Virus record (IMG/VR): IMGVR_UViG_3300009034_000003 | Source of the DNA: a virus | Lineage: Duplodnaviria > Heunggongvirae > Uroviricota > Caudoviricetes | Length of the DNA: 64,000 nucleotides | Reading direction: 5' to 3' (one strand) | Shown: positions 1 through 64,000 of the stretch, in pieces | How positions within the stretch are numbered: the first letter of the stretch is position 1 | Layout of the letters: every line of letters begins with the position of its first letter | The notes under the pieces: model-generated | The model's input: only the letters and a program-made list of their open reading frames with translations | Database searches by the model: none | What the model was told of the DNA's origin: nothing | Translations under genes and position numbers: made by a program

Positions 1-1
1 C

Positions 2-409
2 ATGGTAAAGGATGTCGAAAGTATCCGTCAAGTTAGAGGTAGAAAGCTAACCAAGACCTCGTTGGCGGACTTGTATACAGGAGTAGAGCTGGATAGACTG
101 CCCGTAGGCGAGATCTTTATACCACCCGGTATCGAAGAAGCATTGAAAGAGTTGTTAGGCGATAATCTCAGGTTCAGTTCGAACGTACTACTTCCCGGAA
201 CGAAGGCGATTCGTTATATTGGAACTGCGTGGGGAGCTGACTACTACGTGAGCGATGAAGTGCCCGAGAGGCATATTTTTGCAGTTACTACTCCAGGACT
301 TTTTCCAAAAGCACTAACAAAGGGACGCGGTGTTGCTAAGCTCGTGCTTTCAAATACTGTCTCAAGGTACGATGTAATAGAAATCGATGGGAGAGAAGAT
401 GAGTGCTAG
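2..409 (+). CDS. hypothetical protein (5'-truncated at window edge)
   Basis: Open frame running in from the window start; 135 aa; no recognisable motif. Confidence 0.4.
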   Translation: MVKDVESIRQVRGRKLTKTSLADLYTGVELDRLPVGEIFIPPGIEEALKELLGDNLRFSSNVLLPGTKAIRYIGTAWGADYYVSDEVPERHIFAVTTPGLFPKALTKGRGVAKLVLSNTVSRYDVIEIDGREDEC

Positions 410-605
410 ACTATATTCGCGCGTGATAACAAGGTGCATCGATTGTCCTAATGCGAGTCATCGAGCGCATTGGAAAGGTCGAGGTACTACTTGGGGTTGT
501 ACTTTTGACGAAAGGTTTGAGATAGATACTACGGAACCAATACCTGCACGATGTCCTCTACCGAAGTGCAGCGAGGACGGAGAACCGATTGATATATGTG
601 CTTAG
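387..605 (+). CDS. small Cys/His-rich zinc-finger-like protein
   Basis: 72 aa ORF with CIDCP...H...H...GC and CPLPKC clusters; overlaps upstream stop. Confidence 0.35.
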   Translation: MGEKMSARLYSRVITRCIDCPNASHRAHWKGRGTTWGCTFDERFEIDTTEPIPARCPLPKCSEDGEPIDICA

Positions 606-616
606 CCAGGTATAAT
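589..616 (+). promoter_or_regulatory. sigma70-like promoter candidate (TTGATA-16-TATAAT) reading into repeat array A
   Basis: ttgata at 589-594, perfect tataat at 611-616; immediately upstream of the tandem array. Confidence 0.3.
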
Positions 617-1035
617 TTGTGAATCATCTGTCAAGTGCGAAGCCAAACGTGCCCTGAGAACCACGGCAGCGGTGCATAGCCACAACATGCCTGAGAACCT
701 AAGCCAATGTATAGCCGATACGCCGATGAGAACCTTATTATACGTGTGTAAGTCAAAGGGAGGTTGTGAACCATATAGTTTATACGAAGCCTCATTGTTG
801 GTGGGAGCCACATAAAACATGCATAGCCAGATATTACCTGTGAACCACCTGCGCTGTGCAAAGCCAAGACGCTCCTGGGAACCTTATTGAACGTGCGTAG
901 CCACGATGTTTCTGAGAACCGCTTCAACCATACGTAGCCAAGTATGATATGAGAACCGCCCGTTTGATGCATAGCCACATGTACGTCGAGAACCGAAATA
1001 TGAGTGCGCAGCCGAACCACCTTTGTGAACCGAAG
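616..1035. repeat. tandem array A (~11 units) of 36-37 bp degenerate repeat [TGnGAACC-N10-TGCGTAGCC-N10]
   Basis: Directly visible periodic alternation of ...tgagaacc... and ...tgcatagcc / tgcgtagcc / tgcgaagcc... with unconserved 9-10 nt between. Confidence 0.9.
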
Positions 1036-1076
1036 AGTAACTGCACTCGTAACCCGGAAGGAGGTGAACGAATACA

Positions 1077-1304
1077 ATGAAAGCTCTAACAATAGGCGGA
1101 ATTGGTATTTTCTTCTTGGTAGTAGTCGGAGCTGCACTCTTCCTATTACCGCTTCTTACTCAGTACGTCTGGAGCAAGGTTGTGCCTGCGGTTATCCCAG
1201 GTATAGTTGAAAAGGGATATGTTGCGGGTACTATATCGTACTGGGTCGCATTTTGGATGGGCCTTGCTCCAGTAGGAGGAATCGCTTTCAAACTAGGTAC
1301 TTAG
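1077..1304 (+). CDS. small membrane protein (2 predicted TM helices)
   Basis: 75 aa; two long hydrophobic stretches (IGGIGIFFLVVVGAALFLLPLL and WVAFWMGLAPVGGIAF); flanked by repeat arrays. Confidence 0.5.
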   Translation: MKALTIGGIGIFFLVVVGAALFLLPLLTQYVWSKVVPAVIPGIVEKGYVAGTISYWVAFWMGLAPVGGIAFKLGT

Positions 1305-1305
1305 T

Positions 1306-1850
1306 GCGTAGCCAAACCGCCTTTGTGAACCTATTCCGATTTGCATAGCCATAGCACATCTGGGAATCGCATTGTGATTGCACTAGTCACGTGGACACTG
1401 AGAACCAAAATAGTAATACGTAGCCAAGAGCCTTATGAGAATCGTTATTTCATTGCGCAACCAAAGTACGTGTGAGAACCAGACGCAAGGTGCACAGTCT
1501 GGTATAGTATGAGATCCTACGCTAGCTTGCGTAAGCCAGTTGACATGTGAGAATCACGACAGAAGTGCAAAGCCGGTACTAGGTTGTGAGCCATATAACG
1601 TATGCGAAACCAAACTGGACTTGAGACCCAAATGATCCATGCACAGCCAACAAAAAAATGAGAACCATGTCAAGGCTGCGAAGCCGCAATGAAGGTGAGA
1701 ATCGAAGCACCTCTGCGCAATTCGGACTACGTATGAGAACCAAATAGTCAATGTGAAACCAGATAGTCAATGTGAACCAAAAGTATTACGCTAGCCACAT
1801 AGCGATTGAGAACCACACAGCTTATGTGCAGAGAGCTTTATAGCAAAAGG
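1306..1850. repeat. tandem array B (~15 units) of same 36-37 bp repeat
   Basis: Same alternating TGAGAACC / TGCGTAGCC cores with 36-37 bp period. Confidence 0.9.
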
Positions 1851-1860
1851 AGGTAGCGAA

Positions 1861-2271
1861 GTGGAAGATGACTTGGAACGACTAAAGGCCATTGCAAAGA
1901 AAGTGCCAGATATAACTGAAACCTATGCGTACAGATCATACATCGAGAACTACGGGTCATATAGTAAGCGCAAGGTAGCCAGGTACGATGGCGAGGGGTG
2001 GTTTATCAGTACTGCACTTGTGCACGATCACGAAGGTCCTCAGCACGAGACAGCTATAGTACATCCAGAGTATAATGGGGGCTATCATGTCATAGTTGAG
2101 ACCTATCCTACGAAGGAAGAAGCCGAAGAAGGACATAAAAGATGGGTAGAGGTGATGACTGCTGATAAGCTTCCTGAAGAGCTGGTGGATGTTCTTTGGT
2201 CTCCTACGAAACATGTACGAGGACAAGGAGATCTTTTGAGCAAGCTTATCCGAGACCTGCAGGATATGTAA
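1861..2271 (+). CDS. hypothetical protein
   Basis: 136 aa ORF with upstream aaaggagg RBS and GTG start; no recognised domain. Confidence 0.5.
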   Translation: MEDDLERLKAIAKKVPDITETYAYRSYIENYGSYSKRKVARYDGEGWFISTALVHDHEGPQHETAIVHPEYNGGYHVIVETYPTKEEAEEGHKRWVEVMTADKLPEELVDVLWSPTKHVRGQGDLLSKLIRDLQDM

Positions 2272-2277
2272 GAGCTA

Positions 2278-4130
2278 CGAAGAGCAGAATAAAGCCAGCA
2301 TAAAAATGAGAGCCACGCCGCTTTTGCTGTAGCCATATAGATTCTGAGAACCGTAAGAATGATGCACAGCCGCATATACCATAGGGAACCAGAATGAGAT
2401 TGCGTAGCCACGATGAGGGTGAGAACTCAGCGGAACGTGTGTAGCCATAAGTTGCATGAGAGCCGCTCGGTCAATGCATAGCTAACAGTGGGTTGAGAAC
2501 CGTACGTTATATGCGAAGCCAGATAGTCAATTTGAACCAAAAGTGCCTTGCGGAACCACGTGACGATTGGGAACCTCGCCTAGTATGTGTAAGCCAAGAT
2601 ATAATTGAGAGTCATGTATTATATGCGAAGCCAGATAACAATTGAGAACTACAAGAATGATGTACAGCCTTAGTGGTCTTGAGAACTAAGTACGAAATGT
2701 GTAGCCAGTCAACACTTGAGAACCTTGATAGCGATGCAAAGCCGTAGCTATTTTGAGAACCATATATCACATGCGAAACCAAGTAGCACATGCGAACCAC
2801 ACTTATGTTGTGTTAGTCAAGGGAGTATGTGACCCATTTACCTATTGTGTAGCCGGAATCCCTGTGAGAATCGTGTTGAATCTGCGAAAGCCACCTTGAC
2901 AGTGAGAACCGTGAAGTCCATGTGTACCTAGCCAAGCGCTACATGAGAACCGCTACGCTACTGCGTAACCATAGTTGAGTTGAGAACCAGAGGTATTGTA
3001 TAGCCGCCTGTATGCTGAGAACTGAGAAGGAATTGTGAAGCCACAGCATGAGTGAGAACCCAAAGCGTACTGCGTAACACACTGCCAATGAGAACCGTAT
3101 AATCTTTGCGTAGCCGAGTGTCTCTTGAGACCCGATATAAGAATGCAAAGCCAAGCTTCGAGTGAGAACCAGAATGTGGATGCGCTCAGCCTCATTTTGA
3201 TTGGGAACCAAGTATATAGTGCATAACCATTTTTGCTATGAGAACCGCATAGCCACTGTACAGCCGAAATCAAACTGAGAACCATTTGCTATGTGCGCAG
3301 CCAACGAAATTTGAGAACTATGAGGTATATGCATAGCCAGCAAGAGAATGAGATTCAAATCAGTTTTGCGTAGTCGCAATCGCACTGAGAACCATGTCGT
3401 TGGTGCGTTATCAGCCTCGATCAAGTTGAGAACCTTAGAACCAATGTGAAATCAGCAGAAAGGTGTGATCCAAGCCGGCCTTGTATAAGCCGTATGCAGT
3501 TTGGGAACCGTGAATATAGTGCGTAGTTGCCTACTCAATGAGAATCATGTTATATTTGCGTTAGCCGGAAGCTCCTTTAAGAACCGCGAGTAGGATGCGT
3601 AGTCACATATCCAGTGAGAACCGCCCGTCCTTTGCGTTAGCCACAAATGCCATGTGAGCCAGTATGTTCTTGCGAAGCCGACAGCTTAATGTGAGCCGTG
3701 TGCCATGTGCTTGTAGCCGTGGCCTGTCTGAGAACCGATATGTTCGTGCGTAGCCGTGCAGTGAATGTGAACCGAAATGCGCCTGTAGAGCCTAAAGAAT
3801 TGTGAGAGCCAGCACAGAGGTGCGTAGCCACCTTATCTATGAGAACCATATAGCCACTGCATAGCCTTTAACATGTTGAGAACCATAACGTGAATGTACA
3901 GCCGTATAAGTATTGTGAACCTTGGTATTATTTGCAAAACCATGTATTGAGTGTGAATCCTATGCCATATGTGAAGCCAGAATTTAAGTGGGAACCGTGT
4001 CAAGCACGCAAAGCCCAAAGAGATTAGAGAACCTTATCATTTGTGCGTAGCCAATATCGATATGAGAACCTAAGAACACTTGTGGAGCCGAGATTTACGT
4101 GAGAACCATATTTTACGTGCATAGTGAACA
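2278..4130. repeat. tandem array C (~50 units, 1.85 kb) of same 36-37 bp repeat; largest block
   Basis: Uninterrupted periodic TGnGAACC / TGCGTAGCC cores. No + strand ORF; minus-strand ORFs are stop-free artefacts. Confidence 0.9.
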
Positions 4131-4142
4131 GGAGACTAGCTT

Positions 4143-4373
4143 ATGATCTACTATATCGAAGACGAAGACGGTTCTTTGACTGTTGGCCTAAGTAGAACAG
4201 AGTGGATATGGCGTGACGGTGAACTTCATCCTTGCGATGAGGAAGTTATACAAGGAGATGGGGATATTATTGTTGGAACGATTGGCCCCGAGTTGTACAA
4301 AGATGCAGAGCATGCAAAGGTAATAATAGATGAGATCAAAGCCCGTTTACGCGCATCAAATTATAGTAGATGA
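4143..4373 (+). CDS. hypothetical protein
   Basis: 76 aa ORF directly after array C. Confidence 0.45.
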   Translation: MIYYIEDEDGSLTVGLSRTEWIWRDGELHPCDEEVIQGDGDIIVGTIGPELYKDAEHAKVIIDEIKARLRASNYSR

Positions 4374-4722
4374 GTCATATAAAGCTAGAGTTACGGCTGA
4401 GGTTGGACGCTGGAACGCGGCTGGGAAACCTGTCCCTTCTTGGGAGGAGCTAGATGAGATAGCCAGTTTCCTGGGCGAGGCTAGGGCCAGTGGGGAGCTT
4501 TCTGCCGCAATGAAGAAGATTCAGCTGCCGCCTGGGATCGGCGTAATCGAATTTTCTAAGGATCTTGTTATGGTTTACTGGGAGGGGGACCCGATAGCGC
4601 ATGCGCTCATTAACGCTGGTATCGAAGATCTCCCCGTGCTATTGGCAGACGAGAACATAAATATCAGAGAACTTGCAAAACTGAAACTTGATATGTTACT
4701 AGCTAAAGGAGGTGATGCTTAG
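4330..4722 (+). CDS. HEAT-tail family protein (C-terminal DLPVLLADENINIRELAKLKL)
   Basis: C-terminal single HEAT/PBS-lyase-like repeat shared with ~24 paralogs in the window. Confidence 0.55.
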   Translation: MRSKPVYAHQIIVDESYKARVTAEVGRWNAAGKPVPSWEELDEIASFLGEARASGELSAAMKKIQLPPGIGVIEFSKDLVMVYWEGDPIAHALINAGIEDLPVLLADENINIRELAKLKLDMLLAKGGDA

Positions 4723-4971
4723 ATGACACGCGATGAACTTGTAGATTGTTTGAGGGGTAAAGAAGGCAAACCCATCTCGATACAGCACAAAGGCGGTACG
4801 ATTATGGGTAACTTTGAGTATCTCATATGGGATAGCACAGTCCCTGTAATAAAAGGTGTAAAGATAGATACCTGCGATACGACTTTCAATCCAGACGATA
4901 TCATTGAGATCAAGGATGCACCTATGTACCTAGAGGCTCTTAAGATAATGCGTAAGCTAAATGACTCCTAG
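4723..4971 (+). CDS. hypothetical protein
   Basis: 82 aa ORF with aaaggaggtga RBS. Confidence 0.5.
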   Translation: MTRDELVDCLRGKEGKPISIQHKGGTIMGNFEYLIWDSTVPVIKGVKIDTCDTTFNPDDIIEIKDAPMYLEALKIMRKLNDS

Positions 4972-4993
4972 TATTTTTTCATGACATTTATAG

Positions 4994-5019
4994 AAGATAT
5001 TCATAAAATTATAATGAAG
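4994..5019 (+). promoter_or_regulatory. conserved promoter-like motif (ATGACA-17-TAAAAT + ATAATGAAG) immediately upstream of array D
   Basis: Sequence tcatgacatttatagaagatattcataaaattataatgaag matches the motif seen at 9 other sites. Confidence 0.5.
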
Positions 5020-5027
5020 TCATAGCA

Positions 5028-5595
5028 TTTATGTGAACCTTGGCACGATTGCTTCAGCCTTAATATAAGCGAGATCCGTGATCACAGTGTGACAACCAGA
5101 ATTCCTGTGAGAACCATGTTAGATGTGTAAAGCCGCGCTATCCATGTAGAACCTTGGTATAATTGCACAAGCCATTATATAACTGGGAACCTATATAAAA
5201 GTGTGCAGTCGGAACCTAGCTGCGAACCAAACCTGTTGTACGTGCCAGGCATATATTGAGAACCGTATGAATATGCGTTACCGAGCCGTTAGAGCATTGG
5301 GAACCGTGCTGCGTATGCGAAGCCTCATTTCCGTGTGGGAACCTAATGTCAAGTGCGTAACCGCATTATAACTGGGAACCTGAATTTGTATGCGAAGCCA
5401 AACCTGCAGTGTGAATCATGTGTCTTCTGCGTAACCCTTTACGTATTGAGAACCGTGTATAATATGTTAAGCCGTATGTAAAATGAGAATCATGTGTAAT
5501 ATGCCAAGTCATTTATACCTTGTGAGCCCTATACTATATGTAGTCGCAAGCCGGATGAGAACCTTATAAGGAATACGGAGTCCTGCAGATAATGG
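5028..5595. repeat. tandem array D (~15 units) of same repeat
   Basis: Alternating tgtgaacc / tgcgaagcc-like cores with 36-37 bp period. Confidence 0.9.
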
Positions 5596-5900
5596 GAACC
5601 GAAGAGCCTTTGCAAATGGAAAACAAATCCCTTGACCTCATTTTCATTGATGGTAAGCACGATATCGACTGGCATAAAAGCTGCTTTGGCCATGGGTACA
5701 GCGACACCGCTTCCAGGTGTCTTAGGTGTTTGCGAATAGACGTATGTGTACTTGTGTCACTAGATAATGTTCTAGCCGAAGTCGATTCTGTTACTTTGCC
5801 GGAGCAATTGCCAGGGTATCTAGCAAGTGGATTTGAAGCGGTGAGGGAAAAAGCCACAGAGAAGCTCGAACAACTCAAGAGGTCTGCGGCGGAGGAATAA
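5592..5900 (+). CDS. HEAT-tail family protein (C-terminal EQLPGYLASGFEAVREKATEKLEQL)
   Basis: C-terminal HEAT-like motif; start codon lies in the last repeat unit (ATGGGAACC). Confidence 0.5.
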   Translation: MGTEEPLQMENKSLDLIFIDGKHDIDWHKSCFGHGYSDTASRCLRCLRIDVCVLVSLDNVLAEVDSVTLPEQLPGYLASGFEAVREKATEKLEQLKRSAAEE

Positions 5901-5908
5901 AAGTAAGA

Positions 5909-6208
5909 GTGAAAGAAGAAACAAAAGACAAGATATTAGTCATCCAGGCGTTGGTAGCCATAAAGGGGAGAGCTTCGGAGGTCTACGAAATTGTAAATAG
6001 TTCGGGCTGGGATGCTTTGGACCGGATATCAAAGGAAATGGCTAAACCTGACTCAGAACTTACAGTTGAGGATTGGAGAGCCTTTTTTGACGAGCACATG
6101 GTGCGTCTTAACGATCTCTATAGTAAAATGAACCATTTTGATAGTGTAATTGAGAGGATGACAGAGGAGGTACTAGCGGAAACGGGGTTTGTACCGGGGG
6201 AGGAATAG
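5909..6208 (+). CDS. hypothetical protein
   Basis: 99 aa ORF, closely packed with its neighbours. Confidence 0.45.
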   Translation: MKEETKDKILVIQALVAIKGRASEVYEIVNSSGWDALDRISKEMAKPDSELTVEDWRAFFDEHMVRLNDLYSKMNHFDSVIERMTEEVLAETGFVPGEE

Positions 6209-6220
6209 CTTGTATGGGAC

Positions 6221-6448
6221 ATGTATTTATATCATATGTACGAGGAGATAGTTCTAGCGATTGACCGCCTTAGACAAATGCGTCATGACATAGTGTGGTT
6301 TATCCCGGTGTTACTTTCGGGTAGTGTGCCCTCCATAAGAATAGGCGGAGGGCAGAATCTGCGTGACCTGCAATACGCGGATCTACAAAACGAACGGGAG
6401 AGAGACACATATCGGATACTACAATGGATGAAGCAGAATGCAAGTTAG
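6221..6448 (+). CDS. hypothetical protein
   Basis: 75 aa ORF. Confidence 0.35.
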   Translation: MYLYHMYEEIVLAIDRLRQMRHDIVWFIPVLLSGSVPSIRIGGGQNLRDLQYADLQNERERDTYRILQWMKQNAS

Positions 6449-6684
6449 CCACTTATCTTGGTTTTAACTTTACTATATGGCAGTTGTTGGAGCTCTGGGA
6501 ACAGGTAGATAAAAATATGCTATCTGCTGATGAACTTGGAATAGCTGGCTATTTAGTATATGTATGTGGTGTCGACAGGGTGTTTCATGTACTTTCGAAA
6601 GACTTAATTCCAAAGCTCACAAGTGAGTATCCTGACGAACAGGAGGAGGCCCTAAAGCAGATGGAAGAAATGGGCTTTATCTAG
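6424..6684 (+). CDS. hypothetical protein
   Basis: 86 aa ORF. Confidence 0.4.
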   Translation: MDEAECKLATYLGFNFTIWQLLELWEQVDKNMLSADELGIAGYLVYVCGVDRVFHVLSKDLIPKLTSEYPDEQEEALKQMEEMGFI

Positions 6685-6687
6685 GAG

Positions 6688-6879
6688 GTGTACAAAGTGG
6701 AAGCGGCAATATCGGCAATGATGCTCCTTATATCTTTAGGTTCTATTTTCTTGAACGTGGTCCTAGTGAATCAGAGAGATTATCATAGGTCCGGAGAGCA
6801 GACAGCGGAGACTGAAACTAAGTACTGGAAGGGTTTAGCTCTGCTTTATGAGAGGGAGCTTCGTGAAGCTAGGCAATGA
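6688..6879 (+). CDS. small membrane protein
   Basis: 63 aa; N-terminal hydrophobic helix; ggaggtg RBS. Confidence 0.4.
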   Translation: MYKVEAAISAMMLLISLGSIFLNVVLVNQRDYHRSGEQTAETETKYWKGLALLYERELREARQ

Positions 6880-6935
6880 GTTGTGCGCAGCCTTTTTAAT
6901 TTTCTGCCAGATTTATCGATGTATCATATAATAAA

Positions 6936-7211
6936 GTGAAAGGGGGTATGATGGTACAGGCGATTTATGGGTTTTTGAGTCCCGCTTCCGGTGCAACAGT
7001 AGAACCTCTAAGGGACAAGGTGTCCTTTGAGATCTTGGTGCAAAGGACAAATTTAGCGACTTGGGAGCACAAAGGTTGTTCTAAGTGTACAAATCACAAT
7101 GACATCATCGTGATGAGTATCGATAAGAAGCCCGTTTTTTACGACTGTCCCTGTGGGCACAGGTGGCTTACGGGACAGAAAAATTCGCCACAGTCTCAAA
7201 CAAAGGAGTGA
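6936..7211 (+). CDS. zinc-ribbon protein
   Basis: CSKC...CPCGH motif. Confidence 0.4.
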   Translation: MKGGMMVQAIYGFLSPASGATVEPLRDKVSFEILVQRTNLATWEHKGCSKCTNHNDIIVMSIDKKPVFYDCPCGHRWLTGQKNSPQSQTKE

Positions 7212-7217
7212 AACTAC

Positions 7218-9560
7218 ATGGAGGAAACGAGAGAGGAAGCGGGATTTAGTATCCCGCTTCAGAAGATCAACTTTGATGCAAGCATCACTGGGATGTTTGC
7301 GCAGGTAAGCTGCGAACAGGAATTTGAGAATCAGAACGATGTTCCTGTTGAAGCAGTTTACGTATTTCCGTTGCCAGAGGACGCGTCGGTAGCGGGATGT
7401 GAAATAGTTATAGGTGACAAGAGAATAGAGGCGGAGCTAAAGGAGAAGGAGCAAGCCAAAAAAGAGTACGACGACGCAGTGGCTGCTGGTCATCACGCCG
7501 GTCTCTTAGAACAGCGAAGAGCAAATATCTTCGCAATTAACGTAGGCGGTATAGAGCCTGGTGAGAACATCAAGGTAGTTATCGTCTACAACCAGCGAGT
7601 CCCTTGGCAGGACAGCGGCGGAAGGTTCACTATTCCGTTGGTGGTAGCTCCTCGATTCATTCCAGGAGAGCCAAGTGGTTCTAAGACTGGAGAAGGCTGG
7701 GCAGAGGATACCGATGAAGTGCCCGACGCATCCCAGATCACACCAGTAGTAGCAAGGGAAGGTGTTAGCTATACCGCTGACATCGCTGTGACCTTGTCTC
7801 CAGGGTTCAAGTGTCAGGTCAGTAGTCCTAGCCATGAGATGGTAGAGAGCCTTGTCAAGGAGAATTCAGGAAAAAAGACAAGGTACGACATCATTGATTT
7901 GGAGATCGATACTCCTACTAAGCCAATCACGATTGAGGTCAAGGACCTAGTGCCGGATCGCGACTTCATTGTGAGCTACCAGACAAAGTCGACTCAGATT
8001 GGAACTGGAGTACATAGGGGAAGCTTCGAAGGCGAGGCGTACGTCACCATTGACGTCATCCCTCCTGGTGCCGCTTCACCTAAGCCCAAAGATGTTATTT
8101 TCTGTTTGGATACTTCCGGTAGTATGGGCGGACCTAAGCTGGACGGATTGAAGGTTGTAGCTGAGAAGGTCGCCAAGCGCCTATCCGAACAGAATAAAGA
8201 GACTCGGATAGGGATAGTGGCCTTTGCGAGTGAGGTCCATCCGCTCCGGCCATTATCCGGAGTTTCCGAAGCTACTTACAAGGAAATTCAGGGATTAGAA
8301 TCAGGCGGCGGTACATACGCTGGCAAGGCGCTTAATCACTGTTTCCAGCAGCTAGCAGCGGGAAGTAACAGAGAGAAGTACATCTTGCTCGTTAGCGATG
8401 GTCAGACGCAAGATAAGTGGTCGAGCGCAGTACCTGGCATTCGGGTTGTTTCTGTAGGTATAGGCACAGCAACAAACATGGCCTACTTGAAGGAAATAGC
8501 TCGAGAGACCAAAGGCGTAAGCCTCGCTGTTTATCCAGGCGAGGATTATGACACTGTAGCAAGTACTTTAGCTGGGTATCTCGCGGGTCCAGTGCTCACG
8601 GATATCGAGGTGACCGTAGATGGTAAGGCACTGGCTGATGTCCTGGGGATCACCGATGTCTATGCATCGATGCCTGCTTCTCTTGCTCTGAGGATAACTG
8701 AGCCAGAGGTAAATTGGCCAGAGAATATTCAGCTAGTCGGTATGGACAGTAAGGGAAAGAAGTCGGTGCTCGTCCTCGATATGAAAGATGTCGGTGAATG
8801 TCTCTTCGCTCATCAGATCTGGGCCAAAGAGAAGCTACGCGACCGGGATCTTTCTGCTGAGGACATTGTCGCACTCAGTTTGAAGTTCGGTGTCCTTTGC
8901 AGTGCAACGGCATTTGTTGCAGTGCATCTAAAGGACGTGCCTGGAGCCAAGCCGGAGCGGATAGCGATTCCGGTGGATTTACCTCACACCTGGGATTACG
9001 AAAGGATATTCGGTGAAGAGGTACCGGTTGGAGGAGTTATTTCCGGTCGGCGCATTCGTGGTCTAGTTTCGGGCGTCTACGCGTCCCGTGCGCTAGGGGA
9101 ATCGAGTGACGGGTACAGGCCGCCCGGTGTGTATCCTGAGAAGATGATGGAGTCGTTGTTGGATCTTGGCGAACCATCGACATCCGCTAGTAGTTCTTCC
9201 AGTACATCCACTTCGGGCCCAGAATACAAGACGCGTGCCCCAGAAGTAAAAGCGATCCACGCTCAAGTCGTGGATGCGCTTGAGAATTTTGTCGATGAAC
9301 TCGAGCAGGATTCTATAGAGAGGGCCGCTGCAGTTGTACTCTGGGAGTCTTTGAAAAAGCAGATAACTAGGGAGAGCGTGGCTTTTTGGCCTGCCGATCA
9401 AAAATCACGGGCGTTCTACCTTCTCCTTAAGCTGCGAGCCTTCGGGTTTCATGGGGCAAAGGATGTCTTGAAGTTGCTTTCTATAGAGCCCAGTTCATTA
9501 GATCCCCTTGCCCATGGATGGTGGGAAAAGGCGCAACTGATCCTGGGAGTAGCAGTGTGA
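7218..9560 (+). CDS. VIT domain + von Willebrand factor A (vWA) domain protein
   Basis: N-terminal VIT-like block (YVFPLPEDASVAGCEIVIGDKRIEAELKEKEQAKKEYDDAVAAG...IFAINVGGIEPGENIKVVIVY); central vWA with MIDAS motif DTSGS (VIFCLDTSGSMGG...ILLVSDGQ). Confidence 0.75.
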   Translation: MEETREEAGFSIPLQKINFDASITGMFAQVSCEQEFENQNDVPVEAVYVFPLPEDASVAGCEIVIGDKRIEAELKEKEQAKKEYDDAVAAGHHAGLLEQRRANIFAINVGGIEPGENIKVVIVYNQRVPWQDSGGRFTIPLVVAPRFIPGEPSGSKTGEGWAEDTDEVPDASQITPVVAREGVSYTADIAVTLSPGFKCQVSSPSHEMVESLVKENSGKKTRYDIIDLEIDTPTKPITIEVKDLVPDRDFIVSYQTKSTQIGTGVHRGSFEGEAYVTIDVIPPGAASPKPKDVIFCLDTSGSMGGPKLDGLKVVAEKVAKRLSEQNKETRIGIVAFASEVHPLRPLSGVSEATYKEIQGLESGGGTYAGKALNHCFQQLAAGSNREKYILLVSDGQTQDKWSSAVPGIRVVSVGIGTATNMAYLKEIARETKGVSLAVYPGEDYDTVASTLAGYLAGPVLTDIEVTVDGKALADVLGITDVYASMPASLALRITEPEVNWPENIQLVGMDSKGKKSVLVLDMKDVGECLFAHQIWAKEKLRDRDLSAEDIVALSLKFGVLCSATAFVAVHLKDVPGAKPERIAIPVDLPHTWDYERIFGEEVPVGGVISGRRIRGLVSGVYASRALGESSDGYRPPGVYPEKMMESLLDLGEPSTSASSSSSTSTSGPEYKTRAPEVKAIHAQVVDALENFVDELEQDSIERAAAVVLWESLKKQITRESVAFWPADQKSRAFYLLLKLRAFGFHGAKDVLKLLSIEPSSLDPLAHGWWEKAQLILGVAV

Positions 9561-9629
9561 GTTGTCCATTAGCCGCTCCGCTCGTGCATCATGGGATATA
9601 TCATGTGTTTCATGGTGCACGAGACCCTT

Positions 9630-9685
9630 TTGAGTTTCATGAGTCATATGACTCATATGACTCATATGACTCATGAAACGCCCCG
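9630..9685. promoter_or_regulatory. near-palindromic element containing 4 tandem copies of TGACTCATA (operator-like)
   Basis: The sequence gtttcatgagtcatatgactcatatgactcatatgactcatgaaac is visible directly. Confidence 0.4.
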
Positions 9686-9727
9686 GAGACGGTGTTTTCA
9701 TAGAGAAGCGCACCTGGGAGGGTTCGT

Positions 9728-10111
9728 ATGACACCTGGATTTGATGCCAATAAACTAGGCCGTGAAGATATATTAGAACTGACGGCGCTGTATTTTCAAG
9801 GTCAACATCCTCTACTGATTCGCAAACGTGGCTGGGTGGTCCGTAATTTTCCATCGGCGATGAATCAGGACCTTGGACTCACGAAGGTCAATTGGCGGTA
9901 CGATTATGGGGTTCGGCTTACGTTACGCGCTTTACGTTTATTGAAGAAAGATTCTATTAGGGTGGAATTGGCTAATCTATGCTGCTTGCATAAATACTCG
10001 GGAAAGGCGTCTTTGTGGATACGAAATGTGAGTAAGGAATTCTTACCTCAGTTCCTTGTATCTCCTTACGAAGTGCTGAGATCTGCGGCTAGCCGGAGTC
10101 TTAAGGATTAG
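9728..10111 (+). CDS. HEAT-tail family protein
   Basis: C-terminal EFLPQFLVSPYEVLRSAASRSL. Confidence 0.45.
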   Translation: MTPGFDANKLGREDILELTALYFQGQHPLLIRKRGWVVRNFPSAMNQDLGLTKVNWRYDYGVRLTLRALRLLKKDSIRVELANLCCLHKYSGKASLWIRNVSKEFLPQFLVSPYEVLRSAASRSLKD

Positions 10112-10264
10112 ATCTTACCACGTATCAATATCCTGGCTTTCCATGCCGTCCAGGTTCAAAACCCATGTCGACATATGTCTATATATGTCAACGTACCTAT
10201 ACCCGTCTCTATATATCTCCACCTACATCCATCCAATTGCCTCACCCTCCTTTTCTTTATGACA

Positions 10265-10297
10265 TTTGTAGAGGATGTTCATAAAATATAACGAAGC
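10265..10297 (+). promoter_or_regulatory. conserved promoter-like motif (ATGACA-17-TAAAAT + ATAACGAAG) immediately upstream of array E
   Basis: Sequence ttatgacatttgtagaggatgttcataaaatataacgaag; near-identical over about 40 nt to the copy at 4981-5019. Confidence 0.5.
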
Positions 10298-10299
10298 CA

Positions 10300-10412
10300 T
10301 AAATTACCTGAGAACCGCACAGAAAGTGTAAAGCCATGTATGGTTTGAGAACCAATATTGCCAATGCGAAAGCCGTCTGGTTAATGAGAACCGTATGCTG
10401 CGTGTGATCTGG
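10300..10412. repeat. tandem array E (3 units)
   Basis: Sequence tgagaacc...tgtaaagcc...tgagaacc...tgcgaaagcc...tgagaacc. Confidence 0.8.
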
Positions 10413-10423
10413 GAGAAGGTCCG

Positions 10424-28352: not shown

Positions 28353-29231
28353 ATGCATGATATATTTGAGGTAGCATATGGTACAATTGTTGGTCGGGAC
28401 CACCTTTATACGGGAAGAGGAATCCGGAAGACCTTGATCGGAGCTAATAACCAGGATGGCTTTCGTCTTCTTTGTGGCGACGACTATATCATCGCAGTTG
28501 TTAGCGACGGGTGTGGTAGTAGCCGTAACAGCGAAGTCGGAGCACGGGTTGGGTCACATCTTGTTGTGGAGACCATCTATCGTAATCTGGAAAAACACTA
28601 TGCTGGATTTACGTCATTAGGTCTAGATAATGTGGAGCAATTTCTAGAGCGCGTAAGACTAGACGTTTTGTCTCATCTTCGAATTTTAGCTAATAGCATG
28701 AGTTCAGGTCTATCGCGAGTAGTTAACAGCAATTTCTTTTTCACTGTGCTAGGTGTGATAGTGACGTGGGACCACGCAGTGATCTTTTCCATAGGCGATG
28801 GTTATTTCTTTGTCAACGGAGAAATGACCGCCATTAGTTTTCCTGAGAATACACCTCCATATATTGCGTACGGCGTTACAGGGTCTACGTTAACTTATGA
28901 GCATCCTGAGCTTCTTCATTTTCAAGTTCATAAGGTGATGCCTATTGAAGATGTCGAGACGCTTTTAGTTGGAACGGATGGATTGAAGTATATGATCGAT
29001 GCCGAAGCGCAGAATGTCCCTGGAAAGCAAGAGTTAGTTGGTCCCGTGAGTCAGTTCTGGGAGGATGATCGCTATTTTGCAAATGAGTTCATGGTTACAC
29101 GAAGGTTCGGCCTTGTTAACCGCGATTACCTAAATATTGATTGGGATAATAGGCGCTTGACAGAAGAGCAAGGGAAGCTAAGGGATGATACTACGCTAGT
29201 GGTTATCAGGAAAAAGGGATATAATGGTTAA
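28353..29231 (+). CDS. PP2C/PPM-family Ser/Thr protein phosphatase
   Basis: VVSDGCGSS, SIGDGYFFVNGE and LLVGTDGL match the PPM metal-binding aspartate blocks; agagga RBS before ATG 28353 (ORF track begins at 28311, inside the promoter motif). Confidence 0.55.
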   Translation: MHDIFEVAYGTIVGRDHLYTGRGIRKTLIGANNQDGFRLLCGDDYIIAVVSDGCGSSRNSEVGARVGSHLVVETIYRNLEKHYAGFTSLGLDNVEQFLERVRLDVLSHLRILANSMSSGLSRVVNSNFFFTVLGVIVTWDHAVIFSIGDGYFFVNGEMTAISFPENTPPYIAYGVTGSTLTYEHPELLHFQVHKVMPIEDVETLLVGTDGLKYMIDAEAQNVPGKQELVGPVSQFWEDDRYFANEFMVTRRFGLVNRDYLNIDWDNRRLTEEQGKLRDDTTLVVIRKKGYNG

Positions 29232-31125
29232 CGAAGTATATATAAACGGAAAAAGAATAGCACTTGATCCTACTCGCTCGATTGGCATAGGTGGGGAGGC
29301 CGAGATTTTTGATATCGGAACCGATGCTTTGAAGGTGTTCAAAACTCCTGACCATCCTGACTACAAGAACCCTGATGGCAGTGATAATCGTGTAGAACAA
29401 GAGGGAGCTCTTGATCGAATTCAAGTTCATCAGCGAAAGCTACCTGCTCTGATGCAGTTAGCATCCCGACTTCCTGATCACATCGTTACGCCTAAAGAAC
29501 TTGGCACCGACCGCAACGGGCAGGTGGTCGTAGGTTATACGATGCTTCGTCTGGATGATGTCGAGCCTATTCTTCAGTTTTTTAAGAGGGACTTTCACGA
29601 TAAAGGACTCTCAAATAACATTGTTACAAGAGTCTTCTACGAATTGTACAAGATGATTTCAGGTGGTCATAGTGCTGAGTTTATCATTGGTGATTTTAAT
29701 CCGCTCAATGTGCTCGTGACCGCAAAATGGGCTCCCTATGTCATCGATGTAGATAGTGGGCAGTTTGCTAAGTTCCTGTGCAAAGTTTACACAGAACGTT
29801 ATGTGGATCCGTTGCTTTGTGATCCCGGTGCGAAGGCACCTACCCTCTCGAAACCTTATAACAAGTATTCAGACTGGTATTCTTTTACTGTTATGCTCTT
29901 CACATCTCTTTTGTGTGTAAACCCTCATGGAGGCGTATATAAGCCAAAAGGGAAGATTAAACGGATGACCCCTGGCGCAAGAGTACTTCAACGTATTACG
30001 GTCTTCGATCCAGATATAGTCTATCCCAGAGCCTCTTTAGCTTTTCATTTCGGAATCCTGCCTGACGATCTAATGCAACAATTTTATAGGACATTCAAGA
30101 AAGACGAGCGCGGTGCATTCCCTATTAACCTTCTTGAAGATATTCGCTGGACTAAGTGTACAGTTTGCGGTTTGGAACACGCTAGGTCAAGGTGTCCTTC
30201 ATGCGACAAGGCACCTCCTACAGCGATCAAGGAAGTGACTGTGGTGAGAGGTAAAGTGAAAGCTATACGGATTTTCAAGACATCAGGCCTTATCGTCTTT
30301 GCAGATCGCCAAAACGATAAGCTTCTTTGGTTATATCATGAGGGCGGCAAGTATAAACGAGAAGATGGTAAGGTAGCCGCGGAGGGTAGTCTTAATGCGC
30401 GTTTGAGGTTTCGTATTCAAGGGGATCGTACGCTTCTCGGTCAAAAGGGAACCCTTTTAACTATTTTGCCAGAATATAGTCCTACCCGCAGGCGTATCGA
30501 TAACTATGTGAACTTACCTATATTTGATGCTAATCAGGAGCACGTTTATTGGTTGGATGGAGGTAGACTTGAGCGCGAGGATAAAATCGCTCCAAAGCAT
30601 ATCGGAAACGTCTTAGCAGGGCAAACCCTTTTCTGGGTTGGGCCTACATTTGGTTTCGGTTTCTATAGAGCTGGGTCCTATAACGTGGCTTTTGTGTTTG
30701 ATGCGGAGCGTACCGGAATCAATGACTCGGTTAAGATATCACCAATCCGCGGTCAACTTATTGATTCTACATGTTTCTTTACTAAAAAGCTTTGCTGGTT
30801 TCTTGTGGCGACTCAAGAGAGCGGTAAGACTATACATCGGTGTTCTGTTATTCGACCTGATGGTTCCGTTGAAGCGACTGCAGAAGCTGAAGCTGGCGAC
30901 GGGTCGTGGTTATCGCAGTTGCGAGGAAAGTGTGCTTTAGGAAGATTTTTGTTTGTGGCAACAGACTCGGGTATCATTAGAGTAGAACCTACTGGCGGAC
31001 GTATTGTGAAAAGTGGCGAATTTCCTGATACGGAGCAGTTCGTTGATAGTGGTTGCCACCTTTTTTCTGGAGAAGGGATCTATGTTGTAGATCGTCATGA
31101 GATCAGGCTTCTTCAGATTGGGTAG
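29224..31125 (+). CDS. Hanks-type Ser/Thr protein kinase with C-terminal zinc-ribbon-containing extension
   Basis: Gly-rich loop IGIGGEAEIF, lysine ALKVFK, catalytic loop IIGDFNPLNVLV (D..N), DFG-like VIDVDSG; then CTVCGLEHARSRCPSCDK and a roughly 350-aa C-terminal region. Confidence 0.65.
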   Translation: MVNEVYINGKRIALDPTRSIGIGGEAEIFDIGTDALKVFKTPDHPDYKNPDGSDNRVEQEGALDRIQVHQRKLPALMQLASRLPDHIVTPKELGTDRNGQVVVGYTMLRLDDVEPILQFFKRDFHDKGLSNNIVTRVFYELYKMISGGHSAEFIIGDFNPLNVLVTAKWAPYVIDVDSGQFAKFLCKVYTERYVDPLLCDPGAKAPTLSKPYNKYSDWYSFTVMLFTSLLCVNPHGGVYKPKGKIKRMTPGARVLQRITVFDPDIVYPRASLAFHFGILPDDLMQQFYRTFKKDERGAFPINLLEDIRWTKCTVCGLEHARSRCPSCDKAPPTAIKEVTVVRGKVKAIRIFKTSGLIVFADRQNDKLLWLYHEGGKYKREDGKVAAEGSLNARLRFRIQGDRTLLGQKGTLLTILPEYSPTRRRIDNYVNLPIFDANQEHVYWLDGGRLEREDKIAPKHIGNVLAGQTLFWVGPTFGFGFYRAGSYNVAFVFDAERTGINDSVKISPIRGQLIDSTCFFTKKLCWFLVATQESGKTIHRCSVIRPDGSVEATAEAEAGDGSWLSQLRGKCALGRFLFVATDSGIIRVEPTGGRIVKSGEFPDTEQFVDSGCHLFSGEGIYVVDRHEIRLLQIG

Positions 31126-31140
31126 AAGGGAGACAGGAGA

Positions 31141-31452
31141 ATGATCAAACGAGAGAAGATGTCAAAGATGATGAACTGGGTTTTATTCGGGACTGCAGGT
31201 TTCCTGACTGCTATTTTCCTTGTAGCGGGTTACGTGGCAGAGTCTGTCTATGAATGGACGAGAGGGCCAATAGAGGCTAAAGTGGCCGTTGGGCAGGTAA
31301 AGGACGATCCCGAGGCTTATACGGCGACCCGAATAGCTGCTTCCAATTTTCCAGTAAAGGTTATTTGGGGAGCAATGTCCGGAGCGATAATATGTACGTG
31401 GCTTGTGACGTTCTTTATTTATCGGTTCAAGTTGCGTATCACGGATCTTTAA
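31141..31452 (+). CDS. membrane protein (2 TM)
   Basis: 103 aa with two hydrophobic helices. Confidence 0.45.
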   Translation: MIKREKMSKMMNWVLFGTAGFLTAIFLVAGYVAESVYEWTRGPIEAKVAVGQVKDDPEAYTATRIAASNFPVKVIWGAMSGAIICTWLVTFFIYRFKLRITDL

Positions 31453-31531
31453 GGGGGTGATATATGAGTAGATATTTGTGTTTTGGCTAGATGCGTTAAA
31501 CATGTGTCCAAGTCGGAGAGGAGAAAGGAAG

Positions 31532-32533
31532 ATGAAGAAATTTGTGTTTACAGGGATAGTTGTTGCGATCGCTATAGCGATTATGGTCAGTGTTTTTGGT
31601 TGCGGGAAACCTATGATAGAGATGAACGTGGAAATCGAACCTAATGAAACTGCGTTTGTCATCCCGCTCGAAGGCGACACTGCAGCGCAAGCGAGGTTCG
31701 AATCTGCAGAGTATTTGGAGAACTTGAAAGTCGCTGCGAAGAGGATCATCCTGCCCCAACGAAAGAAGAAGACCGGGCGGTATAGTAGGAATTACGTGTG
31801 GATAGCCACCGTTAGAGTGATTAAGGTTTCCCGAGAGCCTGAGAGTCGCGAGTGGACGGAGGATCCAACGACGGGGACAGGTCCTAAGGACGAAGCGCTT
31901 CACATGGAGTCCAAGGATGGTATCAACTTTTATACTGGGGTAGCTATCACAGCGAAGGTCATGGAGGCTAATACCTCTACGTTTTTGTATACCTATCCTT
32001 CGGGGAAGCTGTCGATCGTTCTAGATAGAGATGTCAGGGCTTCTGCTCAGGAGAAGTTAGCTGGTGAGTTTGGAAGGCTAGATCAGACTGAGTGCAACGA
32101 TCAGAAGTCTGACATCTTCCAGAGAGTGAAGGAGGCGCTCGTCGAGGATTTTGCTAAAGAGGGAATCACCATCACGACTTTCGGCCAACAAGGCGGCTTC
32201 ATGTTTATAGACAAATCAATTCAAGACGCTATAAACGCGAGGTTCGCTGCTGAGTTGGATAAGAAGACCGCTACTGAAGAGCAGTTAGCCCAAGAAACTC
32301 GGAACACGATGGCTGAGGACAAAGCTGCCTCCGATCGAAAGGTTGCCGAGGAGTATGCGAAGCAGCAAAAGGCTCAAAAGGAGATAAAGCTCCTAGATAT
32401 CCAGATGGTTGTAGCTGAGGCCCTTAAAGCTAGTGCTGCACAAGGCCAGCCGATTGTTCCACAGATCTCCAGTGGTGCAGGGGGCGGAAGCATGATATAT
32501 CAGATACTCGCACCCGCACTCAAGGGGCAATAG
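31532..32533 (+). CDS. putative lipoprotein with charged coiled-coil C-terminus (SPFH/band-7-like?)
   Basis: MKKFVFTGIVVAIAIAIMVSVFGC lipobox signal after ggagaaagga RBS; AEE/KQQKAQKE-rich C-terminus. Confidence 0.4.
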   Translation: MKKFVFTGIVVAIAIAIMVSVFGCGKPMIEMNVEIEPNETAFVIPLEGDTAAQARFESAEYLENLKVAAKRIILPQRKKKTGRYSRNYVWIATVRVIKVSREPESREWTEDPTTGTGPKDEALHMESKDGINFYTGVAITAKVMEANTSTFLYTYPSGKLSIVLDRDVRASAQEKLAGEFGRLDQTECNDQKSDIFQRVKEALVEDFAKEGITITTFGQQGGFMFIDKSIQDAINARFAAELDKKTATEEQLAQETRNTMAEDKAASDRKVAEEYAKQQKAQKEIKLLDIQMVVAEALKASAAQGQPIVPQISSGAGGGSMIYQILAPALKGQ

Positions 32534-32686
32534 TTTTTAGGTTGGGTAGGGAGGTGATGCCAGTGCGCCGTAGTTTCCCTGACAGGGTTGCCACGGATAT
32601 TCTTGAGTAATTAGGGAGGTTGGGTGGGTTACTTGATTTGTAGTTTTTGTTCTAGGCGGAGATTTAGCAAAGGAGGAGATTGAGAA

Positions 32687-33760
32687 ATGGCTGTAAAACA
32701 ACTTCCAATTCCAGATTTCTTTAACCCTGACAACGCGGGGCTCACTTCATATAGTCCAAATGCAAACGAGCTATTTGCTTTGGCCCAGACATGGCGAAAG
32801 GAGCATGATATTAAGCCTGCAGCGGGAGACAGGGTTAAGATTCATATCTTGGATATTGACTCGCAGTTCGACTTCAGCTTTCCTGAAGGCACACTTTACG
32901 TGGGAGGGCGCAGTGGCACCGGCGCTATAGATGCGCACCGGAATCTCGGGAACTTTATATATAAGTATCTGTATATGATTTCACAGATTACGAATACTCT
33001 GGATAGCCATTTACCTATCCAGGTGTTCTTTCCAACTGCTCATCTGCGTAAGGATGGAAGTCATCCTGAACCCAACACGATTGTTTCAGCAGAGGAGTAT
33101 CACAAAGGCGATTACAGAGCGAATCCGGCAGTGGCTAAGGAGCTAGGTGCTGATCCTAATTGGCTCAACAGGCAGTTCACATATTATTGCGAACAGCTTG
33201 AGAAGGTTGATCCCGTAACAGGACGAGCAAAGTATCAGCTCTATCTGTGGCCATTCCACTGTCTCATCGGCAGCAGGGGCCACCCGCTTGTAGGTATCGT
33301 CGAAGAGATGAGGCTGTTCCATGCTTTCACAAGGAGTGCAGCTAATACCGTACAGATTAAAGGCGGGAGTCCTTTCACGGAGCACTATAGCATTTTTGCT
33401 CCGGAAGTGATGACGTTCTTTGATGGGTCTGCTATTCCTGGGGTGCAGAGGAATACGGTGCTCATCAATACACTTATGACGGCTGACATGGTGATAATCG
33501 TAGGGCTTGCGGATAGTCACTGCGTGAAAGAGTCAATTGCTGATTTGCAAAGCGATATTGCTTCACAGGATCCGGAACTCGCTAAGAAGGTATACATTAT
33601 GAAAGATTGCAGTGCTTCGGTGGTTATCCCTAATGTAATCGATTTCACCGATGCTGCAGAAGAAGCATTACAAGAGTTCCAGAACGCTGGGATGAATGTC
33701 GTGGAGAGTACTACACCGATCGAGGAGTGGCCAGGTGTAGATAAGATCCTAGATATCTAG
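32687..33760 (+). CDS. isochorismatase-family hydrolase (nicotinamidase PncA-like)
   Basis: HILDIDSQFDF (D..QNDF-type), TLDSH, and catalytic Cys in GLADSHCV, in the isochorismatase/PncA order. Confidence 0.5.
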   Translation: MAVKQLPIPDFFNPDNAGLTSYSPNANELFALAQTWRKEHDIKPAAGDRVKIHILDIDSQFDFSFPEGTLYVGGRSGTGAIDAHRNLGNFIYKYLYMISQITNTLDSHLPIQVFFPTAHLRKDGSHPEPNTIVSAEEYHKGDYRANPAVAKELGADPNWLNRQFTYYCEQLEKVDPVTGRAKYQLYLWPFHCLIGSRGHPLVGIVEEMRLFHAFTRSAANTVQIKGGSPFTEHYSIFAPEVMTFFDGSAIPGVQRNTVLINTLMTADMVIIVGLADSHCVKESIADLQSDIASQDPELAKKVYIMKDCSASVVIPNVIDFTDAAEEALQEFQNAGMNVVESTTPIEEWPGVDKILDI

Positions 33761-33779
33761 GCGGAGAGGAGGAGAGTAA

Positions 33780-34607
33780 GTGGATCAAAAAGATGTTGAT
33801 TCAACAGTCAATGTAGACGATATGCTTAAAACGGCTGAGCAGGAGAATATTTTCTCTCAGCCAGTATTAGACGTCATTAAGACGGCAGACCTTGGTACCC
33901 AAATTGGTGCTGGTCTGGGTGCAACGCCCGATGACCTCAAGGCCTATAATGCGTTATTGATAGCTGCGATCATTGATAACTCTAGTTCGATCTCAGGTAT
34001 ACCAGACGGACCGGAGGCCGTATGTGCAGGGCAGAACCTTTACATCGAAGCGTTTATAGGGTCTAAGCAGGAAGCAGGTATCCTCCTAGGAACCTGGCTT
34101 ATCAATGAGGATGATCCTGTGCATCCATTCGTCGCAGCGGAAGATGCTGTGCTCTTGGAAAACGGCGTGAACTACCATGCTCAAGGCGTTACACCATTGT
34201 ACAGGAAGACCAGTACTGTACTAGCGACGTTGGGCCTGAAGATGCAAGTAGAGTATGCTGACGCTGGATGTCCGTGTAGCGGTATTTTACTTATTGTCAC
34301 TGATGGACGTGACGAGGACTATTACCACACCGGAAAGCCTTTCACAGCGCAGCATGTCAAGTCTATGATCGAGGACTTAGGGGAGAATCTGATCGTGCAA
34401 TTCATGGGTATCGCTGGAAATAAGGACGTCGATTTTAGACAGATTGCTCTGGAGATGGGCGTTCAACCTCAGTTTATCATGACACCTGATGCTACTGCCC
34501 ATGATATCCGCGACTCATTCGATCTCGCTAGTAAGTCAGCTGTTGCTGCGAGTAAAACTGCAGATAGTTTCTCGCAGCAAGCTGCAAAGGGCTTCACCGT
34601 GGACTAG
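33780..34607 (+). CDS. vWA-like domain protein
   Basis: IIDNSSSIS (DxSxS MIDAS-like) and ILLIVTDGRDED. Confidence 0.4.
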   Translation: MDQKDVDSTVNVDDMLKTAEQENIFSQPVLDVIKTADLGTQIGAGLGATPDDLKAYNALLIAAIIDNSSSISGIPDGPEAVCAGQNLYIEAFIGSKQEAGILLGTWLINEDDPVHPFVAAEDAVLLENGVNYHAQGVTPLYRKTSTVLATLGLKMQVEYADAGCPCSGILLIVTDGRDEDYYHTGKPFTAQHVKSMIEDLGENLIVQFMGIAGNKDVDFRQIALEMGVQPQFIMTPDATAHDIRDSFDLASKSAVAASKTADSFSQQAAKGFTVD

Positions 34608-34664
34608 GGTCACGTGGACTATGGTCCAGCCCTATTTAACTTTTATCGTGAGGTTTTGCGATTA

Positions 34665-34688
34665 GATTCATATTATAAAAGTGAAGAG
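34665..34688 (+). promoter_or_regulatory. conserved promoter-like motif variant ATTCATATTATAAAAGTGAAGAGC
   Basis: Followed by hairpin AACCCCATCCGAAGGGTT. Confidence 0.35.
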
Positions 34689-34783
34689 CAAAACCCCATC
34701 CGAAGGGTTCCGGAGCGCTTTAATCTTTGTTTATGATACCTCGGCTGCGCTTTGGAGCCCTTTGGCTTAGGGAGGAAGTAGAT

Positions 34784-36160
34784 ATGCGATATATGATGCT
34801 AGTAATAGCAGTAATTTCAATGGGCACTTTGATAGTAAATTGTGTTCTAGGAAATGTAGTCACATTGTTTGAAGACAACGAGCCTTTAGCTGGAAGATTG
34901 ACAGGTGGAGATGCAGTTGTAAGTATCGAACGCTTCGATGTCTATCATGGATCAAGAGCAATTAAGGTTGCTGCACCTATAATTGGGAACACAGGCCAAG
35001 CAAATAGCAGGTGCATTCTCGACTGGGAGTACAAAGTTGTCAAAAGACCGGTCGGAAGCAACGAAGTTCGATGGGTTATGTTCGCATGGAAAAAGCCAGA
35101 CAGCGACGGCATTATGGTTCAGTTTGCTGATGACTGCAGCTGGGGAGCGAATGTTCTCAGGTATTTTGCTGGTAAGAACCTCTCGGGATGGAAAGCCATT
35201 AGGGTGAGCAATCATGTCCCGCGAGGGTGGCAGATTGTGATCAGGGACCTATATTCCGATTTCGGCAATTTTACGTTGACCGGCATATCCCTCACACCTT
35301 TTAATGGTGTTGGGCTATTTGATTCTATTTATCTGGCAAAGAGCAAAGAAGATCTGCTTTCAGTCTTTGAGCCCACGCTAGGCACCGAGGTGTTTGTGGA
35401 TACTCCTAGCCGGGTGAGCGACGGCGCTACTTTTACTGCTTCTATAGAGGTTCGAAATGTATACGATTTAGCCGGATTTGAGATGGAAGTGAGCTTTAAT
35501 CCCGATGTTATTAAGGTTAACAGGGTAGAAGAGGGTACTTTTCTATCGAGCGGCGGGGTGACGTATTGGCTAAACCCCGATGATGATAATAGCAGAGGGA
35601 AGATAACCGAGATTGCATGTGTTCGAACGGACGGACGCAGTGGTGATGGTACCCTATTTACTATAGTATTTAAGGCTCGAGACGAAGGGAGTAGCAACAT
35701 TGTACTGGAAAATGTACGTTTAGCTGATTCAGAAGTCAGGATTATACCCACCAAAGTAACGGATGCCAGTGTGGAAGTGGCAACTGTTCCGCGCTGGGAT
35801 GTTAACGCTGACGGACGTGTCGATTTCCTTGATTTAGTAATAGTGGCACAGCATTTCGGGGAGTATATAAACCAGCCGGGCGAGGAAAATCCAGACGTTA
35901 CCGGCGACGGGAAAGTGGATGTAACAGACCTTATCACGGTGGGAAGGCACTATGGAGATGTCTATGGGGATGCCGCTCCAAGTAAACTCGCTTACTCTGT
36001 GCCGTTACGATTTGTACCATCCCTTGAAAAAGCACTTGATTTAGTTCGAAGTAGCCCTCATCCTGATAAAACCACTATAAAGTTGTTGATGGGCTTGATA
36101 AAGAATGCCAAGCCTATCAAAGACTCTACTTGGGGAGCACGCAAGTTCGAGCTAAGGTGA
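34784..36160 (+). CDS. secreted cohesin domain + dockerin domain protein
   Basis: Signal peptide MRYMMLVIAVISMGTLIVNC after gggagga RBS; cohesin-like block (FTASIEVRNVYDLAGFEMEVSFNPDVIKV...LFTIVFKARDEGSSNIVLENVRLAD); duplicated dockerin Ca-binding repeats DVNADGRVDFLDLVIVAQHFG and DVTGDGKVDVTDLITVGRHYG. Confidence 0.6.
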   Translation: MRYMMLVIAVISMGTLIVNCVLGNVVTLFEDNEPLAGRLTGGDAVVSIERFDVYHGSRAIKVAAPIIGNTGQANSRCILDWEYKVVKRPVGSNEVRWVMFAWKKPDSDGIMVQFADDCSWGANVLRYFAGKNLSGWKAIRVSNHVPRGWQIVIRDLYSDFGNFTLTGISLTPFNGVGLFDSIYLAKSKEDLLSVFEPTLGTEVFVDTPSRVSDGATFTASIEVRNVYDLAGFEMEVSFNPDVIKVNRVEEGTFLSSGGVTYWLNPDDDNSRGKITEIACVRTDGRSGDGTLFTIVFKARDEGSSNIVLENVRLADSEVRIIPTKVTDASVEVATVPRWDVNADGRVDFLDLVIVAQHFGEYINQPGEENPDVTGDGKVDVTDLITVGRHYGDVYGDAAPSKLAYSVPLRFVPSLEKALDLVRSSPHPDKTTIKLLMGLIKNAKPIKDSTWGARKFELR

Positions 36161-36576
36161 AACTGGACGAAGACAGATTGGCCTATTTGATACAGCATTA
36201 CGATCTGGTGCGGGTACTGCCTAGTTTGATTGAGCTAGAGCCGATGGAGAGGGAGCTCCTTGATGCCGGGTTAATGGAAATCGTTACCCGGCGAGCCGTG
36301 TCCAAGAGCGCTGATGGAAGTGTCGACGTGGGTCCTCGTCGGGTTTTAGTACTTTCAGAAGCGGCAAGGGAACTAGTGAGACGTCGCGCAGGACTGCGCT
36401 TGGTAAATGAGTTATTGTCTCGGGCGCATCCGCCTTTTTCCGCACCCGATTTAGGGAAAATAGTGGCCCGAGTTCCCTTTCACGCTCTTCCGTTGCTTCT
36501 TGCTTGTGGTGATAGTTCGATACGGGATCTGGCGGCCAGGAGAACGCGGAAACGGGAGTTTTTTCGAAGGATATGA
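36130..36576 (+). CDS. HEAT-tail family protein
   Basis: RLAYLIQHYDL N-terminal motif; C-terminal HALPLLLACGDSSIRDLAARR. Confidence 0.5.
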   Translation: MGSTQVRAKVKLDEDRLAYLIQHYDLVRVLPSLIELEPMERELLDAGLMEIVTRRAVSKSADGSVDVGPRRVLVLSEAARELVRRRAGLRLVNELLSRAHPPFSAPDLGKIVARVPFHALPLLLACGDSSIRDLAARRTRKREFFRRI

Positions 36577-36582
36577 ATCCAA

Positions 36583-36966
36583 GTGGATCTATCGGAACAT
36601 TTGCTTAGGTCTTTGACTTCTGCTTACTGGGTGATCCGTTCTTTGCCGCATCTTGGGAGACTCAGTGCCAACGAGAAAGAGTTAATGTCTTTAGGCTTGC
36701 TTGAGGTTGACATTGTAGGTATGGACGATCCTCCGGAGGACAGAAGATATGAGATAAAGATATCAGACGCAGGGGCACAGCTGGTTGAGGAGCGTTGCGT
36801 TCTAGCTTTGATAGAGTACGGCTGTGCGTCCGGCGTTGTGTACGGTAACAAAGTAAACGATTTGATTAAAAAAGTTCCCAAGGAGCGGCTTCCCAGGTTG
36901 CTAGCAAGCGATAACAATATTGTACGGCAAGTGGCAAAGGCACGATTAGAAGATGGAATTAACTGA
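36583..36966 (+). CDS. HEAT-tail family protein
   Basis: LLRSLTSAYWV N-terminal motif; C-terminal ERLPRLLASDNNIVRQVAKARLEDG. Confidence 0.55.
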   Translation: MDLSEHLLRSLTSAYWVIRSLPHLGRLSANEKELMSLGLLEVDIVGMDDPPEDRRYEIKISDAGAQLVEERCVLALIEYGCASGVVYGNKVNDLIKKVPKERLPRLLASDNNIVRQVAKARLEDGIN

Positions 36967-37339
36967 GGAACAAGTCGATTGGTTGGTTGAGCATTACGTT
37001 AATCCTGGACGTGCTCGAGGGAAGATGCCTTCACTTGAGCAGTCACTCCTAGACCTAGGTCTGATAAAGAGTGAGTGTTTTCCTACAAGGGACACGAATA
37101 TATACGTTCTATCGCTTACTGAAGAGGGATGGAAGGAAGCTGCCGGGTACAGGTTTGCAGAAGTAGTGGAGAAGTGCAAGGGAGTATTTTCTGGGGAGGC
37201 TATAGGAAGAGTCGTGATAGGTGGGTTGTCCCTAGGTGCTTTACCAGTACTACTCAGCAATGAAAGTGTGCTAGTGCAGAAATATGCGTCCAAGAGGCTC
37301 GAGCAGCTAAGGCATGAGAATGACTGTGGAGATAGCTGA
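36953..37339 (+). CDS. HEAT-tail family protein
   Basis: VDWLVEHYV N-terminal motif; C-terminal GALPVLLSNESVLVQKYASKRLEQL. Confidence 0.55.
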   Translation: MELTEEQVDWLVEHYVNPGRARGKMPSLEQSLLDLGLIKSECFPTRDTNIYVLSLTEEGWKEAAGYRFAEVVEKCKGVFSGEAIGRVVIGGLSLGALPVLLSNESVLVQKYASKRLEQLRHENDCGDS

Positions 37340-37724
37340 TAAGGAATTCGAGTTAGCAGTGCTTATGTATGTACAAGAGCCTCAAATGTACCCCTTGGGT
37401 AGGGCGCAAGAGCTATTTGATCTAGGTATATTTCGGTCAAGTGGACAGTTTGGTCTCGTTGAGAATAGTACGAAGCTCAAGAGAGGCGAGGCTATTTACG
37501 GGGTTACGCTTGCGCAAAGAGGCGTTGATTTAATTGCTCAAGCTGATCCTGTGAGGGTAGCTCGGATATGGATAGATCATGATTTTATAGTAGCTGGTAC
37601 GGGGTGGATTCTAAGTAAGATGTCACGTGATCAATTGCCTGAATTCTTGTCTCATGAGAGCCAAGAGGTAAGGAAGGCAGCATTTGCACGCCTACAGGAC
37701 CTAGAACGCGAAGCCAATGGGTAA
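37314..37724 (+). CDS. HEAT-tail family protein
   Basis: C-terminal DQLPEFLSHESQEVRKAAFARLQDLE. Confidence 0.55.
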   Translation: MRMTVEIADKEFELAVLMYVQEPQMYPLGRAQELFDLGIFRSSGQFGLVENSTKLKRGEAIYGVTLAQRGVDLIAQADPVRVARIWIDHDFIVAGTGWILSKMSRDQLPEFLSHESQEVRKAAFARLQDLEREANG

Positions 37725-38148
37725 GGCAAACGTGCTAACTCTAAATGACAAGCACATCGGTATATTGGCTGAGTTATATTGGAACGGGTCTCAATTCTCA
37801 CGAACTACACCGGAATTGCGCAAAGAAATCGAGGAGCTAATTGAAGAAGGTTTTATTGAGGAACGTCGTACATTTTTCAAGGTTCTACAGTGGCAGTGGT
37901 GTGTTCGACTTACTGGAGCTGGTGAAAAAGTCCATATGGCGATGGATCCTGTGCGCGTTTTTAATCATTACATGAGAACTGCTGATTCTTCGCGAACACT
38001 TCCAGCGGCGTGTGCCGCGGTAGCTAAATTTACACTAGATCAATTGCCGGGAGCTCTTGCACACGAGAACGAGAAGGTAAGGGAAGCCGCTACAGAGAGA
38101 TTGAGAGAGCTATCTCGTGGACCCTACTACTGTGAAACTAACGGATGA
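37717..38148 (+). CDS. HEAT-tail family protein
   Basis: C-terminal DQLPGALAHENEKVREAATERLRELS. Confidence 0.55.
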   Translation: MGKANVLTLNDKHIGILAELYWNGSQFSRTTPELRKEIEELIEEGFIEERRTFFKVLQWQWCVRLTGAGEKVHMAMDPVRVFNHYMRTADSSRTLPAACAAVAKFTLDQLPGALAHENEKVREAATERLRELSRGPYYCETNG

Positions 38149-38563
38149 GGAGCTAGACTTATTGGCAACAGCGTATGTGAAGAATTACGCTCTTGCGGTT
38201 CCGCCGCCACAACGCCCTGTAGAAGTTAGTCCGGTAGCAGAAGAACTTGTAGACGCTGGTCTTCTCAAAGAAGACTACACGCTTGCAGAAAAGCCTCTTG
38301 GCAACGAGAGAATCAATTTGGTAAGGCCTACCGTAAAGGGGATAGCTGTTCTAAAAGAGATGGATCCCGTACGGGTGCTCGAAGCCCTTGTGCGGACGGA
38401 TGCTACTGGTGCAGGTACTGGTATTGCTGTTTTCTGGATACTTCGGCGGTTGTCTCTTGAGCAATTGCCTTTGGTCTTGTCGCATGAAATGGAGAGCTTG
38501 CGCAAGGCAGCAAAAACAAGGATGGATGAATTCGAGGGGGATGAAGCAAGTAGATCTGAGTAA
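38117..38563 (+). CDS. HEAT-tail family protein
   Basis: C-terminal EQLPLVLSHEMESLRKAAKTRMDEFE. Confidence 0.55.
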   Translation: MDPTTVKLTDEELDLLATAYVKNYALAVPPPQRPVEVSPVAEELVDAGLLKEDYTLAEKPLGNERINLVRPTVKGIAVLKEMDPVRVLEALVRTDATGAGTGIAVFWILRRLSLEQLPLVLSHEMESLRKAAKTRMDEFEGDEASRSE

Positions 38564-39080
38564 ATTGGAAATGGAAGACGCGTTCGCTGTTTCTGTGGCC
38601 CGTGCTACTGCAGTCCTTCGAGGAGAAGTAGTGCGTATGGCCGCGAATAGGAAACCTGTGCCTGTGCACAGCTGTCTCAATGGCAGAGGATGCTACATGA
38701 TAAGAGCGTTTTTTGACCGGTTAGTGGATTTCCGGTTTGTTCGGCCGACATCTTATGGAGGTTTCAATATAACTGATGTAGATCGAGAGCTGGAACGGTA
38801 CGGATTGATCAAGATTATTGAGAAACCACAAGAGCAAGGGTATCTTCTAGGAGAGGCAATTACAACGGCTGCGCAGTTTAGTGTAGAGGTCACCGAGGAT
38901 GGCGAAGAATTTATTGAGAATGTCGATCCTATGGAATTGGCTTATTCTTTTATAAGGCAAGAGCTCCTTCCGCTGCTGGAGCGATTGATGCCTATGCTTG
39001 GGAAGGAAGCGTTGCCTGTATTTCTAACCCATTGGTCCCCCCGCGTACAGGAGATTGCTTTATCGTGTTTAGAGAGGTAG
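38541..39080 (+). CDS. HEAT-tail family protein
   Basis: C-terminal EALPVFLTHWSPRVQEIALSCLER; start moved to the Met after gaggggg (ORF track starts at 38388, overlapping the upstream gene). Confidence 0.45.
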   Translation: MKQVDLSKLEMEDAFAVSVARATAVLRGEVVRMAANRKPVPVHSCLNGRGCYMIRAFFDRLVDFRFVRPTSYGGFNITDVDRELERYGLIKIIEKPQEQGYLLGEAITTAAQFSVEVTEDGEEFIENVDPMELAYSFIRQELLPLLERLMPMLGKEALPVFLTHWSPRVQEIALSCLER

Positions 39081-39424
39081 TAACCGTGCCCGATGTACTA
39101 TTTCATAGAGTCTTGGGCGGCTATAGCGGTGAAACTGCAGAGAGTATAGAGCACGCCATTGAGGACATTATGAAAGTAGGTCTAGTGCCAAAAGTGGCGG
39201 ACGAATACAAAGGACTTGTTCCCGAAGAAATAAGGGATCGGCCTATCATTTGGCTAGGACGAGCAGATTTTTTCTCGCATAGTGAACAGGTGTTGTCTAT
39301 AAGAACAAAGTATCTTGATCCGGAGAGTTTATACGACTTGCAGCTAGATGATGTCGACTGGTGGGTGTATCAGGGACATATTCCACCGGAAGCTATTCGG
39401 AGAATTTCGACAGAAGGAGAATAA
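39032..39424 (+). CDS. hypothetical protein
   Basis: 130 aa. Confidence 0.4.
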   Translation: MVPPRTGDCFIVFREVVTVPDVLFHRVLGGYSGETAESIEHAIEDIMKVGLVPKVADEYKGLVPEEIRDRPIIWLGRADFFSHSEQVLSIRTKYLDPESLYDLQLDDVDWWVYQGHIPPEAIRRISTEGE

Positions 39425-39427
39425 CGT

Positions 39428-40462
39428 ATGAGTACGCGACTGGATCCGTCACCAATAGATTTTGAAAAACTTCGCCATAAGTTCTCAAGTATTCATGGCT
39501 TGACTATAGGCGATCAGACTCTGGATAGGAATTGCTCAGGGCAGTACGAAGGGTACTCAAGAGAGAAGGAGAGTCTTCCGATTTTTAGGGTTGCGCACGA
39601 GGTTTTTGGGCCAGGTGGTGCAGGTAACCTTGCTGCCAACTACTCCACCCTTGGTATCGGAACATCTGTTGCAGGTGTATGGGGTTATCCAACCGATCCT
39701 CATCGGAGATTGCTGGAGATGAGGTTCGATGAACTGGGGATAGATGCTACAGGTATGGTAGAGGGAGCGAGCACTCCCACTTTTGAAAAGTACTACTTTC
39801 CGAATGGAATGCATGTTATAAGGGTTGATGTTGCTTCTGGTGATTTGGCGGACTCTACAAGGCGCCAACTTATCGAGAGAGTCAGTCATTTTTTATCTAT
39901 TGACTTGGATTTTGTAGCTGTTGCTGACTACGATGATACAGGAAAGGGTGTGTGTAGCCAGCAGGTTCTGGAAGCAGTTGCATCTAGTGCATTGGTTCAG
40001 TTCGGAACTAGTAGACAGGGGATAAGGTCGTTCGTCGGTTTCGATACGTTGATGATTAACGAAAAGGAACTCTTTGAGTCCGTAGGAGACAGGCATCCGG
40101 ACCCCGAACGCAAAGCGGTATCGCTAATGTCTGTAACACAATCTAAGAAATTGGCTGTGACTCTCGGTGGACGCGGGATCCGTCTCTATCAGAGGAGCGG
40201 AAAGGTTATTGATTTAACCAGGGAAAACCCACTTAACGCAGCTGATGTTCCGGCATTTCCATTGGATGGTATGATAGATACTTGTGGATGTGGTGATACT
40301 TCTTTTGCGATGCTTTCTGCTAGTTTGGTGGCCGGATATACGTTCAAGGAGAGTGCCGTTCTCGCTAATAGTGCAGCTCGAGCAGCTGCGCGAAAGCTTT
40401 TTGGAGCTCATCCAGTTACTCTTGAAGAGGTAGAACGGGAATATAGGGAAGTGTATAGTTAG
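39428..40462 (+). CDS. PfkB-family sugar kinase resembling HldE domain I (D-glycero-beta-D-manno-heptose-7-phosphate kinase)
   Basis: GPGGAGNLAAN (compare RPGGAANVA), DTCGCGDTSFA (compare DVTGAGDTV) and C-terminal ANSAARAAARKLFGAHPVTLEEVE (compare [23 protein letters not shown]). Confidence 0.6.
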   Translation: MSTRLDPSPIDFEKLRHKFSSIHGLTIGDQTLDRNCSGQYEGYSREKESLPIFRVAHEVFGPGGAGNLAANYSTLGIGTSVAGVWGYPTDPHRRLLEMRFDELGIDATGMVEGASTPTFEKYYFPNGMHVIRVDVASGDLADSTRRQLIERVSHFLSIDLDFVAVADYDDTGKGVCSQQVLEAVASSALVQFGTSRQGIRSFVGFDTLMINEKELFESVGDRHPDPERKAVSLMSVTQSKKLAVTLGGRGIRLYQRSGKVIDLTRENPLNAADVPAFPLDGMIDTCGCGDTSFAMLSASLVAGYTFKESAVLANSAARAAARKLFGAHPVTLEEVEREYREVYS

Positions 40463-40482
40463 TACAGTAGGAGGAATGGTAT

Positions 40483-40713
40483 ATGGGTGAAGAGCAACTA
40501 AAGGAGATAGCTGAAGAGACTATAGAGGATCTTAACCTTAGCTTAGAGATAAGCATTCGTCAAACATTAAGCAAGAGAATGGAGCGACTGGAGAGGGACC
40601 GCATTTATCTTGGTAATGGGTACCACAGAGCTCAAAAGATGACCGCAAAGCTAATGCCTGGGATCAAAGAGCTTTTACCCGGTCTGGTGAATGAAGCTTT
40701 GCATATCGAATGA
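40483..40713 (+). CDS. hypothetical protein
   Basis: 76 aa; ggaggaatggtatATG RBS. Confidence 0.45.
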   Translation: MGEEQLKEIAEETIEDLNLSLEISIRQTLSKRMERLERDRIYLGNGYHRAQKMTAKLMPGIKELLPGLVNEALHIE

Positions 40714-41228
40714 GTGATAGTAACTTATCGGATTTGCATCTAAATATATTGGTCACTGTTTACTATACCAAAGGATCAGTATGCGTTGATGATCTCCGTG
40801 ACACATACAATTTTCTTGTGAAAGCAGGCCTAATGCGCTATACCGGGATGATGCGCGATATAGTTGCTATTCGTTCTATGTCTAGTCCTATGCTTGTAGA
40901 GAGGGTACCTGGACCAACAATACATATAGCCGTTGCCGCTACGGAGGAAGGCCAAGAGTTAGTTGCGGGCATGAATATTGCTCGTAAGGTTGAAGCGTGC
41001 GTTGCTATGGGAGATATTGAAGCTACTAAGGCACTTGCAAATAGTCTTTCTATGGAAGAGCTTCCGCCGTTACTTGCTAGCGACTGTGGATTTGTTAGGA
41101 GTGCTGCGAAAGATAGATTGACTGCTCTTGGGGATGATACGCAAGTAGAAAAGGATTCTGGCGGGAAGATGTATTTCATCGATGTACACGGAGGACATGT
41201 TGCATGCATCAAAGGGCTCGCGAATTGA
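40710..41228 (+). CDS. HEAT-tail family protein
   Basis: HLNILVTVYYT N-terminal motif; C-terminal EELPPLLASDCGFVRSAAKDRLTALG. Confidence 0.55.
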   Translation: MSDSNLSDLHLNILVTVYYTKGSVCVDDLRDTYNFLVKAGLMRYTGMMRDIVAIRSMSSPMLVERVPGPTIHIAVAATEEGQELVAGMNIARKVEACVAMGDIEATKALANSLSMEELPPLLASDCGFVRSAAKDRLTALGDDTQVEKDSGGKMYFIDVHGGHVACIKGLAN

Positions 41229-41452
41229 CAAATAAGTGGCGCGTACTCGCTGCACTTATGGACGGCGTGTCTCTTGAGGCACTACCTTCGCTCCTAGCTA
41301 GTGAGGATACTATGACGAGGGAGTTAGCTAGCAGGAGACTCCAGGAGTGTCTAGATTCTATGTCCGCTGAAGAGCTTCCGAGGTTTTTGGCTGATACAGA
41401 TTCCTTGGTGCGTGAGGTTGCAGGCGATCTGTTAGAAAGAAAGGTAAAGTGA
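41204..41452 (+). CDS. HEAT-tail family protein with two tandem HEAT-like repeats
   Basis: EALPSLLASEDTMTRELASRRLQECL and EELPRFLADTDSLVREVAGDLLERK. Confidence 0.5.
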   Translation: MHQRARELTNKWRVLAALMDGVSLEALPSLLASEDTMTRELASRRLQECLDSMSAEELPRFLADTDSLVREVAGDLLERKVK

Positions 41453-41458
41453 AGTCTC

Positions 41459-42004
41459 ATGATTTTGTCAAAAGAGGAGCTACTGGAGGATCTTGAAGCG
41501 TTCAGGCATATGGGCCGTAAAATTGTCACTACTAATGGTGTTTACGATATCATTCATGTAGGGCATACACGTTATTTGGAGGGCGCAAGGACGTGTGGTG
41601 ATATACTGATTGTGTTACTGAATAGCGATGAGTCGGTCCGTAATATTAAGGGGGCGGGCAGGCCTTTGGTTCCTGAGATGGAGAGGGCAGAGGTTCTTGA
41701 CTCTCTTGGAACCGTTGATTATGTAGTTTTGTTCAATGAACCAACACCGGATGCGCTACTCTCTGAGATAAGACCCGATGTTCATGTAAAGGGCGGGAAC
41801 TACGCTGTTAACGAGTTACCAGAAGCTGAGCTGGTTGAGTCTCTTGGTGGAACGGTCCTCACCTTAAACTATGTCGCGGGGAGGTCTACAACTAAACTGA
41901 TACAGGAGATCGTGACAAGATTTGGTACTTTCACTAAGGCGGTGCGAGCAGAAGAGCCCGATCCTAGTCAGGGTGCAGAGCCGACTGGAGGGAAAAATGG
42001 CTAA
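41459..42004 (+). CDS. D-glycero-beta-D-manno-heptose-1-phosphate adenylyltransferase (HldE domain II / RfaE-II-like cytidylyltransferase fold)
   Basis: NGVYDIIHVGHTRYLEGA (HxGH nucleotidyltransferase motif), NSDESVRNIKGAGRPLVP, VDYVVLFNEPTPDALLSEIRPDVHVKGGNY and GGTVLTLNYVAGRSTTKLIQEI closely follow the HldE-II consensus. Confidence 0.7.
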   Translation: MILSKEELLEDLEAFRHMGRKIVTTNGVYDIIHVGHTRYLEGARTCGDILIVLLNSDESVRNIKGAGRPLVPEMERAEVLDSLGTVDYVVLFNEPTPDALLSEIRPDVHVKGGNYAVNELPEAELVESLGGTVLTLNYVAGRSTTKLIQEIVTRFGTFTKAVRAEEPDPSQGAEPTGGKNG

Positions 42005-42530
42005 GGCAATGGTGTTGATAGCTGACGGCGTTGAGGATTTAGAGTTCTTCTATCCCAAGATTCGCCTTGAGGAAGCGGGCTTTGAAGTGTTAGTGGTAGG
42101 TGAGCTGGCGCAGGAATATGAGACGAAGCACGGGTATAAGGTTGACGCCCAAATAGCGTCGATCAATGATGCCCTGGAATGCTCTGTGTTAATTATTCCA
42201 GGTGGGACAGCTCCGGATAAACTGCGCCAAGATCCACAGATGCTTGAGATCACAAGGGAAATGGTGAATGCAGGGAAGATTGTTGGAGCTATATGTCACG
42301 GGCCCTTGGTGCTAGTTTCTGCTAAGGTGGTTGAAGGGAGAACGATGACTTCGTGGCCAGGGATTAAGGATGACCTTGTGAATGCTGGTGCTGATTGGAT
42401 AGATATGCCCGTGGTTCGTGATAGGAATATGGTAACAAGTAGGAAGCCGGATGATCTCTCCGCTTTTATGGAAGCGATTTGCAGTATGGCTGAGGTAGCG
42501 CGGCTATATCCTGAGGGGCAAACACAGTGA
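41997..42530 (+). CDS. DJ-1/PfpI family protein
   Basis: VLIADGVEDLEF...IPGG...AICHGP (nucleophile Cys elbow); start moved to the Met after ggaggg. Confidence 0.65.
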   Translation: MAKAMVLIADGVEDLEFFYPKIRLEEAGFEVLVVGELAQEYETKHGYKVDAQIASINDALECSVLIIPGGTAPDKLRQDPQMLEITREMVNAGKIVGAICHGPLVLVSAKVVEGRTMTSWPGIKDDLVNAGADWIDMPVVRDRNMVTSRKPDDLSAFMEAICSMAEVARLYPEGQTQ

Positions 42531-42784
42531 CTGCTGGTAGGTTAGCAAATGTACAGAAGGCTTATGAGAACAATTTAGGATTTCGGAAGGGGCAAACGGT
42601 TCTTGTGTATACAGGAGGTGTTCGTCATGTCTTTCGGGGTGTAGCAAATCTGCGCATAAACCTTGGCGATAGTATTTTGACCATAGAGATGCCGGGTGGC
42701 AACACCGTTTTTCATAGCTGGAGCGGTTTAGGTGTTGTTGATGCGGAGCAGGCTGGTACTTTTGAACTGAAGCAAATGTCCTAG
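42527..42784 (+). CDS. hypothetical protein
   Basis: 85 aa. Confidence 0.4.
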   Translation: MTAGRLANVQKAYENNLGFRKGQTVLVYTGGVRHVFRGVANLRINLGDSILTIEMPGGNTVFHSWSGLGVVDAEQAGTFELKQMS

Positions 42785-42847
42785 TAACATGTGAAATTTT
42801 GTGACTTCTCGTGCCGGATTTCATATAATAAAATGAGGAGGCTTATT

Positions 42848-43360
42848 ATGGCTTTAACTGACATCAAAACCTCGATCATAAATGCAAAGGGTAGAAAAGA
42901 TGGGGAAAGGGTTGCGATAAGGTATCTAGACCCGAGAATGCGACAGTTCATCCTGGCTAACAGGGTGTATGTTCTTTCACGGGTGCACCACAAACCCATT
43001 GTGTTATTAACCCCCAAGCGAGACGCCACTCTCATCGATACTGATCTTGTTTCAGAGGTTATCAGAGTAGTGCAAAGATGTGCAGATCAGATCAATAGCA
43101 AACGCACAGTTCAATCGCTGGCCACCTTTGCCCAACTAGAGAGGATGCTAGAGTTGGCTGAAATCCTCGCCAAGCGAAAGGATAACGCTATTTTGCTACC
43201 GGCGAAGCTCTGGAAGCTCAAGCATGGTGAGGCTGGTAGGTGGATCCACGATGCTAAAACCATTTTGATAGATGAAGGTATGTGGGACGATGTGGAAAAG
43301 TGCGAGATTCCCAAAGTTCCTAGGAAAGGAGTCAAAAGTGGAAAAAGAGCAGCCGACTGA
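42848..43360 (+). CDS. hypothetical protein
   Basis: aatgaggaggcttattATG RBS; 170 aa. Confidence 0.45.
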   Translation: MALTDIKTSIINAKGRKDGERVAIRYLDPRMRQFILANRVYVLSRVHHKPIVLLTPKRDATLIDTDLVSEVIRVVQRCADQINSKRTVQSLATFAQLERMLELAEILAKRKDNAILLPAKLWKLKHGEAGRWIHDAKTILIDEGMWDDVEKCEIPKVPRKGVKSGKRAAD

Positions 43361-43733
43361 TGATGCTCCTCGACAGAGTTTCCGTGTTGTCGGTGGAGCC
43401 GAGGCAGCGAAGGTGGAGGTACAACCTCCTGTGTCAGGTGCACGTAAGATTGTTGCTTTAACCTCCATCAGAAACGACTATTTTCTAGTGGTGCCTGTAA
43501 GAGATACTCCCGCCGAGGGATTTTCTCTTAGGGAGGATGGATACGAGGCGCACGAGGCCAAAGGTCAAGTTGAAGCCCTTCTTGGTCCTAATGCCTATCT
43601 TGATGGAGCCGTTTGGGCAAAGGCTATTTCTATGGTCAAGTCCGGCGGGAAAGTGAAATTGATTCTCGGGGAGGTTCCTATTAAGGTAGAAGACGAAAAG
43701 AAGTTTCCCATTGAGATCCAGAAAGGTACCTGA
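43338..43733 (+). CDS. hypothetical protein
   Basis: GTG start after aaggag RBS; ORF track begins at 43272. Confidence 0.35.
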   Translation: MEKEQPTDDAPRQSFRVVGGAEAAKVEVQPPVSGARKIVALTSIRNDYFLVVPVRDTPAEGFSLREDGYEAHEAKGQVEALLGPNAYLDGAVWAKAISMVKSGGKVKLILGEVPIKVEDEKKFPIEIQKGT

Positions 43734-43932
43734 GAGAACACCCTTTGTAAAAGGGAAGTGCGTAGAATGCGCTAGTGCTGATCTTATACTGGTTCTTGGC
43801 GAGCCTGCGGACTCAATTCGTTGGCACTTGGTTGAGCCCGTTTATTGTTCTCATTGTGATATTTGGCTGGTCGCCGCAATCAGGGATACGGCCGGGAGGT
43901 TCTGGGGTAGGAGGCATATTTGGCATGACTGA
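43711..43932 (+). CDS. possible zinc-ribbon small protein
   Basis: CVEC...CSHC; overlaps neighbours, so uncertain. Confidence 0.25.
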   Translation: MRSRKVPERTPFVKGKCVECASADLILVLGEPADSIRWHLVEPVYCSHCDIWLVAAIRDTAGRFWGRRHIWHD

Positions 43933-44383
43933 AACAGTCACAGACGATGTTGTAACTGTTAGCGATGCTTGCAGGGTGCTGGGAGTTACACCACAAACTA
44001 TCTATAAGTTAATTAAGGCAGAAAAGGTTAAGGCGTTTAAGCTTCCAGGACGAACATCTCCCTATAGAATTTACAGGCAGTCGCTAGACGACTATGCCGG
44101 AATCCTTTCGACCAGTTCCCCGTTTGTCCATATTCTCAGGGAGACGTTTCCCGAGGGCTCGTTGCATTTAGAGGTTTTGGAACTGAGATTTAGAGCCGGG
44201 CTTGATGACGACGGTATTTGCAATAAGCTGGGAACTACTCCGGAGAGAGTTTATCGCTGGGTTGTTGAGGCCTTGGTAGCTCTTGCTCCAGTAGTGAAGG
44301 AGAGATTGATATACAGAGATGTGAAGGACGATAAGTTTGCTCTGCGAGTTATGGCGCAGCTTTATTTGGCCGAGGAGGAATAG
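43925..44383 (+). CDS. HTH (excisionase/MerR-like) DNA-binding protein
   Basis: VSDACRVLGVTPQTIYKLIKAEKVKAFKLPGRTSPYRIYRQSLDDY matches the excisionase-type HTH_17 pattern. Confidence 0.5.
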   Translation: MTETVTDDVVTVSDACRVLGVTPQTIYKLIKAEKVKAFKLPGRTSPYRIYRQSLDDYAGILSTSSPFVHILRETFPEGSLHLEVLELRFRAGLDDDGICNKLGTTPERVYRWVVEALVALAPVVKERLIYRDVKDDKFALRVMAQLYLAEEE

Positions 44384-44386
44384 GGT

Positions 44387-44743
44387 ATGGCTTTGTTAGA
44401 TGACAGAGTTCCCGACGGATCGGATAATATTACATTGGAACTCCTGCAGCGTTGTACAGGGCATTACTGTGTTGTGAAGTATTCACCAACGGAAGACCCT
44501 GAAGCACGTGTTATTGTTGTAGGCCTTTGTAATACCTTGTATATAGGGTCTGCGTTGGCCGACGATGCAGATCCCGCATACGATGCAAGGCTCCCCAACA
44601 CGAAAATCACTGTGCTTAAAGGTTTTGAGGAGGTTCCCATTAAAAGTATCGACATTGAGTACATGTACGCTGTCGATCTACCAGTAGGTCCTAACCCTGA
44701 TCTTATCGCAGAGTTGATAGGTTTAAGAGAGGGTATTAGATGA
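44387..44743 (+). CDS. hypothetical protein
   Basis: 118 aa. Confidence 0.45.
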   Translation: MALLDDRVPDGSDNITLELLQRCTGHYCVVKYSPTEDPEARVIVVGLCNTLYIGSALADDADPAYDARLPNTKITVLKGFEEVPIKSIDIEYMYAVDLPVGPNPDLIAELIGLREGIR

Positions 44744-44976
44744 GAATTGCAGTTGACATAAGTAAGGGGCAAGGGCCTGTTGATTCTCTAGATTGTTTTG
44801 GGTGTGAAAAGCCGGTAACGCCTGTGGAGACTCGTCCTAACTCCGTTGTTTGGTATTGTCAGGCCTGTGATGTTTTCCATGAGACTACAGCAACAGGAGT
44901 AAGGCTTAGGTCTTTTAGGAAAGAGAATAACAATATTATTGTTTTGCAAGGGGCGGGCGATGGAGCTATCGGTTGA
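44740..44976 (+). CDS. zinc-ribbon protein
   Basis: CFGCEK...CQACD. Confidence 0.4.
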   Translation: MRIAVDISKGQGPVDSLDCFGCEKPVTPVETRPNSVVWYCQACDVFHETTATGVRLRSFRKENNNIIVLQGAGDGAIG

Positions 44977-45241
44977 GCGTCTTGTTGATGGTATGCAGGA
45001 GACCTTGGAGACGGAGGGTTTTGTTCTTTATTCTAAGTCTCTCAGAGATAAGATGTCGTTGTTGGTGATGTTTCATCCCGACCAAGAGAGGTTCGTGTTT
45101 TACGTCTTCAAGAACGATTCTCTAGGAGAGTGCGAACGCATCGACGTTTTTGTCCATATGGCCGTGGCGAAGGCGGCTGCATCTAGGTCACAGGAGGATC
45201 AACAAGAGGATGGAGATATTTGGCTTAGAGATAACCAATGA
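44939..45241 (+). CDS. hypothetical protein
   Basis: 100 aa. Confidence 0.4.
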   Translation: MFCKGRAMELSVERLVDGMQETLETEGFVLYSKSLRDKMSLLVMFHPDQERFVFYVFKNDSLGECERIDVFVHMAVAKAAASRSQEDQQEDGDIWLRDNQ

Positions 45242-46271
45242 GACACTTGAGCGTGCTTTGATCAAAGCGTATCATCAAGATCTCGGTATACGCGACTATG
45301 AAGTTGAATTTAGTTCTGAGATTCCGGGAAGGCGTCTTGCGAAGGTAACTCTCTTCATCCAGACAGCTTCCGGCGTAAAGTCTATGGAGATATTGGTCAA
45401 AGAGTGCTCTGAGCACGAGCTTGTGGTATTGAGCATTGCAAATAAGCTTCTGCCTTATTCTAGTCCCAAGGTGATCCTCTACAGACCCGCTGCTAAAGGA
45501 ATGTGGGTACTCTTAGAGAACGTTTCTAAGTGGGTTGATATTGGAGGCGAAAGTCGCACAAACGAGAGCATGTTGGATGGGCTTTTCGCGATCCATAAGG
45601 TGTTTTTCGACAATGTGCAAGCTTTGCTGGATAATTTTAATGTGTTTTCGGTTGTTACCAAAGAGACATTGAGGTCAGGCGTCTTACGCGCTTTGCAGGA
45701 CGTAGACGAGATACGCTCGGATCGCGTTGTGGTAGAGCTTTTTGAGGACTGGAGTCAGGTTCAAGAGAGTGCTAATTCTAAACTGAGCAGCTTGGATAAG
45801 CTAGACTTCCCGATGACCGTTTTACACGGGAGTTATTACCCTAACACCGTGAGAGGGATGCGCGACGCGGAGGGTCGATTCCATGTTGTTGCTTACGATT
45901 GGCAGTACAGCGGAATAGGATGGCCGCAGATAGATCTAGCACTGCTACTTGACAGATTAGATTTGATCGCGGAGTCTCGGGGCCAGAAGGGTCCTTCACC
46001 TGTGTTGTTGGAGAGATATTGGACGCGGGTGCATGAGGAATTCGGGAGAGTGGACTATGATCAATTCAAGAGCGTGTATGAGGTTTGCTATCTCTATAGA
46101 GCTGTTCCACTGATACGGTGGCATGCAAAGAATTTCGCTGCCCATCCTTCGCAAGGACCAGGCAGGGCGGTTCGTGAAATTAAGATGAAGCTTGATAGGA
46201 TCATTGGCAAGGAGAGTGAGCAGGTTTCAGAGGATTCGGGGGTTTCATATGGCGCGCAAGCGCAAGCGTAA
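45210..46271 (+). CDS. protein-kinase-like fold (APH/phosphotransferase family) protein with altered catalytic motif
   Basis: HGSYYPNTV (compare HGDxxPxN; Asp replaced by Ser) and DWQYSGIG (compare DFE..G). Confidence 0.4.
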   Translation: MEIFGLEITNETLERALIKAYHQDLGIRDYEVEFSSEIPGRRLAKVTLFIQTASGVKSMEILVKECSEHELVVLSIANKLLPYSSPKVILYRPAAKGMWVLLENVSKWVDIGGESRTNESMLDGLFAIHKVFFDNVQALLDNFNVFSVVTKETLRSGVLRALQDVDEIRSDRVVVELFEDWSQVQESANSKLSSLDKLDFPMTVLHGSYYPNTVRGMRDAEGRFHVVAYDWQYSGIGWPQIDLALLLDRLDLIAESRGQKGPSPVLLERYWTRVHEEFGRVDYDQFKSVYEVCYLYRAVPLIRWHAKNFAAHPSQGPGRAVREIKMKLDRIIGKESEQVSEDSGVSYGAQAQA

Positions 46272-46548
46272 GCATTTTTGGGGTGATGATATAAGGCCTC
46301 AACTACCTTTCCCCCTTACTGTTGAGAGCATATTTCAAGGTTGGAGGGATACGGTAGTTATTGAGGAGATGTGTTTTTTACGCTGTTCTAAGTGCGGGAA
46401 GATTTTTGCTATTTTGAAGAGCGAGTGTCAAAAGGAGTTGGACTGCCCTCGCTGCAACATCACTGCTGATTACATTTGGGAAGAAGAGGATTTTTTAATT
46501 AGTTTGCTCAAGAGGCTATTAAACTCTGACGGTAAGAGTACTTTGTGA
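46249..46548 (+). CDS. zinc-ribbon protein
   Basis: CSKCGK...CPRCN. Confidence 0.4.
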   Translation: MARKRKRKHFWGDDIRPQLPFPLTVESIFQGWRDTVVIEEMCFLRCSKCGKIFAILKSECQKELDCPRCNITADYIWEEEDFLISLLKRLLNSDGKSTL

Positions 46549-46569
46549 ACCAATTAGAGGTGACAGGTT

Positions 46570-46935
46570 TTGAACGATTTTTCTAGCGAACTTCTTGATG
46601 TGAAAGTAGATATTACAGGAGAAGAAGGGGAATTCTTCATTGAGGCAAGTTTCCCTAGGATAGTTCCGGTAACCGAGCATACGGAGCGGAGTCTCGCCGA
46701 GCGTTTACATCGCAACGTGTGTAACTCTATGAGATCGCGCTTGCATGTTTTTAATAATCTACTCAACCTTGTGGCCAGAAAGGGTAATCTGGCGCATTGG
46801 CAGGAGCTAGACGTGAGTCTTACTGCGCTTGCTGTAATGCTAGAGGAAAGAGGATTGGATGAAGCTCTCAATTGCATTAGACCAGCGGCTGAAGGAGCTG
46901 CGAGCGTGGCGCCAGGAGGTTGTACTGGCAATTAG
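46570..46935 (+). CDS. hypothetical protein
   Basis: 121 aa. Confidence 0.4.
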   Translation: MNDFSSELLDVKVDITGEEGEFFIEASFPRIVPVTEHTERSLAERLHRNVCNSMRSRLHVFNNLLNLVARKGNLAHWQELDVSLTALAVMLEERGLDEALNCIRPAAEGAASVAPGGCTGN

Positions 46936-56064: not shown

Positions 56065-56846
56065 AGATAGCTCATATAGCACCGAAGAAGCACCTAGAAC
56101 TCACTGATCGAGGCGATTTCTACTTTGTTCTAGCTCACATAGCAATGAGGAGCAAGAGGTATAGGAATTACTTTAAGGATAGAGATCGCGAGATATACTT
56201 AGATAACGGTGTGTGGGAGACTGGAAGACCTTTAGACACCAGGACTATGATCGAACTAGCCATTGAGATGCAGCCCGATTATATATACGCTACGGACTAT
56301 ATTAACGATGCAGCTAGAACCATCCAGGCCGTTGAGAATTTTTGTCGAGCTGCAGCGAGACATCCAAAGGATTTCAAGTCAAAGATTGTAGCTACGGCGC
56401 AGGGAAGTACTCGAAACGTTTGGTACGCATGTATACAGCACCTTTCGAAGATTGACGGCGTCGATGTGATCGCTATACCACGACATCCGGTTAGAGATTT
56501 GTACGAGTATGAGGAAAATCGCGGGTTGCGAATGACTAAGACGCGACTAGATATTTGTCATTTACTGGATACGGAACTGCAGAAGTTCGATAGCAAGGAG
56601 TTTTATGCTACTGGCGCAGGCGCTGCAATATGCGCTAAGGAATTAGCTAGATATCCTTGGATTACCGGGTTAGATACTACAATGGCATGTCTGCTAGCTA
56701 GCCAAAATGTACGAATCTCAGGGAAATTTGCGCGATATAAACCAGATGAGAAACTTGATTTCAATGCCGAATTTGCGCAGGAGCAGTTGGATGCTGCTGA
56801 ATTTAACATAGGTGTACTGAACCGATGGGCACACGGAGAAGAGTAA
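56061..56846 (+). CDS. hypothetical protein (261 aa) between folE and dNMP kinase
   Basis: No motif recognised with confidence. Confidence 0.45.
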   Translation: MKIAHIAPKKHLELTDRGDFYFVLAHIAMRSKRYRNYFKDRDREIYLDNGVWETGRPLDTRTMIELAIEMQPDYIYATDYINDAARTIQAVENFCRAAARHPKDFKSKIVATAQGSTRNVWYACIQHLSKIDGVDVIAIPRHPVRDLYEYEENRGLRMTKTRLDICHLLDTELQKFDSKEFYATGAGAAICAKELARYPWITGLDTTMACLLASQNVRISGKFARYKPDEKLDFNAEFAQEQLDAAEFNIGVLNRWAHGEE

Positions 56847-57449
56847 ATGGGAAGGTTTTTTGCTTTTGAGGGGATAAGCCGAGCGGGAAAGACGACGGCG
56901 TGTGGTCATGTTGAACGTCGGCTAGAGGAGATCGGGGAATCTGTGCGGCGCGAGCACGGGGGCTTTATCCTTGGTGCACGGGTTGCCGACGCGTTCGGGA
57001 CGTACCCGGACGAGGTAGTTTATATGCTCTTCTGGCAAGCGTTTCGACTTCTTGAGCTAGACAAAATTACACCGGCTCTTAACGAGGGCAAAATTGTTTT
57101 AGTTGACCGTTATGTATTGTCGAATCTTGCCCATAATTGGTGGACGGGTCTCGATCGGGATTTCCAATTGCGTACGGAGAGAGAGTACATACAACGCTGC
57201 TTGTTTCCAAGTATATATTTTGTGTTTACTGTTCCCTATGGACTTTTCTTAGAGCGCGGTGGCGACGGTGCTAAAGTGGACCGGGCTCTATTTGAGAAGA
57301 TACACCAGGACTACATTACCTGGGCACTACGTTTGTCTAACAACGGATTTTGTAAAACAATTCTTGTAGATGGTTCGAAGTCAGAAGAAGCCGTTGGTGA
57401 TTTTGTAATGCACTATATACGAAAAGAAATAGGTTTGGAGGGTGGCTAA
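56847..57449 (+). CDS. tmk: thymidylate/dNMP kinase
   Basis: P-loop FEGISRAGKTT, DRY motif VDRYVLSN; about 200 aa. Confidence 0.7.
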   Translation: MGRFFAFEGISRAGKTTACGHVERRLEEIGESVRREHGGFILGARVADAFGTYPDEVVYMLFWQAFRLLELDKITPALNEGKIVLVDRYVLSNLAHNWWTGLDRDFQLRTEREYIQRCLFPSIYFVFTVPYGLFLERGGDGAKVDRALFEKIHQDYITWALRLSNNGFCKTILVDGSKSEEAVGDFVMHYIRKEIGLEGG

Positions 57450-59950
57450 TGTCGGTCGTCTTGTCCGAAGCTGATGCTAAAAGCTTTGTCGTTGAGCTCC
57501 AGCATACTTACTATCCGGAGTGCACTGATTGTTCGATTTCCGAAGATGCTCTTAACCGAGCGCATGTGAAATGGCGGGGTCGTGTCGATTCACCGGTGGT
57601 TATAGTCGGAGAGGCACCGGGTGAAGATGAGGAGAAGGAGGAGCTTGCCTTTGTTGGGCCTGCGGGTAAAAAACTTAATAGGCTACTTAGGTCTGTGGGT
57701 ATAGATTCTAATGATGCACTGGTTACCAACACCGTTAAGTGCAGGCCTCGGCTAAACAGGAATCCTACCTCAAAAGAATGTCGGATATGTCGCGAAAAGC
57801 ACCTTGTACGAGAGATTAAGCTATACCCCCGGAAATTGATAATAGCATTAGGTAACTTTGGATACTACGGCGTGGTGCCTAAAGGGTCCCCTTCTGGAAT
57901 AACTAATAGATGCGGTGTCTTTGAAGAGAATGAGGAGTTCGGGTGTACTGTGCTTCCTTGTCTTCATCCTGCCGGTGTATTACGCAATCCTGCTACTGAA
58001 CCACTATTGGTGGATGCAATTAGAAAAGCCGCGAAGTTTATTAAAAACGGGTACGCGCAGGAATCTAAAAGATCTGTTGTGTATAAGGAGATCCGCGATC
58101 TTAGTACATTTTGGGATTTTATATCTGAGATCAAAAGTGCTAAGAAGTTTGTAGTGGATCTTGAGACAACTGGGTTCTCATGTATAACGGATGAGATAAT
58201 CTGTATGTCTTTTTCTATTAAGCCCTTTACTGCGTGGTATCTTCCTTTGCGAGAGGACGGATACTTTGTTTGGTCTAAAGGTGACTGGGAAGCGATTGAA
58301 GAGGGCCTGAAAGGAATTTTCGAGGACCCAACTATTGGGAAGATGGGGTTCAATGCCAAGTTTGATTTCAAGTTCCTTATTAGTCACTTTGGTTGGGAAA
58401 TTCAGGGTAGTATAGATGACCCAATGTTAATGCACCATCTGATTGAGGAAGGTACTCCGCACGGGCTTAAGAATCTGGCAATCAGGTACGCAGGTATGGG
58501 TGATTATTCGCGATCATTAGACGAGGCTTTTGCTAAGGTGAAGCGAAACAAGGAACTGAAACCGGAAGAAAAGAATTATGGTAAATTGCCCGCAAGTCTT
58601 TTGGAGAGCTATGCAGCAGCTGATGCCGATGCAACTTTTCGTGTATATGAGTATCTTTTGCCAATTCTCAAGAAGGATCCGGACTTATTTCGATTCTATC
58701 GGAAGGGTGTTATACCTGTGATGGATGTTCTTATGGAAATGGAGCTTACGGGTATACTTGTAGATCAGGTGAGACTGAAAGAGCTCGGGGCGCAATTTCG
58801 CCAGGAGCTAAAGGCGCTTGAAGCTGAGTTTCATGCAAGCGCTGGCGAGGAGGTAAAGGTTACTTCTTCTAAGCAGCTGAGCGAGTTCCTTTTCCAGAAG
58901 GAGAAATATCGTATTGTTAAGTCGGGCAGAAAGTATCCATCTACTGATGAATCTGTGCTTAAAACATTGCAAGAGGAAACGGGTGACGAGATATTCGATA
59001 CCCTTTTGCAATATAGGAAGACCAGTAAGCTTAATAGTACATATATAGTTGGGATGGTGAAGCAAATCGCACCGGACGGCAGAATCCATACCAGCTACTT
59101 GCAACATGGGACAGTGACCGGGCGTCTGAGTTCATCGCGACCCAATCTTCAAAACGTCCCTAGAGATTCTATTGTTAAGAATGTTTTTGTTCCGAGTCCA
59201 GGGTATCTTTTACTGAGTGCTGATTATAAGCAGCATGAAGTCAGGATGTGGGCGGAGTATAGTCAAGATCAAATGCTTATTGAGGCTTTGTCCACCGAGG
59301 ACGTCCACAGTCAGATTGGGTCAATGTTGTTAGGGAAGCCTGCTGAGGATATCTCGAAGGGGGAAAGGGTTTTTGTAAAAGGTGTCGTTTTTGGTTTGAT
59401 GTATGGGCGTGGCGCACGAAGTTTGGCAATGGGCCTAAAGAAGACATTAAAAAGGGAGGTCCCCGAGGAGGAGGCCAAGACATTTATACAGTTATTTTTC
59501 AACATGTTTCCTGATGCTTCGCAATGGCTTTATGAGCAGCAGAAGTTTGCTGCTAGGAATGGCTATGTACGGAATCGTTTTGGCAGGGTTCGACATCTCC
59601 CTGAAATTTTCAGTACTAATAAGGAGGTCAAAGCGGAAGCCAGGAGGAACGCTAGGAATGCACCCATTCAGGGACTTGCCAGTGACGTAACTAATTTGGC
59701 TTTGATTCGTATACGGAATGCTTTCAAGGATAATGGCCTCAGGGCACGTCTACTTTGTCAAGTACACGATGAAATCCTAGCCGAGGCGCCCATTGAAGAG
59801 ATCCCCATTGCGCAAGAAGTGATGAGTGAACAGATGCTTCGTCCTGTGAGTGGAATATCGGTGCCTTTGGCAATTGATCTAGAGATACTGGACCGCTGGG
59901 GAGGCGAGCCCATTGATGACCAAGGGGCTTATTACGACGTTCCTTTCTAG
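57449..59950 (+). CDS. polA: family A DNA polymerase with N-terminal family-4 UDG-like domain and 3'-5' exonuclease domain
   Basis: UDG-like VVIVGEAPGEDEE...FVGPAGKKLNRLL...CLHPAGVLRN; exo I FVVDLETTGF; pol motif A LLSADYKQHEVRMWAEYS, motif B RVFVKGVVFGLMYGRGARSLA, motif C CQVHDEIL. Confidence 0.85.
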   Translation: MSVVLSEADAKSFVVELQHTYYPECTDCSISEDALNRAHVKWRGRVDSPVVIVGEAPGEDEEKEELAFVGPAGKKLNRLLRSVGIDSNDALVTNTVKCRPRLNRNPTSKECRICREKHLVREIKLYPRKLIIALGNFGYYGVVPKGSPSGITNRCGVFEENEEFGCTVLPCLHPAGVLRNPATEPLLVDAIRKAAKFIKNGYAQESKRSVVYKEIRDLSTFWDFISEIKSAKKFVVDLETTGFSCITDEIICMSFSIKPFTAWYLPLREDGYFVWSKGDWEAIEEGLKGIFEDPTIGKMGFNAKFDFKFLISHFGWEIQGSIDDPMLMHHLIEEGTPHGLKNLAIRYAGMGDYSRSLDEAFAKVKRNKELKPEEKNYGKLPASLLESYAAADADATFRVYEYLLPILKKDPDLFRFYRKGVIPVMDVLMEMELTGILVDQVRLKELGAQFRQELKALEAEFHASAGEEVKVTSSKQLSEFLFQKEKYRIVKSGRKYPSTDESVLKTLQEETGDEIFDTLLQYRKTSKLNSTYIVGMVKQIAPDGRIHTSYLQHGTVTGRLSSSRPNLQNVPRDSIVKNVFVPSPGYLLLSADYKQHEVRMWAEYSQDQMLIEALSTEDVHSQIGSMLLGKPAEDISKGERVFVKGVVFGLMYGRGARSLAMGLKKTLKREVPEEEAKTFIQLFFNMFPDASQWLYEQQKFAARNGYVRNRFGRVRHLPEIFSTNKEVKAEARRNARNAPIQGLASDVTNLALIRIRNAFKDNGLRARLLCQVHDEILAEAPIEEIPIAQEVMSEQMLRPVSGISVPLAIDLEILDRWGGEPIDDQGAYYDVPF

Positions 59951-59961
59951 GTGAGAGAGGT

Positions 59962-60351
59962 ATGTATACTGTTCGTCAAGTACCGGGAAACAGTGAAGAG
60001 GGAAGGTTTGCTACAAAGGCTGAGGTCCTGGAGTGGATCTATCAGCAAATGTTGCGTGGTGCGTCCTACGCTGAGGCTAGTAGGGAAGCGAGTGAACAAT
60101 TCGAGATCAGTGGTAATAGGGAGGTTCAAGCTGAGACCAGGAATGCGTCCGAGGAGGGAGACGAGATGGCCTACCCTAGTGGGTTACCCGTTGGCAATAT
60201 TTCCACGCCGGAGCAAGTAAGTGATACCACGAATGATAAGATTATCTCCCGTGCTGTCTCAAGGTTTGAAATGATAGAGATTGAGGGAATTGAAGGACGC
60301 TCGGGAAAAAGGAAAGGAAACGATGGAGAAAACGGAAGCGATAGATCCTAA
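59962..60351 (+). CDS. hypothetical acidic protein
   Basis: 129 aa; ggtgagagaggtATG. Confidence 0.4.
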   Translation: MYTVRQVPGNSEEGRFATKAEVLEWIYQQMLRGASYAEASREASEQFEISGNREVQAETRNASEEGDEMAYPSGLPVGNISTPEQVSDTTNDKIISRAVSRFEMIEIEGIEGRSGKRKGNDGENGSDRS

Positions 60352-62650
60352 GTTATCGGATAATGCCCTGGCTATTTTGAGGAAGAGATATTTCCGCAAG
60401 GATCCAGATGGAAACATAGTAGAGGATTGGCACGGTCTTTGTACCAGGGTTGCTAATTTTATTGCAAGTGCTGAGAACGAGGGGGACCGTAGTTCCTGGG
60501 CAGCTGAGTTCTATTATATGATGTATCAGCTAAAGTTCCTCCCCAATAGCCCGACGTTATTCAATGCGGATATGCCTTTGGGTAATTTGTCTGCGTGCTT
60601 TGTTCTTCCTGTCGAGGATTCGCTAGAGGGTATCTTTGATACGCTGAAGAACGCCGCTATAATATTTGCATCAGGGGGCGGATGCGGTTATGATTTTTCT
60701 GATCTGCGAAAGCGAGGGTCGCGAGTTTCGCGAACTAGCGGCGTAAGCAGTGGCCCTGTTTCATTTATCCATGTTTTTAATTCTGCTACGGAGATCATTA
60801 AGCAAGGAGGAAAGCGTCGAGGGGCTAACATGGGTGTTCTTCGGGTCGACCATCCTGATATCGTAGAATTTATTGACGCTAAGACTGAGGAAGGTACTCT
60901 AGCTAACTTTAATCTGTCCGTGGCTATTACTGATGAGTTCATGTACGCAATCGAAGACCAACGGAAATTTGTACTGTACGACTACTATCTGGGGAAGCCT
61001 GATAAAGAGATCTGGGCAAGGTCTCTTTTCGACAAAATCGTTGAGCGAACATGGACGAATGGTGAACCCGGAGTGATTTTTATTGACCGGATCAATGAGA
61101 AGAACCCTCTTCCCGATTTAGGTGATATAGCAGGAGTAAATCCCTGTTCCGAAGAGCCACTGTTGCCCGATGAATCGTGTAATCTAGGGTCTATTAACTT
61201 GGCTCATTTTTACAAAGAAAAGAAAGACGAACACAAGTTCGAGAGTGTGAATTGGGGAGCTCTTGCAAGTACTGTCCATAAGGCCGTAAGGTTTCTTGAC
61301 GACGTAATCTCCGTGAACAGATACCCTGTTAAAGCTATAGAGACCGCCTCGCTGCGAACTAGGAAGATTGGGCTTGGCGTTATGGGATGGGCTGATCTTC
61401 TTTTGATGCTCAAAATAAAATATGATTCCGACGAAGCTGTGGAACTAGCCGCGTTGGTGATGGAGTGGATTCAATATAATGCCCTAGAGGCTTCAATGGA
61501 ATTGGCGAAGAAACGTGGGAGGTTTCCTGCGTTTGATTGCTATACTCTTCCTGATCGCAGTGCAAGCAAGTGGCATAAAGATAAAGTAAATTGGGAAGAG
61601 TTGGACAAAGGTATTCAGGAGCATGGTTTAAGGAACGCGTGTGTTAGCACCGTTGCTCCTACAGGGTCGCTATCGCTTATTGCTGGGGTCTCAAGTGGTA
61701 TTGAGCCAAACTTTCAATGGATGTATGAATATTATCGGGTGGAGCAAAAGTTTTCCGAGAAGCACTGGATTGCTTCGCTCTTTTTAGACAAAGGTGCGCC
61801 ACTCCCAGAATACTTTGTAACAGCATTGGACATAGCTCCTATATGGCATATCAAGATGCAAGCGGCTTGGCAAAAGTGGGTTGATGCCGGTATATCTAAA
61901 ACGATCAACCTTCCATTTGAAGCGACGAAAGAAGATGTCCGCGAAGCTATTTTGGAAGCTTGGCGAATGAAGTGCAAGGGTATCACTCTCTATAGATCGG
62001 GGTCCAGAGAGAAAGAGGTACTAGTGGCAAAGGGGAAAGAGCAATTGGAGGTCCCAGAGACTACAGGCGTCTCACCTCGAGAGAGACCTATGTTCACCTA
62101 TGGAAGTACGGTGAAGATTCCTGTAGGTGCTGATTGCGGTACGATGTTCGTAACAGTTAATTCTGATGAATTCGGCCCATGCGAGTCGTTTGTGATGTTA
62201 GGCAGGGGCGGGGGATGTATAAGCTCGTACGCGGAAGCGCTTGGCCGTATGATCTCCTTGGCGTTGCGGAGTGGCGTAGATGTCAAGGAGGTTGTGGACC
62301 AGTTGTCTGGTATAAGGTGTTCTAAGATTCGTTGGATGAAAGAGAGGACGGTTCATTCTTGTCCCGATGCGGTTGCATATGCTTTGGAAAGGGTATTGTT
62401 ATCCGAGGACCCTGATGTTTTGACGAAGGAAGATCTTGAGAAAGCTTTTGATAACCTTGCTCGGCATAAGGTACCGCCAACGCTAGAGGATTTTGAAGAA
62501 GCGGACAAACAAGCAAGGAGAGATTATGTTCGGTTTCGGAGTATAATTGAGTCTGGAGAAAATCCAGAATGTCCTGAATGTCATGCGATGCTGTCTATTG
62601 AAGGGCGCTGCGTGCTCTGTCGCGCTTGCGGTTATACTAGATGTAGTTAG
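60323..62650 (+). CDS. ribonucleotide reductase catalytic subunit (probably class II / B12-dependent; no beta subunit gene adjacent) with C-terminal zinc ribbon
   Basis: LSDNALAILRKRYFRKD N-terminus without an ATP-cone; active-site block NPCSEEPLLPDESCNLGSINL; C-terminal CPECHAML...CVLCRACG; start set at MEKTEAIDPK after the aaaggaaaggaaacg RBS. Confidence 0.7.
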   Translation: MEKTEAIDPKLSDNALAILRKRYFRKDPDGNIVEDWHGLCTRVANFIASAENEGDRSSWAAEFYYMMYQLKFLPNSPTLFNADMPLGNLSACFVLPVEDSLEGIFDTLKNAAIIFASGGGCGYDFSDLRKRGSRVSRTSGVSSGPVSFIHVFNSATEIIKQGGKRRGANMGVLRVDHPDIVEFIDAKTEEGTLANFNLSVAITDEFMYAIEDQRKFVLYDYYLGKPDKEIWARSLFDKIVERTWTNGEPGVIFIDRINEKNPLPDLGDIAGVNPCSEEPLLPDESCNLGSINLAHFYKEKKDEHKFESVNWGALASTVHKAVRFLDDVISVNRYPVKAIETASLRTRKIGLGVMGWADLLLMLKIKYDSDEAVELAALVMEWIQYNALEASMELAKKRGRFPAFDCYTLPDRSASKWHKDKVNWEELDKGIQEHGLRNACVSTVAPTGSLSLIAGVSSGIEPNFQWMYEYYRVEQKFSEKHWIASLFLDKGAPLPEYFVTALDIAPIWHIKMQAAWQKWVDAGISKTINLPFEATKEDVREAILEAWRMKCKGITLYRSGSREKEVLVAKGKEQLEVPETTGVSPRERPMFTYGSTVKIPVGADCGTMFVTVNSDEFGPCESFVMLGRGGGCISSYAEALGRMISLALRSGVDVKEVVDQLSGIRCSKIRWMKERTVHSCPDAVAYALERVLLSEDPDVLTKEDLEKAFDNLARHKVPPTLEDFEEADKQARRDYVRFRSIIESGENPECPECHAMLSIEGRCVLCRACGYTRCS

Positions 62651-62660
62651 GAGGTTACTT

Positions 62661-63200
62661 GTGATTGGGAAGAGAATACCCGATGCTCCGCCTGGTGATC
62701 CCCTAGGAGGTAAGCAGTGGGAACAGTTACAAGAACTGAAGATGCTCATGGTGGGGGTTATAGAAGAGTTCTTAACTGAGCCTATTGAGATCGAAATTAG
62801 GTTAGAGCCGGGTGCGAAGATGCCGACGCAGCCATACTCGACCGATGCCTGTTGGGATCTGTATGTGCCGCGAGATATATCGATACCCCCTCATACTACA
62901 GTGTTGGTTCCTTCGGGAGCGTATATAAATATACCAGAAGGTTACGTAGGGACATTTATACTACGGTCCGGTTTGGGTAAGAGGGGCTTGTCCATACATG
63001 TCTCGGCTTTTGATGCGGGGTATCAAGGAGAGCTTAGTGGGTTTGTACATAATGGAACCGATGAGACGTTTCTATTCGAACAGGGTGACCGCGTAGTTCA
63101 ATTTTGCTTGAAGAGAAAAGTTCCCATTGTGTGGAAGGAGGTTAAGGAGCTAACCCCATCTATGCGAGGAACTCGGGGCCATGGATCTTCTGGGAGGTGA
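62661..63200 (+). CDS. dut: dUTPase (dUTP pyrophosphatase/dCTP deaminase superfamily)
   Basis: Motifs RSGLGKRGL and FDAGYQGE; GTG start after ggagg immediately downstream of the RNR stop. Confidence 0.7.
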   Translation: MIGKRIPDAPPGDPLGGKQWEQLQELKMLMVGVIEEFLTEPIEIEIRLEPGAKMPTQPYSTDACWDLYVPRDISIPPHTTVLVPSGAYINIPEGYVGTFILRSGLGKRGLSIHVSAFDAGYQGELSGFVHNGTDETFLFEQGDRVVQFCLKRKVPIVWKEVKELTPSMRGTRGHGSSGR

Positions 63201-63841
63201 GTAAAGTTAGTAGCCGGATCGATTTACTAGATTTGATGGAGTCGCGCAAGGATCAAATGCAAGTTAGTCTGCAAACTCCAGCCGAAACCGTTGATGTTAA
63301 TGCTTGGGATGAGTTACAGATAGACATGCTTGATCTGGATACCGAGTTCGCAGCTATTCCCGGTCAGATTGCGTACTGGGTTGCAATAGCTGCGCGGTAT
63401 AGAGTTTTTGTTGAGTCTCTTCGGAACAGTTTCGATAGCTGGTATGCCCCAAAATATGAACAGGAGTTCCTTGCATATCAGTCAGAAACTGGCAAGAGAC
63501 CGAATATAAGTACCGCTGAGAATCGTGTCAAGGTGAAGTATCAGGAGGACCATAATCGGCTCAAGTTGGAGCTTGCTGAATCAGATGCTAACTTGAAGAC
63601 TGCTGAGGGTATGATTACGGCCTTGGAGGCAAAGTTGCAAGCCTTGATTCAAATCGCGAAGCGACAAAACATCGAATATGATAGGACCGAATCTGGCCAT
63701 CTTACAGGGCGGGGAGCTATGCCTTATTCGGCTCCTACACCACAGCGTACTATATCTCGTGGTTCTAGGGCTAGTGAGGCTCAGACGGATATGGCAAGGG
63801 ATGTATTACGTAAAATGAGACAAGGAGGTTTGGATAAATGA
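63197..63841 (+). CDS. hypothetical coiled-coil protein
   Basis: 214 aa. Confidence 0.45.
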   Translation: MSKVSSRIDLLDLMESRKDQMQVSLQTPAETVDVNAWDELQIDMLDLDTEFAAIPGQIAYWVAIAARYRVFVESLRNSFDSWYAPKYEQEFLAYQSETGKRPNISTAENRVKVKYQEDHNRLKLELAESDANLKTAEGMITALEAKLQALIQIAKRQNIEYDRTESGHLTGRGAMPYSAPTPQRTISRGSRASEAQTDMARDVLRKMRQGGLDK

Positions 63842-64000
63842 ATATCGACAAGCTAGGACAGAGGGCGGCTTCTCTAGGCGGAGATATACCCTGGATTCCG
63901 TTGAGGGATGGGGTGAATAAAGTTAGGGTCGTGGCCAAGCCAGGAGATGATGAACCTTGGCGAGAGTTTTATAAGCACTTTCTTTCAGACTACATACACG
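63838..64000 (+). CDS. hypothetical protein (3'-truncated at window edge)
   Basis: ORF begins MNIDKLGQRAAS... and runs off the window. Confidence 0.35.
   Translation, partial: MNIDKLGQRAASLGGDIPWIPLRDGVNKVRVVAKPGDDEPWREFYKHFLSDYIH

What the first reader, a model, noticed from the sequence alone, without database searches (positions are those of the whole stretch)
4330..41452. Expansion of about 24 paralogous small proteins, each ending in one HEAT/PBS-lyase-like repeat (LPxFLxxExxxVRxxAxxRLxEL)
The members (80-230 aa) start at 4330, 5592, 9728, 15885, 20442, 20872, 21838, 23187, 23426, 23896, 24272, 25446, 25967, 27361, 27804, 36130, 36583, 36953, 37314, 37717, 38117, 38541, 40710 and 41204. 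One (41204) carries two repeats. Examples are DQLPEFLSHESQEVRKAAFARLQDLE, RELPAALASDNDWVRKEAISRMKELL and DRLPFYLSHKEAAVREAAKEKLRELRRG.

Many also share an N-terminal L-x2-L-x3-Y...L-x-x-G-(L/I) segment, for example LAMLASIYYYP, LAYLIQHYDL and VDWLVEHYV, which may be a small helical or winged-helix domain. A few have extra modules: TM helices in 15885 and a Cys cluster in 21838.

Tandem runs of 6-7 genes (36130-39080) indicate recent duplication and diversification, as seen in anti-defence or host-takeover families. They could instead be the proteins that recognise the tandem DNA/RNA arrays. A family this large within 64 kb is very unusual.
Basis: seen in the sequence. Interest (0 to 1): 0.88.

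Follow-up and report, generated by a model that had tools for sequence, protein, structure and literature searches.

The report
Phage winged-helix paralogs with shared tail
An uncultured large phage carries 24 diverged small genes that all end in the same armadillo/HEAT-like helical hairpin, 14 of them behind a winged-helix domain; this is a real, unnamed family of probable early regulators or adaptors whose function is still unknown.

Summary
All 24 ORFs exist on the + strand, and each ends in the motif LPxFLx[SH]xxxxVRxxAxxRLxEL; ORF 41204 has it twice. Conservation is at the protein level only, because third codon positions are random.

No Pfam, PHROG, NCBIfam or PADLOC family matches. A library-wide profile search found 335 metagenomic clusters, which occur several to a contig.

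The paralogs are old (18-31% identity) and under purifying selection (dN/dS 0.07-0.27). They are not recent duplicates.

Their cognate Tas protein is ORF 18842-19813, so the family is not needed to recognise them.

Best reading: a lineage-specific expansion of small early-gene regulators or adaptors, each with a variable winged-helix face and a constant C-terminal association module. The mechanism is inferred, not shown. I rate it a new variant of a known kind, of moderate interest.

The parts
4330..4722 (+). Motif-only member, 130 aa. C-terminal hairpin DLPVLLADENINIRELAKLKL on an unrelated N-terminus. Lies just downstream of a TIGR array block.
   Evidence: Motif HMM E=1.8e-11; leave-one-out E=2.8e-6; independent A2 HMM E=8.3e-4.
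5592..5900 (+). Motif-only member, 102 aa, with a Cys-rich N-terminus. Its start codon overlaps the last TIGR box.
   Evidence: Motif HMM E=6.4e-14; leave-one-out 1.2e-9; A2 HMM 9.6e-7.
9728..10111 (+). Member with the helical C-half only, 127 aa. This is the weakest motif (FLPQFLVSPYEVLRSAASRSL).
   Evidence: Motif HMM 9.8e-10; leave-one-out only 0.088. The independent A2 HMM gives 1.1e-8 over profile positions 61-128.
15885..16484 (+). Motif-only member, 199 aa, with two hydrophobic (TM-like) segments before the hairpin. Lies directly after the largest TIGR block.
   Evidence: Motif HMM 4.5e-13; leave-one-out 5.7e-9; translation.
20442..20891 (+). Full member, 149 aa (winged helix + helical half + hairpin).
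   Evidence: Recovered although not a seed, E=8e-8; N-domain HMM 3.9e-20.
20872..21291 (+). Full member, 139 aa. Its orthologue in L001 lies directly downstream of tas.
   Evidence: Motif 4.1e-13; N-domain 2.7e-27; L001 orthologue 58% identical, dN/dS 0.27.
21838..22527 (+). Motif-only member, 229 aa, with an N-terminal Cys cluster (CxCxxC...CxxC).
   Evidence: Motif 2e-11; leave-one-out 3e-6; translation.
23187..23432 (+). Motif-only mini-member, 81 aa.
   Evidence: Motif 7.3e-14; leave-one-out 1.4e-10.
23426..23677 (+). Member with the helical C-half only, 83 aa.
   Evidence: Motif 1.3e-13; A2 HMM 1.4e-7 over positions 71-131.
23896..24279 (+). Motif-only member, 127 aa. The hairpin is internal (LALHLTNENEVVRAVAKRRLQEL) and is followed by a Cys/Trp-rich tail.
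   Evidence: Non-seed, E=1.1e-5; L001 orthologue 73% identical, dN/dS 0.07.
24272..24652 (+). Full member, 126 aa.
   Evidence: Motif 2.7e-12; N-domain 1.4e-15.
25446..25769 (+). Member with the helical C-half only, 107 aa, very acidic.
   Evidence: Motif 2.3e-13; A2 HMM 2.7e-8 over positions 65-132; L001 orthologue 64% identical, dN/dS 0.22.
25967..26335 (+). Full member, 122 aa, with a shortened linker.
   Evidence: Non-seed, E=9.4e-5; N-domain 6.2e-21; L001 orthologue 62% identical, dN/dS 0.20.
27361..27801 (+). Full member, 146 aa.
   Evidence: Motif 1.3e-10; N-domain 7.5e-17; L001 orthologue 56% identical, dN/dS 0.27.
27804..28274 (+). Full member, 156 aa.
   Evidence: Motif 6.4e-14; N-domain 1.4e-8; L001 orthologue 68% identical, dN/dS 0.21.
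36130..36576 (+). Full member, 148 aa, basic (pI 10.5). First gene of the seven-gene run.
   Evidence: Motif 3.6e-10, but leave-one-out motif E=4.8. Supported by N-domain 4.7e-15 and the full HMM.
36583..36966 (+). Full member, 127 aa.
   Evidence: Motif 5.4e-12; N-domain 7.2e-21.
36953..37339 (+). Full member, 128 aa. Overlaps its neighbours by 14 and 26 nt.
   Evidence: Motif 4.5e-12; N-domain 5.5e-15.
37314..37724 (+). Full member, 136 aa.
   Evidence: Motif 4.2e-14; N-domain 2.5e-13.
37717..38148 (+). Full member, 143 aa. This is the protein that was modelled.
38117..38563 (+). Full member, 148 aa.
   Evidence: Motif 1.5e-13; N-domain 2.6e-20.
38541..39080 (+). Full member, 179 aa from the ATG (an upstream TTG at 38388 would give 230 aa). 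It has an N-terminal extension and an insertion.
   Evidence: Motif 1e-10; leave-one-out 0.018; N-domain 1.7e-14.
40710..41228 (+). Full member, 172 aa, with a 25-aa tail after the hairpin.
   Evidence: Motif 3.3e-13; N-domain 3.1e-15; relatives in L007 and L026.
41204..41452 (+). Two-hairpin member, 82 aa, with no winged helix.
   Evidence: Two motif domains, 1.2e-7 and 6.1e-11; PADLOC HEAT-ARM_XIII E=3.5e-4.

Best explanation
These are 24 real, co-oriented, tightly packed genes in the early/auxiliary region of an uncultured large phage. They form a lineage-specific expansion of one unnamed protein family.

The core unit (14 genes) has three parts. The first is a MarR/PadR-like winged-helix domain whose H1-H3 loop and wing tip vary strongly in length. 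The second is a helical linker. The third is one armadillo/HEAT-type helix-turn-helix hairpin at the very C-terminus. Ten further genes carry only the helical half or the hairpin on unrelated N-termini, including a TM protein, Cys-rich proteins, ~80-aa mini-proteins and a two-hairpin protein.

Most likely mechanism (inferred, not shown): the variable winged-helix face reads a paralog-specific ligand, either a DNA site or a protein. The constant C-terminal hairpin makes a shared protein-protein contact. The simplest version is homo- or hetero-dimerisation, as the C-terminal helices do in PadR/MarR regulators. On this reading the family is a set of small regulators or adaptors, and the hairpin-only proteins could join or poison such dimers.

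Shown: the genes, the motif, the folds, the age of the paralogs, purifying selection, and restriction to one metagenomic phage clade with many copies per genome. Inferred: ligand binding by the winged helix, and what the hairpin contacts.
For: - Motif and gene set.
- Protein-level selection only.
- The family profile, positions 88-132, aligns to each repeat of designed armadillo proteins.
- In a 121-sequence alignment the most conserved positions lie in the C-terminal repeat: L110 and A125 invariant, P111 94%, R122 89%, R128 85%. The H1-H3 loop and the wing tip are the length-variable segments.
- Natural fusions of two complete units exist (P0021, P0027, P0029, P0088), and so do proteins with two tandem hairpins (P0036, P0090, window 41204).
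- Orthologues in L001 keep synteny, with dN/dS 0.07-0.27.
- There are 335 clusters library-wide. Of the 165 homologues held at that point (150 from that search, 15 from the earlier word-index search), 160 carry the motif. Copies are multiple on every contig read: 9 in L001, at least 6 in L007, 3 in L025, 4 in L026, 3 of 4 genes in L006.
- Precedent: jumbo phages encode 1-15 transcription factors, and Bacillus phage G carries expansions of Myb-type HTH proteins and about 35 zinc ribbons (PMC7824862).
Against: - The winged helix does not look like a classical DNA reader. Mean net charge is -2.2 and median pI of the whole proteins is 5.6. No basic residue is conserved in helix 3 or the wing. Helix 2 is almost absent, and helix 3 is short in most members.
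- A dimerisation-only role does not obviously explain why the hairpin was spread to ten unrelated proteins, including a membrane protein.
- The model of a natural two-unit fusion gave pTM 0.49, so it says nothing reliable about how two units pack.
- No complex could be modelled and no model coordinates could be inspected.
- No expression data are available.
Confidence: 0.4

Rival explanations
1. Hub-docking adaptors. The constant C-terminal hairpin is a docking tag that completes or binds a repeat surface on one shared partner. That partner could be a host machine such as RNA polymerase or a protease, or a phage protein such as the Tas-tigRNA complex encoded next to several members. The variable N-terminal domains bring different targets or activities to the hub. 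This would be a host-takeover or anti-defence toolkit, comparable in logic to F-box or PRANC proteins and to dockerin-bearing enzymes.
For: - The hairpin is the most conserved part across 121 diverse sequences, while the N-domains diverge.
- It sits on ten unrelated N-termini, always at or near the C-terminus.
- The winged helices are acidic and suit protein binding.
- Split designed armadillo fragments appear among the profile hits (2ru4). From my own knowledge, not tested here, such fragments are known to reassemble.
- Members flank tas and TIGR arrays in the window, L001 and L007/L008.
Against: - No multi-repeat ARM/HEAT hub is encoded in the window. The motif HMM finds only the 24 ORFs.
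- In the model the hairpin is packed with very high confidence into one compact unit rather than hanging as a flexible tag.
- None of the 16 other TIGR loci has a member.
- The family clusters L025 and L026 have no tas or array within 8-13 kb.
- No gene-wide positive selection is seen.
Confidence: 0.3
2. Virion-targeting or other sorting tag. The shared C-terminal module directs diverse small proteins to one place, for example into the capsid for co-injection or to a membrane or compartment.
For: - A shared terminal module on unrelated proteins, one of which has TM segments.
- Location among small early-type genes.
Against: - The genes sit beside replication and metabolic genes, not structural genes.
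- The module is a folded, integral part of the core protein.
- No protease or portal context was seen. From my own knowledge, known capsid-targeting signals are short and N-terminal.
Confidence: 0.06
3. The family recognises the tandem arrays. On this reading the winged-helix proteins bind the 37-nt arrays or their transcripts.
For: - Four motif-only members lie immediately next to array blocks. Arrays and members co-occur in the window, L001 and L007/L008.
Against: - The arrays are dual-repeat TIGR arrays, and their cognate binder is the Tas protein at 18842-19813 (NF052498 161.5 bits against a cut-off of 100; PDB 9mty E=8.7e-21; PMC12045711).
- Of 16 IMG/VR loci found with the array pattern, 14 show strand-specific box enrichment and 13 encode a Tas homologue. 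None encodes a family member.
- The four array-adjacent members lack the winged helix.
Confidence: 0.04
4. Artefact. The repeated motif reflects a repeated DNA element or spurious ORFs rather than proteins. Alternatively, the genes are true HEAT/PBS-lyase proteins.
For: None beyond the resemblance of the motif to the HEAT_PBS consensus.
Against: - Third-position identity is 0.30, and all synonymous codons are used at the invariant residues.
- Orthologues are under purifying selection, and 335 outside clusters exist.
- There is one repeat, not a solenoid. Pfam HEAT scores 13.9-14.2 bits against a cut-off of 23.5.
Confidence: 0.01

Closest known systems
PadR / MarR-type winged-helix regulators (e.g. 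PDB 2nnn, 6pco, 5h3r, 5zqh, 5x11)
   Different: There is no Pfam MarR or PadR match. PDB sequence-profile hits are only E 0.003-0.05. Helix 2 is nearly missing, helix 3 is short and acidic, and no wing or helix-3 basic residue is conserved. The C-terminal module is an ARM/HEAT-type hairpin that also occurs on unrelated proteins. No solved structure aligns over more than 90 of the 143 residues.
Armadillo / HEAT (including HEAT_PBS) repeats, closest to consensus-designed armadillo repeat proteins (4rzp, 4rv1, 4hxt)
   Same: Profile positions 88-132 align residue for residue with each 42-aa designed repeat, of the form ...L..LP.LL.s....V...A...L..l. There are weak Pfam HEAT and PADLOC HEAT-ARM hits.
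   Different: There is one repeat per protein (two in 41204 and a few outside homologues), not a solenoid of three or more. All scores fall below the Pfam gathering thresholds. The armadillo Asn ladder is absent. Family-specific conserved residues are P111, H116, R122 and R128.
Lineage-specific expansions of small DNA-binding proteins in large phages (Bacillus phage G Myb-type HTH and ~35 zinc ribbons; Iyer et al. 2021, PMC7824862)
   Same: Many diverged paralogs of one small nucleic-acid-binding-type domain occur within a single large phage genome, with function unknown.
   Different: The domain is different (winged helix plus ARM/HEAT hairpin). Here the constant element is a portable C-terminal module shared with non-winged-helix proteins. 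The clade is uncultured and carries TIGR-Tas.
Constant-tail adaptor families (poxvirus ANK/PRANC, F-box proteins, dockerin-bearing enzymes). This is an analogy from my own knowledge, not homology.
   Same: The logic matches: a variable N-terminal domain plus a short, conserved C-terminal module in many paralogs of one genome.
   Different: There is no sequence or fold relation, no partner has been identified, and the host is a bacterium with no ubiquitin system. The resemblance is conceptual only.

Membership tests
HEAT repeat (Pfam PF02985) / HEAT_PBS | Score at or above the Pfam gathering threshold | tested here: not met
   The best HEAT hits are 13.9 and 14.2 bits (E 0.066 and 0.054) against a cut-off of 23.5. 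Most members give no hit even at E<=10.
HEAT / armadillo repeat proteins | Tandem array of at least 3 repeats forming a solenoid | tested here: not met
   The motif HMM finds one repeat per ORF and two in 41204. The model shows a single terminal hairpin stacked on two or three linker helices.
HEAT / armadillo repeat proteins | Repeat-unit consensus (helix-turn-helix with L..L / V..A..L core spacing) | tested here: met
   Profile positions 88-132 align to every repeat of 4rzp, 4rv1 and 4hxt. The summed E-value is 2.6e-15, at about 13 bits per repeat.
Phycobilisome (PBS) lyase, CpcE/NblB type | Multi-repeat HEAT_PBS protein in a cyanobacterial or cyanophage phycobilin context | tested here: not met
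   No HEAT_PBS hit, a single repeat, and no phycobilin genes among the window proteins scanned.
MarR/PadR winged-helix transcription regulators | Winged-helix fold | tested here: met
MarR/PadR winged-helix transcription regulators | Sequence membership (Pfam MarR/PadR models) | tested here: not met
   No MarR or PadR Pfam hit at E<=10. PDB profile hits to MarR proteins reach only E 0.003-0.05. PHROG 'transcriptional regulator' gives E=0.0095.
MarR/PadR winged-helix transcription regulators | Conserved basic DNA-contact residues in the recognition helix and wing; complete helix-turn-helix | tested here: not met
   K/R frequency is <=0.29 at the helix-3 positions and <=0.26 at the wing tip. Mean domain charge is -2.2, and helix 2 is reduced to about 3 residues. 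This lowers the claim 'is a MarR' but does not exclude DNA binding.
MarR/PadR winged-helix transcription regulators | Homodimer through terminal helices; binding to an operator | not testable with these tools
   No multimer modelling was available. The model of a natural two-unit fusion gave pTM 0.49, which is uninformative.
TIGR-Tas system components | Nop-domain Tas protein, or a described accessory such as TasParB | tested here: not met
   Family members give no NCBIfam hit, while ORF 18842-19813 scores 161.5 bits to NF052498. The papers read name only a ParB-like accessory (PMC12045711). The terms 'accessory' and 'winged' are absent from the 2026 preprint.
Known defence-system proteins (PADLOC) | Significant match to a PADLOC model | tested here: not met
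   Only marginal hits were found: PDC-S56 at E=0.0075 and HEAT-ARM_XIII at E=3.5e-4. No anti-defence library was available.
Lineage-specific paralog expansion in a large phage | Many diverged paralogs in one genome, with orthologues retained in relatives | tested here: met
   24 copies lie within 37 kb. L001 has 9 copies in 12.9 kb, with orthologues 56-73% identical. L007, L025 and L026 have 3 to at least 6 copies each.

The most novel reading that the evidence does not exclude
The constant C-terminal hairpin may be a docking module that plugs many different small proteins onto one shared partner. The most interesting candidate is the apparently nuclease-less Tas-tigRNA complex encoded beside them. 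In that case this phage clade would pair a very large guide-RNA repertoire (about 145 tigRNA units) with a toolkit of about 24 recruitable effector or adaptor proteins. That would be natural RNA-guided recruitment rather than RNA-guided cleavage.
Probability: 0.07. Interest if true: 0.9.

Novelty: new variant of a known kind. Interest (0 to 1): 0.5.

Why it matters
If the reading holds, the family would be one of the larger single-genome protein expansions described in a phage. It would also be a clear natural example of a single ARM/HEAT-type hairpin used as a portable association module.

It defines an unnamed family of at least 335 clusters that marks an uncultured clade of large phages. 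That is useful for annotation.

Its function matters for understanding the early programme of these phages. If the members are combinatorial regulators, or adaptors that share one partner, they would show how these phages organise that programme. Some of these phages also carry exceptionally large TIGR-Tas guide arrays.

Either dimerisation or hub docking could be tested directly with a handful of proteins.

Tried and rejected
- Megablast of 12 kb of the window against 50,697 GenBank phages found nothing. tblastn of one member found nothing. The DNA polymerase is at most 32% identical to any cultured phage.
- Pfam, PHROG, NCBIfam and PADLOC scans of members gave no family.
- The word-index protein search is nearly blind to this family. 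It returned 19, 12 and 2 hits, against 335 from the exhaustive profile search.
- The search for related loci with family alignments failed twice. In one case no conserved stretch was available. In the other, 22 pattern matches were not confirmed against one reference sequence. Presence of the family in IMG/VR is therefore unresolved.
- A single member in viral contigs gave nothing.
- The AlphaFold2 model of a natural two-unit fusion, made to learn how units pack, had pTM 0.49 and is unusable for that purpose.
- BFVD fold search gave a best TM-score of 0.46 and no whole-architecture match. The afdb50 library was not available.
- DNA-element origin of the motif was rejected.
- Rfam found nothing in the window, and there are no tRNAs.
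- Self-targeting by TIGR spacers was tested. Matches to window 19-64 kb are not enriched and are slightly depleted: 32 observed 9-mer matches against 46.4 +/- 6.7 expected.
- Co-occurrence of the family with tas was examined. It is seen in three family-bearing loci from two phage lineages, but the family is absent from 16 other TIGR loci and tas is absent from two other family loci. All of those loci are short, so the test is inconclusive.

Full report
**1.

Each of the 24 start coordinates opens a + strand ORF of 81-229 aa.

A loose regular expression for the motif matches 21 times in + strand ORFs and once on the - strand. An HMM built from those 21 segments was searched against all 1164 six-frame segments. 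The next hit is E=0.008 on the opposite strand.

Circularity was checked in three ways:
- Three members were not seeds and were still found.
- In leave-one-out runs, 17 of 21 seeds return at E<=3e-6.
- An HMM trained only on full-length members and outside homologues detects all ten motif-only ORFs at E<=8.3e-4.

The four weak leave-one-out cases are 27361, 38541, 9728 and 36130. They are supported by the longer profile or by outside homologues that carry the motif.

The motif is a protein feature, not a DNA repeat. Nucleotide identity across the 25 copies is 0.42/0.55/0.30 by codon position. The invariant Leu, Pro, Leu and Ala use all their synonymous codons.

**2. Anatomy**

The ORFs fall into three classes:
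- **Full members (14):** 20442, 20872, 24272, 25967, 27361, 27804, 36130, 36583, 36953, 37314, 37717, 38117, 38541 and 40710. These share an N-terminal domain, a helical linker and the terminal hairpin.
- **Helical C-half only (3):** 9728, 23426 and 25446.
- **Last hairpin only (7):** on unrelated N-termini. These include a protein with two hydrophobic segments (15885), two Cys-rich proteins (5592, 21838), an 81-aa mini-protein (23187) and a two-hairpin protein (41204).

No winged-helix-only ORF exists in the window.

AlphaFold2 on the 37717 protein with a 31-sequence alignment gives pLDDT 85.8 and pTM 0.76. The elements are H11-23, a short strand, H32-43, a beta-hairpin wing (47-54, 58-65) and five helices. 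The last hairpin is the most confident part.

A profile search of PDB sequences aligns family positions 88-132 with each 42-residue repeat of consensus-designed armadillo proteins. For 4rzp the summed E-value is 2.6e-15, at about 13 bits per repeat. The same search gives weak MarR hits for the N-domain.

As family membership both fail. Pfam HEAT scores 13.9-14.2 bits against a cut-off of 23.5, and there is no MarR or PadR hit.

**3. How widespread and how old**

The word-index protein search found only 19 homologues, all metagenomic and unnamed. The exhaustive profile search of 1.84 billion representatives found 335 clusters at E<=1e-3 and 67 at E<=1e-10. Most are 100-180 aa and cover the whole profile.

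Of the 165 sequences held at that point, 160 carry the C-terminal motif. The family consensus is ...LS.E.LPEFL(T/S)H....VR..A..R(L/M).EL.

Every contig read carries several copies:
- 9 in 12.9 kb of L001
- at least 6 in 14 kb of L007
- 3 in L025
- 4 in L026
- 3 of 4 genes in L006

In the window, about half of the + strand ORFs between 20.2 and 41.5 kb are members. Neighbours in the run at 36130-39080 abut or overlap by 8-32 nt, so they are probably co-transcribed.

The paralogs are 18-31% identical. Six window members have syntenic orthologues in L001 at 56-73% identity, with dN/dS 0.07-0.27. Tas, the PP2C phosphatase and the 633-aa protein give 0.10-0.12. dS is near saturation, so these ratios are rough.

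The expansion is therefore old, and each copy is maintained. "Recent duplication" is not supported, and there is no gene-wide sign of an arms race. Site-wise selection could not be tested.

No cultured phage is close. The DNA polymerase is at most 32% identical to any, and a family member gives no tblastn hit in 50,697 phage records.

**4. What the arrays are, and why that matters here**

The ORF-poor zones between about 0.6 and 18.8 kb hold a strand-specific array with a 37-nt period. It alternates the boxes TGAGAACC and TGCGTAGCC, separated by ~10-nt variable segments:
- TGAGAACC occurs 63 times on the + strand and once on the - strand, against 2 expected.
- 204 chained boxes lie on + and none on -, giving about 145 units in at least 8 blocks.

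Right after the last main blocks lies ORF 18842-19813. It scores 161.5 bits (cut-off 100) to NCBIfam NF052498, "TIGR-Tas system RNA-guided endonuclease". It also matches PDB 9mty at E=8.7e-21.

The arrays fit the published description of dual-repeat TIGR arrays: 36-nt tigRNAs with two spacers flanked by box C/D-type repeats (PMC12045711; bioRxiv 10.64898/2026.09.09.750476).

A search of IMG/VR with the array pattern returned 16 loci. Fourteen show strand-specific box enrichment and 13 encode a homologue of this Tas protein. None encodes a family member.

The arrays therefore have their own conserved partner, and the family is not that partner. Family genes do flank tas and arrays in the window, L001 and L007/L008. 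Family clusters also occur with no tas or array within 8-13 kb (L025, L026). All these loci are short, so a functional link is neither shown nor excluded.

**5. Mechanism**

What is shown is the architecture: a variable winged-helix face plus a constant C-terminal hairpin.

In a 121-sequence alignment the most conserved positions lie in the hairpin. L110 and A125 are invariant, P111 is 94%, L114 90%, R122 89%, R128 85% and H116 52%. The H1-H3 loop and the wing tip are the parts that vary most in length.

The layout matches PadR/MarR regulators, in which C-terminal helices dimerise. Natural fusions of two whole units and proteins with two tandem hairpins exist. On this basis I take the most likely mechanism to be small dimeric, possibly heterodimerising, regulators or adaptors. 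The hairpin would be the association element and the winged-helix face would carry paralog-specific recognition.

Two points count against simple DNA-binding regulators:
- The domain is acidic (mean charge -2.2), has no conserved basic residue in helix 3 or the wing, and has an almost missing helix 2.
- The hairpin has spread to ten unrelated proteins, which fits a docking tag for a shared partner better.

I therefore give the dimerising regulator/adaptor reading 0.4 and the hub-docking reading 0.3. A sorting tag gets 0.06, array recognition 0.04 and artefact or true PBS lyase 0.01. The remainder is left for something not considered.

The model of a two-unit fusion gave pTM 0.49 and cannot decide between these.

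**6. Comparison and novelty**

The closest known things are:
- PadR/MarR winged-helix regulators: fold and layout met; sequence membership and DNA-contact residues not met.
- Consensus armadillo/HEAT repeats: unit consensus met; solenoid and thresholds not met.
- Lineage-specific expansions of small DNA-binding-type proteins in large phages. A survey of 224 jumbo phages reports 1-15 transcription factors per genome, and Bacillus phage G has Myb-type HTH and about 35 zinc-ribbon copies (PMC7824862).

What is new is the family itself. It has no name in any library searched. Also new are the single terminal ARM/HEAT hairpin used as a portable module and its scale, 24 copies in 37 kb.

I rate it a new variant of a known kind, with interest 0.5. 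It is real, large and unnamed, but built from common folds, and its function is unresolved.

Noticed in passing
window 636-18787 (+ strand): blocks at 636-1032, 1305-1815, 2307-4108, 5032-5601, 10309-10985, 14144-15876, 17842-18787: Very large dual-repeat TIGR arrays of about 145 units of 37 nt, built from alternating boxes TGAGAACC and TGCGTAGCC with ~10-nt variable spacers. 204 chained boxes lie on + and none on -. The published catalogue averages about 16 tigRNAs per dual-repeat array (65,635 in 4,126 arrays), so this system is unusually big and is split into many blocks interleaved with small genes.
   Followed up: yes
window 18842-19813 (+): Tas protein of the TIGR-Tas system: NF052498 at 161.5 bits against a cut-off of 100, and PDB 9mty at E=8.7e-21. 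It lacks the N-terminal ~95 residues of 9mty. It also has an ~85-aa insertion (residues ~117-202) containing CxxC and further Cys/His. Whether it has any nuclease activity was not determined. Homologues sit next to arrays in 13 of 16 IMG/VR array loci.
   Followed up: partly
window spacers against window 19001-64000: TIGR spacers match the rest of the window less often than shuffled spacers do: 32 observed 9-mer matches against 46.4 +/- 6.7, and 7 observed 10-mer matches against 11.0 +/- 3.2. This is consistent with mild avoidance of self-targeting. Their real targets are unknown.
   Followed up: partly
window 28311-31125 (+); L001 9303-12370; L002 9056-11848: A conserved gene pair: a PP2C phosphatase (306 aa) followed by a 633-aa protein with a weak kinase-like hit (LanL kinase region, E=3.6e-6). 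The pair is kept in L001 (75% and 85% identity) and in the 235-kb contig IMGVR_UViG_3300031997_000001 (36% and 50%).
   Followed up: no
window 34727-36160 (+): A 477-aa protein with a cohesin domain (E=6.6e-12) followed by a dockerin (E=2.1e-9). It lies immediately upstream of, and overlaps, the first gene of the seven-gene family run. Its role in a phage is unclear.
   Followed up: no
window 57449-59950 (+): Family A DNA polymerase with an N-terminal uracil-DNA-glycosylase-superfamily domain and a 3'-5' exonuclease domain in one 833-aa protein. It is at most 32% identical to any cultured phage polymerase.
   Followed up: no
window 24649-25335 (+) and 39428-40462 (+): A Thg1-like tRNA-His guanylyltransferase homologue (E=9.8e-21) and a PfkB-family sugar kinase (E=4e-14) are embedded between family members. 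The order 'family - PfkB - family' is conserved in L025.
   Followed up: partly
window 7218-9560 (+): A 780-aa protein with VIT and von Willebrand A domains. A 70%-identical fragment is present in L026 next to family genes.
   Followed up: no
window 54393-54506: A 33-nt tandem repeat of 3.5 copies at 98% identity. It lies inside ORF 53974-54768, so it would encode an 11-aa repeat.
   Followed up: no
window 9639-9674 and 21413-21455: Two short 9-nt tandem repeats: ATGACTCAT x4 and TAAATAGAG x4.8. The first lies just upstream of family ORF 9728 and the second lies between family genes. Their function is unknown.
   Followed up: no

Follow-up and report, generated by a model that had tools for sequence, protein, structure and literature searches.

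The 64,000-nt stretch of DNA analysed here (the window) carries four genes on its + strand, in the order PP2C phosphatase, protein kinase, putative nicotinamidase and vWA-fold protein. The first encodes a PP2C/PPM-family Ser/Thr phosphatase (28353–29231; 292 aa from the ATG at 28353), which a first-pass annotation had recognized as a PPM phosphatase and which matches Pfam PP2C_2 with E = 1.6e-18 (67.4 bits versus a 24-bit cutoff). The program-called open reading frame (ORF) begins further upstream, at a GTG at 28311, and comprises 306 aa; the alignment of homologues begins at the ATG at 28353, the start given in that annotation. The metal-binding residues D49, D66, D163, D223 and D292/D293 (306-aa ORF numbering) are invariant across 89 homologues. 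The phosphatase and kinase genes, described as adjacent and overlapping, do share 8 nt.

The 633-aa product of 29224–31125 shows the features of a Hanks-type Ser/Thr kinase, as had been proposed. Its kinase domain (29224–30138, +, aa 1 to ~305) has a bilobal fold with a Gly-rich loop, a VAIK lysine, a catalytic Asp, an Mg-binding Asn and a DFG-type Asp, and the residues nominated as catalytic (Lys in ALKVFK, Asp in GDFNPLN, and DSG) are invariant family-wide on alignment. The catalytic loop is atypical, reading G-D-F-N-x-L-N without His-Arg and with Asn replacing Lys; an αC glutamate was sought in the kinase and not identified. In a Pfam search, the window kinase has no match and 14 of 36 relatives match. 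The C-terminal part had been described as a 350-aa zinc-ribbon extension. The ribbon is present, but it spans only about 20 aa (30148–30213, +, aa ~309–330, CxxC...CPxC), with invariant cysteines C312, C315, C324 and C327, and is followed by a separate all-β domain of ~295 aa (30229–31125, +, aa ~336–633). Profile matches of the ribbon are weak, to Nop10 zinc ribbons at E of about 0.1. Homologues of the kinase are labelled ‘H/ACA RNP subunit 3’ by some sources.

The β-domain contains 28 strands (DSSP of the predicted model), and on this model it is probably propeller-like. A comparison with BFVD returned one WD40 propeller match (TMt 0.52), and no internal sequence repeat was detected in the domain. 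Among 1.84 billion proteins, it has 554 cluster representatives, nearly all of them C-terminal in proteins of ~605–660 aa; as judged by its sequence relatives, the domain is specific to this kinase family.

Two further genes lie between the kinase and nicotinamidase genes and split the operon in the window. The first encodes a 103-aa protein with two hydrophobic segments (31141–31452, +), with no homologues in 99 related loci; its gene is missing from the close relatives L102, L104 and L105, which have other small ORFs at the same junction. The second encodes an SPFH/Band-7 lipoprotein-like protein (31478–32533, +) that matches Pfam Band_7 (E = 2.6e-5; 24.8 bits versus a 23.6-bit cutoff) and phrog_200, ‘lipoprotein’ (E = 3.5e-13), and that has a signal-like N terminus ending in a lipobox-like VFGC. 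Homologues of this protein were also not found at related loci, and both genes are lineage-specific inserts.

The third gene of the operon, at 32687–33760 (+), encodes a 357-aa protein that we assign as a long PncA-type nicotinamidase, on the strength of weak profile scores taken together with motif conservation. This gene was absent from the first-pass annotation. The protein has over 2,100 homologues annotated as ‘nicotinamidase’ by NCBI and JGI, and D58, D106-x-H108, H191, K225 and C279 are invariant in the family. The family profile aligns with Mycobacterium tuberculosis PncA and the Leishmania nicotinamidase over three active-site motifs, and these two nicotinamidases are the only solved structures that it matches, with a weak PDB score (E = 0.024). 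In this alignment, the Asp and Cys motifs coincide directly with D8 and C138 of M. tuberculosis PncA, and H191, within a W-P-x-H-C motif, aligns to PncA H71. K225 would then be the catalytic lysine of an Asp-Lys-Cys triad (D58, K225, C279), and D106-x-H108 would correspond to the PncA metal ligands D49/H51, a pairing that lies outside the HMMER alignment. A D-x-H...H metal site sets nicotinamidases apart from other isochorismatase-like hydrolases. The NCBIfam nicotinamidase match is weak (E = 9e-4; 19 bits versus a 174-bit cutoff), and Pfam Isochorismatase is the only family matched, by 4 of 24 members with a best E of 1.6e-6. The window enzyme exceeds canonical PncA by about 150 aa and has both an extended N terminus and a large insertion; some versions carry an extra domain of ~230 aa.

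The last gene encodes a 275-aa protein (33780–34607, +) for which no sequence-profile match was found, Pfam and NCBIfam vWA/TerY models included. The structure model (pLDDT 84.4) nevertheless bears out the earlier description of the protein as vWA-like: the top 50 Foldseek matches are only vWA/integrin I domains, and 135 matches have E ≤ 1e-3. The MIDAS motif is complete and invariant, comprising D66-x-S68-x-S70, T138 and T174-D175-G176. A VIT-vWA protein at 7218–9560, also pointed out previously, is confirmed by Pfam but lies 19 kb away, outside the conserved unit.

This unit recurs well beyond the window. The operon is found in 335 reference species and on 15 IMG/VR contigs; the complete four-gene set is present in 83 of the 99 related loci, and the exact order PP2C, kinase, nicotinamidase, vWA, on one strand, in 77. 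A conserved core of three genes is rejected, as the nicotinamidase gene is found in 91 of the 99 loci and lies between the kinase and vWA genes in 77. The earlier proposal of a vWA, PP2C and Ser/Thr kinase (STK) triad captures an architecture that does resemble TerY-P, but the conserved unit is one of four genes. Cyanobacterial counterparts of all four window proteins are 34–51% identical to them: the phosphatase is 39–42% identical to the PP2C_2 gene that heads the cellular cassettes, the nicotinamidase 42–43% to the post-kinase gene of the cyanobacterial cassettes, and the vWA protein 34–36% to the last gene of the cellular cassettes. The distribution of the module is patchy and reflects horizontal transfer, viral contigs included, with viral and cellular copies interleaved in the kinase tree; many cyanobacteria, and seven genomes of Sorangium, carry it stably on the chromosome. 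The close relatives L102 and L104 retain all four genes with differing insertions between them. Against L104, dN/dS is 0.06–0.12 across the four genes (0.12 for the phosphatase, 0.07 for the vWA protein and 0.06, the lowest of the four, for the nicotinamidase), and by this measure of coding-sequence divergence the window operon is under purifying selection. No earlier description of the four-gene module was found in the literature.

The neighbourhood of the module points to NAD metabolism: in cellular genomes, the operon adjoins genes of Preiss-Handler salvage (PncB, NMNAT-like/NAD kinase, NadE). Four neighbouring families are the most enriched: NrtR, found at 42 loci, NAPRTase, at 21, a CTP_transf_like + NAD_kinase fusion, at 18, and NadE, at 10. 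Prs is also enriched, and 56 of the 99 loci have at least one of the four. In 33 of its 42 loci, the NrtR gene precedes the PP2C gene by no more than 600 bp. Single loci also carry CinA, Macro or ADP-ribosylglycohydrolase genes, and in five cyanobacterial cassettes an ADP-ribosylglycohydrolase gene separates the PP2C gene from the kinase gene. A scan of the 320 bp that precede the PP2C gene for TAGTGT-N7-ACACTA with at most one mismatch revealed an NrtR-type operator, TTAGTGT-N7-ACACTAA, in 49 of 71 cellular loci. The 68 operator sites amount to a 126-fold enrichment over the remainder of the loci, compared with a mean of 0.075 sites in shuffled controls. The published rule for NrtR operators (Rodionov et al. 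2008, PMC2330246) calls for a palindrome of 21 bp around a GT-N7-AC core, and the motif fits it.

Viral copies would differ in their control. None of 14 viral loci has an NrtR-type operator upstream of the PP2C gene, the window and loci L102 and L103 contain no site at ≤1 mismatch, and the NrtR gene is absent from all viral loci. ADP-ribose is a breakdown product of NAD+, and because NrtR-type operators precede it, the cellular operon is predicted to switch on as ADP-ribose accumulates. Several viral loci have NAPRTase, NMNAT-NADK or NadE genes beside the cassette. In the 64-kb window, tblastn with neighbour proteins found no NAPRTase, NMNAT-NADK, NadE or Prs, and the CTP_transf_like gene at 41459–42004 is HldC-like rather than NMNAT-like. 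As the window lacks PncB, NMNAT-type and NadE genes, the phage would rely on the host for the remaining pathway.

The contig had been taken to be that of a phage, and its gene content makes this probable. All genes of the window are on one strand, with many small ORFs without homologues and a 23-member paralogue family; tRNA, ribosomal and housekeeping genes were not found in it. A UDG-exo-PolA fusion is ~30% identical to SPO1/SP-10-like phage polymerases, and PHROG matches include DnaB, primase, FEN, RNR and a Thg1-like gene, together with several PHROG-only families of unknown function. The NrtR gene and operator are both missing from the window, as from the 14 IMG/VR copies and in contrast to 49 of 71 cellular copies, and no homologues of the kinase were found on plasmids. 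The virion genes expected on a phage are what the assignment misses: capsid, terminase and tail genes were not seen in the 64-kb window, L102 or L104. Moreover, the window’s lineage was not found in IMG/VR, and, beyond its own clade, the kinase has its nearest relatives on Patescibacteria metagenome-assembled genome (MAG) contigs. Against the phage-type features above, we judge it improbable that the contig belongs to a mobile element of another kind or results from mis-assembly of cellular DNA, for instance from a Patescibacteria genome, either of which would make the phage-borne aspect an artefact.

With moderate confidence, we read the locus as the phage-borne version of a conserved module of four genes, with a role in NAD recycling during infection rather than in general host phospho-signalling. 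The nicotinamidase would convert nicotinamide to nicotinate for NAD+ re-synthesis. The kinase and phosphatase would together determine how far a partner is phosphorylated, the likeliest partner being either the vWA protein or the amidase; the vWA protein would act as a metal-dependent adaptor, and the zinc ribbon and β-domain as a sensing or docking part. Together these components would form a TerY-P-like post-translational switch on nicotinamide salvage, and the switch probably controls the nicotinamide-recycling enzyme. In the viral copy, NrtR control would have been lost and expression would come from the phage genome, keeping nicotinamide recycling going in the infected cell; PncB, NMNAT and NadE would be supplied by the host or, in some related phages, by the phage itself. 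NAD+ depletion is a widespread anti-phage strategy, and the module might offset NAD+-depleting host defences that release nicotinamide. We infer a role in phage NAD+ maintenance or in anti-defence.

A fuller version of this scheme is tentative. In it, the kinase/PP2C/vWA switch would read the NAD+/ADP-ribose state through the zinc ribbon and β-domain and gate the nicotinamidase, making a self-regulating nicotinamide-deamidation module. In its bacterial carriers, which range from Patescibacteria to cyanobacteria and myxobacteria, the module would add a post-translational layer over NrtR to the control of Preiss-Handler salvage. Large phages would have captured the module repeatedly, without the repressor, gaining a fourth way to rebuild NAD+, by deamidation, in the face of NAD+-depleting immunity.

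The first-pass annotation had instead proposed that the phage manipulates host phosphosignalling or a defence system. This reading is the less likely one; the evidence favours a self-contained switch that travels with a nicotinamide-recycling enzyme. On a rival explanation along these lines, the locus would be a TerY-P-type signalling/conflict triad that rewires host phosphorylation or disturbs host defence, with the nicotinamidase as a passenger. The patchy, horizontally transferred distribution would suit such a system, the architecture is that of the published TerY-P definition (PMC11090510), and TerY-P-like modules protect against T7-like phages (PMC7699616). The amidase gene, however, is linked as tightly as the other three and is the most constrained of the four, and the recurrent neighbours are NAD-salvage genes and NrtR operators, with no tellurite-resistance (ter), restriction or CoCoNuT genes or known defence islands among them. 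A search of PADLOC models with the PP2C, kinase and vWA proteins gave no match at E ≤ 0.1; PADLOC v2 includes TerY-P models. Because of this result, and because no ter or restriction genes lie near it, we place the module outside the TerY-P defence triad as described, and we regard the conflict-triad explanation as unlikely.

Alternatively, the nicotinamidase could be the effector of a conflict system, destroying nicotinamide and thereby depriving competing phages of the substrate for their NAD+ reconstitution pathways NARP1 and NARP2, which in a phage would amount to superinfection exclusion. Both NARP1 and NARP2 use up nicotinamide (PMC13464706); a switch-like kinase/phosphatase/vWA layer and an ADP-ribose-sensing negative regulator are typical of conflict systems (PMC9503650), and the interleaving of viral and cellular copies in the tree fits as well. 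This explanation is quite unlikely: the module adjoins, and apparently shares its operator with, the product-using enzymes PncB, NMNAT-like and NadE, which indicates a constructive salvage role, its chromosomal carriage is stable, and effector nucleases or toxins were not found nearby. It is less likely still that the 357-aa enzyme is an isochorismatase-fold hydrolase of another amide (for example, a nucleotide- or protein-linked one) in a module handling some other metabolite: its length, N-terminal extension and insertion, its weak PncA scores and the extra domain of some versions would allow this, but every residue assigned to the catalytic Asp/Lys/Cys triad and to the nicotinamidase-specific metal site is invariant, two nicotinamidases are the only solved structures matched, and the pncA–pncB adjacency and predicted NrtR control of its cellular relatives are as in published NrtR regulons (PMC2330246).

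On sequence grounds, then, the locus is probably a TerY-P-like phospho-switch joined to nicotinamide salvage and carried by a probable large phage. TerY-P (TerY-phosphorylation; Anantharaman et al. 2012) is defined in PMC11090510 as a TerY-like vWA protein, a PP2C and an STK fused C-terminally to a zinc ribbon, with an OB fold replacing the ribbon in the defence systems of Gao et al. 2020. The module likewise combines a MIDAS vWA protein, a PP2C and a Hanks-type kinase followed by a zinc ribbon in a single operon, and a metal- and phosphorylation-dependent switch is a plausible logic for both. It differs in its obligatory fourth gene, in its order (PP2C, kinase, amidase, vWA), in the β-domain that follows the ribbon, and in a context of NAD salvage under NrtR rather than of restriction systems, CoCoNuTs or ter genes. 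A concrete metabolic partner would be gained for the TerY-P-like architecture, so far poorly understood, making its mechanism testable through the phosphorylation target and the vWA MIDAS ligand. If our reading is true, the module, common to hundreds of bacterial species and under predicted ADP-ribose-responsive control, would represent the first direct connection of Ser/Thr phospho-signalling to NAD salvage in bacteria.

Compared with NrtR-regulated pncA–pncB operons (PMC2330246), the nicotinamidase of the cellular relatives similarly adjoins NrtR, PncB and NadD/NadE-type genes behind a palindromic operator of the same kind. The published regulons comprise metabolic genes only, whereas here the amidase is long (~350 aa) and sits within a kinase/phosphatase/vWA unit, and the window copy lacks both operator and NrtR gene. 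The ADP-ribosylglycohydrolase (ARG)-centred systems regulated by Nudix/WYL-TF proteins, for which a role against viral ADP-ribosylation has been predicted (Iyer et al. 2022, PMC9503650, section 3.8), share an NrtR-like ADP-ribose-sensing regulator and an accessory vWA ‘chaperone’, and the five cyanobacterial cassettes with an ARG gene resemble them further. In those systems, however, ARG is accompanied by rhodanese, calcineurin, HD or HAD phosphatases, without a kinase, PP2C or nicotinamidase.

A further parallel is with the phage NAD+ reconstitution pathways NARP1 (Adps and Namat), NARP2 (Nampt and Nmnat) and NARP3 (PnuC and NadR) (bioRxiv 10.1101/2024.02.11.579819; PMC13464706). Like these, the module would supply enzymes from the phage that act on precursors of NAD+ or on its breakdown products, and related viral contigs pair it with NAPRTase, NMNAT-NADK or NadE. 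NARP1–3 include no nicotinamidase, no deamidated (Preiss-Handler) route and no kinase/phosphatase/vWA layer; defence evasion by the nicotinamidase module, for its part, is putative. The three described counter-pathways all do without the nicotinamidase step. A regulated module of this kind in large phages would be a new route in the arms race over NAD+.

The cassette region of the window is organized as six closely spaced ORFs, all on the plus strand. A PP2C phosphatase gene, which ends at 29231 and could start at GTG 28311 or ATG 28353, overlaps by 8 nt the gene for a 633-aa kinase protein (29224–31125); these are followed by genes for a 103-aa protein with two membrane segments (31141–31452), a 351-aa SPFH/Band-7 lipoprotein (31478–32533), a 357-aa PncA-type nicotinamidase-like protein (32687–33760) and a 275-aa vWA protein (33780–34607). 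The base composition of the region shows no difference from that of the remainder of the window, and promoter and terminator scans returned background levels only.

Four of these genes recur as a unit. Cyanobacterial loci carry a PP2C_2 gene upstream of the kinase gene and two unannotated genes (~350 and ~260 aa) downstream, which BLAST matched to the 357-aa protein (42–43% identity) and the vWA protein (34–36%) of the window. Among 99 related loci (15 from IMG/VR, 80 GTDB species representatives and 4 others), all four genes are present in 83, and in 77 they share a strand and run exactly as PP2C, kinase, 357-aa homolog and vWA, with exceptions falling mostly at contig ends. The cassette extends across 335 reference species. 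Five cyanobacterial loci (L057, L058, L086, L091 and L092, from Spirulina, Prochloron and others) have the kinase gene, usually with PP2C, and no amidase or vWA gene downstream in the flanking sequence present; these may represent a reduced or rearranged module.

The first-pass annotation had called a PPM phosphatase at 28353–29231, and this assignment holds: the protein matches Pfam PP2C_2 (E = 1.6e-18, well over the curated cutoff), the PPM metal-binding aspartates are invariant in 89 homologs, and the homolog alignment begins at ATG 28353, not at the upstream GTG. The 633-aa protein has no Pfam family match, with weak matches to PKA (E = 0.008) and to a LanL kinase domain (3.6e-6). Since the kinase and vWA proteins drew at best weak matches in Pfam, NCBIfam, PADLOC, PHROGs and the PDB (phmmer and profiles), fold-level tests were needed, and AlphaFold models were built on family alignments (pLDDT 89.9 for the kinase and 84.4 for the vWA protein; pTM 0.88 each). 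The catalytic residues on which the kinase call had been made to depend are present and conserved in the 633-aa family: the Gly-rich loop (G21, G23, E25, A26), K37, D157 and N162 of the catalytic loop, D175/D177-S178 as the DFG equivalent, and a D217-W218 motif in subdomain IX. The catalytic loop is unusual, reading G-D-F-N-x-L-N rather than H-R-D-x-K-x-x-N, and Pfam Pkinase is matched by 14 of 36 kinase relatives.

Behind the kinase domain, the 350-aa extension previously described as a zinc ribbon separates into two parts, a four-cysteine ribbon (C312, C315, C324 and C327, all invariant; profile matches to Nop10 are weak) and a distinct 295-aa domain with 28 β-strands in the AlphaFold model. 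The β-domain occurs in 554 cluster representatives among 1.84 billion, with its placement and the length of the whole protein the same in nearly all cases, and is therefore specific to this kinase family; full-length relatives of the 633-aa protein at ~50% identity number more than 1,000. Its strand count and one viral WD40 structural match suggest a propeller; self-HHalign found no internal repeats in the domain, and in the fold search, which did not isolate it, kinase matches dominated. A 550-aa phage 'Ser/Thr kinase' in BFVD (A0A8S5RYX0, Myoviridae sp. ctNQV2) matches the window kinase by Foldseek at E = 3.8e-23 in an alignment that covers the kinase domain as well as the C-terminal one, and could belong to the family as a more remote phage lineage.

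By sequence, the 275-aa protein (33780–34607) matches nothing whatever. Its model resembles vWA/integrin I domains only (135 matches at E ≤ 1e-3), and the MIDAS residues D66-x-S68-x-S70, T138 and D175 are invariant, bearing out the earlier description of a vWA-like protein. The second vWA protein that had been noted (7218–9560) does combine VIT and vWA domains, with partial likeness to TIGR03788, the 'marine proteobacterial sortase target' proteins (E = 6e-78, under the cutoff). This extracellular-type vWA protein lies 19 kb from the cassette and is not syntenic with it, and we do not count it as a component.

The family to which the 357-aa protein belongs counts more than 2,100 members, called nicotinamidase by NCBI and JGI. 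Isochorismatase is the sole Pfam family matched by its members, and the only solved structures matched by the family profile are two nicotinamidases, Mycobacterium tuberculosis PncA and a Leishmania enzyme, with statistically weak scores. The profile alignment comprises three motifs, for the catalytic Asp (ViDdQvDF), the metal-binding His (WPyHC) and the catalytic Cys (GlAsSHCV), and D58, D106-x-H108, H191, K225 and C279 are invariant. From these motifs and the genomic context, assignment as a PncA-type nicotinamidase is well supported, if not proven. A PncA-like gene of phage G has been given as function unknown (PMC12484599). Some amidases, not including that of the window, bear an extra N-terminal domain of ~230 aa that has no Pfam match (L006 9891–11669, L026 9911–11653, L040 9922–11673, L043 9916–11730, L077 9912–11648 and L093 9836–11686). 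The domain also occurs as a separate gene downstream of the vWA gene (L040 12747–13436 and L093 12857–13624) and is an accessory component; a 'long amidase' in L087 proved to be an over-extended ORF call.

The neighbourhood of the cassette points to NAD salvage. When neighbouring ORFs of the 99 loci were clustered and cluster representatives scanned against Pfam, the commonest families were NrtR (42), NAPRTase/PncB (21), a CTP_transf_like–NAD_kinase fusion (18) and NadE (10), with PRPP synthetase in 4 more loci. In L101, the precomputed annotation places NAPRTase directly upstream of the cassette, and the neighbours in L100 include an NrtR-type NUDIX regulator, three CTP_transf_like genes, CinA and Macro. 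In 33 loci, at most 600 bp separate an upstream NrtR gene from PP2C. L001 has NrtR and an ADP-ribosylglycohydrolase as neighbours; the latter gene sits between PP2C and kinase in five cyanobacterial-type loci (L001, at 7101–7916, L063, L070, L090 and L097), a further tie of the cassette to ADP-ribose metabolism.

TTAGTGT-N7-ACACTAA emerged from a palindrome search upstream of PP2C, in Patescibacteria as well as Cyanobacteria. Scanning for TAGTGT-N7-ACACTA (up to one mismatch, in the 320 bp that precede the PP2C gene) found at least one site in 49 of 71 cellular loci and two or more in 18, including loci whose flank has no NrtR gene. The density was 126-fold higher there (68 sites in 25.6 kb versus 23 in the other 1.09 Mb), and shuffled sequence windows gave a mean of 0.075 sites. 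Published NrtR operators are 21-bp palindromes built around a conserved GT-N7-AC core (PMC2330246), and the cellular motif conforms to this pattern. According to that paper, ADP-ribose releases NrtR from DNA, and pncA–pncB operons are typical of its regulon. From its neighbours and operator, the cellular four-gene operon is thus predicted to belong to an ADP-ribose-responsive NAD-salvage regulon. The nrtX–nrtY genes of Rodionov 2008 could not be linked to the cassette.

The same scan found no operator upstream of PP2C in any of 14 IMG/VR loci, none of which has an NrtR gene, and no site is present in the window or its relatives L102 and L103. Two near-identical IMG/VR contigs, L009 and L010, retain a single box, placed 61 bp ahead of the amidase gene. 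The box (L009 2572, L010 10330) is a perfect NrtR-type TAGTGTTATAAGTACACTA; the flanks hold no NrtR gene, and the amidase may be under the host's NrtR. Several viral loci have NAPRTase, NMNAT–NADK or NadE adjoining the cassette.

In a neighbour-joining kinase tree, built without support values, Cyanobacteria and Sorangium form coherent clades and the window falls in its own clade with homologs P0002–P0007. Viral copies branch at six or more points in the tree, for the most part among MAG contigs of Patescibacteria and Gammaproteobacteria, which suggests that the cassette was exchanged repeatedly rather than captured once. The window's clade always keeps the four genes, with variable spacers. 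All four are under purifying selection, with dN/dS between the window and its close relative L104 of 0.12 for PP2C, 0.10 for kinase, 0.06 for amidase and 0.07 for vWA at a partly saturated dS of 0.7–1.6. In an operon that is otherwise conserved, the kinase–amidase junction looks like an insertion hot spot: the window (31126–32686) has the two-segment membrane protein (TM103) and the SPFH/Band-7 lipoprotein, L104 (8490–8907) ORFs of 56 and 50 aa, L105 (965–1687) a 184-aa ORF and L102 (11894–12424) a 139-aa ORF, with further inserts elsewhere in its cassette. Because these inserts differ across the clade, and no related locus has the SPFH pair there, we consider the pair a lineage-specific insertion outside the system; one Saccharibacteria locus has an unrelated Band_7 gene nearby.

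The window is probably from a phage. It is 64 kb of a 123-kb contig, with all ORFs of substance on one strand and no tRNAs, and it encodes a UDG–exonuclease–PolA fusion, DnaB, primase, FEN, a ribonucleotide reductase with a TSCPD domain (60281–62650), a Thg1-like tRNA-His guanylyltransferase (24649–25335), GTP cyclohydrolase (54734–55495) and several PHROG families of unknown function. The 833-aa fusion (57449–59950) joins a uracil-DNA-glycosylase-superfamily domain, a 3′–5′ exonuclease and a family-A DNA polymerase, and shares ~30% identity with the polymerases of SPO1/SP-10-like Bacillus phages. Against a phage, no virion genes were found in the 64 kb or in the relatives' fragments, and neither the window's lineage nor a close PolA relative was found in IMG/VR. 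The kinase has a single, distant match in deposited phage genomes, in a 595-kb uncultured phage, and no homolog was found in plasmids.

Also in keeping with a phage, a 23-member family of small paralogous ORFs flanks the cassette on both sides, spread over 37 kb (4330–41452). These ORFs (~80–230 aa, without Pfam or PHROG matches) include 27361–27801, 27804–28274, 36130–36576, 36583–36966, 36953–37339, 37314–37724, 37717–38148 and 38117–38563, and L104 has a comparable array downstream of its cassette. Right after the vWA gene, a protein with a hydrophobic N-terminus carries cohesin and dockerin domains (34727–36160), cellulosome-type modules that are unusual for a phage-like genome; L104 encodes a syntenic counterpart with 71% identity, and cellular cassettes lack the gene. 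Other genes encode an IS110-family transposase (18842–19813), an HTH-fused phosphoribosyltransferase (53396–54028), a DJ-1/PfpI protein (41922–42530) and a PfkB-family kinase (39428–40462). The CTP_transf_like protein at 41459–42004, considered as an NMNAT, is instead an HldC/RfaE-II-like nucleotidyltransferase (PDB 5x9q, E = 2.4e-29) and may form an ADP-heptose-type sugar activation pair with the PfkB kinase; weak homologs of it adjoin the cassette in L006, L029, L082 and L100.

We propose a mechanism that would apply the logic suggested for TerY-P to a metabolic enzyme. In cells, the operon would be derepressed when ADP-ribose signals NAD+ consumption, and the amidase would convert nicotinamide to nicotinate for PncB, NaMN adenylyltransferase and NadE. 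The kinase/PP2C pair could switch one of the module's own proteins between phosphorylated and unphosphorylated states, the MIDAS site of the vWA protein could provide metal-dependent binding of that partner, and the ribbon and β-domain could act as a sensor or docking surface. In phages, NrtR-free expression would keep nicotinamide recycling active during infection, with the greatest benefit when host NADases release nicotinamide. The cassette bears on the NAD+ arms race, with a bioinformatic pattern that is strong and broad.

A published description of the four-gene combination was not found in the literature searched, where coverage of journals was incomplete, and an earlier one may exist. 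The TerY-P-like triad proposed in the first-pass annotation stands as an architecture, as vWA, PP2C and STK–zinc ribbon are shared with and define TerY-P (PMC11090510), but not as membership: the TerY-P core has three genes and the cassette four, no PADLOC profile model matches the PP2C, kinase or vWA protein at E ≤ 0.1, and the genomic associations differ. The phage NAD+ reconstitution pathways NARP1–3 use Adps and Namat, Nampt and Nmnat, and PnuC and NadR, respectively; unlike the cassette, none uses a nicotinamidase. The regulator and a vWA accessory also occur in the ARG-centred Nudix-TF systems predicted by Iyer et al., but kinase, PP2C and nicotinamidase do not. What appears new against these systems is a switch of TerY-P-like design that would serve nicotinamide salvage and whose copies in large phages lack the repressor.

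Follow-up and report, generated by a model that had tools for sequence, protein, structure and literature searches.

Gene content and phage setting of the locus

The analyzed window, a 64-kb stretch of DNA, carries two genes with predicted roles in sugar activation, 1 kb apart on the plus strand. The upstream gene (39428-40462) encodes an HldA-like, stand-alone PfkB-fold sugar-phosphate kinase of a divergent clade, assigned from profiles, a PDB match and AF2/Foldseek analysis, and the downstream gene (41459-42004) encodes an HldC-type heptose-1-phosphate adenylyltransferase, assigned from TIGR02199, PDB 5x9q, motifs and PHROG 7878. The kinase ORF spans 344 aa from an ATG start with an AAGGAG Shine-Dalgarno sequence upstream, and contains the motifs GPGGAGNLA, DTCGCGDTS and ANSAARAAARKLF. 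The transferase ORF spans 181 aa and contains HVGHTRYLE, NSDESVRNIKGAGRPLVP, KGGNY and GRSTTKLIQEI.

Three small plus-strand genes lie between the two, as the initial annotation had stated. The first (40483-40713), taken from the ORF listing, is a 76-aa ORF of unassigned function that overlaps the following gene by 4 bases; it has no Pfam match, and the related contigs L001, L004 and L008 lack a counterpart. The second (40710-41228) encodes a 172-aa member of an expanded small-protein family, for which an iterated HMM located a C-terminal HEAT-like motif, ELPxxLASxxxxVRxxAxxRL, at residues 109-141; in L001 and L004, its homologues sit immediately 5' of the transferase gene. A motif search identified the third product (41204-41452; 82 aa) as a member of the same family with two motif copies, and these small proteins form a multigene family that is expanded genome-wide in the window phage.

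Immediately downstream, a plus-strand gene (41997-42530) encodes a DJ-1/PfpI-family protein (Pfam DJ-1_PfpI, 173.7 bits; TIGR01382, 167.6 bits). The transferase stop codon overlaps its ATG (ATGGCTAA), which is served by a GGAGGG Shine-Dalgarno sequence, an arrangement in which it is probably co-translated with the transferase. We rejected it as a pathway member or conserved partner, as L001 and L004 lack it at that position. Scans of 38500-43500 for promoters and terminators returned nothing above shuffled controls. The kinase and transferase genes share one same-strand block, and no convincing promoter or terminator separates them; co-transcription with neighboring early or middle genes is therefore probable.

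Every gene of the window lies on the same strand; the genes are small and unidirectional, and tRNAs are absent. Searches with PHROG and Pfam identified a replication module of DnaB helicase, primase, PolA and RNR, together with a phage metallopeptidase. As virion genes are absent from the window, the phage call, though well supported, rests on this replication module; the window is a novel phage-like genome. Megablast of the 36-46 kb region against 50,697 phage records gave no match, no PolA in those records exceeds 32% identity to that of the window, and scans of IMG/VR and JGI contigs recovered distant relatives only. As judged from these comparisons, the phage has no close cultured relative. 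Elsewhere, a 633-aa protein adjoins a PP2C phosphatase gene; it was considered as a glycosyltransferase and rejected, having a weak Ser/Thr-kinase match only.

Family assignment of the kinase and the adenylyltransferase

The kinase matched Pfam PfkB well beyond chance (4e-14, 53 bits), and NCBIfam TIGR02198 (rfaE_dom_I) was by far its best profile (8.5e-35, 120.4 bits, residues 18-338), followed by ribokinase (8e-5, 22 bits). Ribokinase and other PfkB subfamilies were rejected on scores tens of orders of magnitude lower than that of HldA. Its 120.4 bits nevertheless fall below the curated TIGR02198 equivalog cut-off of 345 bits, as do the scores of other clade members (107-121), whereas a control HldA from a bacterial operon (L164), 27% identical to the phage kinase, reached 347.5 bits. 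The sole PDB sequence match was Burkholderia cenocepacia HldA (4e84), and a profile of the kinase clade searched against PDB retrieved HldA over the full length at 5e-16. The AF2 model (pLDDT 90.5) gave the same picture, the best seven Foldseek matches all being HldA (E 5e-25, TM 0.77-0.87). Across the clade, D284-x-C-G-x-G-D290 (with Asp290 of GxGD as the catalytic residue), N211-x-x-E214 and P62-G-G-A-x-N67 are invariant in 18 of 18 sequences. The kinase is thus nearest to HldA by sequence, profile and predicted fold. Because it scores below the equivalog cut-off and belongs to a rare divergent clade, we infer rather than assign heptose-7-phosphate as its substrate, with phosphorylation predicted at O1 (beta). 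A tblastn search with the kinase at 1e-5 found no match in the 50,697 phage records.

The transferase passed TIGR02199 (rfaE_dom_II) marginally, with 182.4 bits (3.9e-54) against a curated equivalog cut-off of 181.5 bits; among other profiles, TagD scored 28 bits and CoaD 24 bits. TagD, NadD, CoaD and RibL were rejected on scores tens of orders of magnitude lower. Its best PDB match was B. pseudomallei HldC (5x9q, 2.4e-29), to which TTNG, HVGH, NSD, KGAG, EPTP, KGG and GRSTT all align. The motifs described for heptose-1-phosphate and ATP in HldC are HxGH, TNG, NSD, KG, ExTP, KGG and RSTT (PMC7993394). The protein also matches PHROG 7878 and shares 55% identity with P0061, a bacterial HldC whose operon is of LPS-core type (GT9-GT9-GT1-GmhA(SIS)-HldA(PfkB)-HldC-KdsB-KdsA); relatives with 41-48% identity sit in GmhB-HldC-HldD-HldA-GmhA operons. 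By family, then, it is a canonical HldC, predicted to convert ATP and beta-heptose-1-phosphate to ADP-heptose.

These results uphold the initial annotation in matching the two genes to HldE domains I and II, and the profiles favor HldA and HldC over the ribokinase, other PfkB and NadD/TagD families. Its description of the pair as a split HldE has to be replaced by two stand-alone genes, one HldA-type and one HldC-type. Against the model of the fused bifunctional enzyme exemplified by E. coli HldE (RfaE) (NF008454, ~475 aa), in which residues 6-312 are matched by the kinase and 322-472 by the transferase, the two unfused proteins score 79 and 163 bits, well below the 521-bit cut-off, from ORFs 1 kb apart. 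Moreover, identity between the phage kinase and the partner kinase of P0061 is only 27%. Since the closest relatives of the two genes differ, neither gene is half of a broken hldE, and a fused gene interrupted by insertions was rejected on the same ground.

The arrangement resembles the stand-alone HldA and HldC of Burkholderia and many other bacteria, where a ~330-aa PfkB kinase is separate from a ~160-aa cytidylyltransferase-fold adenylyltransferase; 4e84 (HldA) and 5x9q (HldC) are the best solved structures for comparison, and Verrucomicrobiota-type operons (GmhB-HldC-HldD-HldA-GmhA-WaaF) provide a further case. The window transferase is 41-55% identical to the operon HldCs and the kinase 25-30% to their HldAs. 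Unlike these bacterial operons, the phage pair is accompanied by no GmhA, GmhB, HldD or GT9 heptosyltransferase in the window.

Relatives and gene neighborhoods of the kinase clade

The kinase clade is small, comprising ~30 clusters at 50% identity (>200 bits). Phage contigs L001/L002 and L004/L005 encode a kinase 51-52% and a transferase 56-58% identical to those of the window, and keep the two genes 3 kb apart with different intervening genes. A neighborhood of ~20 kb is syntenic across the window, L001 and L004, so the co-retention of kinase and transferase is not specific to these genes. Near clade kinases in L001/L004, L084 and L133 there is a gene resembling class-I mannose-6-phosphate isomerase (PMI), placed between kinase and transferase in L001/L004 and directly 3' of the kinase in L084 and L133. 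The metal ligands of this PMI-like gene are conserved and it matches PDB 1qwr (3.6e-9 and 2.7e-8); it is absent from the window phage. Contig L092 carries a GmhB-like HAD phosphatase with the CxH...CxC motif near its clade kinase, and L008 a GT1/GT2/methyltransferase/radical-SAM cluster, with no transferase found near the kinase.

In genome databases, the nearest match to the clade was a fragment from a Poribacteria MAG (54-56% identity over ~60 C-terminal residues, at a contig edge), followed by a weak match in Planctomycetota. Cellular clade members adjoin glycolate-oxidase-like genes, and their neighbors are neither heptose genes nor HldC. No SIS-type GmhA, HldD or GT9 was found adjoining any clade member. 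The PMI-like, GmhB-like, HldC-type and glycosyltransferase neighbors support a role for this rare clade in nucleotide-sugar synthesis and point to a variant pathway. They do not fix the exact sugar, and a hexose such as mannose-6-phosphate is a possible substrate, because the isomerase linked to the clade is of PMI type and not of GmhA type.

Kinase-transferase pairs, whether fused, adjacent or a few kilobases apart, recur in many unrelated viral contigs and in cyanophage P-SSM2, and many IMG/VR contigs carry both genes without GmhA or GmhB. As in the window, P-SSM2 (PSSM2_309-313) has a separate HldC-like nucleotidyltransferase of PHROG 7878 adjoining a carbohydrate kinase; unlike the window, it also encodes a phosphoheptose isomerase and a nucleotide-sugar epimerase, and identity between the window transferase and its cyanophage counterparts is only 30-34%. 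To our knowledge, the label of LPS-related auxiliary gene has long been given to phage rfaE/hldE-type genes, with function demonstrated for none. Such annotations already exist for cyanophages and pelagiphages, and on sequence comparison the distinguishing point of the present locus is its rare, divergent kinase branch; it adds a clearly delimited example from an uncultured and very divergent lineage of phages, with a kinase and a transferase whose closest relatives differ. Pelagimyophage LPS-related auxiliary genes include rfaE (PMC7029224).

Proposed pathway role and competing explanations

The initial annotation had proposed looking for GmhA, GmhB and heptosyltransferase genes, and had suggested host-surface modification or the supply of a sugar donor for DNA or protein glycosylation as uses for the pair. 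Neither Pfam searches (E<=1e-3) nor tblastn with the E. coli enzymes detected GmhA, GmhB, HldD, GT9 or any other glycosyltransferase in the window, and with these genes absent from it, none of those uses can be selected over the others.

The explanation we favor, and hold to be somewhat better than an even bet, is that the two genes form a phage-borne nucleotide-sugar module covering the two steps of the ADP-heptose route at which ATP is consumed. The window encodes neither the isomerase and phosphatase steps nor a glycosyltransferase to use the product; these must come from elsewhere, either the host or the remainder of the ~123-kb genome. Direct support comes from the family and predicted fold of both proteins, their intact catalytic motifs and the linkage kept in related phages. 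We infer the exact sugar, the dependence on the host and the acceptor, for which both a glycan of the host envelope and one directed by the phage are candidates. A host able to make heptose-7-phosphate is probable if ADP-heptose is the product, and infection would then place both ATP-consuming steps under phage control.

A less probable competitor keeps the same pathway logic with another sugar. The kinase and a PMI-type isomerase would act on a hexose phosphate, or a PMI-like, non-GmhA route would lead to heptose-7-phosphate, and the outcome would be ADP-mannose or a non-canonical ADP-manno-sugar in place of the usual LPS precursor; the hexose variant would run from fructose-6-phosphate through mannose-6-phosphate to mannose-1,6-bisphosphate. 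The PMI-like gene with conserved ligands beside the kinase in L001/L004, L084 and L133, the kinase score below the TIGR02198 cut-off and the lack of an SIS-type GmhA beside any clade member all fit this proposal. So does the acceptance of beta-glucose-1-phosphate as a surrogate substrate by B. pseudomallei HldC (PMC7993394), which indicates that the transferase step can be promiscuous. Set against it are the lack of a PMI-like gene in the window phage, a transferase that retains all predicted heptose-1-phosphate contact motifs and passes the HldC equivalog model, and a kinase whose top structural and sequence match is still HldA.

More speculatively, the kinase clade may mark an undescribed, GmhA-independent route to an ADP-activated manno-sugar, common to a lineage of large phages and to some bacteria, all uncultured. 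In place of the SIS-type GmhA it would use a class-I PMI-type cupin isomerase, after which the HldA-like kinase, a GmhB-like phosphatase and HldC would act in turn; the version in the window phage would be reduced to two genes. Because L008 carries a glycosyltransferase cluster, such a route might feed phage-encoded glycan synthesis.

The two genes might also not work as a pair, with the transferase alone topping up host ADP-heptose, the kinase serving sugar or nucleoside salvage, and their proximity reflecting lineage synteny. Three unrelated ORFs separate them, the L008 kinase has no transferase nearby, cellular clade members adjoin no HldC, and the 20-kb synteny among the window, L001 and L004 would account for their linkage. 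We regard this as improbable, given that ribokinase, adenosine kinase and other PfkB subfamilies are all much more distant from the kinase than HldA is, that kinase-transferase pairs recur in unrelated viral contigs and P-SSM2, and that GmhB-like and PMI-like genes occur among the clade neighbors.

Modification of the phage's own DNA is a very unlikely destination for the sugar donor. The precedent is a phage metagenomic cluster ('contig 53') in which a HAD-APH kinase, a cytidylyltransferase-family enzyme and a GT-B glycosyltransferase yield mono- and di-heptosyl-5-hydroxymethylcytosine (5hmC) DNA in E. coli (bioRxiv 10.1101/2023.12.21.572611). Like the window, 'contig 53' combines a phage kinase with a cytidylyltransferase-family enzyme, and it makes an activated heptose; its kinase is HAD-APH where that of the window is PfkB, and it depends on both 5hmC and a GT-B DNA glycosyltransferase, neither of which was found in the window. 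Pfam searches of the window ORFs found no glycosyltransferase, cytosine methyltransferase, TET/5mYOX or dCMP hydroxymethylase. A 353-aa APH-fold protein conserved 3 kb downstream in the lineage could be counted in favor of this destination, but it carries HGS in place of the catalytic HGD; on its fold and this substitution it was also rejected as a hidden glycosyltransferase. The DNA-modification genes that the window does carry, FolE and a DpdA-like DNA guanine transglycosylase, are not of the sugar type, and they occur in the order seen in Flavobacterium phage immuto, pointing to a 7-deazaguanine system.

The kinase and adenylyltransferase genes

Both genes were confirmed on the plus strand with every motif quoted in the initial annotation: the kinase at 39428-40462 (344 aa, AAGGAG ribosome-binding site) and the transferase at 41459-42004 (181 aa), with three ORFs in between (40483-40713, 40710-41228 and 41204-41452). 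Promoter and terminator scans between them gave no signal above shuffled controls, consistent with co-transcription of the pair. A gene at 41997-42530, for a DJ-1/PfpI-family protein with the AICHG Cys-His nucleophile elbow, overlaps the end of the transferase gene at its stop codon (ATGGCTAA), and translation of the two is probably coupled; the DJ-1/PfpI gene is not kept at this position in the relatives examined and is specific to the window phage among them.

The transferase is of the HldE domain II type, as initially proposed. It narrowly passes the curated cut-off of TIGR02199 (rfaE_dom_II; 182.4 vs 181.5 bits), scores below 30 bits with the glycerol-3-P cytidylyltransferase and CoaD models, and has Burkholderia pseudomallei HldC as its best solved relative (5x9q, 2.4e-29). 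Five motifs predicted to contact heptose-1-P in that enzyme (TNG, NSD, KG and ExTP, plus KGG; PMC7993394) are all present, together with HxGH, the RSTT nucleotide motif and, at the position of Phe143, an aromatic residue. Homologues at E<=1e-10 number more than 3,000; most are stand-alone, about 160 aa long and named heptose-1-P adenylyltransferase at source. One of them, the bacterial HldC P0061 (55% identical), comes from an operon that runs GT9-GT9 (heptosyltransferase family), GT1, SIS isomerase (GmhA), PfkB kinase, HldC, KdsB and KdsA. We take the transferase to be a true HldC-type enzyme.

Pfam places the kinase in PfkB, and among NCBIfam models TIGR02198 (rfaE_dom_I; 8.5e-35, full length) leads by 30 orders of magnitude. 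The sole PDB sequence match of the kinase is B. cenocepacia HldA, and an 18-member profile of its clade matched HldA over the full length (5e-16), followed by ribokinase over the C-terminal half only (1e-9). In Foldseek, the seven best matches of the AlphaFold model (pLDDT 90.5) were all HldA (E about 5e-25, TM 0.77-0.87), with ribokinases ranking after them (E about 3e-19). The kinase is thus HldA-like rather than ribokinase-like, and the placement in a ribokinase or other PfkB subfamily that would have spoken against the initial assignment was not seen. HldE domain I/HldA is the closest match by HMM, PDB profile and fold, but not at the level of the heptose-kinase equivalog family: the kinase reaches 120 bits on TIGR02198, far under the 345-bit cut-off. 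As a control, the HldA of an LPS-core operon (contig L164) scored 347.5 bits on the same model; it is 27% identical to the phage kinase.

Every kinase homologue in the 39-100% identity range is a stand-alone protein of about 330 aa; canonical HldE and HldA come next, at 25-30%. This clade, throughout which the PfkB catalytic elements do not vary, is small and separate by sequence: searched exhaustively with an HMM, 1.84 billion representatives gave only about 30 clusters above 200 bits. The pair had been described as a "split HldE". The transferase is closest to stand-alone bacterial HldCs, and the kinase sits in another clade, a rare one made up of stand-alone kinases; with both genes of stand-alone types and their relatives in different groups, we therefore reject a fragmented hldE.

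Gene neighbourhoods and a candidate nucleotide-sugar route

The best-supported reading is that the pair forms a two-gene nucleotide-sugar module. The kinase would phosphorylate the anomeric position of a manno-configured sugar phosphate, the distal phosphate would then be removed, and the transferase would adenylylate the dephosphorylated sugar, yielding ADP-heptose or a near analogue of it. The host, or the part of the genome outside the window, would provide the isomerase, phosphatase and glycosyltransferase activities. The acceptor could lie in host LPS-core heptosylation or in phage-directed glycan synthesis.

When E. coli GmhA, GmhB, HldD, WaaF and WaaC were used as tblastn queries, none of them was found in the window or in contigs L001-L009, and no SIS, HAD, epimerase or glycosyltransferase domain turned up when nearly all ORFs of the window were scanned with Pfam; the GmhA, GmhB and heptosyltransferase genes that the initial annotation suggested looking for are thus not found in the window. 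In the same searches, Verrucomicrobiota and Kiritimatiellales MAGs carried canonical GmhB-HldC-HldD-HldA-GmhA-WaaF operons, and many IMG/VR viral contigs had both kinase and transferase but neither GmhA nor GmhB, the kinase and transferase being apparently fused, adjacent or 3 kb apart (L075/L076).

Two related phage lineages (contigs L001/L002 and L004/L005) share the window's synteny over the interval bounded by the genes for PP2C phosphatase and 5'-3' exonuclease, with kinases 51-52% and transferases 56-58% identical to the window's. Here the two genes lie about 3 kb apart and the intervening genes differ from those of the window. One of them (L001 12000-13178; L004 11994-13172) encodes a 392-aa relative of class-I mannose-6-phosphate isomerase (PMI; 1qwr, 3.6e-9) in which the His/Glu/His metal-site residues align, and homologues lie directly 3' of kinase-clade genes in two further contigs (L084 1143-1595; L133 237-1349). 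SIS-type GmhA was never found beside the divergent kinase-clade genes, where this PMI-like cupin recurs; the cupin may serve instead as the isomerase in making a heptose or mannose nucleotide sugar.

Other neighbourhoods vary. In L092, a HAD phosphatase with a CxH...CxC motif, 29% identical to E. coli GmhB, is encoded two genes downstream of the kinase. In the related phage-like contig L008 (1-8650), the kinase lies directly downstream of a dense cluster of GT1/GT2/GT7C/Gly_transf_sug, CmcI-type methyltransferase and B12-radical-SAM genes, with no transferase nearby; this cluster implies that phages of this group make an elaborate glycan. L004 also encodes a GalU-like sugar-1-P nucleotidyltransferase. 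Cellular clade members (L006, L009) adjoin glycolate-oxidase-like genes, an uninformative context.

Phage-encoded HldE-type genes are already known, and the window locus adds another: PHROG 7878 is named for them, cyanophage P-SSM2 has genes for a nucleotidyltransferase, a carbohydrate kinase, a phosphoheptose isomerase and an epimerase next to one another, and pelagimyophage auxiliary genes include rfaE (PMC7029224). What the locus offers beyond this is one lead, a divergent kinase clade linked to the PMI-like isomerase.

DNA-modification genes

The module might instead feed sugar to phage DNA glycosylation, for which a phage cluster making heptosyl-5hmC DNA offers a precedent (bioRxiv 10.1101/2023.12.21.572611). 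We disfavour this because searches of the window gave neither a DNA glycosyltransferase nor 5hmC machinery and its DNA-modification genes appear to be of the 7-deazaguanine type. What looks like a 7-deazaguanine DNA-modification module (53396-59950) comprises a phosphoribosyltransferase (53396-54028), GTP cyclohydrolase I (FolE, 54734-55495), a 261-aa protein (56061-56846) resembling DpdA DNA guanine transglycosylases from phages of Flavobacterium, Cellulophaga and Campylobacter, a thymidylate-kinase-like protein (56847-57449) and a family-A DNA polymerase (PolA, 57449-59950), in which an N-terminal UDG-superfamily domain (Pfam UDG, 5e-27) precedes 3'-5' exonuclease and polymerase domains. Flavobacterium phage immuto has the same gene order; QueC, QueD and QueE were not seen in the window.

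Wider gene content of the element

That the element is a phage is well supported, even though the window contains no virion genes. It encodes a DnaB-like helicase, DnaG-type primase, class I/II RNR, 5'-3' exonuclease and phage metallopeptidase. All sizeable ORFs of the 64-kb window lie on the plus strand, GC skew is positive throughout, and no tRNAs were found in it. The element lacks a close relative among 50,697 phage records: megablast gave no match at all, and PolA is at most 32% identical to any counterpart.

Two of the three ORFs between kinase and transferase belong to a small-protein family ending in a HEAT-like "ELPxxLASxxxxVRxxAxxRL" motif, with at least 22 copies in the window (22 ORFs over 4330-41452, e.g., 20442-20891, 23187-23677, 36583-38148 and 40710-41452). 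The motif in its broader form, (D/E)xLPxxL(A/S)(S/H/D)xxxxVRxxAxxRLxxL, spans roughly 30 aa, ends about one in five window ORFs (80-230 aa) and resembles a single HEAT/PBS-lyase-type repeat, with two copies in one ORF. These ORFs have no Pfam match and have relatives in phage contigs L001 and L004; they constitute a large phage-specific multigene family.

A 353-aa protein (45210-46271) is conserved across the lineage, and the whole database contains about 30 homologues of it. Its fold is of the aminoglycoside-phosphotransferase/choline-kinase type (AF2 pLDDT 84; Foldseek 1.5e-8); judged from HGSYYPN in place of HGDxxxxN, it appears to lack the catalytic Asp. At 28311-31125, the gene for a PP2C-family phosphatase runs into the start of one for a 633-aa protein, a pair kept in L001 and L004; the 633-aa protein weakly matches the Ser/Thr-kinase region of LanL, and the two may form a phage phosphatase/kinase pair. 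The window also encodes a transposase-like protein (18842-19813; phrog_4285, 1.4e-34) and a Thg1-like protein of the tRNA-His guanylyltransferase family (24649-25335). Unusual for a phage replication/early region are a 780-aa protein with VIT and von Willebrand A domains (7218-9560) and a 477-aa protein (34727-36160) carrying both cohesin and dockerin type I domains.
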